Source: a virus
Lineage: Duplodnaviria; Heunggongvirae; Uroviricota; Caudoviricetes
Reading direction: 5' to 3' (one strand)
Length of the DNA stretch: 28,061 nt
Virus record (IMG/VR): IMGVR_UViG_3300036956_000151
How positions within the stretch are numbered: the first letter of the stretch is position 1; each line of letters starts with the position of its first letter. The position numbers and the translations under genes are program-made. This document shows, piece after piece, positions 1-28,061 of this stretch. The notes below the pieces were generated by a model. The model worked only from the letters and a program-made list of their open reading frames with translations. It was not told the origin of the DNA and did not search any database.

Positions 1-14
1 ACAAACTCGCCCCG

Positions 15-1892
15 ATGATCGCCGAGGCGCCCTCGGCGGAAGAGGCCGAGGTTCGCCGGACCCGGCTCAAGACCCTGATCGCCCTCGGCAAGGAACGGGG
101 CTACCTGACCTACGCCGAGATCAACGACCACCTGCCTGACGACCTCGTCGACGCCGAGCAGATCGAATCGATCATCAGCACCTTCAACGACATGGGTATC
201 CAGGTGTTCGACGTGGCCCCGGCCGCCGAAGACCTGCTCATGTCCGAAGTCGCGCCCACCGTGGTGGACGACGAACAGGCCGAAGCCGAAGCCGAGCAGA
301 CCCTGTCCGCCGTGGACTCCGAATTCGGCCGCACCACCGACCCCGTCCGCATGTACATGCGTGAGATGGGCACCGTGGAGCTCCTCACCCGCGAAGGCGA
401 AATCGAAATCGCCAAGCGGATCGAGGAAGGCCTGAAGCACATGATCCAGGCAATCTCTGCCTGTCCGACCACCATCGCCGACATCCTTGAAGCCGCCGAC
501 AAGATCGGCCGTGAAGAGATGCGCATCGACGAGCTGATCGACGGCCTGATCGACCCGAATGCCGCGGACAACATCGAAGCCCTCGCCGAGAGCGAAGACC
601 TCGAAGTGGATGATGCCGAAGCCGAGGACGACGACGCCGAAGCCGACCCCAGCGGCGCCCAGTCGGCATCCCTCCTCAAGCTGAAGGCCGAGGCCCTCGA
701 ACGCTTCGCCAACCTGCGCAGCCTCTACGAGAAGATGCTCCCCGCCCTCCAGAAGAAGGGCCCCCAGGACAAGACCTCCGCCAAGATCCAGGAGCAGATC
801 TCCAACGAGCTGATGAACATCCGTTTCACGGCCCGGACCACCGAGCGCCTGTGCGACGCGGTGCGTCACATGGTCGACCAGGCCCGCGCCCATGAACGCA
901 AGATCCTGCATCTCTGCGTGGACAAGTCCAGCATGCCGCGCCCGCACTTCATCAAGAGCTTCCCGGGCAACGAAACCAACCTGGACTGGCTCAAGGGCGA
1001 GATCTCCGGCGGCCCGGCCAACATCCCGGTCCTGATGCGCATGCAGCCGGCGGTGCTCGAAGAGCAGCAAAAGCTCATCGACCTGCAGACCCGCATCGGC
1101 ATCCCGCTGAAAGACCTCAAGGACATCAACAAGCAGATGTCCACCGGCGAAGCCAAGGCACGCCGCGCCAAGCGCGAAATGACCGAGGCCAACCTGCGTC
1201 TGGTGATCTCCATCGCCAAGAAGTACACCAACCGCGGCCTGCAGTTCCTCGACCTGATCCAGGAAGGCAACATCGGCCTGATGAAGGCGGTGGACAAGTT
1301 CGAATACCGTCGCGGCTACAAGTTCTCCACGTACGCCACGTGGTGGATCCGTCAGGCCATCACCCGCTCGATCGCCGACCAGGCGCGGACCATCCGCATC
1401 CCGGTGCACATGATCGAAACGATCAACAAGATGAACCGGATCTCCCGCCAGATCCTGCAGGAAACCGGCAACGAGCCGGATCCCGCCACGCTGGCCGAGA
1501 AGATGGAAATGCCCGAGGAGAAGATCCGCAAGATCCTCAAGATCTCCAAGGAACCCATTTCCATGGAAACGCCGATCGGTGACGACGACGATTCCCACCT
1601 TGGCGACTTCATCGAGGATAATGCGACCCTCGCGCCGGCCGAAGCAGCGCTGTACTCCAGCCTGCGTGACGCTACCAAGGAAGTCCTCGACTCGCTCACC
1701 CCGAGGGAAGCCAAGGTTCTGCGCATGCGCTTCGGCATCGAGATGAACACCGACCACACGCTGGAAGAAGTCGGCAAGCAGTTCGACGTGACCCGCGAAC
1801 GCATCCGCCAGATCGAAGCCAAGGCCCTGCGCAAGCTGCGTCACCCGAGCCGCTCGGAACGTCTGCGCAGCTTCCTCGACAACGAGGCGTAA
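15..1892 (+). CDS. rpoD: RNA polymerase primary sigma factor sigma-70 (RpoD); starts at first in-window ATG but the frame is open to the window edge, so the true start could lie upstream
   Basis: 625-aa ORF with canonical sigma-70 blocks: [13 protein letters not shown] (region 1.1), [66 protein letters not shown] (region 2), [30 protein letters not shown] (region 4.2). Confidence 0.95.
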
Positions 1893-1901
1893 ACAGTTTC
1901 A

Positions 1902-1978
1902 GGGCCGTTAGCTCAGTTGGTTAGAGCAGGCGACTCATAATCGCTTGGTCGCTGGTTCAAGTCCAGCACGGCCCACCA
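1902..1978 (+). tRNA. tRNA with CAU anticodon; anticodon and T arms match what I recall of enterobacterial ileX (tRNA-Ile2, lysidine type) better than elongator tRNA-Met; 77 nt including encoded CCA
   Basis: Acceptor stem GGGCCGT/ACGGCCC, D-arm TAGCTCAGTTGGTTAGAGCA, anticodon loop CTCATAA, T-arm GGTTCAAGTCC, 3' CCA; sits directly after rpoD as ileX does in E. coli. Confidence 0.9.
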
Positions 1979-2028
1979 TACGTATCAAGCACTTAGGCCA
2001 GCCTCACGAGGGCTGGCCTTTTGCTTTC
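1933..2028 (+). repeat. att direct repeat copy 1 (tRNA 3' half from anticodon loop plus terminator); part of the intact tRNA
   Basis: Near-identical to 12407-12502 and 27555-27660. Confidence 0.85.
1996..2027 (+). terminator. Rho-independent terminator of the tRNA (GGCCAGCC-N7-GGCTGGCC followed by TTTTGCTTT); repeated with the att copies at 12470-12501 and 27620-27651
   Basis: 8-bp GC stem plus T-run seen directly. Confidence 0.65.
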
Positions 2029-2036
2029 TGGGCCAA

Positions 2037-2055
2037 TGTAAGCACCTTGTAAGCG
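2037..2055 (+). promoter_or_regulatory. Two TGTAAGC heptamers (2037-2043, 2049-2055) at left end of element A; candidate integrase arm-type sites
   Basis: Same heptamer occurs three times at 12257-12287 at the opposite end, just upstream of the element A integrase start. Confidence 0.4.
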
Positions 2056-2530
2056 CCAGCAGAGGATGCGGGCCTGATGTCTGATGCGTACGTAACTTGT
2101 GTGCGTACCAGACTGCGTACTCGTGCATTGCACGGCCTCACATTGCGGTGCTGGCTATCGCCTTCCAAGCCCACGTTTAAAACGGAGCCTTCGACGGCGT
2201 GCTGAATACTCCGGTTTGAAATCGGAATATTCCCAGCTCCGGACAGCCCTGCGGCGACAGCCTCAAACCTTGACATCTTTGAACATCGGGCCTGACTCGC
2301 AGTAGAGGATGTCGCCGTTCCCGATACCCTGCAAAACCTACAAATCGTCGGCTTTGTGCAAGGGGCGCGAGGCATCCAACGCCATAAGGCACATATCGAA
2401 AGCTGCCTAGCAAGGGGGTGGCGTTTCGCCCACCCCTTTGATGCTCCCCGCAGGGTCGGGAAAACTACGCTATTTCCCGCAGTTTCAAGTTCGACCGTGG
2501 GCACCCTCGCCGGCCCCACCTCGCCCATCA

Positions 2531-2564
2531 ACCAAATTGGTAGATGGAGCAACCAATTTGGTTG
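2531..2564 (+). promoter_or_regulatory. Two adjacent palindromes ACCAAATTGGT and CAACCAATTTGGTTG; operator-like
   Basis: Perfect inverted repeats about 90-120 bp upstream of the Rha-like ORF. Confidence 0.35.
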
Positions 2565-2596
2565 CCACCAGCTTTACCGACCAGCACGGCGAAGGG

Positions 2597-2618
2597 GTGT
2601 CCTCAGTTTTGAGGATAC
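2597..2618 (+). promoter_or_regulatory. Palindrome GTGTCCTCA-GTTTT-GAGGATAC; operator-like, homologous to the site at 15443-15466 in element B
   Basis: Inverted repeat seen directly; 38 bp upstream of the ATG at 2657. Confidence 0.4.
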
Positions 2619-2656
2619 GTCGCCCCCGTCGCCAGCAGATACCCCATCAGCAAACC

Positions 2657-2803
2657 ATGAGCAGCCGCGAGATTGCGGAGCTAACGGGCAAGTGTCACGG
2701 CAACGTGAAGCGGACCATCGACACCTTGTCTGCCAAGGGAGTTATCCCTTTCCCTCATGCTGAGGAAAAGGCTACTGCGGGCCGTCCGCCGCTTGGCCTC
2801 TGA
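2657..2803 (+). CDS. Short ORF (48 aa) resembling only the N-terminal DNA-binding region of Rha/antirepressor-family phage proteins; possibly a truncated remnant
   Basis: MSSREIAELTGKCHGNVKRTIDTLSAKGVI matches the Rha-type N-terminal motif (SxEIAEL-GK-H-NV-R-I); no obvious SD. Confidence 0.4.
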   Translation: MSSREIAELTGKCHGNVKRTIDTLSAKGVIPFPHAEEKATAGRPPLGL

Positions 2804-2994
2804 GGGTGGCGTTTTTAAAACGCCCCCCCATGGAGAGCCAATATGGAGGCCATTTGCGGGAATGGCTCAGTTCTGAGCTATGAAGACCAGAGCCGGAATC
2901 CCTGTTCCACTCCCCATCCCGCCCAAGCCATGAATGCCGGCTGTCGCTGCAACCGTCGTGTGTAACTCTGCCCTGTAACCGCCAGCCAGAAGCG

Positions 2995-3016
2995 AAAAAC
3001 CCGGCGCTTGGCCGGG
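2995..3016 (-). terminator. Rho-independent terminator for the minus-strand gene 3054-3371 (CCCGGC-N5-GCCGGG followed by T5 on the minus strand)
   Basis: Hairpin plus A5 on the plus strand, about 40 bp past the stop codon. Confidence 0.5.
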
Positions 3017-3053
3017 TCTGTCCGTAGTGGGTACTAAACTTCAGGCGACATCT

Positions 3054-3371
3054 CTACCCCTCGGGGGAGCCAAAGTTGCGCAAAACCACACGGGCTAGGC
3101 TGCTGGTGCTGCAAAAACGGTCCTCGATGGCTGACATGACCGAGATGTTCAAGTCCTCGATTCTTGCCGACAGCCCGCGAAGCAATAGGGACTCGTCAAA
3201 GTTCTCCGATGTAAACGTTTCGCGCAGCATTCGGCACAGCCTGTCGATTTCCCAGGTTGCTTCCAGTGCTATGTCTCGGCGAGCCATGGACATAACTATA
3301 TCGTCGCCCTCTTCGCGGAGGTCTTGGTTGGTTCCGGTTTGGGGAAGGCTATCTAGTGTCGTTGCTTGCAT
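3054..3371 (-). CDS. Hypothetical acidic protein, 105 aa (MQATTLDSLPQTGTNQDLREEGDD...)
   Basis: ATG preceded by AAGGAG at 7 nt; terminator downstream; the plus-strand ORF over the same DNA is Ser-rich antisense-like. Confidence 0.5.
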   Translation of the reverse strand: MQATTLDSLPQTGTNQDLREEGDDIVMSMARRDIALEATWEIDRLCRMLRETFTSENFDESLLLRGLSARIEDLNISVMSAIEDRFCSTSSLARVVLRNFGSPEG

Positions 3372-3580
3372 GGTGGCTGCTCCTTGTGTGCGGTGATGTT
3401 CTCCGCAACCCCTTCCTACGGGGGCGGCGGAACCGTGCGGGGCTAGGAATACCGGACACAAGGAACCGGCCAGCCTCGCGGCTGCCCCACACGGCCCGCC
3501 ATTGAACAGGCGTCGCCATGCTTACCGACGTAAAAAAACCGCTTGCGCGGCCCTGTCGGCCTTGTGATTTCCGGGTTCCT
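3372..3580 (-). promoter_or_regulatory. Conserved ~200-bp structured non-coding leader (module 1), homologous to 15029-15235 in element B; possible promoter/5'-UTR or small RNA
   Basis: Alignable by eye with element B (shared GTTCTCCGC, GAACCGTGC, CCATGCTTACCGACGTAAAAAAACCGC-type blocks); conserved stems with compensatory changes; ends in SD plus ATG. Confidence 0.4.
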
Positions 3581-3760
3581 ACGCCCGCCCCTCTGTTTCG
3601 GGGGAAACTGAATCATGGGGCAGGCCGCTCGTTTCAGTCAATATAAAAATGATAATGAAATAGATTGGCTTGCCATAAATTTCGCTTGTACCATCGGCAT
3701 ACGACCACGGGCGTCTCGCAAGATGCAGACTGGCGCTCGCTCAAGACACAAGAGGCCCAC

Positions 3761-4735
3761 ATGAAGCGATTTGTTGTCATCCTCGGAGTATTGATGCTTG
3801 GCGGCTGCGCTACCGCCTATAAGCCTGAAGGTCACGGCGGAGGTTATACCGACGCTAGGTATGGCCCAAACCTCTTTGCAGTCACCGTGCGGGCCAACGG
3901 CTATACATCTTCTGACCGTGCAACAGAGCTGGCAATGCTACGAAGCGCGGAGCTTACATTGCAGAATGGATTCACCCATTTCGTCATCGCCGAGAGGGCT
4001 CAAGAGGCAAAGACCAGCACATTCAGCATGCCGACAACCACTTACACGACCGGAAATATCAACACGCAAGGAAATGCCGCTTACTTGAACGCCCAGACAA
4101 CAACTACAGGCGGGCAAACCTTCAATATTTCGAAGCCTCGCGTTTATTACAAAATAGAGTGTTACCGCAGTCAGCCCGACAGAGCCCTCGGGCTCGCTTA
4201 CGACGCCCGTGCAGTCTGCGAATCGCTTGGCAGCAAGTACGGCGTTGATTGCCAATCTCTCATCGCCACCAATCTCAAGCCTACCCATTCCAATGCCGGC
4301 GAAGTGCGTGCGGAGCTGTCCGCCGACCTGCCAGCCGGCTGGCAACGGCAAACTCTTTCTGACGAACTAGCGCAAAGAGGGGGAAGGCTGTTTGCCACTA
4401 ACAAGACCATAGACGCTGGGGCCTTGGTTTCGATGAGCAAACGGTCTGAAATTGTCGACACAGTCGTTTACGCCAAATCATTGAGAGCAAACCAAGCGAG
4501 CCTCATCGATAAAAGCGAGTGGTCTGAACTATCTGAAATCACCATAAACGGTCGTCGAGCATGGAAATTCTGGGTCACAGGCCTCTCAAAACGCGGCATG
4601 CAGGTTCAGTACCTAGGGACCGTTATTGAAGGCGAGTCACAGATGATTTACGTGAATACCTGGACTTCAAAGAAGAACTTTGACGATAACCGCACTGCTC
4701 TGGAGTCTCTCGCTGGCAGCTTTTCAGGCCTTTAG
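3761..4735 (+). CDS. Predicted lipoprotein, 324 aa, unknown function; low-GC cargo gene
   Basis: MKRFVVILGVLMLGGCATAYK (signal peptide with LGGC lipobox); AGAGG SD; GC visibly lower (~50%) than surroundings; Thr/Asn-rich linker segment. Confidence 0.8.
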   Translation: MKRFVVILGVLMLGGCATAYKPEGHGGGYTDARYGPNLFAVTVRANGYTSSDRATELAMLRSAELTLQNGFTHFVIAERAQEAKTSTFSMPTTTYTTGNINTQGNAAYLNAQTTTTGGQTFNISKPRVYYKIECYRSQPDRALGLAYDARAVCESLGSKYGVDCQSLIATNLKPTHSNAGEVRAELSADLPAGWQRQTLSDELAQRGGRLFATNKTIDAGALVSMSKRSEIVDTVVYAKSLRANQASLIDKSEWSELSEITINGRRAWKFWVTGLSKRGMQVQYLGTVIEGESQMIYVNTWTSKKNFDDNRTALESLAGSFSGL

Positions 4736-4768
4736 GCAGCGCAAGCGACGCCCGACCCCAAAGCGGCT

Positions 4769-4796
4769 ACGCGTGAAAGTGGCGTCTTTCACGCGT
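4769..4796. repeat. Palindromic hairpin repeat ACGCGTGAAAG-N6-CTTTCACGCGT; second copy at 5429-5456
   Basis: 11-bp perfect stems; two direct copies ~660 bp apart bracketing the repeat-rich block. Confidence 0.6.
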
Positions 4797-4907
4797 AACG
4801 ACGGGGCCAAGGGGAGGCCTCGTAGTCGGCTGGGTTGGCGATGAGCGGGGGAGAAGCAGGCTTGGTTTCCAGGGTCGGTTTCCAGCAGAACAGACCTTTT
4901 TCGCCTC

Positions 4908-4977
4908 CTGAAACCTGAACATCTTTCAGCATTCGCCGTCATGCCGTGCGCTTTTCTGTGCGCGTTGCCGGCTGCAT
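4908..4977. repeat. ~65-bp direct repeat (TGAACATCTTTCAGCAT...GTGCGCTTT...TTGCCGG), second copy 5148-5217; iteron-like
   Basis: Two copies ~240 bp apart read directly. Confidence 0.55.
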
Positions 4978-5260
4978 TACATCGAGGACCGGGCCAGCCA
5001 TGCGGTCGATGGCCACCTTGTGTTGTTCTTCAGGATTCAGGATTCAGCCGGGCCGGCACAGTGCTAGCACCGGGCTTGCCCGGTACTGGGGCTGCTTCGC
5101 ACTGCGGCCTGACGTGAAGACGCCCTCCCGCCCGGTCGTTTTGCTTCGTGAAAAGTGAACATCTTTCAGCATCGCATCGGGATGCTGTGCGCTTTCGCGT
5201 GCGGATTGCCGGAATCGGGGCAGGGCCAGTGCCGTCCATCTTCTGGACGCCATCGGTAGC

Positions 5261-5308
5261 GCCGATTTCAGCGCCGATTGACCGGCCGATTGACCGGCCG
5301 ATTGGCTG
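5261..5308. repeat. 12-bp tandem repeat GCCGATTGACCG, about four units, outer units degenerate
   Basis: GCCGATTTCAGC GCCGATTGACCG GCCGATTGACCG GCCGATTGGCTG. Confidence 0.6.
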
Positions 5309-5428
5309 CGCACCGAGCTGCGTACCACTGCCCTGCGTACCCGACTGCCGACGAAGGCCACGCCGCCAGCAGCGGCCACCAGTTCCAGAAAAGCGGCCTA
5401 CTCGCCAGCGTAGAGCTAGTAGCGGCCA

Positions 5429-5456
5429 CGCGTAAAAGTCGCGCCTTTCACGCGTG
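5429..5456. repeat. Second copy of the palindromic hairpin repeat (ACGCGTAAAAG-N6-CTTTCACGCGT)
   Basis: See 4769-4796. Confidence 0.6.
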
Positions 5457-5471
5457 ACGACGCGTGCGAGG

Positions 5472-5499
5472 GGAAGGAAGGAAGGAAGGAAGGAAGGAA
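5472..5499. repeat. (GGAA)7 tetranucleotide microsatellite
   Basis: Seven perfect GGAA units. Confidence 0.9.
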
Positions 5500-5771
5500 C
5501 TCTCTACGAGCGCGTTTGATGCGCCTGGCTACCTGCGCTTCCCTCAGACACGCAGTGCGTTCTTCGGTCTCCAGACGGGCGAGTGCACAGGCCATCCGGG
5601 CCAGGGTCAGAACTTACTGTTTCAGGCTGGCGGATTCTCGTTCCAGGGCGGCGAGTCGTTCAGCCTCCCCAAAACTCCCCAAAACCCCCCATTTATGGGT
5701 GCCGTCCTCCCCAAAACTCCCCACACCACCTTTAAGAGGTGGGGGGAAATGGGGACCATGTGGGGAATGGG

Positions 5772-7745
5772 TTACTTGAGCCACAGCCAGCCCTCCCGAA
5801 GGACGATGCAGCCACGGTTCACAAGTCCGGTAATGGCAAGCTGCGCCCTGTAACGTTTCTGGTCCGGGTCACATGCAAGGCGGGCGCGGGTCTTGTCGAT
5901 AGCCTCTTCCAGTTCAACGCAGGGCCGGCCAGGAGGTCCGCCAGCTTCCCCGAAGTGCCGCGACTCTTTCAGCAGGTCGCGCAGTGCGTCGAGGATGATT
6001 CGCTGATTCCCGCCGGTCGGCAGCTTCACCCGCCCCACGGCATCGGCGGCGCGCTCTTCGGGAACGACGCAGCAGCTTGTGATTTCGTCGCCGTCCTCGT
6101 CGGCCCCGATTTCCACCACTTCCAGCCGAAACGGTTTTCCCAGGTCGTCATTGCCATCCTTGCTCTTCGCGGCCGTCCATTCCCGGCGGTCGTCGGTGCG
6201 GCTCACCTCGATGGCGGCATCAAGCGCAGCGTGAAGGCTGGAATGCCCCCGCAGGCCCTTGGACGCATCCTTGCCGGTGTGATGCACCAGCAGCACCAGC
6301 CCGCCAAGCTCCGCCTGTAGCGCCTTCGTCGCGGCGATGATTTCGCCCATTGCGGCGGAGTCGTTCTCGTCGGCACCCGGCGCGGCGCGGTTCAGCGTGT
6401 CGAGGGCCAACACGCCACCCGAGTAACCGGCAGCGCGGGCGGCGCTCACAAGGTCGGCGCGGTCGGCAGCTTTGCGGATGTCGAGCGGTTGCAGCAGGAA
6501 GCGGAATGCGCCGGCAAGTGGGCCGTGTTTCTCTTGGTGCGCCTGGACGCGTTGCGAGATGCCGGCCTCACCCTCAAGGGCAACATACAGCACTGGGGCG
6601 GCCTTCACGCGGCACCCGAACCACGGCCGGCCAGCGGCGACAGCGGCGAGCATGTCGAGCGCCAGGAAGGATTTGCCGGACCCGCTTGGGCCATACAACG
6701 CGGCAATCCCTTCCTCCGGGAGCACACCACGCACCCGCCAGCGGACAGGGGGCAGCGCGGCCAGTTCAGACGGTGCCAGCAGCCGGAAGCGTTGCGAGTG
6801 CTTCTTCGGATTGGCCAGCAGTGCGGCCAGGGCGTCGAGGCCGTCCCGCTGGTGCATGTCGTTGGCGTCAAAGTTGGCGGGCGAGCCTTCCGGCATTTCC
6901 ACCCATGCGGCGGCGGTGTCCTTGGCGATGCGGGCGCAATGCGACTCCTTGCCGGCATCGGCCACCAACACCCGGCGGGCCAGCGGGTAGCGGTCGGCCA
7001 GCGCCTTGGATGCGGCTTCCATCCGGCCGGCACCGAAGCAGACCGCGGCCGGCGCGTTCGCGGCCTGGTGGCAGCTCCACGCCTGCCCGACGCCCTCGCA
7101 CAGGTAGAGCGTGACGCCTGCGCCCTGGTGCGGGATGCGCCCCACCACGAACAGGCCGTCCATCGGCAGGCCGGGGGCGTTCAGTTTCTTGCCATCGGCC
7201 GGCGGGATGAATTGCGCGCTCTTCAGGGTGCCGTCAATCGCGTAGCACGGCACCACGAGATAGCCGGCCACCGCCTCGCGGGCGATGGTCAGCGGGCCGC
7301 CATAGACGCGCAGGCCGGCGGGTAGGCCATGCTTGCGGGCAATGTAGCCGTGTTCCGCCGTCGCTGGTGCGCAGGATGCCCACAGGGCGGCCACGTCGAG
7401 CGGCGGAGCCTTGGACGGGGCTTCGTGCATCCGGCGCTCGGTCGTGCGTTGTGGGCGGTTCTGGTAAGTCTGGCGCGGTGCGTCGTCGCTCCATCCAGCG
7501 GCGCGGGCCAGTGCGAAGAGCGTACCGGCCTGGATGCCGCCATCCTCGCGGATGCTCCGCCAGACGGCGCGTGCGTCGGCCTCGTTGCGATAGTTGCCGG
7601 CTCCGGCGCTCCAGTCATGGAAGTCCTCGAAGTCGAGGCCGGCAGCCTTTGCAGCCATGCCAGCCCGGACCCATTCGGCGCGTTCGGCACCGGGGTCGAG
7701 GGCGTGCAAGGCAAAGCGGGCGCGGTCAAACTCGCGGGCATCCAT
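5772..7745 (-). CDS. Primase-helicase-type replication protein, 657 aa (PriCT-like N-terminus, Toprim-like centre, RecA-type ATPase C-terminus); ORF-track N-terminal 71 aa rejected
   Basis: MDAREFDRARFALHALDP...GLDFEDFHDWSAG; CEGVGQAW and VLVADAGKE; Walker A YGPSGSGKSFLALD and VLLVHHTGKD; ATG overlaps upstream stop (ATGA). Confidence 0.85.
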   Translation of the reverse strand: MDAREFDRARFALHALDPGAERAEWVRAGMAAKAAGLDFEDFHDWSAGAGNYRNEADARAVWRSIREDGGIQAGTLFALARAAGWSDDAPRQTYQNRPQRTTERRMHEAPSKAPPLDVAALWASCAPATAEHGYIARKHGLPAGLRVYGGPLTIAREAVAGYLVVPCYAIDGTLKSAQFIPPADGKKLNAPGLPMDGLFVVGRIPHQGAGVTLYLCEGVGQAWSCHQAANAPAAVCFGAGRMEAASKALADRYPLARRVLVADAGKESHCARIAKDTAAAWVEMPEGSPANFDANDMHQRDGLDALAALLANPKKHSQRFRLLAPSELAALPPVRWRVRGVLPEEGIAALYGPSGSGKSFLALDMLAAVAAGRPWFGCRVKAAPVLYVALEGEAGISQRVQAHQEKHGPLAGAFRFLLQPLDIRKAADRADLVSAARAAGYSGGVLALDTLNRAAPGADENDSAAMGEIIAATKALQAELGGLVLLVHHTGKDASKGLRGHSSLHAALDAAIEVSRTDDRREWTAAKSKDGNDDLGKPFRLEVVEIGADEDGDEITSCCVVPEERAADAVGRVKLPTGGNQRIILDALRDLLKESRHFGEAGGPPGRPCVELEEAIDKTRARLACDPDQKRYRAQLAITGLVNRGCIVLREGWLWLK

Positions 7746-8194
7746 CACATCACCCCCAGCACGCGCACGAAGGCCGCGACAACGGCGGCGGTCACGGATG
7801 CAGCGGCGAAGACAACGAGCGCGTCGAGGCTGATGGAACCGCGTTGCTGTCGTGCGTTCAGGGCGGCAGCGGTTGCCGGGTGCTGGCGGTCGAGCGCGTA
7901 CTCGGTGATTGTGCTGCGGCAATGGGGGCGGCGGATGTCGCGCTTGCAAAACGCCCACCCGCCATACTCCAGCGACTTAACTGACGCGGCCAGCCGCCAC
8001 CCGTCGCGGTAGTCGGCCTGGTTCTGCGGGCCGGTCAGCAGCGCCTGAAGGGCTTCGTAAGCCCGGGTGTTGTCGTTCGGCCAGCTTGCAGCTTCAACAG
8101 GCGGCAGCGTCTCGGGAAAGAGGTCTTGGGCGTTATAATGGCGAGGCTTGTCCAGGGCGCTCGACTTCTTTTTGGGGGTCGGGCGCTTTTTCAT
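7745..8194 (-). CDS. Hypothetical protein, 149 aa, basic N-terminus and hydrophobic C-terminal helix; coupled to primase gene
   Basis: ATGA overlaps at both ends. Confidence 0.6.
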   Translation of the reverse strand: MKKRPTPKKKSSALDKPRHYNAQDLFPETLPPVEAASWPNDNTRAYEALQALLTGPQNQADYRDGWRLAASVKSLEYGGWAFCKRDIRRPHCRSTITEYALDRQHPATAAALNARQQRGSISLDALVVFAAASVTAAVVAAFVRVLGVM

Positions 8195-8520
8195 GCCGCA
8201 CCAGCCTTTCGGGCCTTCGCTTCGACGAGCGCCATTTCATTGGCAGCGAACTCCTGACCTGCGCTGCCGGCGGCCTCAATGACTTCGACCGGCAGGCGGT
8301 ACTGCGCGAAGGCGCACGACTCGCCGAAGCGGTTGGGACGTTGGATAGTCTCCTTCGCGACGCCCCAGCCCCATTTGGTCAGGAGGAAAACGACGGCGGC
8401 AGTCCGGTAGATGCCCAGCGTCCTCCAGCTTGCAATGGGGCCAATGGCATTGCCAGCCAGAAACGCAGCGAGCAGGCGGGCGCTCTGGGTGCCGTGCTTG
8501 GGGTAGGTGCCGGCCATCAT
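8191..8520 (-). CDS. Hypothetical protein, 109 aa
   Basis: Start overlaps upstream stop (TAATG); stop overlaps downstream start (ATGA). Confidence 0.6.
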   Translation of the reverse strand: MMAGTYPKHGTQSARLLAAFLAGNAIGPIASWRTLGIYRTAAVVFLLTKWGWGVAKETIQRPNRFGESCAFAQYRLPVEVIEAAGSAGQEFAANEMALVEAKARKAGAA

Positions 8521-8750
8521 TACGCCACCTCGCCAGAGGTAAGGGCCTCAACGGCCGCGGCGTCCCACAGCAAGAAGCGGTTGCGGCACTTGACCGGGCG
8601 CAGGCCGAAGTAATGCCCGTCACGGCACAGGGCGGCGCGCAAGGTCTGCGGGCGCACCTTCAGGACGGCGGCGGCCTCAATGGTGGAGTAGTTGCGCAGG
8701 ATGGACGCGATGTCCGTGCGCTTGGTGGTGGGTGTGTTTTGGTGTTGCAT
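8520..8750 (-). CDS. Small HTH DNA-binding protein, 76 aa, AlpA/excisionase-like; first gene of the replication operon
   Basis: STIEAAAVLKVRPQTLRAALCRDGHYFGLRPVKCRNRFLLWDAAAVEAL; AGGAGA SD; same motif pattern as the element B gene at 23916-24098. Confidence 0.7.
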   Translation of the reverse strand: MQHQNTPTTKRTDIASILRNYSTIEAAAVLKVRPQTLRAALCRDGHYFGLRPVKCRNRFLLWDAAAVEALTSGEVA

Positions 8751-8843
8751 TCGCTGGTTCTCCTGCTCGGAAAACCACCGTTGAGAGTCGCCGGATGCAA
8801 CTCAATCAACGCTGGCGAACGCAATGTGTTGCGCCGAAGTCTA

Positions 8844-8859
8844 TTAACAGCCGGCTGTT
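8844..8859. promoter_or_regulatory. Perfect 16-bp palindrome TAACAGCCGGCTGTTA in the promoter region of the element A replication operon
   Basis: Lies between the stop at 8863 and the HTH gene start at 8750. Confidence 0.35.
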
Positions 8860-8862
8860 ATG

Positions 8863-9456
8863 TTACCCGCCATTTCCAAGATGCTGATTTTTAAGGGTCT
8901 TTAGGCTGTTTAGAAATTTGCGCTCTTCGCTACCCCCCTCGGTTCTAAGTCCGTGCTCGTCAGTGAATACAACATACCCCGCGTCGCGCTGCACGACTCC
9001 ACGGCTCTCCAGTTTGTCCAGCATATCCGATGCAGTCAGGAGTCTGTTCTTGTCCCATATGGCCTTTGCCTCTAGTCGCCAGCGGATAGTAGCGGGCCGT
9101 CCTCCTTTGCGTACGACACGCTTCTGCGACGCGGACCTAGCCTGCTGTGCTCTTGCTGCTGCGGCGTAATGCTGCATCATCGGAGACAAGGGACCGACAG
9201 CAAGAATGGCAGACCTTGCAGCCGCAACGGACGCGGCGTGCGCAGCATCAACCATTGGCTGCATCCACTGACGCGTTTTTTCAGGCCACGTCTCCCTTAG
9301 AAGTCCAAGAGGCGGCTCCTGCAAAGGTAGGGTCAGCGAGCTTCTCAGCACCGACTCGAACACGGCGAGCTGGATTTCCTCGGCCCCGCGCCTGAAGTCA
9401 GCCGCGAATGATGCGGACTGACCTCCCATCCCCTGTTTTTTCAAATGCTTTGTCAT
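8863..9456 (-). CDS. Hypothetical protein, 197 aa; contains a GGRPA motif shared with the syntenic 252-aa protein of element B
   Basis: AAGGAG SD 6 nt upstream; directly preceded by conserved hairpin module 2. Confidence 0.6.
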   Translation of the reverse strand: MTKHLKKQGMGGQSASFAADFRRGAEEIQLAVFESVLRSSLTLPLQEPPLGLLRETWPEKTRQWMQPMVDAAHAASVAAARSAILAVGPLSPMMQHYAAAARAQQARSASQKRVVRKGGRPATIRWRLEAKAIWDKNRLLTASDMLDKLESRGVVQRDAGYVVFTDEHGLRTEGGSEERKFLNSLKTLKNQHLGNGG

Positions 9457-9477
9457 CGCGCTCCTTCAAGCGCCTTC

Positions 9478-9552
9478 AAAAGAGGCACCGCGCCAGGCGG
9501 GTGAAGGTTCCCGCTTTTCGGTTGGCCGACCTAGGCGCGGTGGTGGTACTCG
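9478..9552. terminator. Conserved nested-hairpin element (module 2): outer stem CACCGCGCC/GGCGCGGTG enclosing inner hairpin GCGGG-N8-CCCGC plus T4; terminator-like in both orientations; homologous copy at 25028-25104
   Basis: Near-identical flanks in both elements; inner stem differs by compensatory changes (GCGGG/CCCGC versus CGGGG/CCCCG). Confidence 0.45.
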
Positions 9553-9553
9553 G

Positions 9554-9934
9554 TCAGGCGGCAATCGCCTCATTCAAGGGACACGGCTGAATCAGCACGT
9601 CAGCCGGGAGGCCGAGGCCAGAAGACAGGCGGCGAATCATCGTCACCGACAGCGGGCGCGTCCGGTTCATGATGTCGGCCACCCTCCCCCGCGGGCCGAT
9701 GTAAGGCTCCAAGTCCTTGCGCGTCAATCCGCGGGACTCCATGACGTACTCAAGGAAGGCCACCGGGTCCGGGGCTTTAATCAGGAAGTGCGCCTTTTCG
9801 TAGGCTTCCACCAGCATGGCGAGCACCTCCAGGCGGTCGGCCTCGGGGCTTCCATCAGGGGCATCCCACAGGCGTTCGATATCGGCCAGGGCTTCGTTGT
9901 GCTCGGCTTCGGTTCGGATGGGCTTCAGTTCCAT
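9554..9934 (-). CDS. higA: HigA-family antitoxin (HTH), 126 aa
   Basis: Immediately downstream of the HigB-type toxin gene; AGGAG SD; C-terminal HTH-like segment LTRKDLEPYIGPRGRVADIMNRTRPLSVTMIRRL. Confidence 0.8.
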   Translation of the reverse strand: MELKPIRTEAEHNEALADIERLWDAPDGSPEADRLEVLAMLVEAYEKAHFLIKAPDPVAFLEYVMESRGLTRKDLEPYIGPRGRVADIMNRTRPLSVTMIRRLSSGLGLPADVLIQPCPLNEAIAA

Positions 9935-9942
9935 GGCGGCTC

Positions 9943-10236
9943 CTAGATGGTTTCAGCGTCTATCCGGTCGTACTCGGCATGAGTGCCCACGAAACGGATG
10001 AACATCATGGTGGAGGTGTAACGCACAGCCGCCACCAACCGGTAGTCATTGCCCTTGATGTTGAACACCACGCGGTTGTTCGCCAGAAAGCTGGCGTTCC
10101 GGTGCGCGGCCTTGATGTCGGCCGGGGTTTGCCAGGTGGCCCGGCTTGCCTCGGCGTACCAACCACGCAAAGGGGTTTCGGCTTGCGGATGCTTCTCCCA
10201 AAACTCGCGCAGTGCTCGCAGTGCAATGATGTGCAT
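9943..10236 (-). CDS. higB: HigB-family type II toxin (mRNA interferase), 97 aa
   Basis: MHIIALRALREFWEKHP...NNRVVFNIKGNDYRLVAAVRY...IRFVGTHAEYDRIDAETI; toxin-first order. Confidence 0.85.
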   Translation of the reverse strand: MHIIALRALREFWEKHPQAETPLRGWYAEASRATWQTPADIKAAHRNASFLANNRVVFNIKGNDYRLVAAVRYTSTMMFIRFVGTHAEYDRIDAETI

Positions 10237-10319
10237 GACTCAATCTAGCATGTTACCGTTTTGGTAGCAAACACTCAGGCTTTCACCACCCGCAGCCCGG
10301 CCGCCTGCTCTTCGCCCGG

Positions 10320-10604
10320 TCAGGCGGCGATGCGTGCCACGGGTGCCCGGTCCTTGGCGCGCTCGCCGGCTGTCCAGAGGTCGCGCTGCGTTTGCAGGCG
10401 CAGCCAGTAGCCGGGCGAGGTGCCTAGCGCCTCGTGCAGGCGCAGGTCCATATCGGCGGTGACGGCGGCATGCCCGTGCAGGATGCGGGACAACATCACC
10501 CGGCTGATGCCCACATGGGCGGCAAAGGCGGTCACGCTCATATCGAGGTCTTCCAGCCAGCCGGCCAGGATTTCGCCAGGGGTTGAAGGGTCGTGCATGT
10601 CCAT
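10320..10604 (-). CDS. HigA-like antitoxin (XRE-type HTH), 94 aa
   Basis: PGEILAGWLEDLDMSVTAFAAHVGISRVMLSRILHG...ITADMDLRLHEALGTSPGYWLRLQTQRDL; follows the killer-protein toxin gene. Confidence 0.8.
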   Translation of the reverse strand: MDMHDPSTPGEILAGWLEDLDMSVTAFAAHVGISRVMLSRILHGHAAVTADMDLRLHEALGTSPGYWLRLQTQRDLWTAGERAKDRAPVARIAA

Positions 10605-10615
10605 GATGTCGGGCC

Positions 10616-10894
10616 TCAGTGGTAATCCAGATAGTCCAGCAGTTCCACGTTTCCGCCATCGAAGCGGAACACAAGCCGCCAGTTGGCTTGCACCGTCATG
10701 GCGAGGAAGCCGGCGCGGTCGCCGGACAGGCCATGCAGGCGCCAGGACGGGCGGGCGAGGTCTTCCGGGCCGGCGGCGGCGTTCAGGGCGGTCAGCATTT
10801 CCCGTAGGCGCTTGGCGTGAATCGGCTGAATGCCGGCCTGCTTGCCGGTCAGGAAGAAGGCTTCAAGCCCCTTGTGTCGGAACGATAGAATCAT
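10616..10894 (-). CDS. RelE/ParE-superfamily toxin of the HigB killer-protein type, 92 aa
   Basis: MILSFRHKGLEAFFLTGKQAGIQPIHAKRLREMLTALNAA...LLDYLDYH. Confidence 0.85.
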   Translation of the reverse strand: MILSFRHKGLEAFFLTGKQAGIQPIHAKRLREMLTALNAAAGPEDLARPSWRLHGLSGDRAGFLAMTVQANWRLVFRFDGGNVELLDYLDYH

Positions 10895-10898
10895 AGTC

Positions 10899-10917
10899 TG
10901 TAAATCATAGCTTTACA
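10899..10917. promoter_or_regulatory. Inverted repeat TGTAAA-N7-TTTACA upstream of the toxin gene; likely TA operator/promoter
   Basis: Between toxin start (10894) and integrase stop (10926). Confidence 0.4.
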
Positions 10918-10925
10918 ATGTCCGC

Positions 10926-12242
10926 TCAGGTCACAACCCGCAACCCAGGCGCCTGCCCCTCGTCCGGCTGCTCGATGCCGGCCTGCTCCAGAATCCAGCC
11001 CTCTATCTTGATGTGCCACAGGGTCAGCAGGTCGAGCGGCCGGCGGCGATAGTGCTTCTCGGCCAAGGCGCTGGGCTTGTGCCCCTGAATCTGCGCCACC
11101 ACGCCGACGGGCACCTCGCACCACTCCGCCAGGGTGCCGAAGGAGCGGCGCAGGTCATGCAGCGAGAATGGCGGCAGGCCGGCGGCTTCCATCGCTTTGC
11201 GCAGGGGTTTGAGGACTTCCACGATACGGCCATCCGCGGCCGCAGGGCTTGAGAACACCCACTCATTCCGGCGCGGCAGAGAGGCCAGCAGCGAGGCGAC
11301 GAAGGGCGTCAGCGGGATGATGCGGCCCTCTTCCTCCACCTTGTCGGCGATGTGCAGGGACTTCCATTGAAAATCCACGTCAGCCCATTTCAGGCCGGCC
11401 AGTTCCTCGCGCCTCGCGCCGGTCAGGAGCAAGGTTTGCAGGTAGGCGGCGTGCACCGGGTTCCCCAGCTTGCGGACATGCTCGAACCACAGCGGCAATT
11501 GTTCGCGGCGCAGGCTGTCGCCTTTGGTCTTCACCGCCTGCACTTGGTCCCGCACTTCGCTGGTGCGGCAGGCATCCGCACGAACGAGGCCGGCATACTC
11601 CGGGCGCTCGGCACACCAGCCAAGGAAGGCGCGCACGAGGCGGAATATCTTTGCGGCCTGCGTCGCCCCGCGGGCGTTGTTGTCCTGCATCCATGCCGTG
11701 ATGCGTGCCGGGGTCAGGTCCAATAGGCGCACATGCAGCAGCGGATGTACCATGCCGGGCAAAGTGTATTCCCCCTGCCCAGCCTTGCGCCCTCGCGTGA
11801 TGCGCTCGCCGCCGGGCTTTATGGCCTGTGCATGGTCGCGCTGTGAGGACTCGCCCCACTTGTGCGAGCGGGCCAGAACATAGGCGGCCCATGCCTCGCC
11901 AACGGTCACTTCCTGCCGTGCGGACTCTTCCCGCTTGGCCTCGATGGCGGCGCGCTTGTCGGCCTTCTCTTGGCGCGGGTCGATGCCTTGGTCAATCAGG
12001 GTTTGCAGGCGGCGGGCTTCGGCGCGGGCTGCGTCAATGCCCCACGCGCGCACGTCGCCAATCGTGATGCGAAGAGCCTTGCCGTTCAGGCGGCTTTGGA
12101 AGATGAACCCGCGCGCCTCGCTGCCGGGTGTGGCACGCACTGCGAGGCCGGGCGCTTCCGTGTCCCACAGGAAGGCTTGAGCGGTGCCGGTCGGGCATTC
12201 AAATTCGCGGATGCGGCCGGCGGTCAGCTTGTTGCGTGCCAT
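10926..12242 (-). CDS. int: Tyrosine recombinase, P4-type integrase (element A); ATG at 12242 preferred over the ORF-track start at 12248
   Basis: ~438 aa; catalytic-domain blocks LTGARREELAGL, HDLRRSFGT, HKPSALAEKHYRRR; GGAGAA SD; adjacent to att copy 2. Confidence 0.9.
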   Translation of the reverse strand: MARNKLTAGRIREFECPTGTAQAFLWDTEAPGLAVRATPGSEARGFIFQSRLNGKALRITIGDVRAWGIDAARAEARRLQTLIDQGIDPRQEKADKRAAIEAKREESARQEVTVGEAWAAYVLARSHKWGESSQRDHAQAIKPGGERITRGRKAGQGEYTLPGMVHPLLHVRLLDLTPARITAWMQDNNARGATQAAKIFRLVRAFLGWCAERPEYAGLVRADACRTSEVRDQVQAVKTKGDSLRREQLPLWFEHVRKLGNPVHAAYLQTLLLTGARREELAGLKWADVDFQWKSLHIADKVEEEGRIIPLTPFVASLLASLPRRNEWVFSSPAAADGRIVEVLKPLRKAMEAAGLPPFSLHDLRRSFGTLAEWCEVPVGVVAQIQGHKPSALAEKHYRRRPLDLLTLWHIKIEGWILEQAGIEQPDEGQAPGLRVVT

Positions 12243-12256
12243 GTTCAAGTTCTCCG

Positions 12257-12287
12257 TGTAAGCGGCTCATGTAAGCAGCTTGTAAGC
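12257..12287. promoter_or_regulatory. Three TGTAAGC heptamers (12257, 12270, 12281) upstream of the element A integrase; candidate arm-type sites
   Basis: Direct repeats read from sequence; same heptamer at the left end (2037-2055). Confidence 0.4.
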
Positions 12288-12406
12288 GGATTCTAGAACA
12301 CGCTTCAATTTCCATCAACGTCAAAAACGGAATGAATGCTTTATTTTCAATGCCTTGCTGTTTTTATGAAACGCTATTCAATGTCAAAAAACCCCGTAAC
12401 CATTCA

Positions 12407-12502
12407 ACTCATAATCGCTTGGTCGCTGGTTCAAGTCCAGCACGGCCCACCATACGTATCAAGCACTTAGGCCAGCCTCACGAGGGCTGGCCTTTTGCTT
12501 TC
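12407..12502 (+). repeat. att direct repeat copy 2 (junction between element A and element B); tRNA 3' half only, no 5' half
   Basis: ACTCATAATCGCTTGGTCGCTGGTTCAAGTCCAGCACGGCCCACCA plus terminator; preceded by unrelated AT-rich sequence. Confidence 0.85.
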
Positions 12503-12510
12503 CGGCGCCG

Positions 12511-12529
12511 TGTAGCCACCATGTAGCCA
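12511..12529. promoter_or_regulatory. Two TGTAGCCA octamers at left end of element B; candidate arm-type sites
   Basis: Same motif at 27389-27425 (three copies, one inverted) upstream of the element B integrase. Confidence 0.4.
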
Positions 12530-12582
12530 GATTCGAGAAGTCCGCACAACCACATACAAAAGGCCCCATGCTGGAAGCCGGT

Positions 12583-12691
12583 GGAGGGAGCTATCGGCCT
12601 CCCCTCCTCCGCCGTGAGTGCGTGATGGCTCCGTTTTGAGCCATCGTCAGCAACGGCCGAAAGTAAAGGGTGGGCAGATTGTGCCCACCCT
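12583..12691. other. Three consecutive GC-rich hairpins (12583-12607, 12624-12646, 12665-12691) between att copy 2 and the Rha-like fragment
   Basis: Inverted repeats GGAGGGAG/CTCCCCTCC, GATGGCTC/GAGCCATC, AAGGGTGGGCA/TGCCCACCCTT. Confidence 0.3.
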
Positions 12692-12698
12692 TGGCGGG

Positions 12699-12830
12699 TC
12701 AGCAGCTCATGGGCTTCTCCTCAATTTGAGGAGAAGCAATCACGCCGCGCTCAAGCAAGGTTTCGATGGTGCGCTTCACGTTGTCGTGACGCTTCGGCCT
12801 GGTGCCGGCATGGGCGACTGATGCGAACAT
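12699..12830 (-). pseudogene. Decayed Rha-like N-terminal fragment, 43 codons; lacks the usual N-terminal helix
   Basis: Translation ...RPKRHDNVKRTIETLLERGVIASPQIEEK matches the element A ORF at 2657-2803; below the 60-aa ORF-track cutoff. Confidence 0.35.
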
Positions 12831-12847
12831 TGCTCGGGTCAGAACGA

Positions 12848-12872
12848 AGGGTGTCGCTATTCCCGACACCCT
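12848..12872. promoter_or_regulatory. Palindrome AGGGTGTCG-N7-CGACACCCT just upstream of the Rha-like fragment
   Basis: Shares GGTGTC/GACACC half-sites with the palindromes at 2597-2618 and 15443-15466. Confidence 0.35.
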
Positions 12873-13071
12873 TTAAAACCTGGTGAACGTGGGGCCTCGT
12901 TCGCAGAACGACACGCCCGGCCGCCGAGGGCCTGCGTACTGTGCAGTCCCTCTCCGGGTCAGAACTTGGGCCTCGTTCGCAGAAACGGCACCTGATGCGA
13001 ATGAACTACTTCATAGCCCGCAAACCCCGCGTGCCCTAGGATGAAGGCTCCTTTTCTTTCCTGATAGATCT

Positions 13072-13260
13072 ATGGGTCCGATCTCCAAACCGTCCAGAAT
13101 CAGCCAATGGCGCGCCACCACTGCCGCCGGCGAAACCGAAGTCTTCAACCTCAAAATAATCGCCGACGACTGGGCGGGCGTCGGTGGCACGGTCGAAGCC
13201 GTGAATGCTGCCGACCAGAAGGCATTGCAAGGGGGTGGCAAAACACCACCCCATGAATGA
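13072..13260 (+). CDS. Possible small protein, 62 aa, unknown
   Basis: GC-rich third codon positions and non-repetitive composition; no clear SD. Confidence 0.25.
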   Translation: MGPISKPSRISQWRATTAAGETEVFNLKIIADDWAGVGGTVEAVNAADQKALQGGGKTPPHE

Positions 13261-13298
13261 GAACCCCGGCGCGTGACGGGGGCTGGTGGTGAGTCGCG

Positions 13299-13589
13299 TT
13301 ACTGGGTCCGTGCGTGGCCGCTGGGTGGCGGCAGAATGTCCGACAGGGGCAAACCCTGCGCCCAGGCGTGCAACTCGGTAAGAAGCCAGCCTATCCGGTT
13401 GCTCGACGTCTTGCGGGGCGCTGGGAACGTTCCCTTCAGCACCTGTGCGGCGATGTTCGACGGGCTGAGTCCCACAATCGTGCAGGTGGTGTCCCGGTCC
13501 ACGATGACAGGATCGATGTGAATCACCCTGGTGACCCGCAGCGTTCCGCCGCTGGGCGTGCACGCGGGGATCTTCTTCGGCCGTCCCAT
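13299..13589 (-). CDS. alpA: AlpA-family phage transcriptional regulator, 96 aa
   Basis: GLSPSNIAAQVLKGTFPAPRKTSSNRIGWLLTELHAWAQ fits the AlpA pattern; start coupled to upstream stop. Confidence 0.75.
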   Translation of the reverse strand: MGRPKKIPACTPSGGTLRVTRVIHIDPVIVDRDTTCTIVGLSPSNIAAQVLKGTFPAPRKTSSNRIGWLLTELHAWAQGLPLSDILPPPSGHARTQ

Positions 13590-13590
13590 T

Positions 13591-14058
13591 TCAGGTGCTC
13601 CCGGGTGCGTGGGCGGTCGCCTGGCGGCCACCAACGGCACGCAGTTCGTCGGAGAGGCTTAAGGCCTCCCGGGCGAGCGCCTGAAAGTCTGCCTGTGCTG
13701 GGGCCGACCCCGCAAGAAACTGATTGATCCTCCGCATGAGCGAATCTTGGCGCTGCTGGAGGTCCGCCAGGCCGGCAAGGATCACGTCCGCAAGGGGTGG
13801 GAGTTCTGCGCGATTCTCCCAGTCGTCAGCACGGCCGAGGAGGTAATCAGCTGAAACACCATAGACCCGCGCCGCATCGGCAAGCAGCTGGGGCGTGATT
13901 CCCTTTGGGTAGTTCGGATGCTCGGCGCGGGTCAAACGGGATGCACTCTTGATGCCAAGCCGCCGCGCGGCCTCGTCCGTGCCCAGGCATGCGATCTCGC
14001 GGGCGGATTTCAAGCGCTGGCCGACGATGCACTGCGCTACGGGTGGTCTCTTGCTCAT
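13591..14058 (-). CDS. XRE/Cro-CI-type HTH regulator, 155 aa
   Basis: HTH-like segment and motif ARVYGVSADYLLGRADD; paralogous to 20619-21212; AAGGA SD. Confidence 0.7.
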   Translation of the reverse strand: MSKRPPVAQCIVGQRLKSAREIACLGTDEAARRLGIKSASRLTRAEHPNYPKGITPQLLADAARVYGVSADYLLGRADDWENRAELPPLADVILAGLADLQQRQDSLMRRINQFLAGSAPAQADFQALAREALSLSDELRAVGGRQATAHAPGST

Positions 14059-14093
14059 GGTGGTGTCCTTCTCAATTCCAGCGTTTCAGGGGG

Positions 14094-14119
14094 CTGTGCG
14101 CCCGGTTGAAGGCGCACAG
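14094..14119. promoter_or_regulatory. Inverted repeat CTGTGCGCC-N8-GGCGCACAG between the 173-aa gene and the XRE regulator; hairpin or operator
   Basis: 9-bp perfect stems. Confidence 0.35.
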
Positions 14120-14135
14120 ATCCATCCCGCGGGTG

Positions 14136-14657
14136 TCAGGCGGCGTCGCGGCGATAGTTGCTGCCCACGTCTTCCGCTGTGCCGTTGACGAGATCCTGCA
14201 CGGTGCTGGCCATGTCGTGGATCGTCAGCAGGGTGCTATCGAGGTGCGGGCGCAGCGACTCAAGCTGGCCAGAGCCCGCGGCGGCCTTGGTGACCGCGGC
14301 AACGCCCGCGATCTTTCTTGCAGCCTCTTGAACGTAGAGATCCATCAGGTTAGCCGCGGTCTGCAGCTCACGAACCTTGGTCGGGGCGTTGCGGGAGGGG
14401 CAGAAGGCGTAGTCCGTGTCCTGGCAACCTACCACCGTGGCCTGTGCCTTGATATCTGCAGCGGAATCGCGAGCAAGGCCGATGATCGCGTCCATCGCGG
14501 TGCCAGTGCCGGCCGCATCGTCAGACTTAAGGGCGCCTTGTGCCGTGCGCACGAGGCCCATGATTGCGTCGGTGGCCTGTTGCGAATGGCGGTCAATCAG
14601 CTCGACGGTCTTCATCAGGGTGGCGAGGTTGGTGTTCTTGATGGTGGTGGTGGTCAT
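14136..14657 (-). CDS. Hypothetical protein, 173 aa, mostly helical
   Basis: GGAG SD; start 2 nt after upstream stop. Confidence 0.6.
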   Translation of the reverse strand: MTTTTIKNTNLATLMKTVELIDRHSQQATDAIMGLVRTAQGALKSDDAAGTGTAMDAIIGLARDSAADIKAQATVVGCQDTDYAFCPSRNAPTKVRELQTAANLMDLYVQEAARKIAGVAAVTKAAAGSGQLESLRPHLDSTLLTIHDMASTVQDLVNGTAEDVGSNYRRDAA

Positions 14658-14659
14658 GG

Positions 14660-15028
14660 TCAGGCGCTCCAGGCAAAGGAAAGACGATAGGCTGCTACGG
14701 GACCGGCAAGCCGGCGGATGGTGCGGTACATCGAGAGGGACGTGGCGAGGCGAGCGCGGCCGGGACGGCGCGCGGTGCGATCAGCGGCGGCGAGGGCCTG
14801 CTGTGCGGCCTCGAGCAGAGGGGCCGGCAGGAAGCTGTCAGCGCTGGTCGGACGCACGGGCGGGTAATCCATCGTCTCGGTGACGATGGCGCGCAGGGCG
14901 GACACGGGTGACGGTGCAGCAGGACGGGCACGGCCGATGCGGCGATGCGGGCCGCGAACAAGGGCGGGGCTGTGTTTGGGGCGTGAGGTGCTGCAGAGTG
15001 CGGGCGCACTGGGGGCGTGGGTAGCCAT
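14660..15028 (-). CDS. Possible protein, 122 aa, Pro/Ala/Arg-rich; start at the position homologous to the element A gene 3054-3371
   Basis: AAGGAA SD; low-complexity composition makes coding status uncertain. Confidence 0.35.
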   Translation of the reverse strand: MATHAPSAPALCSTSRPKHSPALVRGPHRRIGRARPAAPSPVSALRAIVTETMDYPPVRPTSADSFLPAPLLEAAQQALAAADRTARRPGRARLATSLSMYRTIRRLAGPVAAYRLSFAWSA

Positions 15029-15235
15029 GGTGATGTTCCTTATTTGCGGTCTTGTTCTCCGCTACCCAGCCGCCAAGCTGGGTGAGCAGAACCGTGCAGG
15101 TTGGCGGACCGGAATAAGGACCGGCAGGGTTTCCCCTCCCGCACGGCCCCGCCCAATGAGGCGATACCATGCTACGGACGTAAAAAAACCGCGCAGTGCG
15201 GCGGTTGTCCGCCTTATTTACCCGGGCCGCCAAGC
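15029..15235 (-). promoter_or_regulatory. Conserved structured leader (module 1), element B copy
   Basis: Homologous to 3372-3580; includes hairpin CCGC-N5-GCGG followed by A7 (terminator-like on the minus strand). Confidence 0.4.
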
Positions 15236-15442
15236 CCGTATCACCGTTGTTTGCAGCGACGAAAATATGATGCGCCTGGGCGCCGCTGGTGGTCAAGCAC
15301 TTATTTTGCATGTGTGGCGCCGGAGGGGAGGTGGACACATGAATCATGGGCGCCCGAGGACGGACACGGTAGGTGTCATTTCGGCCGGCGACACCCGCCT
15401 AAAATGGGTGGCCGCGGTAAGTCGAGCACGTCAGGCCGCCGA

Positions 15443-15466
15443 GGTGTCCTCAGTTTTGAGGACACC
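15443..15466. promoter_or_regulatory. Perfect palindrome GGTGTCCTC-AGTTTT-GAGGACACC; operator-like
   Basis: Homologous to the site upstream of the element A Rha-like ORF, but no Rha-like ORF follows here. Confidence 0.4.
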
Positions 15467-15553
15467 GTCACCAATGTGCAAATCTGCACAATATCCAGAC
15501 CCACGCGGCTGCCCTGGATGAAGCCGTCTGCGTCGCTTCTGAGTTTCATCGGA

Positions 15554-16459
15554 TCAGGCCTTCATGAAGGTGTCGAGCTGGGTGAAGGTCATCTGCAGCT
15601 CTGCCAAGGCGTCTTCGCGCCGGGACAAACTGAGCTCGAGGTTAGCCGGTCGAAAATTGCCGATATCCTCATAACCGCCGCGGTTGCTGCCCTTGGTCAC
15701 AAAGGCGTGCACGATCTTGATCCGCACCGCGTAATTTCCGGGAACTCCGACGGTGCCATCCTCGGCCGAGACGGCGGCTTGGTGATCGCGAAACCAGCGC
15801 TTGAGCGTGCCCACCTTGTCGTCGGTCGCCGTCATGCGCAGTTCCATCGGATCGCTTCCGGTGACTGCATCCAGCGTAGCCCCCCCGACCTTCCGTTTCT
15901 CGCCGGTGAGCGTGAAAGGCGCGTAATCCAGATCGGTCACGAACATATTGAAGGGCTGCGAGCTGTCACCCGAAAGTGCGCTTGACACCTCGATCAGGAA
16001 CAGATTCTTTCGGGCCCGCGCGGTGTTTATCGACTCCTCGAAGATCGTCCGGGCCTCAGTAGGGCTCAGGCCTCCGAAAAGGGGCGTAGGACGTCCCCAG
16101 TAGGTAGCCTGGGAAGACACCCCGCCCATACCCGGTATCAGCTTGTCCAGCGCCCCGGAATCGAGCAGGCGCATGCCGGCGCTGTTCCAGTCTCCGGCCA
16201 TCAGGTCGCCGGCAATCCGGCTTGCGGCATCGATCCGGCCGCGGAGCTTCATCGGGATGGCTTTGTTCACCTGCGCCATGGCGGCATTCTTCGCCATGCC
16301 AACACCAATATTGGCGACAGTGTTTGCCAGGATGCCACCGCCAAGCGCACCCGCCGCGCTCTTGGCTACGCTTCCCAGGGCGGAATCCAGGCTGGAAGAA
16401 ATTCCGCCCATCAAGCCCTTGGATGCGAGTGTCTTGCTCACGCCGTTATAGAGGGACAT
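15554..16459 (-). CDS. Hypothetical protein, 301 aa; N-terminal ~70 aa Gly/Ala/Ser-rich with glycine-zipper-like spacing, then a globular domain
   Basis: MSLYNGVSKTLASKGLMGGISSSLDSALGSVAKSAAGALGGGILANTVANIGVGMAKNAAMAQV...; start 5 nt after upstream stop. Confidence 0.65.
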   Translation of the reverse strand: MSLYNGVSKTLASKGLMGGISSSLDSALGSVAKSAAGALGGGILANTVANIGVGMAKNAAMAQVNKAIPMKLRGRIDAASRIAGDLMAGDWNSAGMRLLDSGALDKLIPGMGGVSSQATYWGRPTPLFGGLSPTEARTIFEESINTARARKNLFLIEVSSALSGDSSQPFNMFVTDLDYAPFTLTGEKRKVGGATLDAVTGSDPMELRMTATDDKVGTLKRWFRDHQAAVSAEDGTVGVPGNYAVRIKIVHAFVTKGSNRGGYEDIGNFRPANLELSLSRREDALAELQMTFTQLDTFMKA

Positions 16460-16464
16460 AGGCT

Positions 16465-16632
16465 TTACTCCCCGCTTCCGCCGAATCCGCCAGGCTTCTT
16501 CCCGCCCGGTGTGCCGCCGAATCCACCACCTCCACCACCACCACCAAACCCGCCTCCGCCGCCGGCACGCGTGAGGCTCTTTACGGGCTCGCCAAGCAGG
16601 AAGCCGGCGGCGTCGCTTCGGATCGCTGCCAT
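16465..16632 (-). CDS. Gly-rich small protein, 55 aa
   Basis: MAAIRSDAAGFLLGEPVKSLTRAGGGGGFGGGGGGGGFGGTPGGKKPGGFGGSGE; coupled at both ends (TGAcATG and TAAagcctATG); not in the ORF track because under 60 aa. Confidence 0.45.
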   Translation of the reverse strand: MAAIRSDAAGFLLGEPVKSLTRAGGGGGFGGGGGGGGFGGTPGGKKPGGFGGSGE

Positions 16633-16633
16633 G

Positions 16634-16900
16634 TCAGGTTTTCCCGGCAGGGCGTGCGGCGTCGAGAAGCGCGACGGCGGCGCCTACTCGAGCTTCGGCG
16701 GGGGCTGCAGGGTCTGCGGCCACCTCGGCCAGGGCGGCGACAGCAAGGGCGGCATGCTGGGCGGCGCGGCGCTGCAGGCCGGGTGAAGCCGGAGGGCGGC
16801 CGGCTCCGGTGCGGGCGCCGCCATGAGCGTTTGTCGTAGTGGGCATGCTTGAATCCTCGTGATGCCCGGGCGGCACGGCGGCCACCCGGTGGGAAATCAT
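16634..16900 (-). CDS. Possible protein, 88 aa, Ala/Pro-rich
   Basis: ATGA overlap with upstream gene; low-complexity composition. Confidence 0.35.
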   Translation of the reverse strand: MISHRVAAVPPGHHEDSSMPTTTNAHGGARTGAGRPPASPGLQRRAAQHAALAVAALAEVAADPAAPAEARVGAAVALLDAARPAGKT

Positions 16901-17160
16901 TTCCAGTTCTTGGCGACGCGGGCAATCGACTCAATGGGAGCGAGCGGGACCACCTTGAAACCGGCCGGAAGGTGGGACGGATTTTTGGTCTTGAGGAACA
17001 GCGTCAACTTCGCAATCTCCGCCTCCGCGCTCTTGGCTCGAAGTCGATCCGCTGCAGGGACGTGGTGAGCGCCGGAGTTATCCAGGAGCTGCGCAGGGCC
17101 GCTCAAGTCTAAGAGTCGGCGGGCGGCTGCGGCCATCTGGTCGGCCAGTGAATCAGCCAT
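16897..17160 (-). CDS. Hypothetical protein, 87 aa
   Basis: MADSLADQMAAAARRLLDL...; overlaps upstream stop (ATGGCTGA) and downstream start (ATGA). Confidence 0.5.
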   Translation of the reverse strand: MADSLADQMAAAARRLLDLSGPAQLLDNSGAHHVPAADRLRAKSAEAEIAKLTLFLKTKNPSHLPAGFKVVPLAPIESIARVAKNWK

Positions 17161-17800
17161 TTGCGACCGCCGGCCGGAAGGTGATGCCGGGGACCGCGGG
17201 GCGGGGGGCGAAGTCCTCGGGCAGGGCCGACGCATCACGGGTGCGCAGGAAGGTGCCCAAGGTTTCCACCTCGGCGGCAAGCCGGGCCTGCTCGTCCCGA
17301 AGGTCCGCGGAGCGCTGGGCATTGTCGTCCGCGAGTTTCTTCGTCAGGCCGGTGATTTCAGCAGCGGAGAGGCCGGCGGCCTCGTATTTTGCGCGAGTGG
17401 CCCCGGCGATGCCCGCCACGTACGCGAGTTCCGCGGGAATGTTCTCCAGTCGCGCGGTGCCCTCCAAGACACGCTGGGCCGCCTCGGTGAGAAGGGGAGC
17501 CAGGCGGGCGCGCTCCGCGGACTCGGCCTCTTTAACCTTGTCGCTGATGAATGCCAGGTTCGCGAAGAGCTCGCCAAACTCGTCGGCCAGAATCGCGAGC
17601 GCATCGACCACACGGCCAGGGTGCCGCTGAACGGCAAGGAAGCAAATTGCCACCGGGCCGATGTCGGCCAGATTGGTGCGCAGGCGGGTCAGCAGGGCTT
17701 CAGCGGCGGCCATCGATGCCGGATCGGCACGCAGGGCACGCGCGTCGGCAGCGATCTCGGCCGGGGTGTAGTCGTTGGTGTTGGTGGTGTCGGCGATCAT
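17153..17800 (-). CDS. Hypothetical protein, 215 aa, helical/coiled-coil-like; first gene of a five-gene coupled operon
   Basis: GAGG SD; operator-like repeats directly upstream. Confidence 0.65.
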   Translation of the reverse strand: MIADTTNTNDYTPAEIAADARALRADPASMAAAEALLTRLRTNLADIGPVAICFLAVQRHPGRVVDALAILADEFGELFANLAFISDKVKEAESAERARLAPLLTEAAQRVLEGTARLENIPAELAYVAGIAGATRAKYEAAGLSAAEITGLTKKLADDNAQRSADLRDEQARLAAEVETLGTFLRTRDASALPEDFAPRPAVPGITFRPAVANG

Positions 17801-17812
17801 TTCGGGGCCTCA

Positions 17813-17849
17813 CAAGTTGAAAACTTGATTATTGGGGCCCAAAACTTGA
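17813..17849. promoter_or_regulatory. Operator/promoter-like repeats: palindrome CAAGTT-GAA-AACTTG and direct repeat AAAACTTGA x2 in an AT-rich stretch
   Basis: Upstream of the 215-aa gene. Confidence 0.35.
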
Positions 17850-17918
17850 ATAAATCGGGCGTTTTCCGGGTTCGTTGCGAGCTTCCCTAGGGGGTCGCCG
17901 CAGGTCGGACGACGCCTT

Positions 17919-18608
17919 TCATGGGGCGTCGTTCCAGCGTTTGTTGACCTGCACTACGACCGGGTAGCCGGACGGGTCAGAGGCATCGCCGGGCGTTCCC
18001 TGCCCGTCGTTCGGGTCTGTGTCGGCCGGGCCATCGTAGAGCGGGATTGAAGCCTTCAGCGTGAGATCAATGACCAGCATCGTCAGGTTCTTCGCGTCGG
18101 TTGGAATGGAACTGGCTGGCACATCGGGCGACTCCACCTGCACCGGCCATTCCGTCGCTACACCGGCATGCGTGAAGGTCGCAGGGAAGCGCCGGCCGTG
18201 CACCGTGTCCAGGTACAGAAGGAACTGAGAGGCTATCGAACTGGCCGTGCCGGTGTCGTGCGCAAAGATGGCGATCTGTGCCCGAATGTCACCGGCCGCC
18301 ACCCGCAGCCCGAAAAGCCGTTCTTTCGCATCGCCCGGGATCATTACCGGGATGCTGTCGGCGAGCTGGCGCGTGAAGTCCCGGCCGGTGGGCATGTAGT
18401 CCTTGGCCATGGCAACCAGAATTACCGGCATCTCCGGCGGCATCGTAGTTGCGCTGTCGGTGTCGTTCTTCTGCCAGGCTGCAAGCATCTCCTCCACGGC
18501 ATCAATCATGCATGCGGGAGCCCAAAGAACTGATTTCTTGAGCCCCCGCGTGGTGAATTTCTGCAGGGCTGGCGTGGTGGGGACCAAAGAGGCGTAAAAC
18601 GAGCCCAT
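17919..18608 (-). CDS. Hypothetical protein, 229 aa; internal ATG with GGGGGA SD preferred over the ORF-track start at 18644
   Basis: Divergent from the KilA-N gene; no recognisable motif. Confidence 0.55.
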   Translation of the reverse strand: MGSFYASLVPTTPALQKFTTRGLKKSVLWAPACMIDAVEEMLAAWQKNDTDSATTMPPEMPVILVAMAKDYMPTGRDFTRQLADSIPVMIPGDAKERLFGLRVAAGDIRAQIAIFAHDTGTASSIASQFLLYLDTVHGRRFPATFTHAGVATEWPVQVESPDVPASSIPTDAKNLTMLVIDLTLKASIPLYDGPADTDPNDGQGTPGDASDPSGYPVVVQVNKRWNDAP

Positions 18609-18676
18609 AAATCCCCCAAATCCAATGCGGACAGGTTTGAGCATGGCGCGAAACCGTTGAAAGCGAAGCCTCGAGA

Positions 18677-19351
18677 ATGTCAGCGGGGACGAGGTGGGGA
18701 AGGGCTGGATTTCCCGAAGTCGCCATTCGTACCGATGCCGAGGGCCGCTACTGCCTGAATGATCTGCACAAGGCTGCTGGCGACCTGCCGAAGGATCAGC
18801 CGGCCAAATATTTCGCCAATCAACAAGCGAAAGACCTGATCTCCGAAATCGGAGATCACTCTGTTCATGTGGTCCGTGGCTATGGGAAGGAGCAAGGCAC
18901 CTACGTCTGCAAGGAACTGGTTTACGCCTACGCCATGTGGATCAGCCCAGCCTTCAGCCTGAAAGTGATTCGCGCCTACGATGCCATCGTGCGCGGCGAC
19001 TTCGGATCGGAATACCTCCCGGCCATCCTTCACGAAATTGACCAGCGCCTTTCGATCCGGCTGGTTGATCTTGAGGCCGCCATCGAAACCCGCATTCACG
19101 GCGAGCTCGCCAAGCAGCGCACCGGCATCCGCCACGGCGTCACCGCCGGCCAGGTATGGCACGAACACGGCTTCCCGGCTGATGCCGGAGGATTCGCCGG
19201 GGTCGTAGCTGTCGTTGGTCGCCACTACAAGGCCGTGACGATGGCTGGTGAAGCCCTGAAATCAGTTCAGGGCATGCGCTTTGGCTCGATTCGCAGCCCT
19301 TCGCGCACTGCGAAACCTACGGTGATGTACGGTGAATCTTGGGCATTCTGA
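18677..19351 (+). CDS. KilA-N domain protein, 224 aa
   Basis: RYCLNDLHKAAG...YFANQQAKDLISEI...GTYVCKELVYAYAMWISPAFSLKVIRAYDA matches the KilA-N signature; one of very few plus-strand island genes. Confidence 0.75.
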   Translation: MSAGTRWGRAGFPEVAIRTDAEGRYCLNDLHKAAGDLPKDQPAKYFANQQAKDLISEIGDHSVHVVRGYGKEQGTYVCKELVYAYAMWISPAFSLKVIRAYDAIVRGDFGSEYLPAILHEIDQRLSIRLVDLEAAIETRIHGELAKQRTGIRHGVTAGQVWHEHGFPADAGGFAGVVAVVGRHYKAVTMAGEALKSVQGMRFGSIRSPSRTAKPTVMYGESWAF

Positions 19352-19430
19352 GCTTTCACTGGTCGCCTTTTCGGCCGCGCTATTCAGTCGATTTCCCTGT
19401 GTTCACGCGGGATTGAGGCGGGTCGAAGGT

Positions 19431-19482
19431 TTCCGCGGAAGCGGGGAGAAACTTTCGCGAATCGGGAAACTTTCGCCCCGCT
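19431..19482. repeat. Palindrome TTCCGCGGAA, direct repeat GAAACTTTCGC x2 and stem GCGGGG/CCCCGC followed by TTTT; terminator-like region after the KilA-N gene
   Basis: Read directly between convergent genes. Confidence 0.3.
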
Positions 19483-19534
19483 TTTCCACCGCCATGGATC
19501 AGCCTTGGTGGTGCGGTTTCGGACGGCTGGATCC

Positions 19535-20332
19535 TCAGAGGGATACTGTCTTGAAGTTGGCCCAGATTCCGCGGTCAAGCGCCGTCAGCGTGCAAAGGGT
19601 CATCGGAATCAGCTGCTCTACGAAGCGGCCATTCCGGTCAACCGGTGCATTCAGGGGCTGGCCGATGCTCTCGATCACCAGAGGGAAATAGGTGCAACCC
19701 TTGTACTTCATCGCCAATCGAACCGGCGCGCGAGACGGCATCAGGGCTTCCACGTATGCCATGTCTCCCTTGGCGGTCTTGGCCAGCCTGGCGAGGATTG
19801 AGCCGTCCTTGGAGAGCTCCACCGGTAAAGCCCATTTCATGAGCTTGGCAACTGGCTCCTCGACCTCCTCTACCGGGTCGGCGTAGGCACGGAACACGGC
19901 TACCACCTGAAACTTGACCGGCGCCATGCCGCTGAAAACTTGTGTGCTGTTTAGTAGCGTAACCCCGGTTCGCCCCTCGAATTGCTTCAGAAAATCGCCT
20001 GATTTCTTCTGCGCAGCGGCGCCGTCAACAGACGACCTCGACATACCCAGAAGTACGTTTGCAACGGGCTGCAGGGCACCGGACTGAAGCATCGCCATCA
20101 GGGCCGGGGCCTTTGTTTCAGGCCCGGATTGTTCGAAGGCACTCTGCCAATTCAAGGCCATCTCCATGCTGGCCTCGGTGAGCGGTGCAACCACCGTATC
20201 CGGGTCGGTCTTGTCCGTCCGCTTCCAGACCCCGTTTTCGTTATCGACCTCGAAGAAATGAGCGAGCAGGTGCGGTGAAAGCCCCTTCCAATCCGATTTC
20301 AACTCAGTTGCCGTAAGGCTGGGTGCGGTCAT
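19535..20332 (-). CDS. Hypothetical protein, 265 aa
   Basis: ATGA overlap with the upstream 97-aa gene. Confidence 0.6.
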   Translation of the reverse strand: MTAPSLTATELKSDWKGLSPHLLAHFFEVDNENGVWKRTDKTDPDTVVAPLTEASMEMALNWQSAFEQSGPETKAPALMAMLQSGALQPVANVLLGMSRSSVDGAAAQKKSGDFLKQFEGRTGVTLLNSTQVFSGMAPVKFQVVAVFRAYADPVEEVEEPVAKLMKWALPVELSKDGSILARLAKTAKGDMAYVEALMPSRAPVRLAMKYKGCTYFPLVIESIGQPLNAPVDRNGRFVEQLIPMTLCTLTALDRGIWANFKTVSL

Positions 20333-20622
20333 TCCTCACCGCCCTCGGAATCGGCGCTGGCGGGAGCGATCTGCACGCGGGTGGCGGGTTCGGCGATGGC
20401 CTGGCGAATGCCCTCCAGCGCCACCAGGCAGGCATGCAGCGCGGCGCGCACGGCTTCAGGGGTGTTCGTGCCTGCTTCCAGTGCTCTGGCCTCTGCGGCA
20501 GCAAGGACGGCCTCCGGCGTCGCCCTTGCGACAATGTCACGAAGGGTATCGACGCATGTGGTGGCCAGGGCGTGAGCGATGCCGTCGATTTCACGGGGGA
20601 AATCTGCGTATTTATTAATCAT
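20329..20622 (-). CDS. Hypothetical protein, 97 aa
   Basis: ATGA overlaps at both ends. Confidence 0.5.
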   Translation of the reverse strand: MINKYADFPREIDGIAHALATTCVDTLRDIVARATPEAVLAAAEARALEAGTNTPEAVRAALHACLVALEGIRQAIAEPATRVQIAPASADSEGGEE

Positions 20623-21212
20623 TTTTTCTTCCTCGGCGGGGTCGCCAGTTTGAGACGGAGCCGACGCTCCGCGGCCATGGCGTCGGCTGCTGATTTCTTC
20701 AGGCGGTCGGCGGCGGCGTTGAGGATGGATCCCCCGTGCAGATCGAGGAACGCGTCACCGTTCAGGTCGGTGAGTCGGTTGATCGCATCTATCACGTTTT
20801 GGGCGTCTCGCTGGATCGTTGGGATCACGGAAGTGGCCGCCTCAATTTTCTGTTGCAAGGCAATGATCGCCTGAAGGTCACGCGACCGCATGCGGTCCCA
20901 CTGGTCGAGAAGGTGAGGCGTCATCCCCCGCGGCACCCCGGCCTCAAAGTCGTCCGAAAGGCCGAAAAGGTACTCGGTGGAAACCTCATAAATCCGGGCA
21001 GCATCGCGAATCAGGCGGATCGGGACGGAGTTGGTGTCCGTTGCATTCTCGACTTTTGACAACTTCGACGGATTCGCGTAGCCAAGCCGGCGCGCGGCTT
21101 CGGACAGGGACAGATTGCACAATTCCCGGGACGCCTTCAGGCGCAGGCCGATGGTTTTGACCAATTCCGACTGCACATGTCGGACCGGCGGGGCCTCCTG
21201 GATTACTCGCAT
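20619..21212 (-). CDS. XRE/Cro-CI-type HTH regulator, 197 aa; internal ATG preferred over the ORF-track start
   Basis: LSLSEAARRLGYANPSKLSKVENATDTNSVPIRLIRDAARIYEVSTEYLFGLSDD; AAGGA SD. Confidence 0.7.
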   Translation of the reverse strand: MRVIQEAPPVRHVQSELVKTIGLRLKASRELCNLSLSEAARRLGYANPSKLSKVENATDTNSVPIRLIRDAARIYEVSTEYLFGLSDDFEAGVPRGMTPHLLDQWDRMRSRDLQAIIALQQKIEAATSVIPTIQRDAQNVIDAINRLTDLNGDAFLDLHGGSILNAAADRLKKSAADAMAAERRLRLKLATPPRKKK

Positions 21213-21249
21213 GTATTTATCCTTCCGTGGTTCGGAGGTGACGGCATAA

Positions 21250-21483
21250 TCAGTGCGCCACCTCGTCGGCGTCGTCCCCGTAGAGGTGCGAGCCAAGCTC
21301 CTCCGCCAGAGCCCCGACGAACACGCGAATTTGTTGGTGGAACTCGCCGATGATCGTTTCGGCGACTTGCCGCGCGAGGTTCGGAGCCGCGCCGAAGGTC
21401 TCGACAAACACGCCAGCAAGCGCGTCGACTTCGGCGTCGATGGCCTTTTCGTTGGCGGGGGGCATGGGGAATGTGGTATTCAT
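21250..21483 (-). CDS. Hypothetical acidic protein, 77 aa
   Basis: Internal ATG of the ORF-track entry; weak SD. Confidence 0.4.
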   Translation of the reverse strand: MNTTFPMPPANEKAIDAEVDALAGVFVETFGAAPNLARQVAETIIGEFHQQIRVFVGALAEELGSHLYGDDADEVAH

Positions 21484-21565
21484 TTTGCGTCTTTCTCGAG
21501 TTCGATATTGTGATGTTGCGGGGGCTGAAAAGCCGCGCTGCGGCAGGGTTTCCGGGAAATGGTCG

Positions 21566-22492
21566 TCATTCCCAAAACCCCGCGCGGAGCATGTCGACGG
21601 GCTGCTGAGTGGCGTGCTCGAGGTACTGCATTGAGCCCCTGTCGAAGAACAGCCCGACCTTCCCTTCAAACTCCCCGTTCCGCTGTTTGTCGATAATCAG
21701 GAGTGCGTCCGGCTCTGTCGGCTGGTGGCTTCCGCCGGCCTGCATGGCTTGCTCTTTGGCTTTGTTTCTCCACACGACAACCACGTTATCCACTTGGTCG
21801 GTGATGGAGCCGGAGCCCTTGACGTCCATCTTGCCGGGCGGCAGGGTTTCGTCCTTGAACTTGCGCGAGTGGGCCACGAGGTGAATGTGCATGCCGGTGT
21901 CACGGCCGATGGTGGTGATGGCATCGAGAAAGAGCTTTTGTGCGGTGAAGTCGTCTTCGGCCAGTCCGCATTTCATCAAGCTGTCGACAACGAAGTGCTT
22001 CACCTTTAATTTGTCGGCGGCGTATCTCATGACGGCTAAAATCTTGTCGGCATGCACCTGACCCTGCTGGTCGTAAATCCACAGCCACTCCGACCACAGC
22101 TCGTGCGCACCCAGCACCAACTCCCGGTCGGGCTGACGGCAACCGGCGGTTTGCCGCATCATGCGAGCCAGCGTGACCACGGGCTTCATTTCAAAACTTG
22201 CGATGCAGACCGGCTCGCGCTGGCAGACGAAGCCCACCATCGCCTGTCCCAGCGCCAGGGACTTTCCATGTCCATTCATCCCACTCCAAAGCGTCACTTC
22301 TCCTTCCCGGAAGCGGATCAAATCACGGGTTTTCTTCCAAGGAAGCTTTGCGCCGCGAAGCTGTTCACCGTTCTCGAGATAGTCGGCCACCTCCTCGGCG
22401 TATGCACTTGCCGGGATGATCTTGTGGCCAGCATCGGTGGCCTGCATGTACAGGCTGAAGTCGATGTCATCGCGAATTATGTTGGCGCTCAT
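21566..22492 (-). CDS. RecA-fold replicative helicase (DnaB C-terminal/RepA-like), 308 aa
   Basis: Walker A WSGMNGHGKSLALGQ, Walker B KHFVVDSLMK, downstream HLVAHSRK; ATGA coupling to upstream gene. Confidence 0.8.
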   Translation of the reverse strand: MSANIIRDDIDFSLYMQATDAGHKIIPASAYAEEVADYLENGEQLRGAKLPWKKTRDLIRFREGEVTLWSGMNGHGKSLALGQAMVGFVCQREPVCIASFEMKPVVTLARMMRQTAGCRQPDRELVLGAHELWSEWLWIYDQQGQVHADKILAVMRYAADKLKVKHFVVDSLMKCGLAEDDFTAQKLFLDAITTIGRDTGMHIHLVAHSRKFKDETLPPGKMDVKGSGSITDQVDNVVVVWRNKAKEQAMQAGGSHQPTEPDALLIIDKQRNGEFEGKVGLFFDRGSMQYLEHATQQPVDMLRAGFWE

Positions 22493-22854
22493 ACCTTGCG
22501 CTCCTCTTCCTCGCCGATGCCGATCCACTCTTCCCGCTGCCCCCGCTCCCATCGCATTCCGAGGTCTCCGGGCAGCCAGTCGACCACGAAGCATTCGACG
22601 GCGATGGCGTAGTCCTTCAGGCGGCCCAGGAAGCGCAGAAGGGGTCGGTCGTAGGTGTCGGCAATCACGATGACGCGGAGGCCGACCAACGGGCGGAGAT
22701 CAACCCTCTCAGTGGCGGCGGCGCGCGGGATGGAGATTTCGACGGTGGTGTCGGCCCATCTGTCCCAGCGTGTCGGGGCGTAATCGCCAAGCCACAACCA
22801 GGCGGCGCCGGCCGGGCGCTTGCCGGCGAGGCGCAGGGCCTCCAAAGGCTTCAT
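22489..22854 (-). CDS. Hypothetical protein, ~121 aa (start uncertain; ORF-track start at 22941 would overlap the upstream gene)
   Basis: ATGA overlap with the helicase start. Confidence 0.45.
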   Translation of the reverse strand: MKPLEALRLAGKRPAGAAWLWLGDYAPTRWDRWADTTVEISIPRAAATERVDLRPLVGLRVIVIADTYDRPLLRFLGRLKDYAIAVECFVVDWLPGDLGMRWERGQREEWIGIGEEEERKV

Positions 22855-22868
22855 GTCAGGGATCGTCC

Positions 22869-23615
22869 TCACAAGGCCCCCAAGAACAAGCCGCTGCTGG
22901 CGCTGGGCTCGGTCGTAGTGCAGGGAGTACCGTCCTCCCAACGCCGCTGGTTCAAGTAGGTCAGAGGAGCCGGTGTGAAGTCCTGAAATTGCTTGGTTCC
23001 GGATATCTCTCCAAGGTGGGACAGAATGGCGTCAGCAAAGTGATCCAATCCCTTCGTCTTCCATTTCTTCGCGCACTCGGTTTTTGCCTGCTTCCTTGGG
23101 CCGACAGGCCACGCCTGCCAAAATTCAGCGAAACGCGAAGCGGATCGCGGCTGCGAAGCAGGATCTTTAGCGTCATCCCCCGACGCGCGTTGTATACCTT
23201 CCTTTCCTTCCCTTCCTACCTGTGCGTCACTGGCGCGCACATGTCCGTCACTGTCGCGTGCTCCACGCGTGACCGACGCGTCATCGACGCGTGCCACCTC
23301 GTGAGGGGCGGGAAGCGTGGATTGCGACTCGCGGGGGTTGATGTGCTGATGATCCAAAAACGTGGGGATGTGGGCCAGGCCGTCGCCGTAGAGCACCACG
23401 TGGCCAGTGTCCACGAGGTGCTGGCAGGCATCCACAACGTCAAAGCTATCGCCAGGGAAGTATCGGAGCTTCAGGGTCCGGGGCCGCCACACCAAGCGGC
23501 CCTCTCGATCCGCCTCGCACCACAGGGCGATGTAGAGGAGGCGGACGTGTAGGGGCATGTCCACGACCTCTTCGCTCGTAAAAAAGTCAGGCTTGATTGT
23601 CCGGATGCGGGCCAT
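22869..23615 (-). CDS. Phage-type replication initiation/organiser-like protein, 248 aa; assignment tentative
   Basis: N-terminus MARIRTIKPDFFTSEEVVDMPLHVRLLYIALWCEADREGRL resembles prophage replication-protein N-termini as I recall them; sits directly upstream of the helicase. Confidence 0.55.
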   Translation of the reverse strand: MARIRTIKPDFFTSEEVVDMPLHVRLLYIALWCEADREGRLVWRPRTLKLRYFPGDSFDVVDACQHLVDTGHVVLYGDGLAHIPTFLDHQHINPRESQSTLPAPHEVARVDDASVTRGARDSDGHVRASDAQVGREGKEGIQRASGDDAKDPASQPRSASRFAEFWQAWPVGPRKQAKTECAKKWKTKGLDHFADAILSHLGEISGTKQFQDFTPAPLTYLNQRRWEDGTPCTTTEPSASSGLFLGAL

Positions 23616-23914
23616 CACACGACCCCAGTCACGTATGCGGCGACGGCTGCGCGGGTCGCCTCGTCGGCCATGTCTAGGCGGTACTCGGCGATGATACGGC
23701 CGCAATATGGTACCTCCCGGACGCGGATCGCCCAGTGATCGGCAATAAGCTGTCTGACATATTCGGCGAGTCGCCACGACTCGGTGAACGTGGCCTGCGT
23801 GACCGGGCCCGCGATTAGGGCAGACAGGGTCGCGTGCTTGATCGTGTTCGGTTTCGGGGGGATGGGCGCCGGCTTCGGAGCCGCGCCGACTAGGTCGTGC
23901 TGGTCGGTGGTCAC
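23615..23914 (-). CDS. Hypothetical protein, ~100 aa, putative GTG start
   Basis: Open frame between the HTH gene stop and the replication gene start; ATG alternatives would overlap the HTH gene. Confidence 0.35.
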   Translation of the reverse strand: MTTDQHDLVGAAPKPAPIPPKPNTIKHATLSALIAGPVTQATFTESWRLAEYVRQLIADHWAIRVREVPYCGRIIAEYRLDMADEATRAAVAAYVTGVV

Positions 23915-23915
23915 G

Positions 23916-24098
23916 TTAGGCCACCTGGCCGGTGATGCGCGCCACCGCATCAGCAGGCCACAGGAGGCGCCCGTTCGGCAGGCGGGCCGGCTTGAGGCCG
24001 CAAAAATGCCCATTGCGCCAAACGGCGGTACGGATGCTGGCGGGCTGGCGGTCAATCTGCTTGGCCAGCGTCGCAGTCGTAATTAGGTGCTGTTGCAT
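23916..24098 (-). CDS. Small HTH DNA-binding protein, 60 aa, AlpA/excisionase-like; first gene of the element B replication operon
   Basis: ATLAKQIDRQPASIRTAVWRNGHFCGLKPARLPNGRLLWPADAV; GGAG SD; same pattern as 8520-8750. Confidence 0.65.
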   Translation of the reverse strand: MQQHLITTATLAKQIDRQPASIRTAVWRNGHFCGLKPARLPNGRLLWPADAVARITGQVA

Positions 24099-24137
24099 CG
24101 CGGTCACTCCGTGTGGTTGGATGTGACGCACTCTGCT

Positions 24138-24245
24138 TACCGGTACTTTTTGGGATCCTTACCGCCGATAAGGATCCCCAGCAGTGGCAAGGGTTTGGGG
24201 GGTGACCGCCGGTTTGCTTACCGGCGACTGCCGCCGGTAAGCGTT
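24138..24245. promoter_or_regulatory. Operator cluster: four CTTACCG motifs arranged as inverted repeats (GGGATCCTTA-N7-TAAGGATCCC at 24152-24178; CTTACCGGCG-N5-CGCCGGTAAG at 24217-24241)
   Basis: Upstream of the HTH gene that heads the replication operon. Confidence 0.4.
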
Positions 24246-25001
24246 TCAAAGGAGCGCGGTTAGCTCGCTCCAACGGTCATCCCATTCGGGGAAATTCCGG
24301 CTAATGACGATGCGAGCGGCGCTCTTGGTGAGAAAGCCCTTGCTCACCATACAAAAAGCGAACTGAGCGGGGTCCCATAGTGCCGGCCGGCCTCCCCCTC
24401 GTCCTGGCGTGTATTCCCTGGCGGTCTTCATCCACCCCGGGCAATCAGAAATTGTTCGGGACCAATTCTCTGGCCTGGTGCTCTTGGGGTGTGGAAAAGC
24501 TTCCGACAGCTGTTTGGATGTTACGAGGCTGTGAGGGGGTGGCGATGCAGCGGGGATGCTTGGATTTAGCTCCTCAGGAGCGCTCCCCTGTCGGTCATTC
24601 GTACCAAGATCACTTCTCCGAACGAAAAGCCCCGTTCGCGTCACGACTGGCATTGGAATTACCTTCCCGTCGCCGCCCTTCTCCCAGCACGGCGCCCAAT
24701 ACGCCCCGTCCTTGTCTGGACGGGTGAAGGCGGGAACGTCGGTTCCGACTTCCCCATTCAGTGCACTCGCCAAGTCACGGCGGCTGACGGGAATGTAGAT
24801 GAAGTGCTTGCGCTGCGGCTCCTCGCTGAGCTTGACGATGGTTCCGTCAGGATTCGCACGGAGACGCACAGCCTGCCTATCCTCCCCGAGGAGAAAGTAG
24901 ACGCGCAACTGGCCTTCCAGGCCTGCTGCGATCAGGGAATCTTCTGAACAACAAAAGGTCTTGGCGGCTTCCGATAGTCGGATGTATTCGGGTTCAAACA
25001 T
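24246..25001 (-). CDS. Hypothetical protein, 251 aa; syntenic with the element A 197-aa protein and shares its GGRPA motif; internal ATG chosen because the upstream DNA is conserved module 2
   Basis: GGAG SD; module 2 immediately upstream. Confidence 0.6.
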   Translation of the reverse strand: MFEPEYIRLSEAAKTFCCSEDSLIAAGLEGQLRVYFLLGEDRQAVRLRANPDGTIVKLSEEPQRKHFIYIPVSRRDLASALNGEVGTDVPAFTRPDKDGAYWAPCWEKGGDGKVIPMPVVTRTGLFVRRSDLGTNDRQGSAPEELNPSIPAASPPPHSLVTSKQLSEAFPHPKSTRPENWSRTISDCPGWMKTAREYTPGRGGGRPALWDPAQFAFCMVSKGFLTKSAARIVISRNFPEWDDRWSELTALL

Positions 25002-25027
25002 TCTCGCGCTCCATCTGCGCACCCATC

Positions 25028-25104
25028 GAAAAAGGCACCGCGCCAGCGGGGCGATGGAATCCCCGTTTTCGGTTGGCCGACCTAGGCGCGGTGGTGGTGC
25101 TCGG
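25028..25104. terminator. Conserved nested-hairpin element (module 2), element B copy
   Basis: Outer stem CACCGCGCC/GGCGCGGTG, inner CGGGG-N9-CCCCG plus T4. Confidence 0.45.
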
Positions 25105-25359
25105 TCAGCTACGGTTCCGACGTGCAGCCTCGATGCCGGCCCGCAGTTCTTCGTCCGTGGCCGGGCGGTCGTCCTCGTCCTTACCGTCCCATACAAAGTG
25201 CTTTTCCGGAGAGATATTGCGGACCGCCGTAGCCAGTTCCTTACGCTGCTGTTCAGCCAGGGCAGAGAGCTCGTTGGCCTTCCGAAATGCCGGGTCGCCC
25301 TTGCTGGCTTCCTCGGCATAAGCGCGAGGGTCGAAGGAGCCGGGTTTGTAGTCGCTCAT
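25105..25359 (-). CDS. Hypothetical protein, 84 aa, charged; third gene coupled to the HigBA pair
   Basis: Strong SD GGAGAGGAG; begins about 20 nt after the antitoxin stop. Confidence 0.6.
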   Translation of the reverse strand: MSDYKPGSFDPRAYAEEASKGDPAFRKANELSALAEQQRKELATAVRNISPEKHFVWDGKDEDDRPATDEELRAGIEAARRNRS

Positions 25360-25381
25360 GGTTCGCTCCTCTCCTGCTCGG

Positions 25382-25690
25382 TCAGGCAGCTTCCGCGTGC
25401 ATTGGCCGAATCTCTCGTGCCACCTTCTCGCCTATTGCCGCCTCGGCCTGCTTCAGGTCAAAGGCTGTTTGCAGATTCATCCAGAATTGCGGCGTGGTGT
25501 CGAAGTAGCGGGCGAGGCGCAGGGCAGTGTCAGGCGTCACCGCCCGGCGCTCGCGCACGATGTCGTTAATGCGCGGGGCAGGAACGTGCAAATCCATTGC
25601 CAGGGCGTTGGCGCTGAGTCCAAGCGGCAGCAGGTATTCTTCCCGCAGAATCTCGCCCGGATGAATGGGGCGCATATTGTTCGTAGCCAT
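25382..25690 (-). CDS. higA: HigA-family antitoxin (XRE-type HTH), 102 aa
   Basis: IHPGEILREEYLLPLGLSANALAMDLHVPAPRINDIVRERRAVTPDTALRLARYF; GAGGGA SD. Confidence 0.8.
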   Translation of the reverse strand: MATNNMRPIHPGEILREEYLLPLGLSANALAMDLHVPAPRINDIVRERRAVTPDTALRLARYFDTTPQFWMNLQTAFDLKQAEAAIGEKVAREIRPMHAEAA

Positions 25691-25701
25691 GTTCAAATCC
25701 C

Positions 25702-25983
25702 TCAGTGGTAATCCACGATTTCGACGCCCTCCGGCCCCGTAGCCGTCCAAACGAAGCACACGCGCCACTGGTCATTGATGCGGATGCTGTGCTGTCCGGC
25801 TCGGTTCCCACTGAGCGCTTCGAGACGATTGCCCGGGGGCGAGCGCAAGTCCTTCAGCTCTTCGGCAGCATCAAGCATTTGCAGTTTTCGCTCTGCGACA
25901 GCTTCAATGTTCCGGAATCGCTTCGGGTGCAGCCCTTCGTAAAGGGCTTCGGTGTCTTCGCACCGAAATGAACGGATCGTCAT
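25702..25983 (-). CDS. higB: HigB killer-protein toxin (RelE/ParE superfamily), 93 aa
   Basis: MTIRSFRCEDTEALYEG...PPGNRLEALSGNRAGQHSIRINDQWRVCFVWTATGPEGVEIVDYH. Confidence 0.85.
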   Translation of the reverse strand: MTIRSFRCEDTEALYEGLHPKRFRNIEAVAERKLQMLDAAEELKDLRSPPGNRLEALSGNRAGQHSIRINDQWRVCFVWTATGPEGVEIVDYH

Positions 25984-26007
25984 GGTCTCAGAATAGAACG
26001 CGTTACG

Positions 26008-26026
26008 TTTAACGTCAATCGTTAAA
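26008..26026. promoter_or_regulatory. Inverted repeat TTTAACG-N5-CGTTAAA upstream of the toxin gene; likely TA operator
   Basis: Between toxin start (25983) and integrase stop (26041); same placement as in element A. Confidence 0.35.
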
Positions 26027-26040
26027 GTTGTAAATGGAGG

Positions 26041-27369
26041 TTACTTGACGGCCCTGAGGACTGTCGCGGCCCCCTCTGTCGGCTGCTCGATGCCGGCCTG
26101 TTCCAGAATCCACGCCTCAATCTTGATGTGCCACATACGTAGCAGGTCGAGGGGCCGGCGGCGGTAGTGCTTTTCAGCCAGCGCAGACGGCTTGTGCCCT
26201 TGAATCTGCGCCACCACGCCCACCGGGCATTCCACCCATTCGGACAGGGTGCCGAAGGAGCGGCGCAAGTCATGCAGTGAGAACGGCGGCAGGCCGGCGG
26301 CTTCCATCGCGTTCTTGTGGGGCTTGAGCGGCTCCTGGAGGCGGCCAGATGCCGCGGAGGGGCTGGAGAACACCCACTCATTGCGGCGCGGCAGGGCTGC
26401 CAGCAAGGCCGCAACATAGGGCGTCAGCGGGATGATGCGCTGCCCTTCCACTTTGTCCCGGATGGTCAGGGACTTCCATTGAAAATCGATGCAATCCCAC
26501 GTCAGGCCGGCGAGCTCTTCGCGGCGGGCTCCGGTAAGCAGCAGGGTTTGCAGGTAGGCCACGTGCACCGGATTGCCCAGCTTCCTGACGTGCTCGAACC
26601 ACAGCGGCAACTGCTCCCGCTGCAGGCTGTCGCCCTTGGCTCTGGCCGCCTGCACCTGGTCCCGCACTTCGCTGGTACGGCAGGCGTCGGCCCGGACAAG
26701 GCCGGCATACTCGGGCCGCTCGGCACACCAGCCAAGGAAGGCCCGCACCAAGCGGAAGTTCTTCGCTGCTTCGGTGGCCCCCCGGACGTTGTTCGCCTGC
26801 ATCCAGGCCGTTATGCACGCCGGCGTCAGGTCGATCAGGCAGACCGCCAGCAGCGGATGAACCATGCCCTGCAATGAGAACTCGCCCTGCCCCTTCTTGC
26901 GGCCTCGCGTGATGCGCTCGCCACCGGGCTTGATGGCCTTCTCGTGGTCCCGCTTGGACGATTCGCCCCACTTGTGGGAGCGGGCGGCAACGTAGGCGGC
27001 CCACGCCTCGCCAACGGTCACGGACTGGCGGCGCTGCTCTTCCTGCCCTGCCACCACTGCGGCCTTCTTGGCCTCCACTGCGGCCAGCTTGTCGGCTTTC
27101 TCCTGCCGGGGATCGGTGCCCTGGTCGACAACGGTTTGCAACCGGCGAGCTTCGGCGCGGGCATCGTCCAGGTTCCACGCCCGCACGTCGCCGATGGTTA
27201 CGCGGATTGTTTGCCGGTTTAGCTTGGCCTCGAAGATGAACGACTTCGCGCCCGTGGTCGCACGCACAGCGAGGCGCGGCGCGTCGGTGTCCCAGAGGAA
27301 GGATTGCTTGGCGTCGGCGGGGCAGGAGAAGCGGCGGATTCGGTCGGGCGTGAGGCGTTCGCGTTGCAT
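26041..27369 (-). CDS. int: Tyrosine recombinase, P4-type integrase (element B), 442 aa
   Basis: Collinear with the element A integrase with long identical stretches (HDLRRSFGT, VGVVAQIQGHKPSALAEKHYRRRPLDLL); GGAG SD; adjacent to att copy 3. Confidence 0.9.
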   Translation of the reverse strand: MQRERLTPDRIRRFSCPADAKQSFLWDTDAPRLAVRATTGAKSFIFEAKLNRQTIRVTIGDVRAWNLDDARAEARRLQTVVDQGTDPRQEKADKLAAVEAKKAAVVAGQEEQRRQSVTVGEAWAAYVAARSHKWGESSKRDHEKAIKPGGERITRGRKKGQGEFSLQGMVHPLLAVCLIDLTPACITAWMQANNVRGATEAAKNFRLVRAFLGWCAERPEYAGLVRADACRTSEVRDQVQAARAKGDSLQREQLPLWFEHVRKLGNPVHVAYLQTLLLTGARREELAGLTWDCIDFQWKSLTIRDKVEGQRIIPLTPYVAALLAALPRRNEWVFSSPSAASGRLQEPLKPHKNAMEAAGLPPFSLHDLRRSFGTLSEWVECPVGVVAQIQGHKPSALAEKHYRRRPLDLLRMWHIKIEAWILEQAGIEQPTEGAATVLRAVK

Positions 27370-27388
27370 GGTGACGGGCTCCGAATTT

Positions 27389-27425
27389 GGCTACACAGAC
27401 AGCCCATGTAGCCACGGTGTAGCCA
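27389..27425. promoter_or_regulatory. Three GTAGCCA-type repeats (one inverted) upstream of the element B integrase; candidate arm-type sites
   Basis: GGCTACAC (inverted), TGTAGCCA, TGTAGCCA; matches the left-end pair at 12511-12529. Confidence 0.4.
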
Positions 27426-27554
27426 AATTCTACCTATGCGCGTCTATTTTTGTCTATTCAACAAAACTGCAAAACAACTGGGAACCCAGTATTTACGAGG
27501 GTTTCGCGGTGTTTTGTCGTTTCCTGTCTATGCCTATAAAGCCCGTATTTTTGC

Positions 27555-27660
27555 CGACTCATAATCGCTTGGTCGCTGGTTCAAGTCCAGCACGGCCCAC
27601 CAATAGCATCAAGCACTTAGGCCAGCCTCACGAGGGCTGGCCTTTTGCTTTCCGGCGCCG
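27555..27660 (+). repeat. att direct repeat copy 3 (right end of element B); tRNA 3' half plus terminator, a few substitutions after CCA
   Basis: Same 46-nt tRNA 3' segment and terminator; shares the tail CGGCGCCG with copy 2. Confidence 0.85.
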
Positions 27661-27828
27661 GCATCCGGGAATGACAATAAAATTCTGCAGCGCAACCTGA
27701 ACCATCCAGAACGGCTGCAAAAAGTATGATGCAGCGCCGCAATCCATCACCTATAAAGGAGCATGTACCCGGGTTCGGCGCACTTCGCCCGGCCCCATTC
27801 TCACGACGCTGACATCCCGGAGAATTTC

Positions 27829-28061
27829 ATGCCTGCCTGCACTCATCCCACCCTGCGTCGACAGTTGGCGCGCTGCCTCACTCTCGGTGCGCTGACAGGC
27901 ACCTTCATCGGCCTCGGCGTGCTTCCGGCCTACGCAGCACCGCCCCTGCCCGCCCTGAACATCGACATCAGCCAGACCTCCATCTCCGGTATTTCGTCCG
28001 GTGGCTTCATGAGCGTGCAATTCCAGGTGGCGCACTCGTCCATCATCAAGGGCGCCGGGGT
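27829..28061 (+). CDS. Secreted esterase/PHB-depolymerase-like protein, 5' part only (runs off the window); core gene
   Basis: GGAGAA SD; signal-peptide-like N-terminus ending in AYAAP; GISSGGFM serine-hydrolase-like motif. Confidence 0.55.
   Translation, partial: MPACTHPTLRRQLARCLTLGALTGTFIGLGVLPAYAAPPLPALNIDISQTSISGISSGGFMSVQFQVAHSSIIKGAG

Follow-up and report, generated by a model that had tools for sequence, protein, structure and literature searches.

The locus and its attachment sites

The window, by which we mean the whole 28,061-nt stretch of DNA that was analysed, comes from an uncultured betaproteobacterium and contains two head-to-tail elements of 10,474 and 15,150 bp, each terminating in a full-length tyrosine integrase, which sit in a tRNA-Ile2 gene adjoining rpoD.

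15-1892, plus strand: rpoD (sigma-70), 3' part, left chromosomal flank (six Sigma70 Pfam domains)
1902-1978, plus strand: intact tRNA-Ile2, anticodon CAT, ileX-like (ARAGORN; Rfam tRNA, 72.1 bits)
1933-2054, plus strand: att copy 1, attL of element 1 (B-O-P1')
1937-12410: element 1, 10,474 bp
12407-12528, plus strand: att copy 2, hybrid junction (P1-O-P2')
12411-27560: element 2, 15,150 bp
27557-27660, plus strand: att copy 3, attR of element 2 (P2-O-B')
27829-28061, plus strand: start of the right-flank gene, encoding a signal-peptide-bearing protein

The complete rpoD (652 aa) starts upstream of the window according to the gene call on an overlapping JGI contig (L182), on which dnaG lies upstream of rpoD, and the synteny of rpoD with a tRNA(CAT) gene is found across betaproteobacterial genomes. 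The right-flank gene runs beyond the window end, with a 227-aa extension in contig L089; its protein has no Pfam match and belongs to no family that we recognised.

ARAGORN and Rfam both report a single tRNA. It is 93.5-94.7% identical to the E. coli genes annotated as tRNA-Ile, so we identify it as tRNA-Ile2 and reject a tRNA-Met reading of the CAT anticodon. A repeat finder located three co-oriented att copies (1933-2051, 12407-12525 and 27557-27675) spaced by 10,474 and 15,150 bp. A 25-nt T-arm probe allowing up to 3 mismatches matched exactly these three (0 matches in 100 shuffles), and neither these searches nor exact extension gave a further copy elsewhere in the window. The tandem arrangement at one tRNA proposed in an earlier note on this DNA is thus confirmed. 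The note had described three copies of a ~96-bp repeat; compared base by base, as it had suggested, copies 1 and 2 are identical across 96 nt (1933-2028 and 12407-12502), and copy 3 matches them over 46-48 nt of the tRNA part and 45-53 nt of the terminator part, deviating only in the 5 nt that follow CCA.

Within the repeat, a strong hairpin (-25.3 kcal/mol, z = -3.6) precedes a T run. Copy 1 consists of the 3' 46 nt of the tRNA, an IHF-consensus site (TATCAAGCACTTA, 1983-1995) and the terminator hairpin (1995-2019) with its T run, followed by a doubled 7-nt motif, TGTAAGC, at 2037 and 2048. Copy 2 has the same order of tRNA 3' fragment, IHF-consensus site (12457-12469) and terminator hairpin, followed by doubled TGTAGCC at 12511 and 12522. 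Copy 3 is made up of the displaced tRNA 3' fragment and terminator, with no doubled motif after it. Perfect matches to the IHF consensus occur just twice in the 28 kb, in the element-derived copies 1 and 2. On its right side, copy 3 has an element-like terminator and a near-IHF site, so that this side may not be pristine chromosome; earlier elements or gene conversion may have shaped it.

The extent of element 1 follows from the repeat spacing, the identity boundary at the anticodon loop and its own motif at both flanks, its length being the distance between the anticodon-loop crossovers of copies 1 and 2; that of element 2 follows from the repeat spacing and the TGTAGCC motifs at both flanks. 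The stretch of identity in each of the three copies, and in ~50 related loci, starts at the anticodon loop, and the distance upstream of int is 185-210 nt in every case. Integrases that target tRNA genes replace the 3' half of the gene and displace the old half. At this locus, integration would swap the tRNA 3' half and terminator for the element's own copy, and the former half would move to the far end, beside int. The tRNA remains functional because its 3' half and terminator are replaced in kind; from the anticodon loop on, its 3' part is supplied by element 1.

Integrases and arm motifs

10926-12242, minus strand: Integrase 1, 438 aa (Pfam PF13356 and PF00589)
12257-12287, plus strand: putative P arm of element 1, TGTAAGC three times, 15-45 nt upstream of the int1 start codon
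26041-27369, minus strand: Integrase 2, 442 aa (Pfam)
27389-27424, plus strand: putative P arm of element 2, TGTAGCC at 27407 and 27418 and one inverted copy at 27389-27395

Both integrases are full-length ORFs with Arm-DNA-bind_3 and Phage_integrase domains. Repeat finding, hairpin folding and Pfam bear out that each island ends in an integrase beside a partial tRNA copy with its terminator, and the two proteins are indeed close homologues, 78% identical overall, with 84% identity in the core-binding and catalytic region and 65% in the N-terminal arm-binding domains. The exact proteins are present on 11 (Integrase 1) and 5 (Integrase 2) public contigs.

The motif scan gave 14 matches, versus 5.6 expected, concentrated at the att flanks. 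TGTAAGC is confined to the right of copy 1 and the left of copy 2, and TGTAGCC to the right of copy 2 and the left of copy 3, with neither to the right of copy 3; this placement fits the tandem model exactly, and the layout reads as B-O-P1' [element 1] P1-O-P2' [element 2] P2-O-B'. Across ~60 related metagenome loci, the motif follows the integrase N-terminal domain and the tRNA target follows the C-terminal domains. Among non-redundant loci, those with TGTAAGC (n = 22) have a mean identity of 82% to the N-terminal domain of Integrase 1 versus 59% to that of Integrase 2, and those with TGTAGCC (n = 26) of 64% versus 83%. All genuine loci with at least 73% C-domain identity have an Ile2 fragment. 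The sole other locus at that level, L085, is a chimera or recombinant.

From their position, repetition and covariation, we infer that the doubled motifs are integrase arm sites; AlpA or another protein could also be the binder. Each attP would then consist of a P arm formed by the motif repeats beside the int start codon, the tRNA 3' half from the anticodon loop to CCA, an IHF-consensus site within the terminator hairpin, and a P' arm formed by the doubled motif 100-117 nt from the crossover. A doubled motif has been described in PICI attPs (PMC10111431). Because the N-terminal domains and motifs differ and the core is common, each integrase would be expected to excise its own element only, leaving the other with correct junctions.

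Gene content of the two elements

Element 1:
2537-2803, plus strand: short ORF at the left end, Rha-like N-terminal fragment (weak Phage_pRha)
3054-3371, minus strand: 105-aa ORF downstream of the C4 RNA (Shine-Dalgarno complementarity)
3420-3506, minus strand: C4 antisense RNA
3532-3604, minus strand: isrK-like / a1-b1 leader
3761-4735, plus strand: cargo gene, CC0125/CC1285-family lipoprotein
5772-7745, minus strand: primase-helicase, PriCT_2 and AAA_25 (Pfam; PHROG primase/helicase families)
7745-8194, minus strand: small gene, 41% identical to 23615-23914 of element 2
8191-8520, minus strand: small gene, HTH_39
8520-8750, minus strand: small gene, weak HTH_17, AlpA/excisionase-like by position
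8863-9456, minus strand: X gene, 197 aa, starting 17 nt after the int-alpA RNA
9473-9541, minus strand: int-alpA RNA
9554-10894, minus strand: block of two TA pairs, HTH_3 protein (9554-9934) with HigB_toxin (9943-10236), and HigA-like (10320-10604) with HigB-like (10616-10894) (Pfam)

Element 2:
13299-13589, minus strand: weak AlpA-like gene, C4-downstream operon (Pfam, PHROG)
13591-14058, minus strand: HTH gene, same operon (Pfam, PHROG)
14136-14657, minus strand: 173-aa ORF, same operon
14660-15028, minus strand: 122-aa ORF, first of the operon (13299-15028) downstream of the C4 RNA
15078-15160, minus strand: C4 antisense RNA
15182-15260, minus strand: isrK-like / a1-b1 leader
15554-21419, minus strand: phage-related block, including other small ORFs (PHROG)
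15554-16459, 17919-18644 and 19535-20332, minus strand: homologues of large-phage morphogenesis-region genes (PHROG)
18677-19351, plus strand: KilA-N gene (Pfam)
20619-21176/21419, minus strand: HTH regulator, 47% identical to a Xanthomonas phage Rb1 protein
21566-22492, minus strand: DnaB-like helicase (Pfam, PHROG)
22489-22854, minus strand: small ORF of the replication module
22869-23615, minus strand: replication initiator (Pfam, PHROG)
23615-23914, minus strand: homologue of 7745-8194
23916-24098, minus strand: AlpA-like gene, 45% identical to 8520-8750 over 44 aa
24246-25001, minus strand: X' gene, 251 aa, no family
25023-25092, minus strand: int-alpA RNA
25105-25359, minus strand: 84-aa ORF (gene calls)
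25382-25690 and 25702-25983, minus strand: HigA-like and HigB-like genes (Pfam, gene calls)

In element 1, the Phage_pRha match (E = 3.8e-5) covers profile positions 1-25 of 91, and a 39-nt stretch of this ORF recurs inverted in element 2 (12756-12794). The 105-aa ORF has no Pfam, PHROG or PADLOC match, and the X protein no family match in profile searches. The lipoprotein gene (NCBIfam NF047637, 82 bits, cut-off 40) lies in a lower-GC stretch (0.54-0.57), the primase-helicase is a 657-aa gene call in contigs L081/L182, and the AlpA-like assignment is weak (HTH_17 E = 8e-4, under the Pfam cut-off). For element 2, gene calls of the operon are present in L179/L180 and those of the replication module in L089/L090/L180. 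Homologues of five element-2 proteins occur in Xanthomonas phage Rb1 and in large viral contigs; genes of the phage-related block are 49-56% identical to dispersed genes of Rb1 and have homologues in 41-81 kb IMG/VR contigs.

The common gene order noted earlier is real and mostly positional. Detectable homology between the islands is limited to the integrases, HigB/HigA (32-37%), the one small protein and the ~100-nt RNA; X and X' are unrelated by comparison, and replication relies on a primase-helicase fusion in element 1 versus a replication initiator with a DnaB-like helicase in element 2. These differences bear on whether the array arose by tandem duplication of one island in situ, followed by divergence. 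The common orientation and gene order and the similarity of int and att would agree with such an origin, but nucleotide similarity outside int and att is confined to the ~100-nt RNA motif, the replication modules are of different types, the motifs differ as they do between independent lineages of the family, and some metagenome loci are closer to Integrase 1 (L093-L096), and others to Integrase 2 (L102/L103), than the two integrases are to each other. We consider duplication extremely improbable.

RNA elements

What the earlier note called a hairpin module is present in both islands, as it had stated, and turns out to be a known Rfam family, the int-alpA RNA (RF02996; 71.9 bits in element 1, with fold support, and 63.0 bits in element 2, cut-off 35.8). 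The two copies are 83% identical, and the motif also follows int in related loci.

Each element further carries a C4 RNA (RF01695; 67.5 and 48.1 bits in elements 1 and 2, cut-off 45) preceded by a leader whose RF01394 match falls under the cut-off of 50 (43.8 and 44.6 bits). The modules fold with z = -3.0 (3420-3604) and z = -3.75 (15078-15260); the second also has a weak c4-a1b1 Rfam match, and a promoter scan placed a promoter-like site at 3612-3641, before the first leader. In element 1, the C4 loop UCCUUGUGU is perfectly complementary to ACACAAGGA (3381-3389), in the Shine-Dalgarno region of 3054-3371; in element 2, the loop UCCUUAUU has its complement, AAUAAGGA, at the Shine-Dalgarno site of the ORF that begins at 15028. 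The a' and b' segments of five family members complement one target upstream and one downstream, and show covariation. This complementarity suggests that each element has its own P1/P7-type C4 antisense-RNA switch, in which two unpaired C4 segments would base-pair to the ribosome-binding region of the ORF that follows, the 105-aa ORF being the probable target in element 1. As the pairing sequences differ between elements, no cross-regulation is expected.

Junctions, assembly and mobility

The window matches only metagenome contigs, many contigs end within the att repeat (L082-L088, L092), and two contigs of one sample share a 127-nt overlap (12804-12930), all of which could arise if an assembler had chained two strains, each with one element at the same tRNA, through the common 96-nt repeat. 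Against this, the tandem-only junction P1-O-P2' at copy 2 lies within contigs of two separate JGI samples (L081/L182 from 3300036971 and the 17-kb L179 from 3300037671) that extend into unique sequence on either side of it, so the central junction is no assembly artefact; moreover, the only junction types seen are the three expected for the tandem, and the single-occupancy junctions B-O-P2' and P1-O-B' occur in no fetched locus. We regard chaining as very improbable.

The att copies, the flanks with each element's own motif, the full-length integrases and the spanned central junction fit successive integration of two relatives, as proposed earlier, and we therefore prefer this reading. The array very probably arose when two elements integrated site-specifically, in separate events, at the anticodon loop of the tRNA-Ile2 gene that follows rpoD. 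The later element would have used the earlier one's attL or attR; which of the two came first cannot be read from the sequence.

The earlier note had proposed a comparison with empty sites; JGI metagenomes do not contain the string predicted for an empty site, and same-strain contigs are all in the identical tandem state. Neither an empty attB nor a single-occupancy variant nor the circular attP junction of an excised element was found, so we infer current mobility indirectly. These absences, the identical array in several samples of one project series and the TA modules adjoining both integrases, which could stabilise it, are what one would expect if the array, once assembled by successive integrations, had become an immobile part of the chromosome. 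We think this unlikely, as the integrases are full length, every motif set, IHF site and core copy is intact, copies 1 and 2 still show 100% identity over 96 nt, and near-identical integrases (93-98%) occur beside other neighbours elsewhere. Close relatives of Integrases 1 and 2 with other right-hand neighbours (L093, L095, L099, L101-L103, L105) indicate that the elements move independently, and in another species (L139) a single element occupies the same rpoD-tRNA site. The suggestion that the repeats and int genes could allow homologous recombination gains indirect support from related contigs with element-1/element-2 hybrid integrases of both reciprocal types.

Nature of the elements and comparison with known systems

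Pfam and PHROG searches revealed an integrase, an AlpA-like gene and a replicase in the elements and no capsid, terminase or relaxase gene. The most likely reading, which we hold with about even confidence, is that they are phage satellites of the integrase / AlpA-like / replicase type; we keep it provisional because no helper phage, packaging signal or capsid-redirection gene was identified and element 1 has no phage-like genes. There is a substantial chance, somewhat short of even, that they are other small integrative elements, either conjugatively transferred integrative mobilizable elements or replicative islands, and element 2 could be a satellite plus a decayed prophage remnant. In keeping with this, no terminase small subunit, capsid-size or packaging gene was detected, no phage integrase among 50,697 phage records exceeds 25% identity to either integrase, and IMG/VR yielded only 6 distant relatives. 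However, Pfam and PHROG searches found no relaxase, coupling protein or oriT-type gene, immunity RNAs of the C4 type, like KilA-N, are phage functions, and int with AlpA-like and primase/replicase genes in 10-15 kb is the pattern of the Type C PICI in SatelliteFinder (PMC10085698). In addition, genes dispersed in phage Rb1 stand clustered in element 2 behind a homologue of an Rb1 regulator; this regulator, together with three homologues of genes from the late region of large Rb1-like phages, suggests a satellite lifestyle.

The label "P4-type" used in the earlier note applies to the domain architecture of the integrases and to the attP layout of both elements, which matches that of P4, and does not extend to close homology (BLASTP of Integrase 1 against P4 Int, E = 0.03). 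The element-1 primase-helicase is 30% identical to P4 alpha over 104 aa (E = 3e-6). Tandem satellites at tRNA genes, tRNA-Ile2 included, have already been described, and the array is a well-resolved case of this known phenomenon rather than a new kind of system.

Two integrase elements in tandem at one tRNA gene

Element 1 (1937..12410, 10,474 bp) and element 2 (12411..27560, 15,150 bp) stand in tandem at the only tRNA gene of the window, downstream of rpoD, with three copies of an att repeat, numbered here from left to right.

Target gene, att repeats and integrase genes
1902-1978, + strand: tRNA gene, 10 nt 3' of the rpoD stop codon
1933-2051, 12407-12525 and 27557-27675, co-oriented: copies 1, 2 and 3 of the direct-repeat family returned by the repeat finder
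10926-12242, - strand: int1, integrase gene of element 1
26041-27369, - strand: int2, integrase gene of element 2

On account of its CAT anticodon, ARAGORN labels the gene tRNA-Met. Because E. coli genes annotated as tRNA-Ile are 93.5-94.7% identical to it and the rpoD-tRNA(CAT) synteny recurs among betaproteobacterial genomes, we assign it from its sequence as a lysidine-type tRNA-Ile2 gene (ileX type); E. coli ileX is likewise located downstream of rpoD.

In every repeat, a tRNA 3' part reaching from the anticodon loop to the CCA precedes a strong hairpin, after which comes a T run. Over 96 nt, copies 1 and 2 match exactly, and copy 3 is identical to both over 46-48 nt of the tRNA part and 45-53 nt of the terminator part, its deviation being confined to 5 nt after the CCA. 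When a 25-nt T-arm probe was run over the window at up to 3 mismatches, it matched the three att copies only (shuffled sequence gave 0), and the same probe returned no extra att fragments inside either island, which would be a sign of more than two units. The array has one intact target gene at one end, and its three co-oriented copies have the crossover segment in common. Copies 2 and 3 are each immediately preceded on the left by a full-length tyrosine integrase gene of the - strand; the two are 78% identical, and their products (Int1 and Int2) each carry an N-terminal Arm-DNA-bind_3 domain (PF13356) and a catalytic Phage_integrase domain (PF00589) above the Pfam cut-offs. The earlier note's account of two integrase islands at one tRNA with three ~96-bp att copies was correct to the base by ARAGORN, repeat finder, probe and Pfam.

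Element-specific motifs at both ends of each element

Short repeated motifs and sites matching the consensus for IHF accompany the att copies.

Repeated motifs and IHF-like sites
2037 and 2048: TGTAAGC x2, 11 nt apart, right of copy 1
12257, 12270 and 12281: TGTAAGC x3, just upstream of the int1 start codon
12511 and 12522: TGTAGCC x2, right of copy 2
27407 and 27418, with an inverted copy at 27389: TGTAGCC x2 plus one, upstream of int2
1983-1995 (copy 1) and 12457-12469 (copy 2): IHF-consensus site TATCAAGCACTTA, between core and P' doublet
27607-27619 (copy 3): near-IHF site, one mismatch

The motif types split exactly by element, such that each unit has its own integrase and attP-derived sequence at both ends, and no comparable motif was found to the right of copy 3. 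We read these 7-nt motifs as putative integrase arm sites, and their pattern is that expected for B-O-P1' (element 1) P1-O-P2' (element 2) P2-O-B'. In both elements the P'-side doublets lie 100-117 nt from the center of the anticodon loop, and the int-side repeats about 124-172 nt from it. Perfect matches to the IHF consensus WATCAANNNNTTR number only 2 in the whole window, against 0.22 expected, and these are the sites in copies 1 and 2. A sequence similar to the IHF-like site, ATCAAGCACTTAG, follows the CCA in fragments of several tRNAs at related loci; the IHF-like sequence looks element-borne, not tRNA-specific. Since copy 3 has the terminator and 9 further nt in common with the P' side of element 2, its right side may have been shaped by earlier occupants or gene conversion and is perhaps not pristine chromosome.

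Arm-binding domain and target module recombine independently among integrase relatives

A metagenome scan with both integrases yielded 80 loci. About 50 of them have a tRNA 3' fragment that starts at the anticodon loop, 185-210 nt upstream of int, integration there being of the anticodon-loop type. For the comparison of motif with domain, loci were made non-redundant in their upstream sequence. Loci with TGTAAGC have a mean N-domain identity of 82% to Int1 and 59% to Int2 (n=22), those with TGTAGCC 64% to Int1 and 83% to Int2 (n=26), and remoter relatives carry TGTAACC or TGTAGGC. As for the other end of the protein, at a C-terminal identity of at least 73% an Ile2 fragment is present at every genuine locus, the sole other such locus being L085; at 50-67%, fragments of other tRNAs are found, their anticodon loops being of the Thr, Met, Lys, Asn and Phe types; still other tRNA types occur across the 80 loci. 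These identities argue that the N-terminal domain tracks the motif and the C-terminal region the tRNA fragment, and that the two modules recombine independently. Naturally occurring hybrids bear out this modularity: at two loci (L108 and L111), an N-domain 99% like that of Int1, with TGTAAGC motifs, is joined to a 63% C-region and a tRNA-Thr fragment.

The exceptional locus L085 (ENA ERZ22666056 k127_49306216, 1-2482), which places Int1 at a tRNA-Thr fragment, was considered as a case of dual targeting and rejected. Its sliding identity is 100% L111-like to position 900 and 100% window-like after, with a short common stretch between; the switch falls in this stretch, around the int start, and joins a window-identical int1 to a tRNA-Thr-type att region. 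We regard L085 as either an assembly chimera or a natural recombinant.

Two further loci are hybrids of the window's own types. L097 (2395-4480) has an element-2-like motif region and first ~230 nt of int and is element-1-like from there through HigBA, L099 (5489-7640) is the reciprocal element-1/element-2 hybrid, and in both the downstream HigBA pair matches the donor of the C-terminal part. They are the reciprocal products expected from recombination between the two int genes of a tandem array, and they lend indirect support to the earlier remark that the long repeats and similar integrase genes could allow homologous recombination.

Relatives of Int1 (93-98%) and Int2 (97%) adjoin other right-hand sequences. 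To the right of the displaced tRNA fragment, other doubled motifs with a period of ~11 nt occur, namely GACGACTGGGG x2 (L095, L099, L106) and CATTGCTCC x2 (L101), which presumably belong to other neighboring elements with further arm specificities. At L108 and L116 a neighboring element also lies upstream of int, and tandem stacking seems common in the element family. At two loci with an Int2-like gene (97%; L102 and L103), the displaced tRNA fragment reads ACTAATAATCG in place of ACTCATAATCG; the anticodon is altered, a change consistent with a non-functional displaced copy.

Occurrence of the array, and its host

All matches to the window are metagenome contigs. The junction peculiar to a tandem is copy 2, which separates int1 (left) from the left end of element 2 (right); it is covered at 100% identity by a 14-kb contig (JGI 3300036971) and a 17-kb contig (3300037671). 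For the window strain, the fetched loci contain the three tandem junction types only, and none of the junctions that two singly occupied strains would have. Because copy 2 is spanned in two samples and single-occupancy junctions are absent, it is unlikely that the array is an assembly artefact. Two array contigs of JGI sample 3300036971 overlap by 127 nt (12804-12930) in the left end of element 2, not in the att repeat, which suggests sequence in common with another locus or variant in that community.

Comparison with related genomes lacking one or both islands, which the earlier note had proposed for defining empty-site junctions, gave no empty attB, either among the fetched loci or in an exact search of JGI metagenomes with the predicted sequence (tRNA plus copy-3 downstream sequence; 0 matches). 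Nor did the fetched loci include a same-strain singly occupied site or a circular junction. More distant genomes have the rpoD-tRNA arrangement without an integrase within 10 kb, and in another species the same site holds a single ~7-kb element (L139). Because of this single element, and because relatives of Int1 and Int2 adjoin other sequences, we conclude that elements 1 and 2 are independent units of a mobile family, which would presumably still be active in the host. The junctions predicted for each state are as follows.

Predicted junction sequences
attP1: ...CCCGTAACCATTCA + 96-nt repeat + TGGGCCAATGTAAGC
attP2: ...GTATTTTTGCCG + ACTCATAA...CCATACGT...TTGCTTTCCGGCGCCGTGTAGCC
site without element 1: GCAGGCG + repeat + CGGCGCCGTGTAGCC
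site without element 2: CCATTCA + ACTCATAA...CCAATAGC...GGCGCCGGCATCC
empty site: GCAGGCG + ...CCAATAGC...GGCATCC

An RpoD scan of species-representative genomes gave 80 betaproteobacterial loci, the best at 82% in a Sterolibacterium MAG, followed by Rhodocyclaceae and Propionivibrio; the rpoD ORF called in the window is N-terminally truncated, the real gene encoding 652 aa, and an exact search with its product matched no record. None of these 80 loci has the same att sequence, the right-flank gene or a same-species empty site, and the search for a related integrase among them gave one weak match. Exact matches to the integrase proteins are confined to metagenome contigs of JGI, ENA, Logan and NCBI. 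Judging by the RpoD matches, the host is an uncultured betaproteobacterium. Four MAG contigs of related species (L001, L003, L008, L010) end 50-400 nt after rpoD, as expected if repeated island sequences at the tRNA break assemblies.

Gene content of the two elements

Gene order in elements 1 and 2
Element 1, from int leftwards, - strand: int, HigB/HigA pair, second HigB-toxin/HTH pair, int-alpA RNA, orphan gene X
Element 1, next: weak AlpA/excisionase-like HTH gene, winged-helix protein, small conserved protein, PriCT_2/AAA_25 primase-helicase
Element 1, next: small ORFs, CC0125-family lipoprotein (+), isrK-like leader with C4 RNA, 105-aa ORF and terminator
Element 1, far end: ~900 nt with a Rha-like gene fragment
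Element 2, like element 1 up to the AlpA-like gene: int, HigBA, 84-aa ORF, int-alpA RNA, orphan gene X', AlpA-like gene
Element 2, next: replication initiator, DnaB-like helicase, HTH regulator, 6-kb block
Element 2, far end: own isrK-like/C4 module, then four ORFs
3761-4735, + strand: main cargo gene of element 1, CC0125/CC1285-family lipoprotein, in the lowest-GC stretch of the window (0.54-0.57)

Each of the three HigBA pairs in the window consists of a PF05015 or PF09907 toxin beside an HTH_3 protein. An X gene had been listed as common to both islands; homology of the two was rejected, X and X' being unrelated. The AlpA-like proteins do not reach the Pfam cut-off, nor do they resemble P4 ORF88 (Vis).

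The 6-kb block of element 2 holds a KilA-N gene and three genes 49-56% identical to genes that are dispersed in the morphogenesis regions of Xanthomonas phage Rb1 (PQ569993, 91 kb), and the HTH regulator matches an Rb1 HTH gene at 47% identity. Altogether five element-2 proteins have Rb1 homologues (32-56%; 15554-16459, 17919-18644, 19535-20332, 20619-21419 and 13591-14058), two of which match one Rb1 HTH gene just upstream of the terminase genes. These homologues may point to the type of helper; the phage-like genes of element 2 also have homologues in 41-81 kb viral contigs. Profile scans recognized no capsid, terminase, lysis, relaxase or known defense genes in either element, PADLOC gave 0 matches for 10 cargo proteins, and an NCBIfam search added only the lipoprotein name.

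Several short sequences recur. Each element has, close to its left end, a short ORF (2657-2803, +, 48 aa; 12699-12830, -, 43 aa) whose Rha-type regulator sequence is limited to the N-terminal ~25 residues; the two ORFs point in opposite directions and share a 39-nt match at 90% identity. A 34-nt segment is common to 2585-2618 and 15432-15465 (82% identical) and contains the palindrome GTGTCCTCAGTTTTGAGGA(T/C)AC; the element-2 copy is located upstream of the isrK-like promoter region. Another 34-nt repeat, at 4899-4932, 5139-5172 and, more weakly, 2253-2286, is found where small - strand ORFs begin (one start at ~4932-4942, two overlapping candidates at 5239 and 5379), which look like small paralogous genes of element 1.

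Two RNA modules common to both elements

The hairpin module that had been noticed in both islands is indeed common to them, and it corresponds to a known Rfam family, the int-alpA RNA (RF02996), at 71.9 bits (9473-9541, -) and 63.0 bits (25023-25092, -) against a gathering cut-off of 35.8. In both elements it lies between int and the alpA-like gene, and the motif was found 3' of int in seven instances at six related loci. One or two toxin-antitoxin pairs separate int from the RNA in the window; in L139 the RNA begins 27 nt after int. In both elements, 17-22 nt separate the end of the RNA from the start codon of the following gene (X or X', which are not homologous), a position that would suit a putative leader function. 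The main text of Weinberg et al. 2017 does not discuss int-alpA.

The second module is a C4 RNA (RF01695; gathering cut-off 45), scoring 67.5 bits in element 1 and 48.1 bits in element 2.

C4 RNAs compared
3420-3604, - strand: element 1, C4 with isrK-like leader
15078-15260, - strand: element 2, C4 with isrK-like leader
L099, 15622-15807: relative
L108, 7490-7667: relative
L156, 16564-16649: relative

We tested these 5 family members against the P1/P7 mechanism. In all of them, two C4 segments, namely the loop of the second hairpin and the unpaired stretch beside it, are each complementary to a site 54-76 nt upstream. Downstream, each meets a second complementary site, one at +2 and the other at +31 to +35; the latter site covers the Shine-Dalgarno sequence of the next ORF. 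The complementarity extends over 6-9 nt, with conserved distances and covarying sequences across the 5 members. Since the pairing sequences are UCCUUGUGU and UUCCUA in element 1 and UCCUUAUU and CCGCCAA in element 2, the co-resident elements would have different C4 specificities at both positions. P1 and P7 are heteroimmune, and C4 specificity differs between them. The controlled ORFs have no similarity to icd, ant or any family searched, and no C4 RNA was found in phage Rb1.

Discussion

Proposed mechanism

Several features can be read directly from the sequence: a structure of two units, each with an intact integrase and its own motifs; an identity boundary located at the anticodon loop; sites matching the IHF consensus; and the complementarities of the C4 RNAs. 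On this basis, we propose that the N-terminal domain of each integrase would recognize the motifs of its own element, and that the integrase would recombine at the anticodon loop together with IHF. Int1 would excise element 1 (copy 1 x copy 2), leaving a normal attL for element 2, and Int2 would excise element 2 (copy 2 x copy 3), leaving a normal attR for element 1. For joint excision (copy 1 x copy 3) a mixed motif set would be needed, and this route should be disfavored; its composite circle would join the P2 left side to the P1' right side. Separately, RecA-dependent deletion or hybrid formation could proceed through the 96-nt repeats and through the int genes, which are 77% identical. The C4 RNAs would hold the distal operon silent in the integrated state, and a helper phage would mobilize the elements. 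The order in which the two elements integrated cannot be deduced from the sequence.

As a joint reading, tentative and on balance doubtful, the elements might represent an undescribed family of betaproteobacterial phage satellites that routinely stack in tandem at tRNA genes and use large Rb1-like helpers. Their layout would be int, int-alpA RNA, alpA-like gene, replicase and C4 switch. Co-residents would remain autonomous by orthogonality at two levels, the arm-domain/motif pair of the integrase and the loop/target pair of the P1-type C4 antisense RNA, and retargeting or re-pairing would come about through recombination events within int that part the arm-binding domain from the remainder.

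Significance

Tandem islands at tRNA genes are, as a phenomenon, well known. Some added interest lies in the proposed two-level orthogonality of the co-residents, in the natural domain-swap series among the metagenome relatives, and in the occurrence of int-alpA and C4 RNAs in one element family. The array is a clean natural example of several mobile elements sharing one integration site, in which core and catalytic region are common and arm-binding domain, motifs and C4 specificities differ. The metagenome relatives provide a ready domain-swap set usable for integrase engineering, and the elements supply genomic context for two Rfam motifs with little (C4 in islands) or no (int-alpA) functional characterization. 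They also point to a satellite family, possibly unrecognized, in wastewater-type Betaproteobacteria.

Comparison with known systems

Tandem PICIs or genomic islands at one att site are documented (PMC10111431; SatelliteFinder handles tandems, PMC10085698), and tRNA-Ile2 is a reported PICI target (PMC10111431). The present array resembles tandem PICIs in having two co-oriented integrase islands of 10-17 kb with three similar att sites. It also has a doubled motif, here TGTAAGC or TGTAGCC; the HE-PICI attP carries a doubled ~8-nt TGTATTGC with an 11-nt period, which flanks the crossover on either side, co-oriented and at set distances (PMC10111431). In contrast to tandem PICIs, the host is an uncultured betaproteobacterium and the partners differ in motif and C4 specificity. 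The displaced tRNA fragments are undamaged here, whereas PICIs at several tRNA genes, including some Ile2 genes, have deletions in them (PMC10111431). Of the PICI-type core, an integrase, AlpA-type regulator and primase/replicase clustered within less than ~20 kb that lacks phage structural or lysis genes, integrase and replicase are present in each element and the AlpA match is weak and positional; the combination of int, AlpA-like gene and replicase corresponds to the "Type C PICI" pattern, which the SatelliteFinder authors regard as ambiguous (PMC10085698). No genes for hijacking packaging or capsid morphogenesis (terS, ppi/rpp, capsid) were recognized in either element. Capture of helper late genes is already documented for satellites (PMC10085698, PMC10111431).

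The earlier label "P4-type" for the integrases holds for domain architecture and attP layout and fails at the level of sequence. Like satellite phage P4 (NC_001609), the elements combine arm-binding and catalytic integrase domains, target the 3' part of a tRNA gene and are 10-15 kb in size. The annotated P4 attP has repeats abutting the int start, a core ~134 nt away and a doubled repeat ~75 nt beyond; the same layout occurs here, with the core ~130-150 nt from the int-abutting repeats. The crossover here would lie at the anticodon loop, whereas in P4 it is near the tRNA 3' end. By BLASTP, the best segment between Int1 and P4 Int is 28% over 101 aa (E = 0.03), and no phage integrase exceeded 25% identity at 80% coverage or more. 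The element-1 primase-helicase matches P4 alpha weakly (30% over 104 aa, E = 3e-6), and element 2 has a different replicase. Searches of the called ORFs of both elements (Pfam and PHROG) gave no match to Psu, Sid, Delta or Epsilon. In P4, too, immunity depends on a small RNA that is cut out of the leader of the very operon under its control.

With regard to the RNA modules, the C4 RNAs share with P1/P7 immI (C4, RF01695) the two unpaired segments that would pair upstream and at the ribosome-binding region of the next ORF, whereas the carriers here are integrase islands of 10-15 kb and not a plasmid prophage. The isrK-like leader has its counterpart in isrK of Gifsy-1 (RF01394; PMC4825925), and in Xylella prophage regions an isrK-like leader likewise stands directly upstream of C4. 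The int-alpA RNAs conform to their family (RF02996) in position and in a score far above threshold, but here toxin-antitoxin pairs precede the RNA and the unrelated X and X' lie between it and alpA.

Site-specific accretion, a familiar process among conjugative and mobilizable elements, is reviewed for ICE/IME/CIME tandems in PMC5704250, and phage-ICE tandems are described in PMC13651849. The likeness lies in a second element entering a resident attL or attR, in the three att sites, and in the scope that these give for separate or joint excision; unlike ICE/IME accretion, the present elements are without conjugation or mobilization genes. In classical CIME accretion one partner is without recombination genes, whereas here both partners encode their own integrase, each of a different specificity.

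Follow-up and report, generated by a model that had tools for sequence, protein, structure and literature searches.

Phages lambda and HK022 share their arm specificity and differ in core specificity. For ICEMlSymR7A, the attP used by the integrase IntS measures 283 bp and carries five arm-type repeats, all of which are required, and IntS represses its own gene (PMC11963761). Among P2-like and 186-like integrases, the arm consensus sequences tgTGGaCa and tgccGCCActt go with two types of N-domain; candidate discriminating residues have been proposed, and the two classes follow phage phylogeny (PMC3448106). Arm-type sites are an already known kind of feature, and their basic identification at the locus described here is ordinary; we present them for two elements stacked at one tRNA gene, together with the way in which the sites and the integrases vary with each other in related loci.

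The window, i.e. the whole stretch of 28,061 nucleotides that was analysed (viral record IMGVR_UViG_3300036956_000151), contains a tRNA(CAT) gene adjoining rpoD, and this gene hosts two elements in tandem, A (10,474 bp) and B (15,150 bp). The layout is defined by the following features:

15-1892: rpoD, directly 5' of the tRNA gene
1902-1978, + strand: intact tRNA gene (ARAGORN and sequence), anticodon CAT at 1936-1938; the integration target
1933-2028, + strand: att1, running from the anticodon loop through the tRNA 3' half and an IHF-like site to a terminator hairpin
1983-1995, + strand: match to the IHF consensus, TATCAAGCACTTA, lying between core and P' sites; it recurs at 12457-12469
8520-8750, - strand: candidate excisionase of A, 76 aa, weak HTH_17 match below the Pfam cut-off
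12407-12509, + strand: att2, partial tRNA 3' half; right junction of A and left junction of B
13299-13640, - strand: candidate excisionase of B, weak Phage_AlpA match below the Pfam cut-off
27555-27659, + strand: att3, partial tRNA 3' half; right junction of B, with no arm sites beyond it

Direct repeats of the tRNA 3' segment, starting at 1933, 12407 and 27555/27557, enclose the two elements; insertion is into the 3' part of the gene, which is restored, as in tRNA-integrating islands. The left junction of A, att1, is 96 bp long and identical to att2, and the repeated anticodon-loop sequence ACTCATAA has its first base at 1933 in A and at 12407 in B. The IHF consensus has two matches (1983 and 12457) against 0.22 expected, and a related sequence, CTAAGTGCTTGA, adjoins the tRNA 3' end in many related loci. 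Element A, which starts at 1933, has a primase-helicase replicon (PriCT_2 and AAA_25), and element B, which starts at 12407, carries replication-initiator and helicase genes and a few phage-like ones; each of them encodes several helix-turn-helix and replication proteins. The closest phage integrases are ~25% identical to those of the elements. No helper-exploitation genes (capsid-size or late-gene control, a trait of P4-like satellites) were recognised in the elements, and no conjugation genes were detected among the screened ORFs of these 10-15 kb elements. Binding sites for a directionality factor (RDF) were not found at the locus, the candidate RDFs being the sub-threshold HTH_17 and AlpA matches.

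A first, sequence-only reading of the window had proposed that each element carries its own short repeat at both ends, placed like arm-type integrase binding sites. The sets of repeats are:

2037-2054, + strand: putative P' arm of A, two direct TGTAAGC copies (2037-2043 and 2048-2054), 11 bp apart
12257-12287, + strand: putative P arm of A, three direct TGTAAGC copies (starting at 12257, 12270 and 12281)
12511-12529, + strand: putative P' arm of B, two direct TGTAGCCA copies (12511-12518 and 12522-12529)
27388-27425, + strand: putative P arm of B, an inverted site (27388-27395, - strand) and direct TGTAGCCA copies at 27407 and 27418

An exact search of the window bears out the two copies of TGTAAGC at 2037-2055 and the three at 12257-12287; the sixth match is a stray copy on the minus strand at 3952, and six matches compare with 1.29 expected, a count reached in 1 of 100 shuffles. 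For TGTAGCCA, the five matches all lie at the ends of element B, against 0.36 expected, and none of 100 shuffles reached five. Here the earlier claim holds for the pair at 12511-12529, while the three copies it placed at 27389-27425 are in fact two direct copies and an inverted one, the inversion having gone unmentioned. The inverted copy and the last direct copy are contained in the two arms of a perfect 14-bp inverted repeat, GAATTTGGCTACAC / GTGTAGCCAAATTC (27383-27396 and 27417-27430). In A as in B, the copies of the two-copy set begin at 104 and 115 bp, counted from the first base of ACTCATAA, and the three-copy sets lie on the other side of the next att copy, at 126-150 bp in A and 139-169 bp in B, with neighbouring direct copies 11-13 bp apart. 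These matching distances from the crossover in A and B, in a lambda-like attP layout, support the proposed arm-type placement. The sites of the two elements differ at two bases, TGTA-A-G-C in A versus TGTA-G-C-C in B.

Next to the three-copy sets lie the integrase genes and their predicted promoters:

10926-12242, - strand: integrase A, 438 aa; motif-tracking residues Q49 (12096-12098) and R51 (12090-12092)
11943-12242, - strand: predicted arm-binding N-domain of integrase A, roughly residues 1-100
12290-12318, - strand: predicted int A promoter, by consensus match (-35 TTGATG, 17-bp spacer, -10 TAGAAT)
26041-27369, - strand: integrase B, 442 aa; motif-tracking residues E47 (27229-27231) and K49 (27223-27225)
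27427-27456, - strand: predicted int B promoter, by consensus match (-35 TAGACA, 18-bp spacer, -10 TAGAAT)

The P arm of A sits between the -10 box and the ribosome-binding site of int, its first site beginning 3 bp downstream of the predicted -10 box, and the predicted int B promoter abuts the first arm site of B. The two integrases are 80% identical overall, 55% over residues 1-60 and 84% over alignment columns 121-445, so that the N-terminal ~60 residues are, as had been suggested, their most divergent part. Both match Pfam Arm-DNA-bind_3 (PF13356; 43.6 and 43.0 bits, cut-off 27) and Phage_integrase (52.1 and 51.4 bits, cut-off 27.1), and TGARREEL, HDLRR, GHK and KHY motifs were found by eye in both. 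An AlphaFold model of the N-domain (mean pLDDT 79) has strands at residues 23-27, 33-37, 44-52 and 55-63, and among PDB entries it matches 3rmp, 3jtz and 3ju0 best, with probability 1.0, target TM-scores of 0.77-0.87 and rmsd values of 1.5-2.2 A; by sequence alone the similarity to PDB entries is weak (E = 0.025 to 0.9). Assignment as an arm-binding domain is based on the Pfam match together with the fold similarity of the predicted structure. Within the best overall explanation of the locus, it is highly likely that both integrases are of the heterobivalent tyrosine type, in the IntSXT / P4-like subgroup.

This architecture is shared by about 160 relatives (80 genomic loci and 85 from metagenomes or viruses), which come from Zoogloea, Accumulibacter, Thauera, Methyloversatilis, Burkholderiales and other taxa. 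Nearly all of them have 2-4 direct copies of NNNTACA (TGTANNN on the opposite strand) roughly 35-100 bp upstream of int, with a spacing of 11 bp in 134/148 cases; an additional inverted copy is present in 58 of the 125 loci of a non-redundant subset, and two direct copies with one inverted, as in the P arm of B, is the commonest layout. The motifs vary between relatives, and the pairing of one motif with both ends of an element, which the sequence-only reading had suggested looking for in homologous elements, recurs in 20/21 loci in which both ends were found. [quoted passage not shown] As for the concern that the motifs might be equally dense elsewhere, the counts in the window exceed those in shuffles, and of 131 NNNTACA pairs spaced 10-13 bp in 1.33 Mb of related loci, 113 are at the two expected arm positions, several of the remaining 18 being arm sites of a neighbouring element. 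The relatives use tRNAs with at least 10 different anticodons and always end at the anticodon loop.

Which motif an element carries can be read from its integrase. Residue 49 (Q or E) predicts base 3 of the motif (T or C) in 156/157 loci: in the first set, E goes with C in 53/53 loci and Q with T in 25/26, and in the held-out set (78/78 correct) the figures are 45/45 and 33/33. When all 438 integrase positions are compared as predictors, residue 49 comes first for base 3 (1 error in 125) and residue 51 (R or K) for base 2 (C or G; 4 errors), and in close pairs of N-domains that differ only in K versus R, the motif differs in G versus C. The integrases of the window differ in the same way, Q49/R51 in IntA versus E47/K49 in IntB, two residues of one β-strand, and Gln-A, Glu-C, Arg-G and Lys-G are classical residue-base pairings. 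The exceptions are L022 (Q with CGGTACA), L162 (E and R with GGCTACA) and L024 (K with TCTTACA), and mixed GGTTACA and GCTTACA sites are frequent with K-type N-domains. Physical linkage contributes to this co-inheritance, since the int-proximal sites lie less than 100 bp from the N-domain codons, and the distal ones ~350 bp in the circular form; it does not explain the concerted identity of the 4-5 copies in each element, nor the switches of a single residue with a single base.

The motif does not follow the catalytic domain. The catalytic-domain tree requires 26 changes of motif and the N-domain tree 3, compared with ~39 for shuffled labels, and the DNA of L003 and L006 is 98-100% identical over int nucleotides 390-1260, 55-80% identical in the N-domain and about 50% identical upstream. 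As judged from these comparisons, N-domain and arm sites have been reshuffled together against the catalytic domain, with the motif following the N-domain. The arm and core/catalytic modules thus recombine independently, so that elements targeting one tRNA carry many arm types: at least five NNNTACA classes occur among elements at one tRNA(CAT) target, where a non-TACA arm type, TCGTCCCCCA, is also present, and the family as a whole has at least nine NNNTACA classes.

We believe, with a probability of roughly 0.85, that the repeats are arm-type sites for the N-domain of each element's own integrase, in elements stacked at tRNA(CAT); they very probably serve as docking sites for the front domain of that integrase. 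In the excised circle, the sites would form an attP of about 270 bp, with two P' sites, the terminator hairpin, the IHF-like site, the tRNA 3' half, the anticodon-loop crossover, an AT-rich P arm, three P sites and int, in this order. The four-stranded N-domain of each integrase would bind its own sites, presumably by direct contacts to the bases, while the remaining protein binds and cuts the core, and the bridging of arm and core would build the complexes for integration and excision. Autorepression of int by the bound integrase is also expected, because only 2-3 bp separate the -10 box from the first of the three int-proximal sites. We infer further that the differing arm specificities may confine IntA to att1 x att2 and IntB to recombining att2 with att3.

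Other readings of the repeats account for less of the evidence. That they are operators solely for autoregulation of int, bound by the N-domain and dispensable for recombination, would fit the int-proximal sites, which cover the likely transcription start; the regulation of KplE1 IntS has reportedly been treated in a published paper (PMC2951348), and autorepression via arm sites is documented for ICEMlSymR7A IntS (PMC11963761). However, integration of that element requires all five sites (PMC11963761), and in A and B, as in 20/21 relatives, two more copies lie at the far end of the element, remote from any int promoter when integrated, an arrangement to be expected only of an attP that has arms on either side; we thus consider operators alone very unlikely. 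It is highly improbable, too, that the repeats bind another protein of the element, i.e. an excisionase of the AlpA/HTH_17 type, a HigA antitoxin or an iteron-using replication initiator, even though both elements encode several helix-turn-helix and replication proteins and short direct repeats at ~11-bp spacing resemble iterons. Homologues of HTH_17, HigA and primase proteins (76-98% identity) occur across motif classes: for the HTH_17 protein of A, proteins of 76-77% identity occur in GGCTACA as well as GCTTACA elements, HigA1 has counterparts of 98% identity in GGCTACA elements, and the HigA of B has counterparts of 89-97% identity in GCTTACA elements. None of the related loci encodes a homologue of the AlpA-like protein of B, although all share the architecture, and of all integrase positions it is the two N-domain residues that best predict the motif. 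Replication iterons were rejected, as the sites flank the att core and not a replication gene, and the primase, replication and helix-turn-helix homologues span motif classes. Finally, motifs of 7-8 bp are short enough for chance clusters or functionless leftovers of local duplication to be considered, but this explanation is effectively refuted by the shuffles, by the identical placement in both elements and their relatives, and by the positions of the spaced pairs.

A separate question is what the difference between the arms of A and B is for. It might act as a compatibility label, whereby elements stacked at the same tRNA excise singly, each integrase reading only its own arms; such labels would arise easily, either by swapping of a contiguous cassette (P' sites, core, P sites and N-domain) or by point changes under a two-residue code in which, within TGTA-N-N-C, residue 49 Q/E may read A/G and residue 51 R/K may read G/C. 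We offer this as a tentative proposal. The chances are about even that the difference has no insulating role and is a neutral by-product of frequent swapping of N-domain and arm sites as a cassette, with neighbours differing as random pairs do. Cassette exchange is indeed frequent, random pairs in the family differ in motif class in 70% of cases, and six mixed junctions out of six would have p of about 0.12; moreover, K-type N-domains tolerate G and C at base 2, so that orthogonality between the classes is not strict. Different motifs meet at six independent neighbour junctions, while five or six junctions (L096, L137, L147, L161, L165 and perhaps L160) pair identical ones and may be same-type tandems, as neutrality would allow. 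On the other hand, these same-motif junctions all stem from contigs of metagenomes and viromes, in which excised circles (attP) should occur, and could be such circles instead; among genome-derived loci, 3/3 neighbour junctions, as well as the window, are mixed and none is of the same type, and the many arm classes at one tRNA(CAT), including TCGTCCCCCA, fit diversifying selection.

The relatives make up a large, previously uncharacterised set of P4-like integrases in which two residues reveal the arm specificity, so that mutagenesis can test it directly. This readable specificity and the independent recombination of the two modules are relevant to the question of how multiple islands build up at a single tRNA hotspot and do not merge, and could supply sets of integrases that do not cross-react for genome engineering.

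Compared with known systems, A and B resemble ICEMlSymR7A in having a tRNA-targeting tyrosine integrase, an int gene adjoining att, five sites (here spanning ~270 bp) and, corresponding to the autorepressing IntS (PMC11963761), sites over the predicted int promoter. They differ from it in the motif (TGKTGGTATC there, unrelated to NNNTACA), in their size of 10-15 kb, in the location of int at the end far from the intact tRNA gene, and in being known from sequence alone. The arm-binding domains of the HPI, HAI7 and other P4-like integrases (3jtz, 3ju0, 3rmp; PF13356 / DUF4102), compared by fold and Pfam family, share the fold of four strands and a helix with only 20-25% sequence identity to the A/B N-domain. 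Lambda Int and its attP likewise have arms on both sides of the core, five arm sites (P1, P2 and P'1-3 in lambda) and an N-terminal β-sheet arm-binding domain, with an IHF-like site between core and P' sites here; in contrast, lambda Int belongs to another integrase subgroup, and the crossover of A and B lies in a tRNA anticodon loop. In their specificities A and B are the mirror of lambda and HK022, with the core shared and the arms different. The P2-like and 186-like integrases are a precedent for covariation of arm site and N-domain, to which the present family adds at least nine classes, a two-residue/two-base rule that applies to held-out loci, and repeated reshuffling.

The window opens with rpoD and an intact tRNA gene whose 3' half, from the anticodon loop (ACTCATAA) and together with a downstream hairpin, is present in three direct copies starting at 1933, 12407 and 27557. 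These copies (att1, att2 and att3) are the boundaries of two insertions, elements A and B, each with its integrase gene (int) at the end distal to the intact tRNA gene:

15-1892, rpoD, followed by the intact tRNA gene
1902-1978, intact tRNA gene, anticodon CAT
1933-12406, element A, 10,474 bp
10926-12242, minus strand, IntA, integrase of A, 438 aa
12407-27556, element B, 15,150 bp
26041-27369, minus strand, IntB, integrase of B, 442 aa

Sequence differences among the three att copies fit a crossover at the anticodon loop, and suggest that B was the earlier insertion, A entering the restored tRNA gene afterwards. A encodes two HigB/HTH toxin-antitoxin pairs, a small HTH_17-like protein, a winged-helix protein and a PriCT_2 + AAA_25 primase-helicase; B encodes one HigB/HTH pair, a replication initiator, a DnaB-like helicase, a KilA-N protein, a weakly AlpA-like protein and a few phage-like proteins. 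The closest integrases among deposited phage genomes are only ~25% identical. The toxin-antitoxin pairs lie directly past int (9554-10894 in A, 25382-25983 in B), and their antitoxins are 89-100% identical to antitoxins in elements of other arm classes, so that the toxin-antitoxin module travels independently of the arm one. Just beyond these genes, where the surrounding DNA of A and B is dissimilar, a 49-nt stretch (TCCCGCTTTTCGGTTGGCCGACCTAGGCGCGGTGGTGGTACTCGGTCAG) is 94% identical between the elements beside a 46-nt stretch with 74% identity (9473-9557 / 25023-25108), and a 34-nt hairpin-containing repeat, GGTGTCCTCAGTTTTGAGGAYAC, is common to A (2585-2618) and B (15432-15465) at 82% identity. 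The att3 flank outside B (27600-27659) retains the hairpin and a ATCAAGCACTTA segment, which is P'-arm sequence in A and B as in many relatives, with no arm sites after it; an older element may have left it behind, or it may be the native tRNA terminator, copied by the elements.

Each element carries its own short repeat at both ends, in a two-site arm (P') and a three-site arm by int (P), and strong comparative evidence supports the view that these repeats act as arm-type sites linked to the integrase N-domain. TGTAAGC is found 6 times in the window against 1.29 expected, five of them at A's ends, while TGTAGCCA is found 5 times against 0.36 expected, every copy at B's ends. The positions proposed by a sequence-only reading were recovered with one correction: TGTAGCCA does occur three times near IntB, but not all in direct orientation, as the first copy is inverted (27388-27395, minus strand) and, paired with the last direct one, makes up a perfect 14-bp inverted repeat. 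Site positions match exactly between A and B, the P' pairs beginning 104 and 115 bp past the first att-repeat base in both; the P triplets precede the next att repeat by 126-150 bp (A) and 139-169 bp (B). Joined as an excised circle, each five-site set spans ~270 bp around the core. Another heptamer, TGCGTAC, has three copies just inside A's P' sites (2085-2120) and two at 5319-5340; its total of 7 in the window compares with 1.6 expected and is reached in 0 of 100 shuffles, and it could be a site for another element protein.

Both integrases match two Pfam domains above threshold, N-terminal Arm-DNA-bind_3 and C-terminal Phage_integrase; an NCBIfam search returned generic Xer-type matches only, all sub-threshold. 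As had been noticed from the sequence, they are very similar and diverge most in their N-terminal ~60 residues: identity is 80% overall, falling to 55% over residues 1-60 and reaching 84% in the alignment from column 121 onwards. Against PDB sequences the N-domain had no more than marginal matches, whether searched as a single sequence or as a profile (E = 0.89 and 0.025), so a fold comparison was needed. The AlphaFold model of IntA residues 1-110 (mean pLDDT 79) folds into four strands and a helix, and the only solved structures that match it strongly are 3rmp, 3jtz and 3ju0 (probability 1.0, target TM-score 0.77-0.87), all of them arm-type binding domains, from P4-like, HPI and HAI7 integrases.

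Scans with both integrases yielded relatives in 80 genome or MAG loci, 80 metagenome loci and 6 viral contigs, with 31 to 98% identity to the query; the genomes include Zoogloea, Accumulibacter, Thauera, Methyloversatilis, Thiobacillus and many Burkholderiales. The comparison with homologous elements bore out the arm-type reading, as in almost all loci the region ~35-100 bp upstream of the int start contains 2-4 direct copies of a 7-mer that ends in TACA. Among 125 non-redundant loci, 134 of 148 spacings between copies are 11 bp, and the commonest layouts are two direct copies plus one inverted (56 loci, like B), two direct (46) and three direct (17, like A). Where both att copies could be located, 20 of 21 loci have two direct copies of the same motif at the far end, ~64 and 75 bp from the tRNA 3' end, and none of the 21 has a different motif there. 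Across 1.33 Mb of related loci, 113 of 131 spaced NNNTACA pairs (N, any base; read in int orientation) lie at the two expected arm positions.

The motif classes among the 125 loci are GGCTACA (60), GCTTACA (21), GGTTACA (20), GCCTACA (16) and several rare ones. With the target tRNA typed by T-loop pattern in 95 loci (~58% of those screened), elements at tRNA(CAT) show five NNNTACA classes and those at tRNA(GTT) also five; arm class is independent of target tRNA. A few relatives keep the layout and have unrelated repeats together with changed strand residues: L089 (FVFAGK) carries two copies of GGGAGCAAT and an inverted third, and L092 and L094 (FLFKGA), which target the same tRNA(CAT), carry TCGTCCCCCA twice. 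In two independent assemblies (L170, L171) the integrase is identical to IntA over 438 residues, and the arm sites and first 57 bp upstream are identical to the window (12243-12460); over the rest of the P arm identity drops to roughly 70% (by eye), and the att fragment comes from a tRNA-Thr(TGT), not tRNA(CAT). The same protein thus appears to serve two tRNA targets, whose anticodon stems have GCG / TAAT-GC features in common.

An N-domain alignment sorted by motif class suggested a simple rule involving the strand F-x-F-[E/Q]-x-[K/R], with residues 49 and 51 (IntA numbering) read from MAFFT alignment columns in two sets of 79 loci each, the later set serving as hold-out. Glutamate at residue 49 goes with C at base 3 of the motif (53/53 in the first set, 45/45 in the hold-out), and glutamine with T (25/26 and 33/33). 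Lysine at residue 51 goes with G at base 2 in 50 loci of the first set (5 mixed, 1 C) and 42 of the hold-out (4 mixed); arginine goes with C in 16 (3 others A or mixed) and 25 (6 mixed). K-type proteins often combine a GGTTACA site with a GCTTACA site, and the exceptions to the rule are L022, L162 and L024. When all 438 integrase positions were scanned without preselection, residue 49 came out on top for base 3, carrying 94% of the information with 1 error in 125, and residue 51 for base 2 (79%, 4 errors). Close N-domain pairs differing only in K vs R differ in the base as well, G vs C, and A (Q49, R51, TGTAAGC) and B (E47, K49, TGTAGCC) differ exactly at the rule's two residues and two bases. 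In terms of the window's plus strand, the pairings are Q-A, E-(G:C), R-G and K-(C:G), all classical amino acid-base preferences. Being two apart on the model's strand 44-52, the two residues should face the same side.

Linkage helps joint inheritance, since the int-proximal sites adjoin the N-domain codons, and ~350 bp separates these codons from the distal sites once the element is circular; the sameness of all 4-5 copies per element and the single-residue, single-base switches are beyond what linkage explains. Base 3 requires 26 changes on the catalytic-domain tree and 3 on the N-domain tree, and motif class 40 and 19; with shuffled labels, base 3 requires ~39 and motif class ~60. The motif thus follows the N-domain, and the contrast between the trees indicates that N-domain and sites have repeatedly been reshuffled against the rest of the integrase. 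A sharp mosaic is seen between L003 (GCTTACA) and L006 (GGCTACA), whose DNA is 98-100% identical over int nucleotides 390-1260, 55-80% over the N-domain and ~50% upstream; L081/L085 and L110/L124 behave likewise. We also considered other DNA-binding proteins of the elements as partners of the motif and rejected them, because elements of other classes encode close homologues of A's HTH_17 protein and HigA1, of B's HigA and of the primase. The evidence points to separate evolution of the arm and core/catalytic modules.

A would excise by att1 (A's P' sites) x att2 (A's P sites), and B by att2 (B's P' sites) x att3 (B's P sites). Excision of the two as one composite would bring A's P' arm together with B's P arm, so that different arm specificities ought to favour separate excision, and it is plausible that they insulate the tandem neighbours. 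Junctions in the family, in which neighbours were detected only via their P' sites, comprise six independent mixed-motif cases (the window, L053, L074, L077, L098 and L152) and five or six same-motif cases (L096, L137, L147, L161, L165 and perhaps L160). These same-motif cases could be either attP circles or tandems of one type; no contig-end overlaps or second att copies were found at them. As 70% of random family pairs differ in motif, six of six mixed has a probability of ~0.12. No second family integrase was found by tblastn as tandem partner in the 10-kb flanks of fetched loci. In L142 (300-620) a second integrase (39% identical, strand residues FVYRYR), which has the family's site layout with the unrelated repeat GYGCCCTT in four copies, was rejected as a partner on account of its different tRNA copy and repeat. 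Look-ups of the exact IntA and IntB proteins led back to the tandem junction seen in the window (L167, JGI sample 3300036971) and to the window's right flank (L175-L177), with no solo or excised configuration among contigs encoding exactly either protein, and the predicted attP junctions of A and B had no match in IMG/VR. The window's two elements lie, sequence identical, on two contigs of that sample, Ga0377231_0001438 and _0001172 (L167, L175). The closest genomic integrases, at 77-79% identity, are in Zoogloea MAGs, which makes a Zoogloea-like member of the Rhodocyclaceae the probable host.

An IHF-consensus match, TATCAAGCACTTA, lies directly past the tRNA 3' end, in the core/P' interval, at 1983-1995 and 12457-12469, and a CTAAGTGCTTGA-like sequence occupies that spot in the distal ends of L004, L007, L016, L031, L046 and others, although the tRNAs differ. 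The predicted int promoters of A and B end 2-3 bp before the first arm site, so bound integrase should shut off int. Upstream of the int -10 box (minus strand; 12296-12345, 27433-27465) are two or three -35-like words with ~10-11 bp spacing, and most related loci also have several; the word is RTTGA in most elements including A, and ATAGAC in B, L092 and L094. They may represent stacked promoters, or regulator or excisionase sites.

Arm-type sites of an integrase are a kind already known, of which this is a well-resolved case; it contributes a simple, testable specificity rule and evidence for separate evolution of the two modules. In the 283-bp attP of ICEMlSymR7A five sites are all required, and IntS represses its own gene (PMC11963761), by analogy with which we would expect bound integrase to repress int in A and B. 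The repeats are very probably arm-type sites of heterobivalent integrases, in an arrangement like that of lambda and ICEMlSymR7A.

Follow-up and report, generated by a model that had tools for sequence, protein, structure and literature searches.

The window analysed here, the whole stretch of 28,061 nucleotides, carries rpoD and a tRNA-Met gene (1902-1978), followed by two tandem P4-like satellite islands, designated A and B, of ~10.5 and 15.1 kb. Both islands are flanked by three copies of a 119-nt direct repeat (82-100% identity): the first, of attL type and on the plus strand (1933..2051), consists of the 3' half of tRNA-Met together with its terminator, and the others are located at 12407-12525 and 27557-27675. 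Each island contains an integrase with an Arm-DNA-binding domain, an int-alpA RNA and a C4 RNA; the primase of island A is of the PriCT-2/AAA_25 type, and island B has a primase/helicase-like gene and a replication-initiator gene. The features found are those of P4-like satellites, namely an integrase acting at a tRNA site, an AlpA-type regulator or int-alpA RNA, a P4 alpha-like primase, small size and att repeats. Neither a helper phage nor an identifiable cos site was found in the window. An island of the same type occupies the same chromosomal site at locus L146. PhiAH14b, a P4-like satellite of Pseudomonas, resembles these islands in size (10-15 kb) and in having a primase, an AlpA-like gene and an integrase of P4 type, and in addition encodes a 165-aa protein of the Rha family (PMC4936722); in the islands studied here, by contrast, rha is reduced to fragments near attL.

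The C4 antisense RNA of island A (3420-3506, minus strand; 67.5 bits against an Rfam gathering score of 45) is preceded by an isrK-like element (3532-3604, minus strand; 43.8 bits, below the gathering score of 50). This module (3420..3604, minus strand) is of the P1 immI/Gifsy-1 isrK type and is convergent with the rha stub of the island. In island B, the C4 RNA (15078-15160, minus strand; 48.1 bits, gathering score 45) and its isrK-like element (15182-15260, minus strand; 44.6 bits, below the gathering score of 50) form a unit (15078..15260) located 2.2 kb upstream of the B stub and on the same strand. As in P1 immI (c4-icd-ant) and Gifsy-1 (isrK-orf45-anrP), an isrK-like element is directly followed by the C4 RNA in both islands. 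In those modules ant or anrP lies downstream on the same strand (PMC4825925), and the rha stub of island B is likewise found downstream on the C4 strand. The islands differ from them in that the 'antirepressor' is only a stub: several ORFs and 2.2 kb intervene in B, and in A the orientation is convergent. Neither island has an intact antirepressor gene located downstream of the C4/isrK RNA with translational coupling.

Two short ORFs, one of 48 codons in island A (2657-2803) and one of 43 codons in island B (12699-12830, minus strand), had been described in an earlier note as Rha-like and accompanied by palindromes. Both the ORFs and the palindromes are real and far above chance, and the ORFs are indeed N-terminal Rha-type fragments that stop just past the helix-turn-helix region. 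The A stub (plus strand, translation MSSREIAELTGKCHGNVKRTIDTLSAKGVIPFPHAEEKATAGRPPLGL followed by a stop codon) corresponds to residues 1-48 of Rha/Roi proteins of ~220 aa, and the B stub (MFASVAHAGTRPKRHDNVKRTIETLLERGVIASPQIEEKPMSC and a stop codon, read from the ATG at 12830 within an enclosing frame of 12699-12869) to residues 12-39 only; in alignments to the full-length proteins neither ORF matched anything beyond the first 40-48 residues. A tblastn search against phages gave 534 records, in which residues 1-44 align to the N-termini of genes annotated as Rha, Roi or Ant. Identity to the first 44-48 residues of proteins of the Rha/Roi family, which includes phi80 Rha, P22 ORF201 and HK022 Roi, is 58-74%, and the stubs carry parts of the SREIAELTGK-RHDNV helix-turn-helix signature, the A stub being 74% identical to the N-terminus of a 218-aa phage protein (L062). 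In contrast with these regulators of ~220 codons, the stubs span 43-48 codons and are devoid of wing, C-terminal domain and ribosome-binding site; nothing in them corresponds to the architecture of full-length Rha, in which ~200-250 aa include the KRDSYVVVAQLSPEFTARLVDRWQELE segment and a C-terminal domain. Rha itself inhibits phage growth in IHF-deficient hosts (PMC4936722).

The A stub retains the first helix, and KCHGNV stands where KRHDNV is conserved (R to C, D to G). In the B stub the first helix is gone and the frame is shifted, and KRHDNV is present; its DNA is 80-83.5% identical to rha genes of Cronobacter, Klebsiella and APSE phages. The Pfam profile Phage_pRha (PF09669) reached 24.6 bits with the A stub, below the cut-off of 29.9, at profile positions 1-25 of 91, and the B stub had no Pfam match. 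The best profile match of both was phrog_15709, a PHROG of 59 positions with no assigned function (E=4e-11 at profile positions 12-48 for A, 8e-7 at 24-48 for B). The short homologues that were inspected look like truncations with unrelated tails, and phrog_15709 may itself collect stubs. A word-indexed protein search with the 48-aa query returned 3 matches, and the island relatives came from an exhaustive search; of the ~90 relatives examined, which came from genomes and from viral contigs, all but a few have ~180-310 aa. No other part of rha was detectable in the window by tblastn with full-length proteins, which returned only residues 1-48 (A) and 12-39 (B); detection of fragments is biased to the N-terminal region, and full-length queries nonetheless gave no C-terminal pieces. 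No solved Rha structure was found by sequence, and a single-sequence AlphaFold model (pLDDT 60) was too poor for domain boundaries.

The stubs of both islands are homologous at the DNA level, as an inverted pair sharing 81 nt at 74% identity (2690-2770 and 12714-12794), with a 10-nt deletion in B that shifts the frame. The homology runs beyond the stop codon through two more hairpins, the 3' flank being common to both islands. In A these are hairpin 3 (GGGTGGCGTTTTTAAAACGCCCCCC, 2804..2828) and hairpin 4 (ATGGCTCAG-ttc-TGAGCTAT, 2862..2881), the latter being kept in B and in L152 with other loops. The B counterparts are hairpin 3 (AAGGGTGGGCA-caatc-TGCCCACCCTT followed by TTTACTTT; 12666..12692, minus strand), likely the intrinsic terminator of a minus-strand operon, and hairpin 4 (GATGGCTC-aaaac-GGAGCCATC, 12624..12645). 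The stem sequences of the two hairpins 3 differ and pairing is kept in both. Hairpin 3 of A has GGCGTTTTTAAAACG in common with the in-gene palindrome of the L145 stub, a resemblance suggesting that it is possibly a relic of the palindrome of a third rha subtype. Since downstream sequence and hairpins are common to A and B, the truncation was inherited from one already-truncated ancestor, and the proposal of two independently truncated antirepressors is not supported.

Truncated rha fragments of differing subtypes are present in all of ~12 related island loci. These islands have the leader and codons 1-12 in common, followed by truncated rha of three subtypes with variable junctions. A full-length rha at this position in related islands, named in the earlier note as evidence against its reading, was found in none of the ~12 loci. 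At L143, a full-length KilA-N gene occupies the slot, and at L152 the stub palindrome has been lost. The ~10 independent island fragments all cover codons 28-39, and none derives from codons 80-220.

Upstream of the A stub lies the near-invariant non-coding leader core of this island family (2470..2640, plus strand). In an alignment of 11 island loci nearly all of its columns are invariant, as compared with 80-90% identity in its flanks. The core had no significant similarity in the phage collection, for which reason its identification as a cos site or a phage-derived region was rejected; a 12-nt stretch resembles the P2 cos sequence, presumably by chance. The core contains two copies of the near-palindrome CAACCAAWTTGGTTG, starting at 2529 and 2550, 21 bp apart (2529..2564), which explain the start coordinate chosen in the earlier note. 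These twin near-palindromes have a single variable position (T/C) across all related islands, and may be operator-like. The core also contains the hairpin P1 (GGTGTCCTCA-GTTT-TGAGGATACG, that is GGTGTCCTCAGTTTTGAGGATACG; 2596..2619, plus strand), with 2 mismatches relative to the perfect copy described below. P1 is a relic of codons ~27-38 (HGEEGV[LP]SF[EG]DT) of a second rha subtype: in the relatives P0134 and L143 the P1 sequence runs on as rha coding sequence (THANEQNGQTYPIYRLPRRETLILVSGYSVQMRAR). All of its 9 pairs are kept (100%) across 8 distinct sequences; relatives show a single change from A-U to G.U, and on the plus strand one G.U is invariant. Comparison with the 98%-identical L144 revealed a compensatory T-A to C-G change at 2603/2612, which accounts for 2 of the only 3 substitutions in 1.1 kb.

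Each stub has a palindrome of its own. That of A (CCTTTCCCTCA-tgc-TGAGGAAAAGG; 2747..2771, plus strand; 10/11 pairs) lies at nt 91-115 of its ORF, as is usual in the family, and that of B (GCTTCTCCTCAA-A-TTGAGGAGAAGC, 12713..12737) has perfect 12-bp arms. With 10 and 12 pairs, respectively, both reach the at least 8-9 pairs centred ~90-110 nt past the MSSREIAE-equivalent codon that characterise rha genes. Palindromes were scored in phage rha genes as at least 9 paired arm positions within the first 180 nt of the gene. Such a palindrome was present in 54% of 76 non-redundant genes, in comparison with 4.6% of synonymous-codon shuffles and 5.5% of other windows of the same genes, and its centre fell at nt 90-119 in 49/52. 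A second set of 56 independent genes with starts other than MSSREIAE gave 55% vs 7%. In the CYC..GRG core the paired positions were T-A in 28 cases, C-G in 13, T.G in 2 and C.A in 1; independent variation of the two positions would have given ~25 Watson-Crick pairs. So strong is this constraint that amino-acid choices are tied to each other, Leu to Glu and Pro to Gly. A general nucleotide constraint on the 5' end of rha was rejected, as synonymous-codon identity is 0.402 in columns 0-45 and 0.403 in the rest of the gene; given this equality, the similarity between the B stub and genes of enterobacterial phages (80-83% at the DNA level) reflects protein conservation plus the palindrome. Altogether, Rha/Roi-type genes carry a covarying hairpin at a fixed place in the gene, as found in two independent samples of a group with 534 phage records in the searched collection.

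Searches of Rfam with gathering and E-value thresholds, covering the window and 17 phage loci, placed no family at the hairpins, so that a known RNA family was rejected. No description of the hairpin was found in a limited keyword search of the literature either. No T-run follows P1, P3 or the stub palindromes on either strand, only B hairpin 12666-12692 having one (TTTACTTT), and the combination of GC-rich stem and T-run of intrinsic terminators is thus absent from P1, P3 and the stub palindromes. Conserved pairing with varying sequence, at a fixed position in the gene, recalls structured elements in coding sequence and integron attC-type sites, whose recognition depends on structure and not on sequence, and in the islands the hairpins form arrays, 45-150 nt apart. 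The likeness is by analogy only: there is no integron integrase, nor a U-tract for an intrinsic terminator.

Two further palindromes were found in island B. P2 (AAGGGTGTCG-N7-CGACACCCTT, 12847..12873) lies 20 nt upstream of the ATG of the B stub, and in its arms it is identical to GGGTGTCG..CGACACCC, the palindrome that one rha subtype of Pseudomonas phages has within the gene. Its flanks are also similar to hairpin 12666-12692, which makes its origin uncertain; instead of being a relic of rha, P2 could be an ordinary hairpin of terminator-like form. P3 (15443-15466) is a perfect copy of the palindrome, of which 0 matches were expected by chance in the window and 2 were found. The suggestion that it marks a lost module was borne out, since P3 sits in a third, heavily decayed rha remnant (GRRH..GVLSFEDTVTNVQ..RLP; 15383..15514, plus strand) that aligns with residues 11-56 of the rha gene at L031 (39% identity, 46 aa). 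P3 and the in-gene palindrome of L031 are identical at 21/24 positions, and the remnant region has a 34-nt similarity to the P1 region. A single viral contig, L061, contained the exact P1/P3 sequence, in two copies located at convergent-gene junctions that flank a two-gene insert.

These results demonstrate that the short ORFs represent 5' stubs, passed on by inheritance, of rha/roi (antirepressor-like) genes of phages, and that they lie in a patchwork of several rha 5' fragments by the attL end of tandem P4-like islands at tRNA-Met. They also establish that each palindrome is the intragenic palindrome of one rha subtype or another, at codons ~28-39, and no common operator, and that its pairing is kept by covariation family-wide and by compensatory change within the islands. 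The reading that we favour, with a probability of about 0.6, is that the two ORFs are leftover 5' ends of rha/roi, the palindromes are the intragenic hairpin of these genes, and it is the hairpin, not the protein, that persists. The stubs would be pseudogene fragments produced by recombination between the antirepressor slot of the satellites, located downstream of the near-invariant leader, and phage rha genes, and the surviving fragments would almost always include the hairpin; the A stub is probably a pseudogene. On their own, both ORFs are unremarkable remnants of genes, for which annotation as regulators would be inappropriate.

As to how the hairpin works, an RNA-level cis element is proposed with low certainty. 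It may act as a nucleic-acid structure, most likely in the sense-strand RNA, and could limit or shape the expression of a toxic regulator through attenuation, processing or stability. The arm mismatches of the first gene set (G.T 19, A.C 37, other 54) and the spacer of 0-1 nt in 43/72 palindromes are to be considered here, a sense RNA hairpin being no better an account of short spacers and of an excess of A.C over G.T than an antisense transcript or a DNA palindrome. In the satellites, the retained hairpins may function as insulators or mark transcript ends, a decoy role being a further possibility. If the hairpin controls the expression of these often toxic regulators, it would constitute a new control point in lysis-lysogeny circuitry, and its retention in satellites a new route of satellite-helper interaction. 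In addition, it offers a practical marker by which recombination junctions, as well as rha fragments in decay, can be recognised in mobile elements.

A more far-reaching proposal, which we consider unlikely, holds that this hairpin is a family-wide, unrecognised cis-element of rha and antirepressor-like genes that P4-like satellites have domesticated. The rha-derived hairpin arrays behind the near-invariant leader, whose subtypes may match the rha of the helper, would then act as RNA or DNA decoys or sensors, titrating or reporting a factor that acts on the helper rha hairpin. In that case, a satellite could read or manipulate the lysis-lysogeny switch of its helper.

Neutral debris, with stubs and palindromes as functionless recombination scars and the hairpins incidental to the origin of the fragments or ordinary terminators, is rather unlikely. 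Such an origin would suit the make-up of the locus, in which Rha and KilA-N fragments are pieced together at variable junctions, as well as the absence of one hairpin from L152 and of the segment 12703-12922 from L143, and the T-run after B hairpin 3, which is like that of a normal terminator. On the other hand, the double substitution in P1 is compensatory within an otherwise almost identical 1.1 kb, hairpins 3 and 4 of A and B still pair in spite of different stem or loop sequences, and the adjoining leader is near-invariant; furthermore, the restriction of ~10 independent fragments to a region across codons 28-39 is not what debris would leave.

The persistence of the hairpin rather than the protein is also to be weighed against the idea that the stubs encode functional mini-regulators of 42-48 aa, consisting of the Rha N-terminal helix-turn-helix and acting, for instance, as dominant negatives against a helper Rha of matching subtype. 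The 42-codon N-terminal frame is intact in 6/8 island stubs (A, L144, L153, L152, L145 and L146-151), a 107-aa ORF is identical on 12 contigs, and the stub subtype varies by island as helper matching predicts. Many short Rha-N proteins among cluster representatives end just past the same point, and the short family phrog_15709 matches both stubs. However, no Shine-Dalgarno sequence precedes the start of the A or the B stub; in phage rha genes such a sequence precedes the Met equivalent to the stub start in 0/130 cases, and 73/130 have a start preceded by one up to 25 codons upstream, so that the natural rha start lies upstream of the stub Met. The stub spans just 25 of the 91 positions of the Rha profile, KRHDNV is mutated in A, and the first helix is missing in B and in the relative P0134. 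The C-termini and 3' ends of the stubs vary in every related island and derive from random read-through of non-coding DNA (P0005, P0006, P0153). pN/pS among island copies is 0.6-1.3, thus ~1, vs ~0.2 between phage genes, with 5-12 substitutions only. A stand-alone regulator would show a conserved start, a conserved stop or C-terminus, a ribosome-binding site and purifying selection, none of which was observed. These data speak against the small regulator family that had been proposed, and make functional mini-regulators distinctly unlikely.

Very unlikely, too, is that the GGTGTC..GACACC sites are operators through which one dimeric protein, a helper Rha or an island repressor, coordinates the left-end module with the C4 promoter region. 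GGTGTC-N(2-14)-GACACC occurs three times in the window (12850-12870, 15372-15395 and 15443-15466) in comparison with an expectation of 0.03, each time as an exact site in non-coding DNA of island B. Two of the sites lie ~80-150 bp upstream of a promoter-like site of the isrK/C4 unit, the N12 spacing is that of the in-gene palindrome of a Pseudomonas-phage rha subtype, and short central spacers are typical of DNA palindromes. The bare hexamers are common singly (25 in the window, many at positions within long minus-strand ORFs), so that only their paired arrangement is significant. The inner arms are, however, wholly different between sites. The site at 15372-15395, which had escaped the earlier note, is a GGTGTC-N12-GACACC without inner complementarity that overlaps the decayed codon string 'GRRH' of the third remnant, and is probably coincidental. 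The right half-site of the A copy is degenerate and conserved as a G.U pair in all relatives. Both arms vary together in a way that restores pairing and not protein contacts; compensatory variation of this kind indicates base pairing rather than recognition of half-sites by a protein. Moreover, the palindrome is single-copy in phages, no second copy of it occurring within +/-10 kb in 130 phage loci. A shared operator was rejected on these grounds, the absence of a repeat copy of the own palindrome in any phage locus and the compensatory variation, and each palindrome fits the intragenic palindrome of a different rha subtype.

Finally, the palindrome could be a recombination site or hotspot, through hairpin or cruciform template switching or as a nuclease or recombinase target, with junctions clustered beside it, but this is highly improbable: although the type-2 leader fragment has the 3' edge of P1 as its exact end, breaks 0-25 nt past the palindrome are found in many truncated homologues and the A and B modules are mutually inverted, no dedicated recombinase is associated, the pairing conserved in intact phage genes under purifying selection would be left unexplained, and several junctions lie away from palindromes, as in P0134, where the junction falls between R and TVDTL.

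The window has a G+C content of 62% and opens with rpoD (15-1892), in which all sigma-70 regions were found, followed by a tRNA-Met gene (1902-1978). A 119-nt segment comprising the 3' half of the tRNA and its terminator is present in three copies (1933-2051, 12407-12525 and 27557-27675), and these repeats bound two tandem islands, A of ~10.5 kb and B of ~15.1 kb. The terminal gene of each encodes an integrase with an Arm-DNA-binding domain (10926-12248 and 26041-27369, minus strand), and each carries an int-alpA RNA (9473-9541 and 25023-25092, minus strand) and a C4 antisense RNA. An isrK-like element (43.8 bits in A, 44.6 in B; E ~1e-6, just under the Rfam gathering score of 50) lies directly upstream of each C4, the units covering 3420-3604 and 15078-15260 on the minus strand. 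This arrangement is the layout of P1 immI and Gifsy-1 isrK-orf45-anrP, and the small ORFs that follow in the islands had no family match. Island A encodes a PriCT-2/AAA_25 primase, and island B primase/helicase-like, replication-initiator, PmgG-like and KilA-N genes together with a toxin-antitoxin pair. Both islands are of the P4-like satellite type. A helper-satellite pair is known from Pseudomonas (PMC4936722) whose gene set resembles theirs and encodes a 165-aa Rha protein, and the metagenomic contig L146 carries the same island type at the same dnaG-rpoD-tRNA site.

All the features listed in the earlier note were present at the positions it gave, and the Rha-like ORFs of A (2657-2803, plus strand) and B (12699-12830, minus strand) are truncated genes. 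The A ORF gave a partial match to Pfam Rha (24.6 bits, cut-off 29.9; profile positions 1-25 of 91), and both stubs matched a short PHROG, phrog_15709. In tblastn searches (534 phage records), residues 1-44 matched the N-terminal part of genes that carry a Rha, Roi or Ant annotation. With few exceptions among the 60 genome and 80 viral loci fetched with the 48-aa query, the frame with the same starting residues runs for ~180-310 codons, the closest relative among them being a 218-aa protein (L062; 74% identity over residues 1-46). Full-length proteins matched only residues 1-48 in A and 12-39 in B, and searches with them detected no C-terminal rha piece in the window. Two independent truncations, also suggested earlier, are not supported: the A/B alignment continues past the stop codon, through two further hairpins, so both stubs share one already-short ancestor. 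Compared with A, B has lost 14+2 nt from the first-helix codons, and a 10-nt deletion gives it a stop of its own; the stubs are now opposite in orientation relative to attL.

The evidence goes against a small regulator family. The SSREIAELTG helix is gone from the B stub, A has KCHGNV in place of the family KRHDNV, both ATGs lack a Shine-Dalgarno sequence, and pN/pS, from small counts, was 0.6-1.3 among island copies vs ~0.2 between phage genes. None of 130 rha genes has a Shine-Dalgarno sequence before the equivalent Met, and 73 have a start preceded by one further upstream; intact genes usually have their true start upstream of that Met, by up to 25 codons.

In 25 of the fetched loci the GGTGTC-N12-GACACC palindrome lies within rha coding sequence, where it encodes ..KGVVSSNDT... 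Rha genes were therefore surveyed for their best palindrome within the initial 180 nt, at a threshold of at least 9 paired arm positions. In a first set of 76 non-redundant genes, 54% passed, vs 4.6% of synonymous-codon shuffles and 5.5% of 180-nt windows elsewhere in these genes, and 49 of 52 palindrome centres fell at nt 90-119. A second, independent set comprised 56 non-redundant genes that were retrieved via the KRHD[NH]VxRD motif and lack an initial MSSREIAE; here the values were 55% vs 7%, with the same position. The arms vary by subtype (CTTTTCCTCAA/TTGAGGAAAAG, GGGTGTCGTTT/AAACGACACCC, AGATGCGTCCA/TGGACGCATCT and AATCTCCCCAA/TTGGGGAGATT), and the central bases of their CYC..GRG core covary (T-A 28, C-G 13, T.G 2, C.A 1), which leaves a protein-level trace, Leu with Glu and Pro with Gly. 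Codons 1-27 showed no general synonymous constraint, so the constraint falls specifically on pairing. In phages, no second copy of the palindrome lies within ±10 kb. No Rfam family matches the hairpin, and its family-wide intragenic occurrence was in no RNA-family library or paper searched.

In the window, the 24-nt palindrome was found twice vs 0 expected, and GGTGTC-N-GACACC three times vs 0.03 expected, including a site at 15372-15395 overlooked earlier; this site lacks inner symmetry, overlaps a 'GRRH' relic and is probably fortuitous. The A stub has its own palindrome at 2747-2771 (nt 91-115 of the ORF; 10/11 pairs), and that of B (12713-12737) is perfect, with 12-bp arms, kept although the ORF decayed. 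The palindromes P1 (2596-2619) and P3 (15443-15466) encode GVLSFEDT and share 21/24 identity with the in-gene palindrome of L031-type rha. In relatives P1 runs on as genuine rha coding sequence (protein P0134: ..GVPSFGDTHANEQNGQTYPIYRLPRRETLILVSGYSVQMRAR), and the surroundings of P3 read, in the plus frame, GRRH..GVLSFEDTVTNVQ..RLP, with 39% identity to rha residues 11-56. The hairpin at 2804-2828 has 15 nt in common with the in-gene palindrome of the stub in locus L145. P2 (12847-12873) is of uncertain origin, as its arms are those of the Pseudomonas-phage subtype but it also looks like the terminator-like hairpins nearby. The half-sites shared by the two islands thus reflect descent from rha coding sequence and not a common operator. 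The only viral contig with an exact P1/P3-type hairpin (L061) has two copies (4527-4549 and 6350-6373), each at a convergent-gene junction; together they flank an insert of two genes, downstream of a 220-aa ORF that is possibly tail-assembly related.

About a dozen related loci were collected by exhaustive protein search, follow-up search and contig retrieval. Window positions 2051-2691 (leader and first 12 codons) are common to all these islands at 80-94% identity. After codon 12 three rha subtypes follow, all truncated: KRHDNVKRTI (A, L144, L153, L152), STHDNVLKT (L145) and KRHADVMRDIR (L146-151); all break off between codons ~40 and ~60, with tails that read through non-coding DNA. No full-length rha was found in these loci, and so the case that the earlier note named as refuting its reading did not arise, even if the ORFs are unlike a maintained protein. 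In L143, a full KilA-N gene (884-1432) directly follows the conserved leader, in the slot held by the rha stub in island A, and precedes a chimera of two rha fragments (P0134). Island B has an intact KilA-N domain gene (18677-19351, plus strand) whose 5' end is homologous to that of the L143 gene (83.6% identity over 61 nt), and L145 has KilA-N fragments fused with rha fragments (P0155). The B stub and P2 (12703-12922) are missing from the otherwise homologous L143 left end (1-520) and, in the window, are bracketed by GGGTCAG(A/C)A repeats beside hairpins, which suggests gain by insertion or duplication through recombination at these repeats. In public data, many unrelated short Rha-N proteins (cluster representatives P0014, P0028, P0036, P0074, P0132 and others) end 0-25 nt past the palindrome and go on with unrelated residues; truncation just after the hairpin thus recurs well beyond the island family.

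A non-coding core of ~170 nt (2470-2640), which follows a terminator-like hairpin (2411-2440) and precedes the stub ATG, is almost invariant in ~11 related islands whose flanking sequences share no more than 80-90% identity. Within the core, at the start of the range first reported, lie two CAACCAAWTTGGTTG near-palindromes with 21 bp between them. The 401 nt comprising core, stub and its hairpins (2440-2840) gave a folding z of -3.6. The core, without match in the phage collection or Rfam, may serve as promoter-operator, leader RNA or packaging site.

The window and L144 are 98% identical, with three substitutions and one indel in 2034-3144; two of the three substitutions are the paired positions 2603/2612 of P1 (T-A to C-G). 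P1 is 100% paired in eight distinct island sequences; read on the plus strand, one of its pairs shows a compensatory change, another turns from A-U to G.U, and a G.U pair never varies. In the two hairpins 3' of the stubs, pairing is kept between A and B despite different stems and loops. All of ~10 independent island rha fragments span codons 28-39, and no fragment derives from the other 60% of the gene. A mini-regulator, an operator, neutral debris and a recombination hotspot were considered as rival models. The data show a base-paired element that is conserved within rha genes by covariation and that persists in the satellite stubs; we infer that it works through nucleic-acid structure and not as a protein half-site. 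The G.U pattern of P1 favours sense RNA; the spacers of 0-1 nt in 43/72 palindromes and the excess of A.C over G.T mismatches in the first set do not. Tentatively, an intragenic attenuator or processing/stability hairpin would limit expression of a potentially toxic regulator, and satellites might have co-opted it, or just kept it, where the island's antirepressor slot ends. The stubs first described are ordinary gene remnants in mobile elements, and their earlier interpretation was partly wrong; the intragenic hairpin reached via the palindromes merits experimental follow-up.

Other structured elements were observed. In viral contigs, an int-alpA RNA (L162, 1354-1424) and an sRNA-Xcc1 (L180, 1280-1366) lie just upstream of intact rha, and in L172 an sRNA-Xcc1 match (2099-2182) lies ~600 nt downstream of the rha match start, suggesting that structured RNAs often accompany rha genes. 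In island A, two copies of a 54-nt unit (4762-4815 and 5421-5474; 83% identical), with a long palindrome ACGCGTGAAAG..CTTTCACGCGT, bracket ~600 nt in the low-G+C part of the island and adjoin a 356-aa ORF (3665-4735) that had no family match. In island B, two perfect palindromes with 12-bp arms, 64 nt apart (24152-24178, GGGATCCTTACC-g-..; 24216-24242, GCTTACCGGCG-a-..), have the replication-initiator gene on one side and a 357-aa ORF on the other and may be an origin region.

Follow-up and report, generated by a model that had tools for sequence, protein, structure and literature searches.

Two copies of a regulatory RNA module lie in the window (the whole stretch of DNA analysed here, 28,061 nt), one in each of two tandem islands that we call elements A and B. 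The core of each copy belongs to the C4 antisense RNA family, which is already known; the observation is thus explained by a curated RNA family and does not call for a new RNA class. The functional strand of both copies is the minus strand, and we consider it quite probable that each copy makes up a whole riboregulatory cassette of the immI type, transcribed from its own promoter. In function the P1/P7 c4 RNA is equivalent to the CI RNA of P4 and to IsrK/STnc1160 of Gifsy-1.

The first-pass annotation of this DNA had aligned 3372-3580 with 15029-15235 by eye over about 200 bp, and had taken the downstream genes to encode unrelated proteins. Minus-strand Smith-Waterman alignment of these two regions scored 87, against 18.0±2.3 (maximum 28) for 300 dinucleotide-preserving shuffles, with identity at 146 of 207 columns. 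The downstream genes (3054-3371 and 14660-15028) scored 18 where the shuffle mean was 18.4, BLASTP found no alignment between their proteins, and the 250 nt farther upstream of the two copies scored 17 (shuffles, 17.2). The similarity is thus confirmed as genuine and confined to the module, which is indeed more conserved than the adjacent coding sequence, and the downstream proteins indeed show no similarity; the length needs amending, since the conserved unit (3369-3641 in A, 15026-15296 in B) spans about 270 bp from promoter to start codon. The annotation did not include the minus strand, the family identity, the self-contained promoter-to-RBS nature of the cassette, or the way in which loops and targets differ together. 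The element A cassette and the gene that it would control comprise:

3612-3641, minus strand: sigma-70-like promoter (promoter scan), with -35 TTGACT at 3636-3641, an 18-nt spacer and -10 CATGAT at 3612-3617
3532-3606, minus strand: IsrK/seqA-like leader (Rfam isrK RF01394, below threshold)
3588-3606, minus strand: hairpin H1, which covaries
3572-3587, minus strand: hairpin H2, which covaries
3576-3581, minus strand: target a1, UAGGAA, in the H2 loop
3560-3566, minus strand: target b1, CACAAGG
3549-3561, minus strand: hairpin H3, GGCC-GACAG-GGCC (minimum-free-energy fold)
3532-3552, minus strand: terminator stem GGCCGC/GCGGUU with a U7 run, overlapping H3
3524-3529, minus strand: GUCGGU right after the U-run, the complement of GCCGAC at 3555-3560
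3420-3506, minus strand: C4 antisense RNA (Rfam RF01695), with its closing stem, hairpin P2 (3471-3484) and hairpin P3 (3451-3470)
3456-3465, minus strand: b', the P3 loop, UUCCUUGUGU
3444-3449, minus strand: a', UUCCUA, single-stranded
3369-3424, minus strand: target region
3409-3424, minus strand: a2 hairpin, with a2 (UAGGAA) in its loop at 3413-3418
3390-3406, minus strand: hairpin H5
3380-3389, minus strand: b2, ACACAAGGAG, which covers the Shine-Dalgarno sequence, lies 8 nt upstream of the ATG and is unpaired in the minimum-free-energy fold
3369-3371, minus strand: start codon ATG
3054-3371, minus strand: putatively controlled gene, a single ORF of 105 aa (translation)
2995-3017, minus strand: intrinsic terminator ACCCGGCCAAGCGCCGGGUUUUU after the 105-aa ORF (read from sequence)

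The corresponding parts in element B are:

15267-15296, minus strand: sigma-70-like promoter (promoter scan), with -35 TTGACC at 15291-15296, an 18-nt spacer and -10 CATCAT at 15267-15272
15180-15260, minus strand: IsrK/seqA-like leader (Rfam isrK below threshold, folding), with hairpin H1 at 15240-15260 and hairpin H2 at 15223-15238
15227-15233, minus strand: a1, UUGGCGG, in H2
15212-15218, minus strand: b1, AAUAAGG
15200-15213, minus strand: hairpin H3, GGCGG-ACAA-CCGCC (folding)
15187-15206, minus strand: terminator AACCGC/GCGGUU, followed by a U7 run (terminator scan)
15174-15179, minus strand: GUCCGU past the U-run, the complement of GCGGAC at 15207-15212
15078-15160, minus strand: C4 antisense RNA (Rfam RF01695)
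15113-15120, minus strand: b' loop, UCCUUAUU
15101-15107, minus strand: a', CCGCCAA
15026-15082, minus strand: target region
15065-15082, minus strand: a2 hairpin, with a2 (UUGGCGG) at 15070-15076
15046-15062, minus strand: hairpin H5
15037-15044, minus strand: b2, AAUAAGGA, over the Shine-Dalgarno sequence
15026-15028, minus strand: start codon ATG
13036-15028, minus strand: putatively controlled operon of four genes
14660-15028, minus strand: first ORF, 122 aa, conserved in the Zoogloea loci L130, L132 and L155
14136-14657, minus strand: second ORF, 173 aa, starting 2 nt past the first-ORF stop
13591-14058, minus strand: helix-turn-helix protein, 155 aa
13036-13563, minus strand: ORF of 175 aa

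The Rfam covariance-model search that the annotation had proposed matched C4 antisense RNA (RF01695) above its gathering threshold of 45 bits in both copies, each over model positions 1-87: copy A scored 67.5 bits (3420-3506, minus strand) and copy B 48.1 bits (15078-15160, minus strand), the latter only 3 bits over the threshold. Directly upstream, the leaders match isrK (RF01394) over the full model length at scores under its threshold of 50, namely 43.8 bits in A (E 1.9e-8, 3532-3604) and 44.6 bits in B (E 1.4e-8, 15182-15260). The model for the a1 and b1 targets of C4 (RF03163, gathering score 46.7) gave 21.6 bits in B and no match in A, although a1/b1 complementarity is present in both copies. 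Besides the family match, both copies have the C4 closing stem around two hairpins, a2 and b2 at the RBS, and a1 and b1 upstream; they also have the IsrK-type layout of two 5' hairpins and a terminator with U7, with C4 25-30 nt further on. All 16 sampled relatives reached the C4 threshold, and in five of the 16 the sequence immediately before it also reached the isrK threshold. In P1 the RNase P cut falls where the closing stem begins on its 5' side, and the resulting RNA of ~77 nt acts in trans as an immunity factor. Published work has C4 matured by RNase P, its b' occluding the ribosome-binding site and its a' conferring specificity (PMC5320573, PMC11143913, PMC12197685). In both window copies GG opens the 5' arm of the closing stem (AAU-GGCGGG in A, UUG-GGCGGGG in B), which resembles the GGW site (PMC5320573) and is to be read as a resemblance only. 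IsrK has been described as structurally homologous to P4 seqA, and STnc1160 has been compared with CI (PMC4825925).

The module is conserved in homologous elements elsewhere: our comparison set holds 93 related cassettes, mostly betaproteobacterial. A strict DNA pattern had returned only three viral contigs; a looser pattern was used, and the many unrelated terminators that it brought in were filtered out. Across the 93 cassettes 91.8% of stem cells are paired (81.2% in shuffles) and 537 cells have changed on both sides (154 in shuffles), while sliding the partner by 1-3 columns leaves at most 46% paired; hairpin P2 shows both-side change in all five of its pairs. Cells with G-U number 559 and cells with A-C only 60, an excess which places the structure in the minus-strand RNA. 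The minimum-free-energy folds of both cores reproduce the Rfam structure (z = -2.9 for A and -3.0 for B). The promoter occupies a fixed position in 80 of the 93 cassettes, and in 65 of those 80 the -10 hexamer ends 7 nt before H1. The claim that stems are conserved despite substitutions is therefore borne out, in that the changes preserve pairing, and so is the suggestion of a functional RNA or complex regulatory region, given the full-length RF01695 match above threshold and the covariation of structure and pairings in this set. About half of the relatives also have an early-ORF hairpin, which is absent from copy A.

In the read-through RNA a long-range helix (GCCGAC/GUCGGU in A; GCGGAC/GUCCGU in B) encloses the terminator (RNAalifold, columns 76-81/124-129); it is 99.8% paired, with one compensatory change, from G-C to C-G, in the A-type group. 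H3, the terminator stem and this helix hardly vary: they are each >96% paired and share a single compensatory event, and covariation among the 93 cassettes makes no choice between the three overlapping helices.

The pairings between the antisense RNA and its targets covary as well. By column-wise counts, which cover a1-a' and a'-a2 only, a1-a' is 97.8% paired with 140 double changes and a'-a2 98.0% paired with 134, where shuffles give ~35. Column counting of b'-b1 and b'-b2 was dropped because MAFFT loses the register of the variable-length b' loops. In a position-restricted test of Watson-Crick-only runs with permutations, the cognate mean exceeded the non-cognate mean throughout the 93 cassettes (b'-b1, 6.56 and 3.24; b'-b2, 7.78 and 3.66; a'-a1, 6.85 and 3.49; a'-a2, 6.86 and 3.52), and none of 2000 permutations reached the cognate means. 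The b' loop takes 65 different forms in this set of 93. We also tried RNAduplex energies for b' and a' probes over wide target windows, and runs tolerating G-U; both were dropped, since promiscuous pairing by the GC-rich flanks made them too noisy.

In their recognition sequences the two window copies are orthogonal. Cognate runs for b'-b1, b'-b2, a'-a1 and a'-a2 are 7, 9, 6 and 6 in copy A and 7, 8, 7 and 7 in copy B, against cross runs of 2-6 between the copies; copy B has short, A/U-rich b'-b1 and b'-b2 duplexes of 7-8 bp. Since the a' and b' of each copy mismatch the targets of the other, the tandem elements should be regulated independently, that is, be heteroimmune. Neither b2 8-mer has a further copy in the window, where that of A occurs elsewhere only as its complement in b'; this search thus yielded no extra targets.

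Thermodynamic modelling of the leader points to a switch at the terminator. The free leader adopted H3 in 66 of the 93 cassettes and the terminator in 12. Blocking b1 changed these numbers to nine for H3 and 70 for the terminator, which formed in only 23 when the last 2 nt of b1 were left free. In copy A of the window, too, blocking b1 turned the modelled leader fold to the terminator. We thus predict a b1-dependent antiterminator-to-terminator switch. In such a switch b1 pairing would let the terminator form, so that C4 would limit its own synthesis. For the P4 terminator t1, Briani et al. (Mol Microbiol 2000) reportedly described a CI RNA that limits its own synthesis.

Downstream of the cassettes the proteins are near-orphans. 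The controlled proteins had no match in Pfam or PHROG; the 105-aa protein of A is an orphan, returning only itself from a search of 5.8 billion proteins, and the 173-aa protein of B had only two related clusters in a homologue search. No icd/ant (antirepressor) operon stands downstream of C4 in the window, and no homologues of AnrP or AntQ were found. Among the relatives the second ORF encodes a Rha, Bro-N, KilA-N or AntA protein in ~9 of 86 cases, and in Pseudomonas phage YMC11/07/P54 a homologous cassette lies directly upstream of 'anti-repressor Ant'. In the relatives the first ORF is short and variable, and its end often runs 1-23 nt into the ORF that follows, which suggests translational coupling.

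The most likely mechanism is riboregulation of the P1 immI/P4 CI type, for which we infer the RNA ends, the processing, the action in trans and the direction of regulation. The leader RNA would either halt at the U7 terminator, as a short IsrK-like RNA with a1 and b1, or read through, and the read-through RNA would be processed to a C4 RNA of ~80 nt. The a' of this RNA would contact the loop of the a2 hairpin while the b' loop pairs with b2, blocking the ribosome at the first ORF; the downstream genes would then be silenced through lost translational coupling or Rho-dependent polarity. On the nascent leader, C4 bound at b1 would take two nucleotides from the antiterminator hairpin H3, and the terminator would form.

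Elements A and B are genuine insertions, placed in tandem at tRNA-Met; a 119-nt att repeat, present three times (1933-2051, 12407-12525 and 27557-27675), marks their boundaries. These integrated islands, of 10.5 kb and 15 kb, carry a tyrosine integrase, an int-alpA RNA and replication genes, and their integrases are near-identical. No P4 hijacking genes of the sid, psu or delta type were recognised in either element, and no capsid, tail or terminase genes were recognisable in the islands apart from one PmgG-like head-morphogenesis match. The primase-helicase gene (5772-7958) belongs to another transcription unit, 2.2 kb from the cassette, and a gene on the opposite strand lies between the two; the cassette is at the island's far end from the primase and not upstream of it, as P4 cI is. 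The annotation's pointer to P4-type RNA immunity holds, given the C4 core match and the IsrK/seqA-like leader; the standing of the elements as P4-type satellites is not established.

We doubt, while granting it some likelihood, that the cassette follows an IsrK-type logic, in which the C4-like part would work chiefly in cis, as an arm of a read-through mRNA fold that is inactive in translation, and the short a1b1 RNA would titrate that part and so activate translation of the first ORF in trans; the cassette would then be an inducer switch and not an immunity repressor. The upstream halves do match the isrK model (E ~1e-8) and end in the U7 terminator, a1 and b1 match a' and b' as well as a2 and b2 do, and the overlapping of short, variable first ORFs with the next ORF fits too; moreover, the same layout in Gifsy-1 activates via a short RNA and orf45-anrP translational coupling (PMC4825925). 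However, the C4 core folds compactly and autonomously with a' and b' exposed, as is typical of a processed trans-acting RNA, and its homologues in P1/P7 and A. baumannii are abundant and arise by processing (PMC5320573). The IsrK-type and P1-type logics are compatible, because the same parts can serve both. Much less probable is decay, by which the cassettes of an ancestral prophage would retain no useful regulation in these small islands. The cargo is near-orphan and has no recognisable antirepressor domain, a truncated Rha-type antirepressor fragment lies near the element A cassette, and copy A is without the early-ORF hairpin; yet promoter, a1, b1, terminator, C4, a2 and b2 are intact and mutually complementary in both copies, the Shine-Dalgarno sequences are good, copy A is identical across independent metagenome contigs, and B-type cassettes with the same first ORF are kept in several Zoogloea genomes.

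It is scarcely credible that the module codes for a small protein or acts as a site at the DNA level (an operator array, origin or recombination site). Mechanical ORFs do cross the region (3054-3461, 3349-3519 and 3443-3616 (-)), but open frames are expected here by chance because the region is GC-rich. The indels in the 93-sequence alignment ignore reading frame, the compensatory changes keep pairing with a strand-specific bias (G-U over A-C, 559 to 60), and structure counts alongside sequence in the score of the full-length covariance-model match. Tentatively, and against our own leaning, riboregulation of the P1/P4 type might be extended to a two-level scheme, in which a betaproteobacterial subfamily of C4 cassettes would combine a general RNA-triggered attenuator with the gating of orphan effectors in satellite-like islands. 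At the first level b1 pairing would flip the conserved antiterminator hairpin (GGCGG-ACAA-CCGCC) into the U7 terminator, and the conserved ACGUCCGU box past the U-run would lock the read-through state; at the second, the gated, fast-evolving orphan effectors would target a helper phage or the co-resident island. Were this so, orthogonal a'/b' codes would be what allows a single tRNA-Met site to be shared by two islands whose integrases are nearly identical.

The cassette, which is also unannotated in deposited Pseudomonas phage genomes, is now annotated here. Full P1/P4-type RNA immunity cassettes appear to occur in small integrative islands of Zoogloea-like Betaproteobacteria; what is unusual here is the setting in two tandem satellite-like islands with near-orphan cargo genes. 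The tandem orthogonal cassettes make a natural pair for heteroimmunity tests, the 93-cassette set with its 65 b' loops tracking their targets is a library of orthogonal antisense/target pairs, and the predicted change from antiterminator to terminator on b1 pairing lends itself to direct testing. The near-orphan genes under the cassette are candidates for island-helper or island-host interaction.

Among known systems, the C4 of P1/P7 immI has the same closing stem around two hairpins, with b' in a loop and a' single-stranded, and the same arrangement on one transcript of a1/b1 upstream and a2/b2 downstream, b2 lying over the RBS of a short ORF; related elements there show the same specificity differences (heteroimmunity). 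It differs in having icd/ant downstream and in being carried by a plasmid prophage, whereas the window carriers are integrated islands; the window copies in turn have a U7 intrinsic terminator between a1b1 and C4. In P4/phiR73 (seqA - cI - seqC) we see an analogous small RNA, CI, processed from the leader of its own operon, with complementary sites upstream and downstream and a Rho-independent terminator between promoter and RNA gene; strengthening of the terminator by the RNA is the part that we predict here. The P4 element is likewise small and integrative, with a tyrosine integrase adjoining a tRNA gene. Its leader, however, heads the replication operon (eps, alpha), while the window cassettes head one orphan gene (A) or a four-gene operon (B), and it has sid, psu and delta, of which the window islands showed no homologues.

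The Salmonella prophage Gifsy-1 (IsrK - STnc1160 - orf45 - anrP) shares the two upstream hairpins and terminator, and there too read-through gives a C4-like RNA and leads into a short first ORF that is coupled with the genes behind it; the window leaders fall just under the isrK gathering score, and no AnrP or AntQ homologues were found. The Group 1 C4-like sRNAs of A. baumannii are likewise chromosomal and multi-copy, with variable a'/b' loops, and RNA-seq shows them processed from longer transcripts (PMC5320573). Those are dispersed sRNA genes for which co-option to host targets has been proposed (PMC5320573), whereas each window copy is still a whole phage-type cassette, its targets linked in cis and an ORF under its putative control.

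Both regions are cassettes of the C4/IsrK type, a known RNA class, lying on the minus strand of the tandem elements A and B. The first-pass annotation had proposed a structured module of about 200 bp, an RNA or complex regulatory region, common to 3372-3580 and 15029-15235 and followed by unrelated genes. Local alignment of the two regions on the minus strand scores 87 (146 of 207 columns identical), against 18.0±2.3 and at most 28 for dinucleotide-preserving shuffles, which bears out their similarity; the flanks on either side are at shuffle level and BLASTP finds no similarity between the two downstream proteins. The shared stretch stands, with a corrected extent: the conserved unit is longer and spans promoter to start codon, at 3369-3641 (copy A) and 15026-15296 (copy B). 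A search of Rfam gave full-length minus-strand matches to the C4 antisense RNA (RF01695, threshold 45 bits) in both copies, at 3420-3506 (67.5 bits) and 15078-15160 (48.1 bits); together with strand-specific compensatory pairing, these matches support the reading as a functional RNA. At relaxed thresholds the stretch just upstream of C4 matches the whole IsrK model (RF01394) with 43.8 bits in A and 44.6 bits in B (E about 1e-8), below its threshold of 50 bits, and copy B gives a weak match to the c4-a1b1 target motif. The C4 cores of both copies fold alone into the Rfam structure (z about -3).

Both cassettes have the same order on the minus strand: promoter, hairpins H1 and H2, upstream target b1, hairpin H3, a U-run of seven (U7), an ACGUC(C/G)GU box, C4, the hairpin of downstream target a2, hairpin H5, downstream target b2 and the ATG. 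Upstream target a1 is in the loop of H2, and H3 overlaps the 5' arm of the terminator, the stem that precedes U7 between leader and C4. Within C4, recognition sequence b' occupies the loop of the second inner hairpin and a' is single-stranded beside it; a2 is in the loop of the hairpin directly after C4, and b2 covers the Shine-Dalgarno sequence, 8 nt before the ATG.

Leader A, minus strand: sigma-70-like promoter TTGACT-18-CATGAT
Leader B, minus strand: sigma-70-like promoter TTGACC-18-CATCAT
Copy A, recognition: a1/a'/a2 = UAGGAA / UUCCUA / UAGGAA; b1/b'/b2 = CACAAGG / UUCCUUGUGU / ACACAAGGAG
Copy B, recognition: a1/a'/a2 = UUGGCGG / CCGCCAA / UUGGCGG; b1/b'/b2 = AAUAAGG / UCCUUAUU / AAUAAGGA

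All four recognition elements changed together between A and B, and no further copies of the b2 8-mers occur in the window except the complement within b'. A palindrome, GGTGTCCTCAGTTTTGAGGA(C/T)AC, with 10-bp arms (repeat family D11, 82% identity over 34 nt), is found at 2585-2618 and 15432-15465. The B copy precedes the C4 promoter by about 136 nt, and the A copy lies past the operon's 3' end, immediately ahead of a Rha-like gene fragment. The palindrome may serve as an operator or be left over from a common ancestor.

The cassette recurs in other genomes. Viral-contig relatives were found with a pattern built on the conserved U-run box, and a gapped pattern run over species-representative genomes gave 63 loci, nearly all in Betaproteobacteria (Zoogloea, Burkholderia, Paraburkholderia, Pandoraea, Accumulibacter, Nitrosospira) with a few in Gammaproteobacteria; the nearest cassettes are in Zoogloea genomes. 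The Rfam threshold for C4 was reached in 16 of 16 sampled loci, and that for isrK directly upstream in five of the 16. Removal of duplicates left 93 cassettes for alignment, of which 80 have a promoter that agrees with the consensus at 8 or more of 12 positions; in 65 of those 80, exactly 7 nt separate the end of the -10 hexamer from H1. The cassette is also present, unannotated, in deposited genomes of temperate Pseudomonas phages, at NC_030909.1 10824-10955 (isrK and C4, 61.5 and 59.9 bits) and in about 20 other records.

Covariation was found across the 93 cassettes. In the cis structure 91.8% of cells are paired; column shuffles give 81.2%, and sliding the partners by 1-3 columns gives no more than 46%. 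Changes on both sides affect 537 cells, compared with 154 in the shuffles, a control that ignores relatedness. G-U cells exceed A-C cells by 559 to 60, and therefore the structure belongs to RNA of the minus strand, not to duplex DNA. Pairing of the intermolecular type is cleaner still: a1-a' pairs are 97.8% paired with 140 double changes and a'-a2 pairs 98.0% with 134 (shuffles, again ignoring relatedness, about 35). Because b' loop lengths vary, column counting was impossible for b', and its pairing was scored by position-restricted Watson-Crick runs. Mean cognate and non-cognate runs are 6.56 and 3.24 for b'-b1 and 7.78 and 3.66 for b'-b2, with none of 2000 permutations approaching the cognate means. 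The 93 cassettes have 65 different b' loops and 25 different a' sequences. In the two window copies, cognate partners give runs of 6-9 nt and cross combinations 2-6 nt; judged by these sequences, A and B should not cross-react.

The genes directly downstream of the two cassettes are these.

3054-3371, minus strand: controlled gene of element A, a single 105-aa ORF, ending at an intrinsic terminator (2995-3017)
14660-15028, minus strand: first ORF of element B, 122 aa

The 105-aa protein is an orphan, with no relatives in the homologue search and no domain match; its ORF has only MQATTL in common with the first ORF of the Zoogloea cassette L135. The 122-aa ORF shows conservation across four Zoogloea loci. 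Among B-type cassettes the first ORFs have a common C-terminal motif, LYRV-RRLAGPV-AYRLSF(AW), which accounts for the bulk of the 46-47-aa mini-ORFs in two other Zoogloea cassettes (L135:6550-6690, L188:4086-4229); an Ala-, Pro- and Arg-rich insertion of about 75 aa is present in the 122-aa version. Tightly after it comes a 173-aa protein with only two known relatives, then a helix-turn-helix protein and a 175-aa ORF. First ORFs of relatives are short (about 30-220 aa), highly variable and often overlap the next ORF by 1-23 nt. Second ORFs carry Rha, Bro-N, KilA-N or AntA domains in nine of 86 cases, the others being without known function, and in a Pseudomonas aeruginosa temperate phage (NC_030909) the homologous cassette is directly upstream of 'anti-repressor Ant'. 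By analogy, the output of the cassettes in A and B might be antirepressor-like or helper-directed, which is a guess.

The first ORF has a hairpin of 5 bp or more at 10-48 nt from its start in 53% of cassettes, compared with 16% of shuffled segments (for example GCGCG-UCC-GCGC and GCUC-GUCCU-GAGC); copy B has AGUGC-GCCC-GCACU (14997-15010, minus strand) and copy A lacks it. This suggests an RNA-level constraint inside the first ORF. Separately, at 2657-2803 (plus strand), a 48-codon ORF whose match to the Phage_pRha profile (E 3.8e-5) is confined to the first 25 positions looks like a truncated Rha-type antirepressor gene, convergent with the C4 operon of A.

The cassettes are carried by two islands in tandem at the same att site, A of about 10.5 kb and B of about 15 kb, bounded by three copies of a 119-nt direct repeat that starts inside tRNA-Met, just downstream of rpoD; copies two and three are 93% and 82% identical to the first.

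15-1892: rpoD, at the start of the window
1902-1978, plus strand: tRNA-Met gene
1933-2051, 12407-12525 and 27557-27675: 119-nt repeat
5772-7958, minus strand: PriCT_2/AAA_25 primase-helicase, element A
9473-9541, minus strand: int-alpA RNA, element A (Rfam RF02996, 71.9 bits)
9554-10236 and 10240-10894, minus strand: two adjacent HigB/RelE-type toxin genes, element A (Pfam HigB_toxin 1.5e-31; HigB-like_toxin 8.5e-17)
10926-12248, minus strand: tyrosine integrase, end of element A
25023-25092, minus strand: int-alpA RNA, element B (RF02996, 63.0 bits)
26041-27369, minus strand: tyrosine integrase, end of element B

The integrase genes have about 80% DNA identity (repeat families D1, D2, D4). 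Element B encodes a replication initiator, a DnaB-like helicase, a KilA-N protein and a PmgG-like protein. Among the ORFs scanned, neither element has a recognised major capsid, terminase, portal or tail set, nor P4 hallmark genes; virion-type matches are the PmgG-like head-morphogenesis protein of B and a secondary 'tail tube' match of a 301-aa protein. Because no virion gene set was recognised, these minor matches aside, A and B look like satellite-like or defective islands.

Several further features were observed. Each toxin gene adjoins a putative antitoxin ORF, the pair sitting between integrase and int-alpA RNA, and an int-alpA RNA also occurs in one Burkholderia relative (L131:3490-3557), about 1.6 kb from its C4 cassette. 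Immediately downstream of the primase-helicase gene, two direct repeats of CCTCCCCAAAACTCCCCA(A/C)A lie 42 nt apart (5664-5730); they resemble iterons and may mark a replication origin. A 34-nt repeat (family D5; 2253-2286, 4899-4932, 5139-5172; minus-strand reading ATGCTGAAAGATGTTCA...) is a recurring start-of-gene segment before small minus-strand ORFs of A.

RNase P releases C4 from its longer precursor, the b' loop occludes the ribosome-binding site, and a' contributes specificity (PMC5320573, PMC11143913, PMC12197685). The window cassettes have the design of the P1/P7 immI region: C4 would stop translation of the first ORF, and the downstream genes would then fall silent through lost translational coupling or Rho-dependent polarity. 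The main alternative is a Gifsy-1-like logic, in which the short terminated leader RNA could be a trans-acting activator, as Gifsy-1 provides precedent for (PMC4825925), and the C4 part would act mostly in cis; the cassette parts fit this as well as the P1-type logic, and the two differ in logic, not identity. The design of the window cassettes also matches the related loci seqA-CI-seqC of P4 and IsrK-STnc1160-orf45-anrP of Gifsy-1 (PMC4825925). That the cassettes are decaying relics is improbable, since both copies retain every element and all complementarities intact. Strand-specific compensatory pairing excludes a coding or DNA-level reading of the region.

Besides P1-type silencing, folding of the 93 leaders into minimum-free-energy structures suggests a second, autoregulatory step, in which b' pairing with b1 would flip antiterminator to terminator. 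Free leaders fold with H3 in 66 of the 93 cassettes and with the terminator hairpin in just 12; when b1 is unavailable, as if paired with b', these numbers become nine for H3 and 70 for the terminator, and with the last two b1 nucleotides left free the switch is largely gone (terminator 23, H3 57). Both window copies show the predicted b1-dependent change. The near-invariant box right after U7 has its complement, GC(G/C)GAC, in the 5' arm of H3 (GCGGAC with GUCCGU), and the resulting long-range helix (3524-3529 with 3555-3560 in A; 15174-15179 with 15207-15212 in B) would enclose the terminator and form only in read-through RNA, where it may be a locking or processing signal. H3, terminator and helix are all almost invariant, with one shared compensatory event; the helix has one variable position, at which both partners differ in the A-type group. 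Of interest are the presence of two orthogonal cassettes in satellite-like islands arranged in tandem, their near-orphan cargo, and a conserved, testable architecture that could toggle antiterminator and terminator. As Briani et al. are said to have described in 2000, the P4 terminator t1 is CI- and seqA-dependent and autoregulatory, the same behaviour that the switch has here as a model.

Follow-up and report, generated by a model that had tools for sequence, protein, structure and literature searches.

The window analysed here, i.e. the whole 28,061-bp metagenomic contig, opens with rpoD (15-1892) followed by tRNA-Met(CAT) (1902-1978). The 25-nt 3' end of tRNA-Met is exactly repeated at 1954, 12428 and 27578, where chance would be expected to give no repeats, and the sequence directly downstream of the tRNA gene is also duplicated. 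This recurrence of the tRNA-Met 3' end, together with the downstream duplication, indicates two tandem integrative elements, each bearing an integrase. Element A is a satellite-like or P4-like integrative element (Table 1). Pfam and RNA searches located a P4-type integrase (Arm-DNA-bind_3 plus Phage_integrase) and an int-alpA RNA on its minus strand, which also encodes an AlpA-like HTH_17 protein, an HTH_39 protein, a primase/helicase (PriCT_2 plus AAA_25) and two HigBA pairs. The gene that concerns us encodes a lipoprotein and is read in the other direction, as a first-pass annotation had proposed in describing it as an oppositely oriented cargo gene of the integrated element. The same annotation had called it the only plus-strand cargo; this holds in that it is the only intact plus-strand gene in element A, but a truncated Rha/antirepressor remnant (about 2660-2803) has the same orientation, and sister elements carry this gene intact. 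The ORFs at the equivalent position of sister element B had no family match.

Table 1. Features of the lipoprotein gene, its surroundings and the element that carries it; positions refer to the 28,061-bp window.
Feature	Position	Strand	Basis
Element A, integrative, P4-like, at tRNA-Met	1979..12452 (approx.)		att core repeats, Pfam, int-alpA RNA
112-aa ORF downstream of C4 RNA	3054..3392	-	ORF list; gene called there in sister elements
Cassette: RNA unit, divergent promoter region and lipoprotein gene	3368..5014		blastn against sister elements
C4 antisense RNA (P1/P7 immI-type immunity RNA)	3420..3506	-	RF01695, 67.5 bits against a gathering score of 45, full length
isrK-like RNA	3532..3604	-	RF01394, 43.8 bits, below the gathering score of 50; E 2.3e-7
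Sigma-70-like promoter match, TTGACT (3641-3636) and CATGAT (3617-3612), spacer 18	3612..3641	-	Promoter scan
Weak candidate promoter, TTGGCT-18-TACCAT, 8/12	3665..3694	+	Reading by eye; under scan threshold
Shine-Dalgarno AAGAGG	3750..3755	+	Sequence reading; 5 nt ahead of ATG
Lipoprotein gene, 324 aa including signal peptide	3761..4735	+	ORF and sequence; ATG 3761, TAA 4733-4735
Signal peptide with lipobox LGG/C, residues 1-16	3761..3808	+	Pattern test positive
N-terminal domain, residues 3-157, CC0125/CC1285 lipoprotein family	3767..4231	+	NCBIfam NF047637 profile
Length-variable, low-confidence linker, about residues 165-184 (~20 residues)	4253..4312	+	pLDDT <50 for residues 169-185
C-terminal domain, residues 185-324, PsbP/Mog1/DcrB/DUF1795-type fold	4313..4732	+	pLDDT 80-92; Foldseek against PDB
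12-bp GC-rich hairpin without U-tract	4768..4797	+	RNA fold; 33 nt past the stop codon

The boundaries of the gene agree exactly with those of the first-pass annotation. The mechanical ORF extends upstream to a TTG at 3665, but this start would bury the signal peptide and is supported by none of the homologues; the ATG was chosen because every homologue begins at the signal peptide. The N-terminus of the product, MKRFVVILGVLMLGGC, combines a charged n-region with a strongly hydrophobic core and a lipobox, laid out as MKR-FVVILGVLML-GG-C16, i.e. an MKR n-region and a 10-residue core with a mean Kyte-Doolittle value of 3.28, and the residues preceding the cleavage site of the 324-aa lipoprotein are MKRFVVILGVLMLGG, with C directly after it. 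The lipobox was tested with the pattern [LVI][ASTVI][GAS]C with a conserved Cys, together with the charged n-region and hydrophobic core. The L-G-G-C16 lipobox satisfies the PROSITE-type rule, under which the Gly at position -2 is rarer yet permitted, and Cys16 is kept in 28/28 aligned homologues. The protein therefore has the features of a bacterial lipoprotein, i.e. a signal peptidase II substrate, as had been claimed from its clear LGGC lipobox, and we infer that Cys16 is the lipidated residue. Residue +2 after Cys16 is Ala and not Asp, which points to sorting to the outer membrane under a rule derived from E. coli that might not apply to Rhodocyclales.

The gene as such is already known. 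The identical protein is present on 31 public contigs and the representative of its 90%-identity cluster on 18, and across the 15 sequence variants of that cluster the ORF is intact and 99% conserved. One cluster mate, WP_284446879.1, is already named in RefSeq as 'CC0125/CC1285 family lipoprotein [Fluviibacter phosphoraccumulans]'. This nearest named carrier belongs to the Rhodocyclales (Betaproteobacteria), and its species name describes phosphate accumulation. Many wastewater-type metagenomes contain copies with 99% identity, carried by elements of this type. A scan of one genome per species matched a single Methylobacter MAG, which shows that the species representatives do not include the host species.

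The lipoprotein gene faces away from an RNA unit of the P1 immI type, made up of a C4 antisense RNA and an isrK-like RNA; the 112-aa ORF that follows the C4 RNA had no match in Pfam or PHROG. The first-pass annotation had credited the lipoprotein gene with an AT-rich upstream region of its own. The AT-richness was borne out, with 34% GC between 3630 and 3700, but the region is not demonstrably a promoter belonging to this gene: both sigma-70-like matches in this stretch lie on the minus strand. One of them, TTGACT-18-CATGAT, sits just upstream of the isrK-like RNA 5' end (3604) and is placed to start the isrK-like/C4 transcript. The scan gave no plus-strand promoter match of at least 9/12 upstream of the lipoprotein gene, and the best plus-strand candidate picked out by eye reaches 8/12, so that the AT-rich stretch could at most hold divergent promoters shared by the two transcription units. 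The terminator scan was negative for a canonical terminator of the lipoprotein gene. The hairpin that lies past its stop codon belongs to a 54-nt repeat (D1/I1) present in two copies, the second at 5421-5474.

The base composition of the lipoprotein gene is foreign to element A. The lower GC content reported by the first-pass annotation was confirmed by a GC and codon-usage comparison of the kind it had proposed: the gene has 52.7% GC and a GC3 of 58%, against 63.0% GC for the remainder of the element and a GC3 of 76-87% for the element core genes. Segments of 975 bp across the contig have 62.2 ± 3.5% GC, and none of the 25137 that do not overlap the gene is as low, the next lowest being at 55.4%. 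Other low-GC pieces are the ORF at 8863-9456 (56.7%) and the left arm of the element at 2030-3760 (57.7%). Comparison with sister elements by blastn showed that the gene travels as part of a cassette with the RNA unit and the divergent promoter region. The cassette is 94.4-97.8% identical between elements and their primase region 84.6-90.2%, and this difference, 94-98% for the cassette vs 85-90% for the backbone, indicates that the cassette has moved recently between backbones, in agreement with the foreign composition of the gene. Two properties of moron-type genes, foreign composition and modular exchange between related elements, are both found here, and a further sign of modular exchange is that the C-terminal domain of the protein recurs with unrelated N-terminal modules.

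According to the first-pass annotation, neither domain of the protein could be assigned to a family. Both can now be placed, the N-terminal domain by sequence and the C-terminal domain by predicted fold. The N-terminal domain matches NF047637 with 82.2 bits (curated cutoff 40; E 6e-23) over profile positions 3-169 of 169. Members of this family typically have one domain, a length of about 160-210 aa and the same lipobox, and most matches were 178-214 aa long, whereas the window protein has 324 aa with an extra C-terminal domain of 140 aa; it is a member of NF047637 via its N-terminal domain and a variant in architecture. An AlphaFold model built from 28 homologues (pLDDT 82.6) predicted a two-helix alpha/beta sandwich with long Thr-rich beta-hairpins for the N-terminal domain, for which there was no close solved fold. 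NF047637 is named after two Caulobacter ORFs and, to our knowledge, has no known function; homology to a housekeeping family of known unrelated role, which the first-pass annotation had raised as evidence that would count against its proposal of superinfection exclusion, was not what the searches returned. A literature search for CC0125/CC1285 gave nothing beyond unrelated clinical papers, and in the literature on DcrB and exclusion lipoproteins we found no paper on this lipoprotein family.

The two domains are joined by a linker to which the indels among two-domain homologues are confined. Foldseek comparison of the C-terminal domain model with the PDB gave matches at E 5e-7 to 2e-4 with a probability of 1.0 and a target TM of about 0.6, e.g. 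3lyd (5e-7), cyanobacterial PsbP (3.5e-6), EagT6 (3.9e-6) and DcrB (1.7e-4), and further fold matches were to Mog1, SciW, LpqN, Mtc28, Apa and the T6SS immunity protein Tsi3. The PsbP/DcrB match belongs to the C-terminal domain, as the model of the N-terminal domain alone gives no such matches. Structural alignments with this group have 8-18% identity; the C-terminal domain had no Pfam match at E<=1, and a 29-sequence profile of it found no PDB chain at E<=10. Its relation to the PsbP/DcrB (DUF1795) group is at the level of fold only. Searches with the whole protein of Pfam, PADLOC and PDB sequences gave nothing useful, a PDB sequence match to scaffoldin (E 0.087) being treated as noise, and profile searches of either domain against PDB sequences were without a match.

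An exhaustive search with a profile of the C-terminal domain retrieved 566 cluster representatives at E<=1e-3, which is a lower bound on the size of the family. By eye, most of the members listed start with a signal-peptide-like or lipobox-bearing N-terminus, and the partner modules are diverse (other small lipoprotein domains, SHOCT, a caspase domain, ankyrin repeats). The C-terminal domain thus represents an extracytoplasmic domain that is widespread and unnamed and has a protein-binding type of fold. The combination seen in the window protein is rare, the two-domain architecture being found in four clusters in the first search and in two more via the C-terminal domain profile.

The neighbourhoods of the homologues were examined for contexts in which the family recurs. 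A 60%-identical two-domain homologue (P0002) adjoins a Toprim primase and keeps the arrangement seen upstream of the window gene, with the isrK-like stretch 85% conserved. A second protein with the same two domains (P0003, 47% identical) is encoded by a prophage that also carries RusA, DnaB and a methylase; its gene starts 2 nt past the stop codon of a 222-aa repressor gene of the CI/LexA type (HTH_3 plus Peptidase_S24), and an 88-aa ORF without a family match, which we read as Cro-like, faces away from these two genes. A further two-domain cluster (P0004) had no informative gene context. In small integrative elements, some single-domain relatives are oriented away from HTH_3 repressor genes, and others adjoin a P4-type integrase with a restriction subunit or are close to a D5_N primase. 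The lipoprotein gene is linked to the immunity-RNA locus of its element, and its relatives occupy immunity regions in other temperate elements; these positions are those of accessory genes expressed in lysogeny.

Single-domain relatives also occur in podophage ejection/tail-fibre modules, one of them between the ejection protein and the tail fibre of a phage (L020) and another directly after the internal virion protein of a different phage (L029), and a third relative is convergent with a large virion-like protein (L048). On 5-kb MOBP plasmids from Aeromonas caviae, every gene is annotated as mobilization or toxin-antitoxin except a relative and one small hypothetical. Chromosomal members lie beside MlaD/MscS/Kdp, fatty-acid synthesis genes, RNase E and an RND pump region, and a chromosomal-type member of the C-terminal domain family is found in a Ralstonia megaplasmid. 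Mobile and chromosomal contexts stand at roughly ten to six in this small and unsystematic sample. As both domain families have members in ordinary chromosomal neighbourhoods, the lipoprotein family is not intrinsically anti-phage. The top viral structural matches were phage lipoproteins without an assigned function, and one viral match carries the name 'Host cell surface-exposed lipoprotein'. When 50,697 deposited phage genomes were searched by tblastn, neither the full protein nor a single-domain relative encoded by a phage found a homologue there, and the C-terminal domain profile gave no match in IMG/VR.

We compared the protein with known systems that resemble it in some respect. Llp of phage T5 and Cor of phi80, N15 and T1-like phages are small, single-domain outer-membrane lipoproteins that block the FhuA receptor, and the first-pass annotation had named Llp and Cor-type proteins as examples of lipoproteins that block phage receptors. 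The window protein does not belong to either family: the only PHROG match of the protein, to Cor (PHROG 1119, E 0.018), is confined to residues 1-23, i.e. to the signal peptide, and Llp and Cor structures are absent from the 50 PDB matches listed and from the viral fold matches. The window protein is like Llp and Cor in being a lipoprotein encoded by a mobile element or phage, and, like cor and llp, the genes for some of its single-domain relatives are neighbours of tail-fibre or ejection genes; it differs in having two domains and in a mature part without similarity to either in sequence or fold. Any likeness to Llp and Cor would therefore be one of function, which we propose by analogy. PADLOC-DB contained no defence family that matched the lipoprotein at E<=1.

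Other comparisons bear on the fold or on the position of the gene. The PsbP/DcrB group shares the fold of the C-terminal domain, and DcrB and LpqN are lipoproteins, as is the window protein, but there is no detectable sequence relation to the C-terminal domain; DcrB was first identified as a host factor required for infection by phages C1 and C6. The prophage gene that is read directly after a cI-type repressor gene and uses its transcript (P0003) resembles the lambda cI-rexA-rexB arrangement, in which accessory genes ride on the repressor transcript, but RexA and RexB are cytoplasmic and inner-membrane abortive-infection proteins and not lipoproteins. The gene studied here adjoins a C4 antisense RNA locus of the kind present in the P1 immI region (c4-icd-ant), and we know of no lipoprotein gene that faces the c4 locus in P1. 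Ltp of Streptococcus phage TP-J34, TraT and Bor, and MbeD of ColE1 are likewise lipoproteins encoded by mobile elements and work at the envelope to counter DNA that enters or attack from outside, and a relative of the NF047637 type is similarly plasmid cargo, in the 5-kb MOBP plasmids; the window protein has no Pfam match to any of these families, and the resemblance is in role and location only.

We conclude that the protein is an accessory ('moron'-type) envelope lipoprotein produced by the resident element. Our best single guess as to its role, made on the basis of the position of the gene and held with somewhat less than even confidence, is superinfection exclusion. In this mechanism the gene would be expressed while the element is quiescent, a step that we only infer, since on the plus strand neither a promoter nor a terminator passed the thresholds of the scans. 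The product would be lipidated at Cys16 and then transferred to the outer membrane, with the CC0125-type domain next to the membrane anchor and the PsbP/DcrB-like domain tethered by the flexible linker. The latter domain, which is of a type that generally serves as a protein-binding module, would then contact a component of the envelope, and incoming phages or rival elements would fail at adsorption or DNA entry as a result of the altered envelope.

The exclusion reading can be extended to the family as a whole, although we regard the extension as unlikely. It would make the CC0125-type domain, alone or with a swappable PsbP-like domain, the core of an unrecognised and widespread family of envelope exclusion proteins, used by satellites, prophages, podophages, integrative elements and small mobilizable plasmids. 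Such proteins might act on DNA entry at the periplasm or outer membrane, e.g. against the channel of podophage ejection proteins or against a DcrB-like host entry factor, and would be unrelated to Llp, Cor, Ltp and TraT.

The rival that survives best, which we consider somewhat unlikely, is that the protein is an envelope factor of lysogenic conversion with a role other than exclusion (adhesion or surface remodelling, envelope stress, serum or predator resistance of the Bor/TraT type, or immunity to a periplasmic toxin), which would benefit the host and hence the element. Chromosomal members of the family exist, and in chromosomal homologues the N-terminal domain is fused to Adhesin_E (Haemophilus surface adhesin protein E). 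The fold of the C-terminal domain is shared with Tsi3, with the chaperones EagT6 and SciW and with the mycobacterial envelope lipoproteins LpqN and Apa, and P0029, a protein whose C-terminal domain is closely related, adjoins a TNT toxin/Imm63 pair. However, the gene for that protein lies on the strand opposite to the toxin pair, on a contig of 3.6 kb, and the window contains neither an adhesin nor a toxin partner for the lipoprotein. The positions of the relatives in podophage modules and on 5-kb plasmids also fit a role in entry or exclusion more easily than one in adhesion.

Alternatively, the gene may be a passenger, i.e. a chromosomal-type envelope lipoprotein gene captured with neighbouring DNA and without any function specific to the element, which we regard as improbable. 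Its foreign GC content shows that it was captured from elsewhere, and the family is widespread in chromosomes and has neither a known function nor a literature. However, the ORF has stayed intact with 99% conservation in the 15 variants, and the cassette is better conserved than the backbone around it. Members of the family have also entered mobile elements independently, in at least eight different contexts and more than once at a similar type of position, which argues for selection.

More improbable still is that the protein serves the transfer cycle of the element itself, either as an aid to envelope passage or lysis or by late masking of the receptor, as in the second role of T5 Llp, which keeps released particles from being wasted on debris: the single-domain relatives within late-transcribed ejection-protein/tail-fibre modules and the one convergent with a virion-like protein (L048) would suit such a role, but the window gene and its repressor-linked relative (P0003) are tied to the immunity region and not to late genes, element A has no virion or lysis genes, and a protein of 324 aa with two folded domains is unlike an o-spanin, an identity rejected on the same grounds.

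What appears to be undescribed is the family of the C-terminal domain, the recurrent placement of these lipoprotein genes at immunity loci and ejection modules in mobile elements of very different kinds, and their pairing with a C4/isrK-type RNA locus. Exclusion at the cell surface has been catalogued less than any other layer of phage resistance, as the proteins involved are small and diverse and are invisible to defence-system finders. If the exclusion reading is false, the gene is an ordinary cargo gene whose role is unassigned. If it is true, it would provide a function for an NCBI family that currently has none and would define an unnamed PsbP-like family of secreted domains with at least 566 sequence clusters, and lipoprotein genes adjoining immunity loci or ejection modules would serve as a marker for finding more such proteins in environmental Betaproteobacteria.

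The window carries two tandem integrase-bearing elements inserted at one and the same tRNA-Met gene: the P4-like element A and, to its right, its sister element B (coordinates are collected in the table). An exact copy of the tRNA 3' end, together with about 50 nt from the hairpin region lying downstream, marks the boundary of each element, and both integrase genes have ~75% DNA identity to one and the same integrase of a sister element. Two structured RNAs are also common to elements A and B, namely a C4 antisense RNA of the P1/P7 immI type and the int-alpA RNA motif (RF02996). Comparison of the ORFs lying 3' of the two C4 copies revealed no relation between them, and neither ORF gave a family match. 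In element A an isrK-like RNA, scoring under the gathering score, lies just upstream of C4.

Beside the integrase gene of element A are two adjoining HigB-type toxin/HTH antitoxin pairs, which are of different types (HigB_toxin, PF09907, versus HigB-like, PF05015); the sister element L001 has the first pair only. L001 also retains the low-GC 197-aa ORF, which is a second gene of foreign composition in element A and which had no match in searches of Pfam and PHROG. In element A a Rha/antirepressor gene is reduced to a truncated remnant; at this position two further sister elements (L004 and L005) have an intact Phage_pRha gene (107-137 aa). The primase/helicase was called as a mechanical ORF of 728 aa from a candidate start; its first ~70 residues are rich in Arg and Pro and look like non-coding sequence, and the PriCT_2 match begins at residue 83. 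The primase/helicase of the sister element is 513 aa long, with an N-terminal region unlike that of the 728-aa ORF.

Between the lipoprotein and primase genes, two copies of a 54-nt repeat flank about 600 bp of non-coding DNA, and inside each copy is a 28-nt palindrome (ACGCGTGAAAG...CTTTCACGCGT). The DNA between the copies contains a second duplication and is mostly missing in L001; the non-coding stretch between the two genes also includes a (GGAA)7 microsatellite.

Features of the two elements and of a plasmid relative
Feature	Position	Strand	Details
tRNA-Met gene	1902-1978		
tRNA 3'-end copies, exact	12428-12452; 27578-27602		
Integrase genes	10926-12248; 26041-27369	-	
C4 antisense RNA, element A	3420-3506	-	67.5 bits
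C4 antisense RNA, element B	15078-15160	-	48.1 bits
isrK-like RNA, element A	3532-3604	-	43.8 bits
int-alpA RNA motif	9473-9541; 25023-25092	-	71.9; 63 bits
HigB-type pairs	9554-10236; 10320-10894	-	
197-aa ORF	8863-9456	-	GC 56.7%, GC3 59%
Rha/antirepressor remnant	2660-2803	+	PHROG anti-repressor Ant, E 7e-8
Primase/helicase ORF	5772-7958	-	candidate start
54-nt repeat	4762-4815; 5421-5474		83% identity
Second duplication	4899-4971; 5139-5212		
(GGAA)7 microsatellite	5472-5499		
CC0125-family lipoprotein gene, L062 (pKAM471_3)	3599-4081		160 aa; plasmid of 5009 bp

The family of the lipoprotein's C-terminal domain has as its commonest partner a conserved N-terminal module, seen in the proteins P0033, P0036, P0045, P0048, P0052 and many others. 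Directly past a signal peptide, this module starts with an unusual stretch of aromatic residues (…NANA-WFFFFLPGSVTGKIxDAxTGxEGxNCV…SLSGTSxRC); it is covered by no Pfam family, and proteins bearing it often have a SHOCT domain at the C-terminal end.

A single-domain relative, i.e. a CC0125-family lipoprotein, is encoded on the Aeromonas caviae plasmid pKAM471_3, a 5-kb MOBP mobilizable plasmid. Besides the lipoprotein gene, the annotation of this plasmid comprises mobilization genes, genes for a CcdAB pair and for a DUF1640 protein, and a single small hypothetical. A second plasmid, NZ_AP024141.1, is near-identical to pKAM471_3.

Follow-up and report, generated by a model that had tools for sequence, protein, structure and literature searches.

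An origin-like core of inverted iterons beside the primase-helicase gene of a satellite-like island

The window, meaning the whole analyzed stretch of 28,061 nucleotides, begins with rpoD (15–1892) and a tRNA-Met gene (1902–1978), followed by two tandem islands that are delimited by three copies of a 119-nt att repeat (1933–2051, 12407–12525, and 27557–27675). The first island, element A (about 1979–12406), is inserted at tRNA-Met and transcribed mostly on the minus strand. It carries, in order, an integrase gene (10926–12248), a gene for a HigA-like HTH protein (9554–9934), an int-alpA RNA (9473–9541), small proteins of 76, 109, and 149 aa, the primase-helicase gene, a block of about 1 kb (4740–5771), a convergent CC0125-family lipoprotein gene (3761–4735, plus strand), a C4-type antisense RNA (3420–3506) and, last, a 105-aa ORF. 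Both RNAs are Rfam matches of the whole window and lie outside the block, in which Rfam found nothing at E values up to 1. Because close primase homologues come from Azoarcus, Thauera, Propionivibrio, Accumulibacter, and Dechloromonas, the host of element A is probably a GC-rich Rhodocyclales-type betaproteobacterium. The element has a P4-like/GN-PICI-like layout, with att repeats at a tRNA gene, a C4/CI-type RNA, and genes for an integrase, an AlpA-type regulator, and a primase that all point the same way. It looks like a P4/PICI-like phage satellite; no capsid-remodelling or helper-interaction gene was identified.

The primase-helicase gene is located on the minus strand (5772–7745, probable start at 7745), and its stop codon at 5772–5774 confirms that the block is immediately 3′ of this gene, as the earlier note had stated. 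The protein combines PriCT_2, Toprim-like, and RepA/AAA_25 helicase domains with a C-terminal winged helix, which is predicted for the last ~90 codons (about 5775–6044). The closest solved structure to the helicase domain is RepA (1g8y, E = 3.7e-9), making it a RecA-fold, RepA-like helicase. No RepC-type family was found by Pfam scans of the element's ORFs, and the primase-helicase is presumed to be the initiator of element A.

The block had been described as repeat-dense, and no other kilobase of the window is as rich in repeats. In the block, 188 nt are covered by repeated 10-mers vs. a mean of 45 nt across the 1-kb windows of the 28-kb sequence, and only windows overlapping the block or the acidic region of rpoD approach this coverage; mononucleotide shuffles gave a mean of 14 and a maximum of 84. 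All the repeats listed in the earlier note are present. The arms of its two 28-bp hairpin repeats were found at 4769–4796 and 5428–5455, within 54-nt direct repeats (H1, 4762–4815; H2, 5421–5474) that are 83% identical. Its two ~65-bp direct repeats correspond to R1 (4899–4975) and R2 (5139–5215), about 65–75 nt long and detected as 34-nt (85%) and 31-nt (81%) segments with start-to-start offsets of 240 and 241 nt. The short tandem repeats form four arrays, namely TTCAGGA in 2.7 copies (5029–5047), GCCGATTGACCG in 2.7 copies (5273–5304, with four GCCGATT cores from 5261), a (GGAA)7 microsatellite (5472–5499), and CTCCCCAAAA in 2.7 copies (5665–5691). Two perfect 10-bp palindromes were found for the one reported, GTGCTAGCAC from 5061 and TCACGCGTGA from 5448. 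The C-rich direct repeats are present at 5664–5688 and 5706–5730; under this name the repeats of the core treated below had been listed last. Comparison of the block with plasmid and phage collections by DNA similarity gave no match. By its sequence, the block is a mosaic of three parts: gene remnants, an origin-like core, and a clade-specific repeat module.

About 430 nt of the block is gene debris (decayed coding sequence), because two of its segments match intact genes of the relative L020 and of other relatives. In L020, whose primase is 93% identical, the genes found intact here are an 89-aa ORF overlapping the primase stop, a VRR-NUC gene, a gene for a DUF5681 protein, and others. The window retains the first as a small-ORF pseudogene (5524–5784, minus strand), which likewise runs over the primase stop and is interrupted by an early TAA at 5614–5616; it is 83% identical to the 89-aa ORF over 88 aa (tblastn), and its 5′ half overlies the iterons of the core. 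The second is a 54-nt remnant of the VRR-NUC nuclease gene (5350–5403, minus strand), of which 18 codons are left with 94% amino acid identity over 18 residues to the VRR_NUC protein of L020. The VRR-NUC gene is complete in at least 23 of 69 relatives, beginning there some 170 nt past the primase stop, and independent deletions have fused the small-ORF and VRR-NUC genes in L014–17 and in L021. The statement that the block holds no convincing ORF stands insofar as no intact conserved gene was found, but it overlooks these two remnants. The same block is found in L018 and L019 (primases 99% identical), and differences within it are confined to copy number at two simple repeats, L018 having 14 extra bases at the TTCAGGA repeat and five GGAA copies. 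A 220-aa ORF called across the block in L018 was rejected, as it exists only through these copy-number differences; it runs through the VRR-NUC remnant in another frame and is Arg-rich and of low complexity.

The origin-like core (5664–5771) begins 1 nt past the primase stop codon and consists of 10-nt iterons of the GGGGAGTTTT type and variants of it, set as doublets that face in opposite directions on either side of a small palindrome. The left arm (5741–5767, plus strand, GGGGGGAAATGGGGACCATGTGGGGAA) is inverted relative to the right arm, which is made of cluster 1 (5706–5725, minus strand, GGGGAGTTTTGGGGAGG) and, 42 nt from it, cluster 2 (5664–5690, minus strand, GGGGGGTTTTGGGGAGTTTTGGGGAGG). 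The central palindrome, CCACCT-TTAAG-AGGTGG (5726–5742), is the lineage version of an AT-centred, GC-armed palindrome of the family. Read on the minus strand from 5771 down to 5664, the core runs TTCCCCACATGGTCCCCATTTCCCCCC, CCACCT-CTTAA-AGGTGG, TGTGGGGAGTTTTGGGGAGG, ACGGCACCCATAAAT, and GGGGGGTTTTGGGGAGTTTTGGGGAGG. The doublet motif GGGGAGNNTTGGGGA occurs in the 28-kb window only between 5666 and 5755, three times on the minus strand and once, inverted, on the plus strand. Element B, the second island, encodes a DnaB-like helicase and has no comparable structure after its helicase gene.

To define the conservation of this arrangement, the region after the stop codon was extracted from 89 loci of genomes, metagenomes, and viral contigs with primases 44–99% identical to that of the window, and the 80 non-redundant ones were used for counts. 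Almost all keep the layout at the equivalent position, while the iteron words differ by lineage (GGGGAGTTTT, CGGGAATCG, CGGGGAATTT, GCCACAAAA, TAACCGAAAT, CTCCGAAAT, and others) and the two arms switch jointly. A direct repeat (13 or 14 of 14 positions, 25–70 nt apart, within 200 nt past the stop) was found in 64/80 relatives and in 0/80 coding controls, and the repeats within an element are perfect (14/14) in 50 of the 80. Most relatives have a central palindrome, for instance CGCCCCTATAGGGGGCG or CACACCCCTTTAGGGGTGTG. Under a strict definition (AT-centred, at least four G/C pairs per arm), it is present within 150 nt past the stop in 62 of 78 relatives vs. 8 of 75 controls; the window's CCACCT/AGGTGG, with its A-T pairs, is weaker than the family norm and falls outside this definition. 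Inverted 7-mers are common to both flanks in 48 of the 62 palindrome-bearing relatives, with a mean of 2.5 vs. 0.33 in shuffles.

In a different explanation, the structure would be coding, with the repeats being the repetitive N-terminus of an orf89-like small protein and the DNA pattern a by-product. Gene callers predict ORFs of 74–107 aa overlapping the primase stop in L014, L020, and L021, the 3′ part of the ORF is somewhat similar between lineages at the protein level (LEQEAAGLKRQ vs. MERESASLKRQ), and the frame is open on the primase strand in 68/78 relatives. However, the opposite strand is open in 64/78 as well, so that openness reflects composition, and with both strands open in 57/78, an open frame through the structure carries no information. 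Coding would require neither the perfection of the repeats at the DNA level nor their presence as inverted copies, and the N-terminal peptides are unrelated between lineages that retain the DNA layout. In relatives with VRR-NUC beginning about 170 nt past the stop, the structure occupies the gap ahead of it. The window copy is cut short by the premature TAA, and in the block only the two simple repeats distinguish it from the near-identical L018. A coding explanation is highly improbable.

The iteron words follow the C-terminal tail of the primase-helicase. Measured in 40-residue windows, the first ~560 residues of the window protein match the L014 and L021 proteins at about 75–100% (mostly 85–100%) identity, but the last ~90 residues at only 52–55%, and the iterons change from GGGGAGTTTT to CGGGAATCG. 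L020 has iterons of the window type and a tail 97–100% identical to that of the window. When all pairs are binned by helicase-core identity, iteron sharing goes with C-terminal identity inside the bins; pairs whose helicase cores are at least 90% identical have a tail identity of 0.89 if they share iterons and of 0.55 if they do not. The tail domain and the origin appear to have been exchanged together. Since the two are physically adjacent, they could also co-vary through linkage in recombination cassettes instead of recognition.

Iteron type was not tracked by the small regulators encoded upstream: the 149-aa proteins of the window and L014 are 96% identical although the two have different iterons, while L020 has the same iterons without those small proteins. 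This independence bears on another explanation, in which the iterons and palindrome form an operator, promoter, terminator, or packaging site for downstream genes or the helper phage and are bound by another protein. Such a site would suit the position between the primase gene and VRR-NUC in many relatives, palindromes with flanking repeats are typical of operators as well, and a pac or cos function is compatible with the sequence. On the other side, a scan of 3300–5900 for sigma-70-like promoters and intrinsic terminators gave sites only outside the block, the palindrome is without a following T-tract in most lineages, and a helper-specific packaging site is not expected to track the primase tail. 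We consider it unlikely that the structure serves in this way.

The ~110-bp segment 5664–5771 is probably the replication origin of element A. The earlier note had proposed the block as a candidate origin, and there is very probably an origin-like site in the block beside the primase-helicase gene; the site is limited to the primase-proximal ~110 nt. The GC-skew inflection suggested there as a check gave no signal at the scale examined. Counting against an origin here are the lack of AT-richness in the core, which sets it apart from the PICI origins described, and its weak palindrome. Established are the arrangement of the core, how widely it is conserved, the joint variation of iterons and C-terminal domain, and the prediction of that domain's fold; we infer binding, melting, priming, and replication at the core as follows. 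The C-terminal winged-helix domain would bind the 10-nt GGGGAGTTTT iterons and their variants, whose doublets are oppositely directed on the two sides of the palindrome. The inverted doublets would load two RepA-like hexameric helicases in opposite orientations. Melting would occur at short A/T stretches, namely CTTAA in the middle of the palindrome and CATAAAT separating the two right-arm clusters, and priming by the Toprim/PriCT-2 primase of the same protein would lead to replication of the circular, excised element.

The origin of PICIs, in Gram-positive and Gram-negative bacteria alike, directly follows the 3′ end of the initiator gene pri-rep, and its two iteron sets flank an AT-rich region, the putative melting site (Fillol-Salom et al., 2018, PMC6092414). 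[quoted passage not shown] The PICI analogy offered in the earlier note holds, the core being directly 3′ of the primase gene as with pri-rep. As in the PICI origin, the core directly follows the initiator gene, here 1 nt past its stop codon, and has two iteron sets, the left arm at 5741–5767 and the right clusters at 5706–5725 and 5664–5690. In the EcCICFT073 region (L188, about 10005–10240), 9–10-nt CTGTCTACC iteron doublets stand in both orientations a few bases after pri, and the two systems have in common short iterons set as doublets, in several clusters and both orientations, and an int – alpA-like – pri layout with a single transcription direction. They differ in the initiator, which is D5_N/DUF5906/Pox_D5 in EcCICFT073 and PriCT_2/Toprim/RepA-like AAA_25 in the window. 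EcCICFT073 also has a clear ~40-nt AT-rich spacer, whereas the window core has only the A/T patches CTTAA and CATAAAT (58% G+C vs. 60% further downstream in a family-wide comparison), and the window family keeps a short AT-centred palindrome with G/C arms in place of the spacer.

The P4-like features are a primase, a helicase, and a C-terminal DNA-binding domain in one polypeptide, an origin of short iterons, and the C4/CI-like antisense RNA and int-alpA RNA of element A. The alpha protein of P4 is a primase-helicase with a C-terminal winged-helix origin-binding domain, and crr is a pair of direct repeats. The alpha helicase is of the SF3 type, by contrast with the RecA-fold, RepA-like helicase of the window. 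The P4 analogy of the earlier note fails on sequence, as the P4 octamer TGTTCACC is absent from element A and no crr-like second iteron copy was found. Over the whole window, this type I iteron is matched exactly only twice, as often as expected by chance, and in each case within element B (16264 and 22362); R2 contains a single 7/8 match, TGTTCACT. The origin doublets occur nowhere else in the 28-kb window, so there is no crr equivalent, and the putative origin abuts the initiator gene, whereas that of P4 lies kilobases away.

The IncQ plasmid RSF1010 replicates from oriV with a RepA helicase, a RepB′ primase that acts at the ssiA/ssiB hairpins, and a distinct initiator protein, RepC, that binds 20-bp direct iterons. 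Its RepA (1g8y) is the closest solved relative of the window helicase domain. Element A, by comparison, has inverted 10-nt iterons in its core and lacks a RepC-like gene, and its winged helix is fused to the helicase; H1 and H2 are direct copies, whereas the ssi sites are on opposite strands. At SV40/polyoma and papilloma origins, the initiator is also the helicase and is assembled head-to-head on inverted binding sites that flank a palindrome in the center. The core is similar in that inverted sites flank an A/T-centred palindrome and the presumed initiator and the helicase are one protein, but the protein folds and hosts are unrelated, and this analogy is one of function and not of membership.

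The clade-specific module (4762–5304) reads in the primase direction as four AATCGGC iterons, R2, R1, and H1, with H2 further upstream. The AATCGGC iterons (5261–5304, minus strand; GCCGATT on the plus strand) have a 12-nt period and form an array unique in the window. R2 (5139–5215, minus strand) consists of CCGGCAA-CCGCAC-N6-GCGCAC, also with a 12-nt period, and then ATGCTGAAAGATGTTCA. R1 (4899–4975, minus strand) is a diverged copy of R2 that is closer to the single R of L014–17, and the core common to both is CCGGCAA-NCGCAC-N6-GCGCAC followed by ATGCTGAAAGATGTTCA. One copy each of the array and the R core is found, in the same order, in L014–17, L021, L023/25, and L026 (primases 79–87% identical), with the array about 240–330 nt past the primase stop in L014–17, L021, L023, L025, and L026. 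The carriers include elements with a different integrase and without detected homologues of the 76-, 109-, and 149-aa proteins. Neither the array nor the R core occurs in the L020 contig or in any relative further removed, and no second array was found in the wider family outside the close clade. Three AATCGGC units at 12-nt spacing gave 45 matches in viral contigs; most of those inspected seemed to be unrelated tandem repeats in apparently coding DNA, and none lay beside a primase relative.

If the hairpin repeats, the ~65–75-nt repeats, and the AATCGGC 12-mers acted as iterons or auxiliary sites, the whole ~1-kb block would be the origin, in the manner of P4 ori plus crr. The array and the GCGCAC-N6-GCGCAC core are indeed kept in L023 and L026, where the primase (79%) is the only shared protein among those examined, both have a 12-nt period and are unique in the window, which suggests protein binding, and crr is likewise a pair of direct repeats. 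However, these elements are limited to a close clade, with no comparable second array in other relatives, and are missing from the 7.3-kb contig of L020 in spite of its 93%-identical primase and identical origin iterons. Co-variation with the winged-helix domain is also missing, since the tails of the window and L014 differ and their AATCGGC array is the same. Moreover, no sequence is common to the 4762–5304 elements and the origin iterons, and about 430 nt of the block is gene debris. It is thus improbable that the origin extends over the whole block. The hairpin, ~65-bp, and tandem repeats that the earlier note had emphasized are probably not the origin, being confined to close relatives (primase at least 79% identical), missing from L020, and not following the primase DNA-binding domain. 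Because the AATCGGC/R module is clade-limited and its array is the same in elements with different winged-helix tails, it looks like a binding module for another factor than the primase tail.

The primase-proximal core as the probable origin can be taken further in two joint readings, which we hold to be possible but doubtful. According to the first, the primase family of element A may represent a self-contained type of replicon, in which a RepA-like primase-helicase with its own winged-helix origin binder is loaded head-to-head on inverted doublets around an AT-centred G/C palindrome; the tail and origin may be swapped as a cassette between near-identical satellites, for example to avoid cross-talk of tandem or co-resident elements. 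According to the second, the module at 4762–5304, with its AATCGGC units, GCGCAC repeats, H1/H2 RNA hairpins, and variable simple repeats, may serve as another control element in cis that some protein other than the primase-helicase reads, comparable to P4 crr in role, not in sequence. If confirmed, the core would give precise origin coordinates and a testable rule of recognition between tail domain and iteron word for a large, uncharacterized family of satellite-like islands, whose primase has more than 1,000 homologues (about 1,160) across Rhodocyclales and other Proteobacteria. Vectors for such hosts could be built on the origin and islands annotated with its help, and it would offer a clean natural example of an initiator domain swapped along with its origin. 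The current understanding of satellite replication is unchanged by it, and the core is an ordinary feature for a satellite-like island.

R2 with its downstream flank resembles L021, and R1-Z-H1 resembles L014; because the two R copies resemble two different relatives, recombinational duplication is suggested as their source. R1 and R2 were also considered as structured RNA and set aside, with fold z-scores of about 0. A C4 antisense RNA targeting H or R was likewise rejected, since the only 9-nt complement of the C4 loop near element genes (minus-strand transcript) is at 3389, upstream of the 105-aa ORF and outside the block. H1 (4762–4815, minus strand) has a perfect 12-bp stem (4768–4779/4786–4797), closes the replication module, and faces the 3′ end of the convergent lipoprotein gene, and H2 (5421–5474, minus strand) has a stem-loop at about 5427–5456 and lies between the two gene remnants. 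The hairpins have no U-tract, and no terminator was called at them. H forms a hairpin of 13–14 bp, and in H2 one pair is changed on both sides (U-A to C-G) while another became G·U, which pairs only in minus-strand RNA. A single H with a larger loop is found in L014–17, and in L014 the loop is 11–12 nt longer while the stem is unchanged. These changes hint at a role of the hairpins at the RNA level in the primase-sense transcript, for example as a 3′-end or stability hairpin.

The 119-nt repeat that begins within tRNA-Met is present in three copies in the window (1933-2051, 12407-12525 and 27557-27675), which are 82-93% identical. These copies show two distinct satellite-like islands occupying one att site in tandem. 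The integrases of the two islands, encoded at 10926-12248 and 26041-27369, share ~80% DNA identity. Three copies of the short repeat TGTAAGC, with a spacing of ~11-13 nt, adjoin the integrase gene (12257-12289), and TGCGTAC is likewise repeated three times near attL (2085-2120). Together with a three-copy short repeat in a relative (L014 3943-3973), these look like arm-type integrase binding sites.

The second island, element B (13591-25319), encodes a DnaB-like/AAA_25 helicase (21566-22594) and a KilA-N protein (18677-19351), and carries a C4 RNA (15078-15160) and an int-alpA RNA (25023-25092). The iteron/palindrome structure was not found after its helicase gene, so the origin of element B is probably located elsewhere than 3' of that gene.

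In element A, the first island, the relatives form a decay series downstream of the candidate origin (L020, L021, L014 and the window). The array of orf89, a small ORF overlapping the primase stop, VRR-NUC and DUF5681 is intact in L020 (5216-7096). The N-terminus of orf89 is fused in frame to the C-terminus of VRR-NUC in L021 (107 aa, 6954-7277) and L014 (74 aa, 9974-10198), and the window retains an 18-codon fragment. Many lineages share a short motif, either CTGGAAC(G/A)A or CTGGAGCAA, directly past the iterons. In relatives it falls ~130-200 nt beyond the primase stop codon, and in the window at 5642-5650; it encodes LEQ of the VRR-NUC N-terminus in some lineages and lies within the small ORF in others. 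In L020 (7139-7166) and L023 (8277-8304), which differ in gene content, a conserved triple repeat, GCGGGACA with 10-11-nt spacing, lies on the downstream side of the primase at a distance of ~1.9-2.3 kb.

Within the repeat-dense block, the window and the 99%-identical metagenomic copy L018 differ solely in microsatellite copy numbers: GGAA (5472-5499) is repeated seven times in the window versus five in L018, and the TTCAGGA repeat (5029-5047) is 14 nt longer in L018. A 220-aa ORF call across the block is made or lost through these changes and was rejected as spurious.

The CC0125/CC1285-family lipoprotein gene (3761-4735, plus strand), convergent to the primase operon, is inserted between the C4 RNA and the hairpin repeat H1. 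In relatives, this slot is either empty or holds a T5orf172 gene (L014 versus L015-17), and such variability argues that it is a probable cargo hotspot. In the C4-type antisense RNA (3420-3506), one predicted loop, GUUCCUUGUGU, is complementary to ACACAAGGA (3381-3389), immediately upstream of a 105-aa ORF on the minus strand (3057-3371). This complementarity would fit P1/P4-style antisense control of that gene.

Follow-up and report, generated by a model that had tools for sequence, protein, structure and literature searches.

A perfect GGAA microsatellite of lineage-associated length in the gene-free gap of a phage-satellite-like island at tRNA-Met

The window, by which we mean the whole 28,061-nt stretch of DNA analysed here (a JGI metagenome contig), starts with rpoD (15-1892) and a tRNA-Met gene (1902-1978), the 3′ half of which is overlapped by the first of three att-like direct repeats of ~119 nt (1933-2051, 12407-12525 and 27557-27675). 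Between these three copies lie two islands in tandem, of ~10.5 and ~15 kb, each carrying a tyrosine integrase, an int-alpA RNA and a C4-type antisense RNA. Island A (1933-12525; ~10.5 kb between the first two att copies) has its integrase on the minus strand (10926-12248), together with a HigB-like toxin gene, an HTH_3 gene, the int-alpA RNA, small HTH genes and the primase/helicase gene (5772-7745, minus; 657 aa, PriCT_2 and AAA_25). A 76-aa HTH protein of the island has only a faint HTH_17 record. The cargo gene convergent with the primase (3761-4735, plus) encodes a 324-aa lipoprotein of the CC0125/CC1285 family. The att copies at tRNA-Met, the integrase, the primase, the int-alpA and C4-type RNAs and an origin-like module would fit a PICI- or P4-like satellite, and no capsid-remodelling or packaging gene was identified in island A. 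Judged by its gene content, island A appears to be a phage-satellite-like (integrase/AlpA-type/primase) element at tRNA-Met.

The relatives of the primase belong to Rhodocyclales-type betaproteobacteria, and the closest named match in the primase scan of genome contigs was a metagenome-assembled genome of Candidatus Dechloromonas phosphorivorans, in which the homologue is disrupted. The 90%-identity cluster of the lipoprotein includes one member annotated in Fluviibacter phosphoraccumulans. The rpoD/tRNA-Met site is also occupied by related islands in four other loci from metagenomes and genomes (L004, L007, L014 and L015). A megablast search with positions 4000-8000 gave no match in plasmid and phage collections, and a scan of viral contigs for the flanks of the tract described below found none. 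The lipoprotein gene and a 197-aa ORF (8863-9456) have a GC3 of 0.58-0.59, against 0.76-0.88 in the other island and host genes, which suggests acquisition from a different source.

Directly 3′ of the primase stop lies the origin-like module (~5660-5770), in which two inverted iteron sets, one of the CTCCCCAAAA type (5665-5724) and one of inverted GGGGA units (5741-5767), are arranged around A/T-cored palindromes (CCACCTTTAAGAGGTGG and CCCATTTATGGG). The same architecture was found at the same place in every relative examined, with a clade-specific iteron sequence: GGGGAG in the window and L003 (L003 5228-5360), CGGGAA-type in L004 and L009 (5986-6110 in both) and in L014-L017 (just after the primase stop), GCCACA in L018 (also just after the primase stop) and GCCGAAATTC in L036 (~2190-2330). 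The origins of phage-inducible chromosomal islands (PICI) lie immediately 3′ of the replication gene and have two iteron sets flanking an AT-rich region (PMC6092414). By analogy, module 5660-5770 would be the putative origin of the island. The iteron sequence appears to change together with the C-terminal ~60 residues of the primase; the sequences suggest that origin specificity may be co-evolving with the initiator primase.

The stops of the primase and of the convergent lipoprotein gene bound a gene-free gap of ~1 kb, in which the tract is located. At its primase end, a small coiled-coil-like ORF (5614-5784, minus; 56 aa) overlaps the primase stop and is cut by an in-frame TAA (5614-5616), which is present in the window and in all near-identical copies; the same frame resumes at an ATG at 5595. 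The homologue of this ORF in L003 is intact (89 aa). Remnants of a VRR-NUC nuclease gene follow (5310-5415, minus), as start and C-terminal fragments that are fused and contain in-frame stops. The start remnant, LYAGE, can be compared with SFYAGE in L003, and the C-terminal part, AAFLELVAAAGGVAFV, with a 107-aa fusion ORF in L009. Both the small ORF and the VRR-NUC gene are intact in L003, and in L009 they are differently fused in frame.

Further from the primase there is a distal block of repeats. Four AATCGGC units with an exact 12-nt spacing (5261-5303, minus) are conserved in L004 and L009, and number five in L027 and L028. A direct repeat of ~75 nt (GCTGAAAGATGTTCA... on the minus strand) has its units at 4899-4971 and 5139-5212 in the window and a single unit in L004. 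Between the two units lies a stretch (5020-5104, minus) that stems from the middle part of a phage O-like replication-initiator gene. This match extends over 108 nt with 87% DNA identity between L001 (4573-4679) and the phage contig L044 (411-518), and over 72 nt with 83% identity between the window (5033-5104) and L044. The matched gene (P0124) belongs to PHROG 16167, and the matched part is its middle, inter-domain region with ATCCTGAATCC repeats. In lambdoid phages the origin is found inside the middle part of the O-like initiator gene; the island may therefore have captured the origin of a helper phage. Within the O-like stretch lies a TCCTGAA heptamer repeat (5029-5047), at which the window is without 14 nt (ATCCTGAATCCCCT) that are present in both L001 and L044.

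The gap also contains two copies of a 54-nt repeat with an internal palindrome. Copy 1 (4762-4815, palindrome 4769-4796) lies 27 nt past the lipoprotein stop, and copy 2 (5421-5474, palindrome 5427-5456) abuts the tract; copy 1 has AAGGGGAGG at the position where copy 2 has the tract. L004 and L036 have copy 1 as their sole palindromic repeat. The possibility that the repeat is a dispersed mobile element found no support, since the window has just two copies and 26 loci gave a single exact match. In L036 (~1215-1255), the single repeat has an 11-nt internal expansion and resembles a hybrid of the copy-1 and copy-2 loops of the window, which indicates that the palindrome itself is also unstable. 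From the features of the gap, the setting of the tract is best described as decayed, patchwork DNA at the junction of a duplicated palindromic element.

The initial annotation had placed a perfect (GGAA)7 repeat at 5472-5499, and both Tandem Repeats Finder (period 4, 7.0 copies, 100% matches, consensus GGAA) and direct reading of the sequence agree with these coordinates. The tract is a perfect homopurine/homopyrimidine tetranucleotide microsatellite, (GGAA)7 on the plus strand and (TTCC)7 on the primase-operon strand. It starts at the end of copy 2 of the palindromic repeat and is separated from the primase/helicase stop codon by 272 nt; its placement between the second hairpin repeat and the 3′ end of the primase gene is also correct. 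When the window was simulated 300 times under a first-order Markov model, perfect tetranucleotide runs reached a maximum of 2 or 3 units. No other tetranucleotide run of at least 4 units exists in the window, and none was found across 188 kb of more distant related loci; hence, the tract cannot be attributed to chance. The description of the repeat as unusual is thus borne out, with seven units against a maximum of 3 in the 300 simulations. The tract is 28 bp long, contains only G and A on the plus strand and is mirror-symmetric, and therefore has the sequence form associated with H-DNA, a homopurine/homopyrimidine mirror repeat of about 20 bp or longer.

Near-identical copies of the island were gathered by exact-protein look-ups and by a flank-pattern scan. 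All of them come from metagenome assemblies, which give the majority allele only and are compatible with fast switching within populations. Among 17 such copies in public assemblies, eight have five units: L001 (ERR2985274), L032 (ERR2985267), L002 (SRR21369212), L011 (APMI01043750), L012 and L013 (Ga0075160/63), and L029 and L031 (ERZ22666027/56). Seven have seven units: the window itself, L030/L040, L033, L034 and L042 (four JGI samples), L035/L041 (SRR11827187) and L038 (SRR11809658). The remaining two are aberrant. L027 has seven units and one extra T, at a coverage of 0.87x, and L028 has three units and a deletion of ~48 nt that reaches into the palindrome, at a coverage below 1x; with such coverage, both alleles may contain errors. 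Alleles of 4, 6 or 8 units were absent from the 17 copies, and the tract is perfect in every well-covered contig.

The comparison of unit number across strains, which had been proposed as a check on the instability of the repeat, thus gave 5 against 7 units in otherwise identical DNA, indicating that slipped-strand instability is real. Over 3.2 kb (3596-6810) the window and L001 have no substitutions, and they differ in the length of the tract and in the 14-nt unit at the heptamer repeat, and in nothing else. Other contigs show further differences in length, namely an extra copy of the 12-mer or an 11-nt insertion (L011). Two more tandem repeats of the gap are polymorphic in length, the heptamer repeat at 5029-5047 (with or without the 14-nt unit) and the AATCGGC repeat (four or five units). 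No other difference in this DNA evolves as fast as the length of its tandem repeats, in keeping with slipped-strand mispairing.

The distribution of the alleles follows the lineages of the island. Seven units were found only on the background without the 14-nt unit at 5044, and five units on both backgrounds; every tract-containing copy with the exact primase protein of the window has seven units. With two main alleles that are associated with lineages, the tract looks like a slowly mutating microsatellite and not like a contingency locus. Since the phage gene in L044 has the 14-nt unit, its presence would be the ancestral state, and the most parsimonious history runs from five units through the loss of the 14 nt to a gain of two units in the lineage of the window. 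This would amount to roughly one tract change in the sampled genealogy, a rate that is high relative to substitutions and unlike that of a contingency locus. The occurrence of 5 and 7 units, and never of 6, could reflect a constraint on tract length or simply the existence of two lineages. One contig with the exact primase of the window (L043, SRR11827189) stops 18 nt short of the tract; the assembly may have broken off there because tracts of different length were mixed in the sample, or the position may be a coincidence.

Taken together, we regard it as probable that the tract is a microsatellite of recent, lineage-specific origin, prone to slippage, probably neutral and located in the untranslated 3′ tail of the primase operon. 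A short purine motif at the edge of the ~54-nt palindromic element, represented by AAGGGGAGG in copy 1, may have been the seed of the tract. The palindromic element would have been duplicated into the remains of the small ORF and the VRR-NUC gene, and the length of the tract would then have shifted by slipped-strand mispairing in the gene-free gap. The ancestral state in the sampled population would be 5 units, with two units added in the lineage of the window. Neutrality is what we infer for the tract, and this runs against prior expectation, since bacteria seldom have seven perfect tetranucleotide units and such tracts are enriched at contingency loci.

An effect of the tract on DNA architecture, with the number of units tuning replication or regulation, seems unlikely. 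The initial annotation had suggested that copy number could alter spacing within an origin or near a promoter, giving phase-variable behaviour. As to the origin, the tract sits 160 nt outside the origin-like module, which is complete in L003, L004, L009, L014-L018 and L036, none of which has the tract, as is true of every relative outside this lineage; since these relatives keep the module without it, the tract is not part of the module, and a role in origin spacing finds no support. Nor does the tract itself belong to a PICI-type origin, being 160 nt beyond the module and missing from the relatives. As to a promoter, a consensus scan of 4600-5900 found no sigma-70-like promoter and no intrinsic terminator, and on neither strand does a credible gene follow the tract before the convergent lipoprotein gene or the antisense of the primase is reached; the proposed promoter spacing is thus not supported either. 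Phase-variable behaviour is likewise unsupported, as the two main alleles track lineages and there is no credible target gene.

An architectural effect could take two forms. The tract would determine how far apart, or in what helical phase, the origin module and the distal block (the four AATCGGC units, the ~75-nt units and the O-like fragment) lie; alternatively, it would do so for the two palindromes (4769-4796 and 5428-5455), should these be operators for an HTH protein of the island. The position of the tract between two repeat-rich modules is consistent with such a role, as is its distance of 15 nt from a palindrome with 12-bp arms that occurs exactly twice in the window, where no occurrence is expected. 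All three tandem repeats of the gap are polymorphic in length, and at nadA a promoter-distal tetranucleotide tract flanked by operators can modulate expression (PMC2791445). The only alleles observed, in turn, were ones that differ by 8 nt. Against this, L004 and L009 have the same origin module and distal block without the tract and with one copy of the palindrome, which means that the arrangement is not conserved; as tract-less relatives share both module and block, the tract is not a conserved component of either. The alleles are moreover fixed by lineage and not scattered, no promoter-like site or target gene was found, and no binding protein was identified.

We consider a role of the tract in nucleic-acid structure or at the level of RNA quite improbable. 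In the transcript of the operon, (UUCC)n would be an unstructured, G-free and C-rich stretch after the last stop codon, and could serve as a putative Rho-loading (rut-like) site or as an aid to 3′-end formation. Rho prefers C-rich, unstructured RNA. In the DNA, the 28-bp mirror repeat could form putative H-DNA that impedes forks or transcription beside the origin; homopurine/homopyrimidine mirror repeats form H-DNA, and the homopurine mirror symmetry can be read directly in the sequence. In the predicted minus-strand RNA, the tract is unpaired, and 14 nt beyond it comes a 14-bp hairpin that lacks a U-tail. The same palindrome lies 27 nt past the convergent lipoprotein gene, a terminator-like position, and the palindromes may be terminator-like elements or candidate protein-binding sites. 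Since the small ORF upstream terminates at 5614, the tract would be untranslated. A pure-pyrimidine operon strand directly before a strong hairpin, combined with a mirror repeat, would allow a role at the level of RNA or DNA structure. Nevertheless, the G-poor stretch covers only ~36 nt amid G-rich RNA, no terminator emerged from the consensus scan, and the relatives do without the tract. Even with permissive E-values, 4600-5900 gave no match to an Rfam family, so that the GGA-rich plus strand is not accounted for by a CsrB/Rsm-type RNA or another known one.

It is doubtful in the extreme that the tract is a functional tuning knob, either for 3′-end formation and read-through of the operon, with (UUCC)n as a Rho-loading or spacer element ahead of the hairpin, or for the coupling of the origin to the block derived from a helper-phage O-like gene. 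Were this so, the five- and seven-unit lineages would be expected to replicate, or to interfere with the helper, differently.

The tract had been described as lying outside coding sequence, and this holds in substance, given that the ORFs that cross it are mechanical and have no coding signature. In the window there is one of 59 aa on the minus strand and, on the plus strand, one of 129 aa. The former (5416-5595) continues the broken small ORF and reads the tract as FLPSFLPSF. The frame that opens at ATG 5595 depends on the number of units: it gives 59 aa at seven units and 181-220 aa at 2, 5, 8 or 11. In the five-unit contigs, gene callers report a hypothetical protein of 178-220 aa (L001 4090-4752 and the equivalents P0125, P0121, P0122, P0123 and P0127), which has already been entered in JGI/IMG, ENA, Logan and MetaClust. 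In its composition, this protein is spurious. The GC content by codon position of the five-unit ORF is flat (0.68/0.60/0.60), as against a GC3 of 0.76-0.88 in rpoD, the primase, two small primase-operon ORFs and both integrases, and arginine makes up 15% of the product. The product has no match to a PHROG family, and a search of 5.8 billion proteins gave full-length homologues in copies of this locus only, with one further match confined to the O-like-gene fragment. The ORF runs through the palindrome, the iterons and pieces of other genes in the wrong frames. In L011 the 11-nt insertion changes the frame and the ORF still remains open, an indication that open frames are cheap in this G+C-rich DNA. 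No gene was called in the homologous stretch of L004-L008. Exact-protein look-ups of the 59-aa and 111-aa mechanical ORFs, which should pick up other non-5 alleles, returned no record; for the 111-aa ORF the negative result may stem from the translation of its GTG start codon.

On these grounds we find it highly implausible that the repeat is a translational phase switch, in which the ORF from ATG 5595 would be ON at n = 2, 5, 8 and 11 (181-220 aa) and otherwise OFF. The arithmetic of the frames agrees with such a switch, the seven units of the window being an OFF state of 59 aa; gene callers do predict the 185-220-aa product in the five-unit contigs, five units are at least as frequent as seven, and the extra T of L027 restores the long frame in spite of its seven units. 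However, that base may be an error at 0.87x coverage, and the N-terminal 32 residues of the product are the tail of the stop-broken gene. The ORF has no codon-position GC signal, a family match is missing, and no full-length homologue exists outside the locus; it traverses the palindrome, the iterons and out-of-frame pieces of other genes, with arginine at 15%, and the shift in L011 leaves the frame open. A real phase-variable gene of 220 aa was accordingly rejected on its composition, the lack of homologues and the frame disruption in L011. We also considered a plus-strand ORF for which the tract would act as a Shine-Dalgarno-like sequence. Its nearest starts are TTG 5516 and ATG 5519, and it was rejected, on sequence alone, because these lie 16-19 nt from the end of the tract and the ORF is antisense to the tail of the primase.

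Finally, that the difference between five and seven units is an artefact of assembly or sequencing is scarcely credible: every copy does come from metagenome assemblies, both aberrant alleles are from contigs below 1x coverage and L043 breaks just before the tract, but a tract of 20-28 nt is easily spanned by short reads, each allele occurs with identical flanks in at least seven independent assemblies from several projects and assemblers, and the alleles correlate with other markers.

Tetranucleotide contingency loci are known from Haemophilus influenzae, Neisseria and Moraxella (reviewed in PMC11868660). The tract resembles them in being a perfect simple-sequence tetranucleotide repeat that is longer than expected by chance and in showing slippage-driven differences in length between otherwise identical genomes, with unit numbers that vary among close relatives (eight contigs with five units and seven with seven). 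In contingency loci, however, the tracts belong to the true coding regions or the promoters of surface or restriction-modification genes and are usually longer, whereas here the tract is in neither a genuine coding sequence nor the promoter of an affected gene, and no credible gene or promoter is at hand. Contingency loci also have many alleles among and within isolates, poorly tied to background, whereas the consensus assemblies of this small sample of 17 contigs show two main alleles that follow lineages.

The nadA TAAA tract of Neisseria meningitidis (PMC2791445) offers a parallel in its position, since it is likewise intergenic, with an adjoining palindromic candidate protein-binding site and a spacing that can change. 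However, at nadA the promoter is defined, and a target gene, NadR operators and an IHF site are known; no counterpart of these was identified here, and our tract is not conserved among related islands. A further likeness is to the PICI/SaPI origins (PMC6092414), which the 5660-5770 arrangement after the primase/helicase recalls, the tract being in the same intergenic gap. In this case, by contrast, the tract is 160 nt outside the module and missing from relatives that have it, and the origin of the island is itself putative. The tract shares with H-DNA-forming mirror repeats its 28 bp of pure purine/pyrimidine and its mirror symmetry, features known here from the letters of the DNA. We know of no role for H-DNA repeats in the replication of satellites or islands.

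The tract also resembles the non-coding microsatellites or variable-number tandem repeats (VNTR) of bacteria, such as those surveyed in Mycobacterium (PMC1501019), which have few alleles, are informative of lineage and have no demonstrable phenotype. The likeness to an ordinary VNTR extends to the neighbouring 7-mer and 12-mer repeats, which are polymorphic too. It differs in that seven perfect units are at the long end for a bacterium of ~62% G+C, and in its place inside a mobile island beside a putative origin.

As it stands, the tract matters little and is an instance of a feature type that is already known. It can be used as a strain marker for one island lineage in wastewater-type betaproteobacteria with a Fluviibacter-like host. 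It also calls for caution in annotation, in that the five-unit allele gives rise to a spurious hypothetical protein of 185-220 aa in several databases. If the number of units were to affect the replication of the island or the termination of the operon, it would represent the first case of a function tuned by a microsatellite in a phage-satellite-like element; to our knowledge, a mechanism of variation based on microsatellites has not yet been described for phage satellites. More attention than the tract may be due to the conserved origin-like module, whose iterons differ by clade, and to the piece of a phage initiator gene inside the island.

Island B, the second of the tandem pair, contains an imperfect (CCA)8 tract at 16523-16546, five units of which are perfect. 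It is situated between ORFs of at least 120 aa and is crossed only by short, low-complexity mechanical ORFs.

Follow-up and report, generated by a model that had tools for sequence, protein, structure and literature searches.

A hypervariable single-gene slot between the int-alpA RNA and the AlpA-like gene of two tandem PICI-like islands

Gram-negative PICIs are islands of ~10–18 kb that sit at a tRNA gene and carry an integrase, an AlpA-type regulator and a primase or helicase in the same orientation (PMC6092414). The inducer of alpA, and any repressor of it, are stated to be unknown in the same work, and the literature on these elements that we searched describes no gene between int and alpA, no repressor and no int-alpA RNA. 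The int-alpA RNA motif comes from a different line of work (Rfam RF02996; Weinberg et al. 2017, PMC5737381). In the literature searched we found neither a function for the RNA nor a gene intervening between it and alpA, and the family name implies an RNA placed directly before alpA. Among the islands of staphylococci, the Stl master repressors of the SaPIs are syntenic and highly divergent, and each binds a different helper-phage protein.

We analyzed a stretch of viral DNA of 28,061 nucleotides (IMG/VR record IMGVR_UViG_3300036956_000151; the window in the following) that holds two such islands in tandem. Each has a full-length copy of the int-alpA RNA scoring past the gathering threshold of the family and located, as expected for the family, between the integrase region and an alpA-type gene. 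The arrangement departs from the family name in that a variable ORF, which we call X, lies between the RNA and the alpA-type gene, in the window as well as in 68 of the 73 other RNA copies that were counted. Like X, Stl is one gene beside the integration and regulation region that is unrelated between otherwise similar islands and is modular (compare PMC6092414). Such a pattern would be expected of a gene that determines which helper an island answers to. Unlike X, Stl is transcribed divergently from its targets and has a recognizable HTH, whereas X is co-directional with alpA, gives no match to an HTH family and has a structured RNA in front of it. The defence hotspots of P4-like satellites and PICIs resemble the X slot in their fixed position and in the swapping of unrelated genes by recombination, but the X slot is nearly always a single gene, gives no PADLOC match and has a conserved leader, and the islands carry their cargo elsewhere, on the upstream side of the RNA.

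Results

The two tandem islands, A and B, are integrated downstream of a tRNA-Met gene (1902–1978, plus strand), which is overlapped by the left copy of the att repeat (1931–2031), so that the whole feature spans 1902–2031. The repeat consists of the 3′ half of the tRNA and a terminator hairpin, and its three copies (1931–2031, ~12405–12505 and ~27555–27655) bound island A (~10.4 kb) and island B (~15 kb). Almost all island genes lie on the minus strand and, read along that strand, both islands have the order integrase, toxin–antitoxin cargo, int-alpA RNA, X, AlpA-like HTH gene and replication genes. The tyrosine integrases of 440 aa in island A (10926–12248, minus strand) and 442 aa in island B (26041–27369, minus strand) are 78% identical. 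The cargo between integrase and RNA comprises two HigB/HigA-type toxin–antitoxin pairs in island A (9554–10894, minus strand; pairs at 10616–10894/10320–10604 and 9943–10236/9554–9934), and one pair and an 84-aa ORF in island B (25105–25983, minus strand; HigB-like toxin at 25702–25983, HTH antitoxin ORF at 25382–25768, 84-aa ORF at 25105–25359). The replication genes encode PriCT_2 and AAA_25 domains in island A and a DnaB_C(-like) helicase in island B, and the island ORFs that were scanned included no structural genes.

The AlpA-like gene of island A (8520–8750, minus strand; 76 aa) heads the replication genes. Its homologue in island B (23916–24098, minus strand) encodes 60 aa from an ATG at 24098, the ORF being open to 24131, and the two proteins are 40% identical. 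In Pfam, the island A protein gave only a weak HTH_17 match (E = 8e-4) and the island B protein none, and neither matched Phage_AlpA. With a co-oriented integrase, AlpA-type regulator and primase or replicase, a size of ~10–18 kb and att repeats, the islands have, judged by their genes, the structure by which Gram-negative PICIs are defined. They differ from the described elements in the small HTH protein, for which the only match, in island A, is a weak one to HTH_17, and in their probable Zoogloea-like betaproteobacterial hosts. We assign the window's host as probably a Zoogloea-like betaproteobacterium because the best DNA matches among the fetched loci were Zoogloea genomes.

X-A (8863–9456, minus strand; 197 aa) and X-B (24246–25001, minus strand; 251 aa) are the first ORFs behind the int-alpA RNAs of their islands. 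X-A belongs to a rare family: a search of 5.8 billion clustered proteins gave 14 homologues, of which 13 are close to full length (194–210 aa; 56–91% identity for the family), and one of 1.84 billion representatives gave 13 matches; for X-B, six homologues were found. Full-length relatives of the two proteins, at 56–92% identity, come from independent metagenomes and genomes and occupy the same slot, and every homologue with fetched context lies behind an integrase or a toxin–antitoxin pair and ahead of an ORF of 61–77 aa. On this comparative evidence we take X-A and X-B to be real genes. We likewise take the 251-aa start of X-B to be correct because its homologues start at MFEP and the leader agrees; a longer X-B ORF of 357 aa (to 25319), which would cross the RNA motif and the 84-aa ORF, was rejected. 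X-B consists of two modules, an N-domain (~1–135) and a C-domain (~150–251), each of which is elsewhere fused to another partner. The X genes have the lowest GC3 of their islands (0.59 in X-A and 0.635 in X-B, against 0.77–0.87 in the integrase and alpA-like genes), and a tblastn search of X-A and X-B against 50,697 phage records, made with a phage origin in mind, gave no match.

Directly 5′ of both X genes lies a block of ~100–106 nt that is 83% identical between the islands (9456–9557 and 25004–25108) and is the sole DNA conserved between A and B from the integrase region to the AlpA-like gene. The block starts at the stop codon of the preceding gene and is the int-alpA RNA of Rfam (RF02996), matched by the full-length covariance model at 71.9 bits in island A (9473–9541, minus strand) and 63.0 bits in island B (25023–25092, minus strand), in each case over model positions 1–71 and against a gathering threshold of 35.8 bits. 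Its 3′ end is 16–21 nt 5′ of the X start codons. The presence of this RNA ahead of both X genes had been overlooked in the earlier note on this DNA.

In island A the RNA folds into an outer stem (9534–9542/9486–9494) enclosing hairpin 1 (9520–9531) and hairpin 2 (9497–9514), and the loop of hairpin 2, CCUUCA (9502–9507), is complementary to UGAAGG (9473–9478), giving a predicted pseudoknot. In island B the loop of hairpin 2 (25047–25065) reads CCAUCG (25052–25057) and its partner CGAUGG (25023–25028). The stem of hairpin 2 shows compensatory change between the islands, GCGGG/CCCGC in A and CGGGG/CCCCG in B, and over 83 copies it is one of CCGGG/CCCGG, GCGGG/CCCGC and CGGGG/CCCCG. The purine word complementary to the loop lies 11–13 nt 3′ of the outer stem. 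As MAFFT fails on a tail of variable offset, we assessed the pseudoknot with an anchor-free search for complements and a table of loop class by tail word. Among the 83 distinct copies, the loop CCATC is paired with the tail GATGG in 3 of 3, CCTTC with GAAGG in 26 of 32, CCCTTG with CAAGGG in 14 of 19, CCCTG with CAGGG in 4 of 5, and CCCTA with TAGGG in 3 of 5, matches across classes being rare. Several independent double changes thus support the loop–tail pseudoknot, whereas the structure line of the RF02996 covariance model leaves the 3′ tail unpaired.

The short leaders between RNA and start codon carry further signals. That of X-A (9457–9472, minus strand) has a GCGC-clamped mini-hairpin (9458–9473) with the Shine–Dalgarno sequence UGAAGGAG, which repeats the pseudoknot word of island A, ahead of the ATG at 9456. 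That of X-B (25002–25022, minus strand) has a GCGC-clamped mini-hairpin as well (25006–25020), with the ATG at 25001 and an unusual Shine–Dalgarno sequence, GAUGGAG, that is complementary to the hairpin-2 loop. In both genes the Shine–Dalgarno sequence is at proper spacing from the start and its word mirrors the loop. The purine word that the covarying pseudoknot joins to the loop turns up again as the X ribosome-binding site; the int-alpA RNA is therefore the 5′ leader of X, and X is the ORF that the RNA serves. We infer that the RNA may gate the translation of X by anti-Shine–Dalgarno or decoy competition. Shine–Dalgarno-like words are purine-rich anyway, and the match between loop and Shine–Dalgarno sequence is for that reason partly generic. 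A plain intrinsic terminator was rejected as a general explanation of the RNA: the window copies have a U-tract after the outer stem, but it is absent in many others.

A pattern search for the RNA core in a collection of one genome per species gave at least 120 places, 78 of which had the extended motif. The carriers of the extended motif were mostly Beta- and Gammaproteobacteria (Rhodocyclales, Burkholderiales, Thiobacillus and Xanthomonadales), with some bins labeled as other phyla. Including the window's two, there were 80 copies in all, and the count was made on the 73 other copies that are followed by 500 nt or more of sequence. The slot was filled in 68 of them (93%), with an ORF of 129–388 aa starting 10–42 nt past the motif, and nearly always consisted of one ORF. 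The ORF next after X was a Phage_AlpA in 34 candidates and an HTH_17 in 23, followed by ORFs of primase or helicase size. On the upstream side, an ORF of integrase size usually ended 12–18 nt before the motif, with small cargo intervening in a minority that includes the window; the optional toxin–antitoxin cargo lies upstream of the RNA and apart from the X slot. The layout was also found in E. coli chromosomes (25 of 5426 genomes) as integrase, RNA, a "hypothetical protein" of 309–313 aa and an HTH regulator; these elements continue with Icd-like, YlcI/YnfO, KilAC and primase genes, the first three of which are likewise carried by annotated PICIs and cf-PICIs. Among the viral contigs of IMG/VR, the RNA core occurred in 10 copies.

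The 68 slot proteins fell into 35 groups unrelated by BLAST. Of 10 pairs of loci with AlpA proteins 80–100% identical, only 2 have related X proteins, as does 1 of 13 pairs at 70–80%. Starting at the integrase, a Zoogloea oleivorans element (L022) matches island B at 90–92% identity as far as 25023, where the RNA ends, and then diverges, and another locus (L054) matches island A at 81–90% identity up to the start codon of X-A at 9456. X changes by replacement and not by gradual divergence. The exchange also reaches into the genes: the X-B C-domain is fused to three different N-domains, the X-B N-domain has another C terminus in P0017, and the largest group of slot proteins is joined only by shuffled N- and C-terminal modules. 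Slot content is exchanged by recombination, with breakpoints at the boundary of RNA and X start and between the domains of X.

The earlier note had claimed ORFs of 197 and 251 aa at the same position of the two islands, and both are present on the minus strand between the toxin–antitoxin genes and the small AlpA-like HTH gene. Its further point, that the position is conserved while the sequence diverges, extends well beyond the window, as proteins of 35 unrelated groups occupy the slot in 68 of 73 copies and its neighbors are conserved; the survey of homologous islands that it proposed found a slot that is nearly always occupied and whose content is highly variable.

The regions between X and the AlpA-like genes contain repeats. 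In island A (8751–8862, minus strand) there is a palindrome, ACAGCCGGCTGT, at 8847–8858, which is kept wherever X-A homologues occur and is changed symmetrically, to CAGCTAGCTG, in one locus (L130). In island B (24099–24245, minus strand) there are TTACCGGC-type repeats, arranged as inverted repeats at 24218–24240 and 24152–24178 and a single site at 24136–24145, and every carrier of the X-B C-domain has four or five such sites. In both families analyzed, the repeats are passed on as one unit with the C-terminal part of X and the AlpA-like subtype. The operator-like repeats could be AlpA sites; in the families with fetched context, co-variation does not separate X from the AlpA-like protein as the candidate binder, since both co-segregate with the repeats.

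Searches for the function of X returned little. Neither X-A nor X-B had a match in Pfam, NCBIfam, PHROGs or PADLOC, and no significant similarity of the X proteins to a DNA-binding, regulatory, repressor or defence family was found in Pfam, NCBIfam, PHROGs, the PDB or with Foldseek. With the 5027 models of PADLOC, 0 of the 68 slot proteins were matched, nor were X-A, X-B or their relatives. Pfam matched three of the 68, two with DUF6387 and one with Phage_integrase, no enzymatic Pfam domain being found among the slot proteins, and PHROGs gave almost nothing. The AlphaFold2 model of X-A is confident only at residues 121–197 (pLDDT 76–91), where it shows two helices, three strands and a helix, directly preceded by a basic arm, KRVVRKGGRP. 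The best profile match of X-A in the PDB was the winged helix of MecI, at an insignificant E = 0.18; together with the sequence pattern of the modeled domain, this hit suggests that the C-terminal part of X-A may be a winged-helix DNA-binding domain. PDB profile searching otherwise gave no match, and Foldseek searches of the PDB and BFVD gave none below E = 0.1; for the C-terminal fold of X-A, none was below E = 0.5. The model of X-B was poor (pLDDT 51.8).

Discussion

The reading that we tentatively favor, at a little short of an even chance, is that X is an element-specific regulator in the hypervariable first-gene slot of a conserved PICI-like module. We favor it because the slot is constantly occupied by a single gene behind a fixed structured leader and apart from the cargo site, and because the C terminus of X is linked to the alpA region and the N-terminal part is freely exchanged. 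Under such a regulator, the int-alpA RNA would gate the translation of X, with the hairpin-2 loop acting as an anti-Shine–Dalgarno and the first purine word competing with the real Shine–Dalgarno sequence. X itself would be modular, its C-terminal part tied to its own alpA region and the operator-like repeats, and its exchangeable N-terminal part setting the response of the element, for example to a helper phage or a co-resident element. The role of X would then be like that of Stl in staphylococcal islands. It would also let two islands that share an att site and have nearly the same integrase coexist in tandem, since their X, AlpA-like protein and replicon all differ. The earlier note had seen in the conserved position and divergent sequence the mark of a protein that determines specificity, for instance a repressor, an antirepressor or an immunity protein; the results are compatible with this meaning, although no X protein matched a DNA-binding, repressor or defence family.

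A bolder version, which we consider rather unlikely, sees in the int-alpA RNA, X and alpA together the sensing switch so far missing from the picture of Gram-negative PICI-like satellites: the X proteins would be sensors of helper phages or co-resident elements, analogous to Stl, whose domains track an arms race, and the pseudoknotted leader would gate their production. More directly, the survey recasts the int-alpA RNA as the leader of a nearly universal, hypervariable one-gene slot and not as a direct leader of alpA. It also provides candidates for the switching of alpA in Gram-negative PICIs, namely the X gene, the pseudoknot of loop and purine word, and the repeats downstream of X. These candidates are testable in cultivable hosts because E. 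coli strains share the layout.

Hypervariability, low GC3 and domain shuffling are equally expected for anti-phage or interference effectors. In the main rival reading, X would be a single-gene anti-phage, anti-helper or interference effector, and its slot a defence or accessory hotspot expressed together with alpA on induction; we hold this to be unlikely yet deserving of serious weight. The extreme turnover by replacement, the atypical composition of X, the shuffling of its domains and the fact that no housekeeping or regulatory domain was detected all speak for it, as do satellites known to have defence genes in fixed hotspots (PMC10085698 and PMC13586616). If it holds, dozens of unclassified candidate proteins for defence or interference could be drawn from the slot. 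It sits poorly with the 0 of 68 PADLOC matches and the lack of an enzymatic Pfam domain among the slot proteins, and with the constancy of the arrangement: known hotspots hold varying numbers of genes and may have none, whereas 68 of 73 copies have one modest ORF at a fixed distance from the leader RNA. The recognizable cargo, the toxin–antitoxin genes, is elsewhere, upstream of the RNA, and the C-domain of X is co-inherited with the alpA region. In another reading, X assists the AlpA-like protein or the integrase, for example as a co-activator, anti-activator or directionality partner specific to the AlpA subtype. In favor of it, X is always the gene immediately before alpA and, in both families analyzed, was inherited along with the intergenic repeats and the AlpA-like subtype. 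We nevertheless regard such a factor as improbable, as near-identical AlpA proteins lie beside unrelated X proteins in the wider survey. Islands A and B, whose integrases are 78% identical and whose att site is the same, have unrelated X proteins, which makes a directionality factor adapted to the integrase unlikely.

Two further readings concern the ORFs themselves. Chance, non-functional ORFs in GC-rich DNA are hardly credible as an account of X. At 35% of random positions in the surveyed loci, an ORF of 100 aa or more begins within 60 nt, and the GC3 of X is low for the host, but a slot occupancy of 93%, Shine–Dalgarno sequences at proper spacing and full-length homologues at 56–92% identity in the same slot tell against it. 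The other reading takes X-A and X-B to be very remote homologues that keep a functional element around GGRPA, for example a minor-groove arm of AT-hook or Hin type before an HTH, and is in our judgment quite improbable. We take the "GRP" minor-groove arm of AT-hook and Hin-type proteins to resemble KRVVRKGGRP of X-A, which precedes a modeled helical or winged domain; X-A differs from those proteins in having no Pfam or structural match, and the segment is not conserved in X-B. The earlier note had described the two proteins as almost completely different except for a C-terminal stretch containing GGRPA. The near-complete divergence stands, but the stretch reduces to a pentapeptide and a Trp 2–4 residues downstream, GGRPA being the sole 5-mer common to X-A (118–122) and X-B (203–207). 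A common 5-mer arose by chance in 4.05% of 20,000 composition-preserving shuffles. The pairwise and profile alignments proposed in the same place revealed no relationship: the best BLASTP E value was 2.8, hhalign gave a probability of 0.9% for an alignment out of register with the motif, and the family HMM gave E = 3.1 in the database of 68 sequences. By all these sequence and profile comparisons X-A and X-B are unrelated, and homology between them was rejected.

Within the X-A family, GG...W is invariant down to members ~20% identical (signature GG(R)P...W at 118–126), and the segment therefore matters in that family. One member reads GGRPAIW, close to the GGRPALW of X-B, which favors remote homology. 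In the X-B C-domain family the form is GGGR[P/R/Q]ALW, the residue at the Pro position being P, R, Q or L; two members do not have the word at all and read GKRGVLALW (P0020) and GRRGIQSIW (L022). The wider pattern GG[RKAS]P[AKR] was found in eight slot proteins of five unrelated groups, where 0.25 groups were expected and 0 of 300 shuffles reached five; the enrichment is no more than a lead, as the pattern was defined after the data had been seen. The motif falls in a low-confidence loop of the models of both X-A and X-B. We conclude that GGRPA is coincidental or at most a convergent Gly/Arg loop; it is not a shared domain and is no proof of common descent, and to describe the two genes by it is of little value.

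By eye, the C termini of X-A and X-B could be aligned with those of other slot proteins into a unifying module, ...PK..V..WL...G.S...A..IA.IIRP, which was dropped because hhalign joined only two subfamilies (89%), to which neither window protein belongs. An N-terminal motif, W...EAA.L..GIDP, that is carried by neither X-A nor X-B recurs in 13 slot proteins.

Proposed translational control of X

The int-alpA RNA (Rfam RF02996), which forms the 5' leader of the X genes, contains a pseudoknot in which a purine word 11–13 nt past the outer stem pairs with the loop of hairpin 2 (minus strand, 9473-9507 in island A and 25023-25057 in island B). The pairing emerged from complementarity and covariation and is backed by several independent compensatory changes among the 83 RNA copies of alignment A10; the structure line of the covariance model leaves this tail unpaired. 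The pseudoknot word recurs as the Shine–Dalgarno (SD) of X, UGAAGGAG in island A and GAUGGAG in island B, and a mini-hairpin clamped by GCGC carries this SD in its loop (minus strand, 9458-9473 and 25006-25020, respectively). The exposure of the SD in a hairpin loop and the repetition of the pseudoknot word together suggest that translation of X could be under anti-SD or decoy control.

The X genes and their surroundings

Downstream of X, each island has its own operator-like repeats: the palindrome ACAGCCGGCTGT directly follows X-A (8847-8858), and directly after X-B (24136-24240) come four or five sites of the TTACCGGC type, of which two lie in perfect inverted repeats. Each repeat set is kept together with its X family and AlpA-like subtype. 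The third-position GC of X-A (8863-9456) and X-B (24246-25001), 0.59 and 0.635, is the lowest in the respective islands, the integrase and alpA-like genes having values of 0.77–0.87, and is consistent with recent acquisition of the X genes.

Among the proteins encoded by the first ORF after the RNA in the surveyed loci, the word GG[A/S/R]P[K/R/A] was found repeatedly in unrelated sequences (loci L020, L057, L067, L102, L041, and L039), and in one family it lies at the extreme C-terminus behind "ANW", as in VANWLPSGGAPKTPGG. Judged from this recurrence, the test of which was post hoc, the word may represent a short functional motif.

On the other side of the RNA, both islands hold optional cargo between the integrase and the int-alpA RNA, consisting of two HigBA-type pairs in island A (9554-10894) and of one HigBA-type pair and an 84-aa ORF in island B (25105-25983). 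The last cargo gene runs right up to the conserved RNA block, which begins exactly at the stop codon of that gene; at most other loci, this boundary is formed by the end of the integrase.

The module in other genomes

The order of integrase, RNA, X, and HTH is the same in PICI-like elements of Escherichia coli, where X is annotated as "hypothetical protein" in strains ATCC 43886 (309 aa; locus L121, 6082-7011) and KCJ3K291 (313 aa; locus L122, 6078-7019). These elements are tractable experimental models. Some RNA-X modules come from contigs that binning assigned to Patescibacteria, Nitrososphaerota, Caldilineales, or Bryobacteraceae (L001, L018, L034, L053, and others). As the sequences of these modules are nearly identical to proteobacterial copies, the labels likely reflect mis-binned contigs of mobile elements.

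Tandem integration and possible further regulators

Islands A and B are related, their integrases being 78% identical, and they lie in tandem at a shared integration site, tRNA-Met. The att repeat, comprising the tRNA 3' half and a terminator hairpin, is present in three copies (the first within 1902-2031, a stretch that includes tRNA-Met; the others at about 12405-12505 and 27555-27655). A C4 antisense RNA (Rfam RF01695) is also found close to the far end of each island, on the minus strand at 3420-3506 (67.5 bits) and 15078-15160 (48.1 bits); RNAs of this type control P4 immunity as well as the icd/ant operons of P1/P7. Within island B, a KilA-N domain gene on the opposite, plus strand (18677-19351) adjoins an Xre-type HTH gene on the minus strand (20619-21419) and may constitute a second regulatory node of this island.
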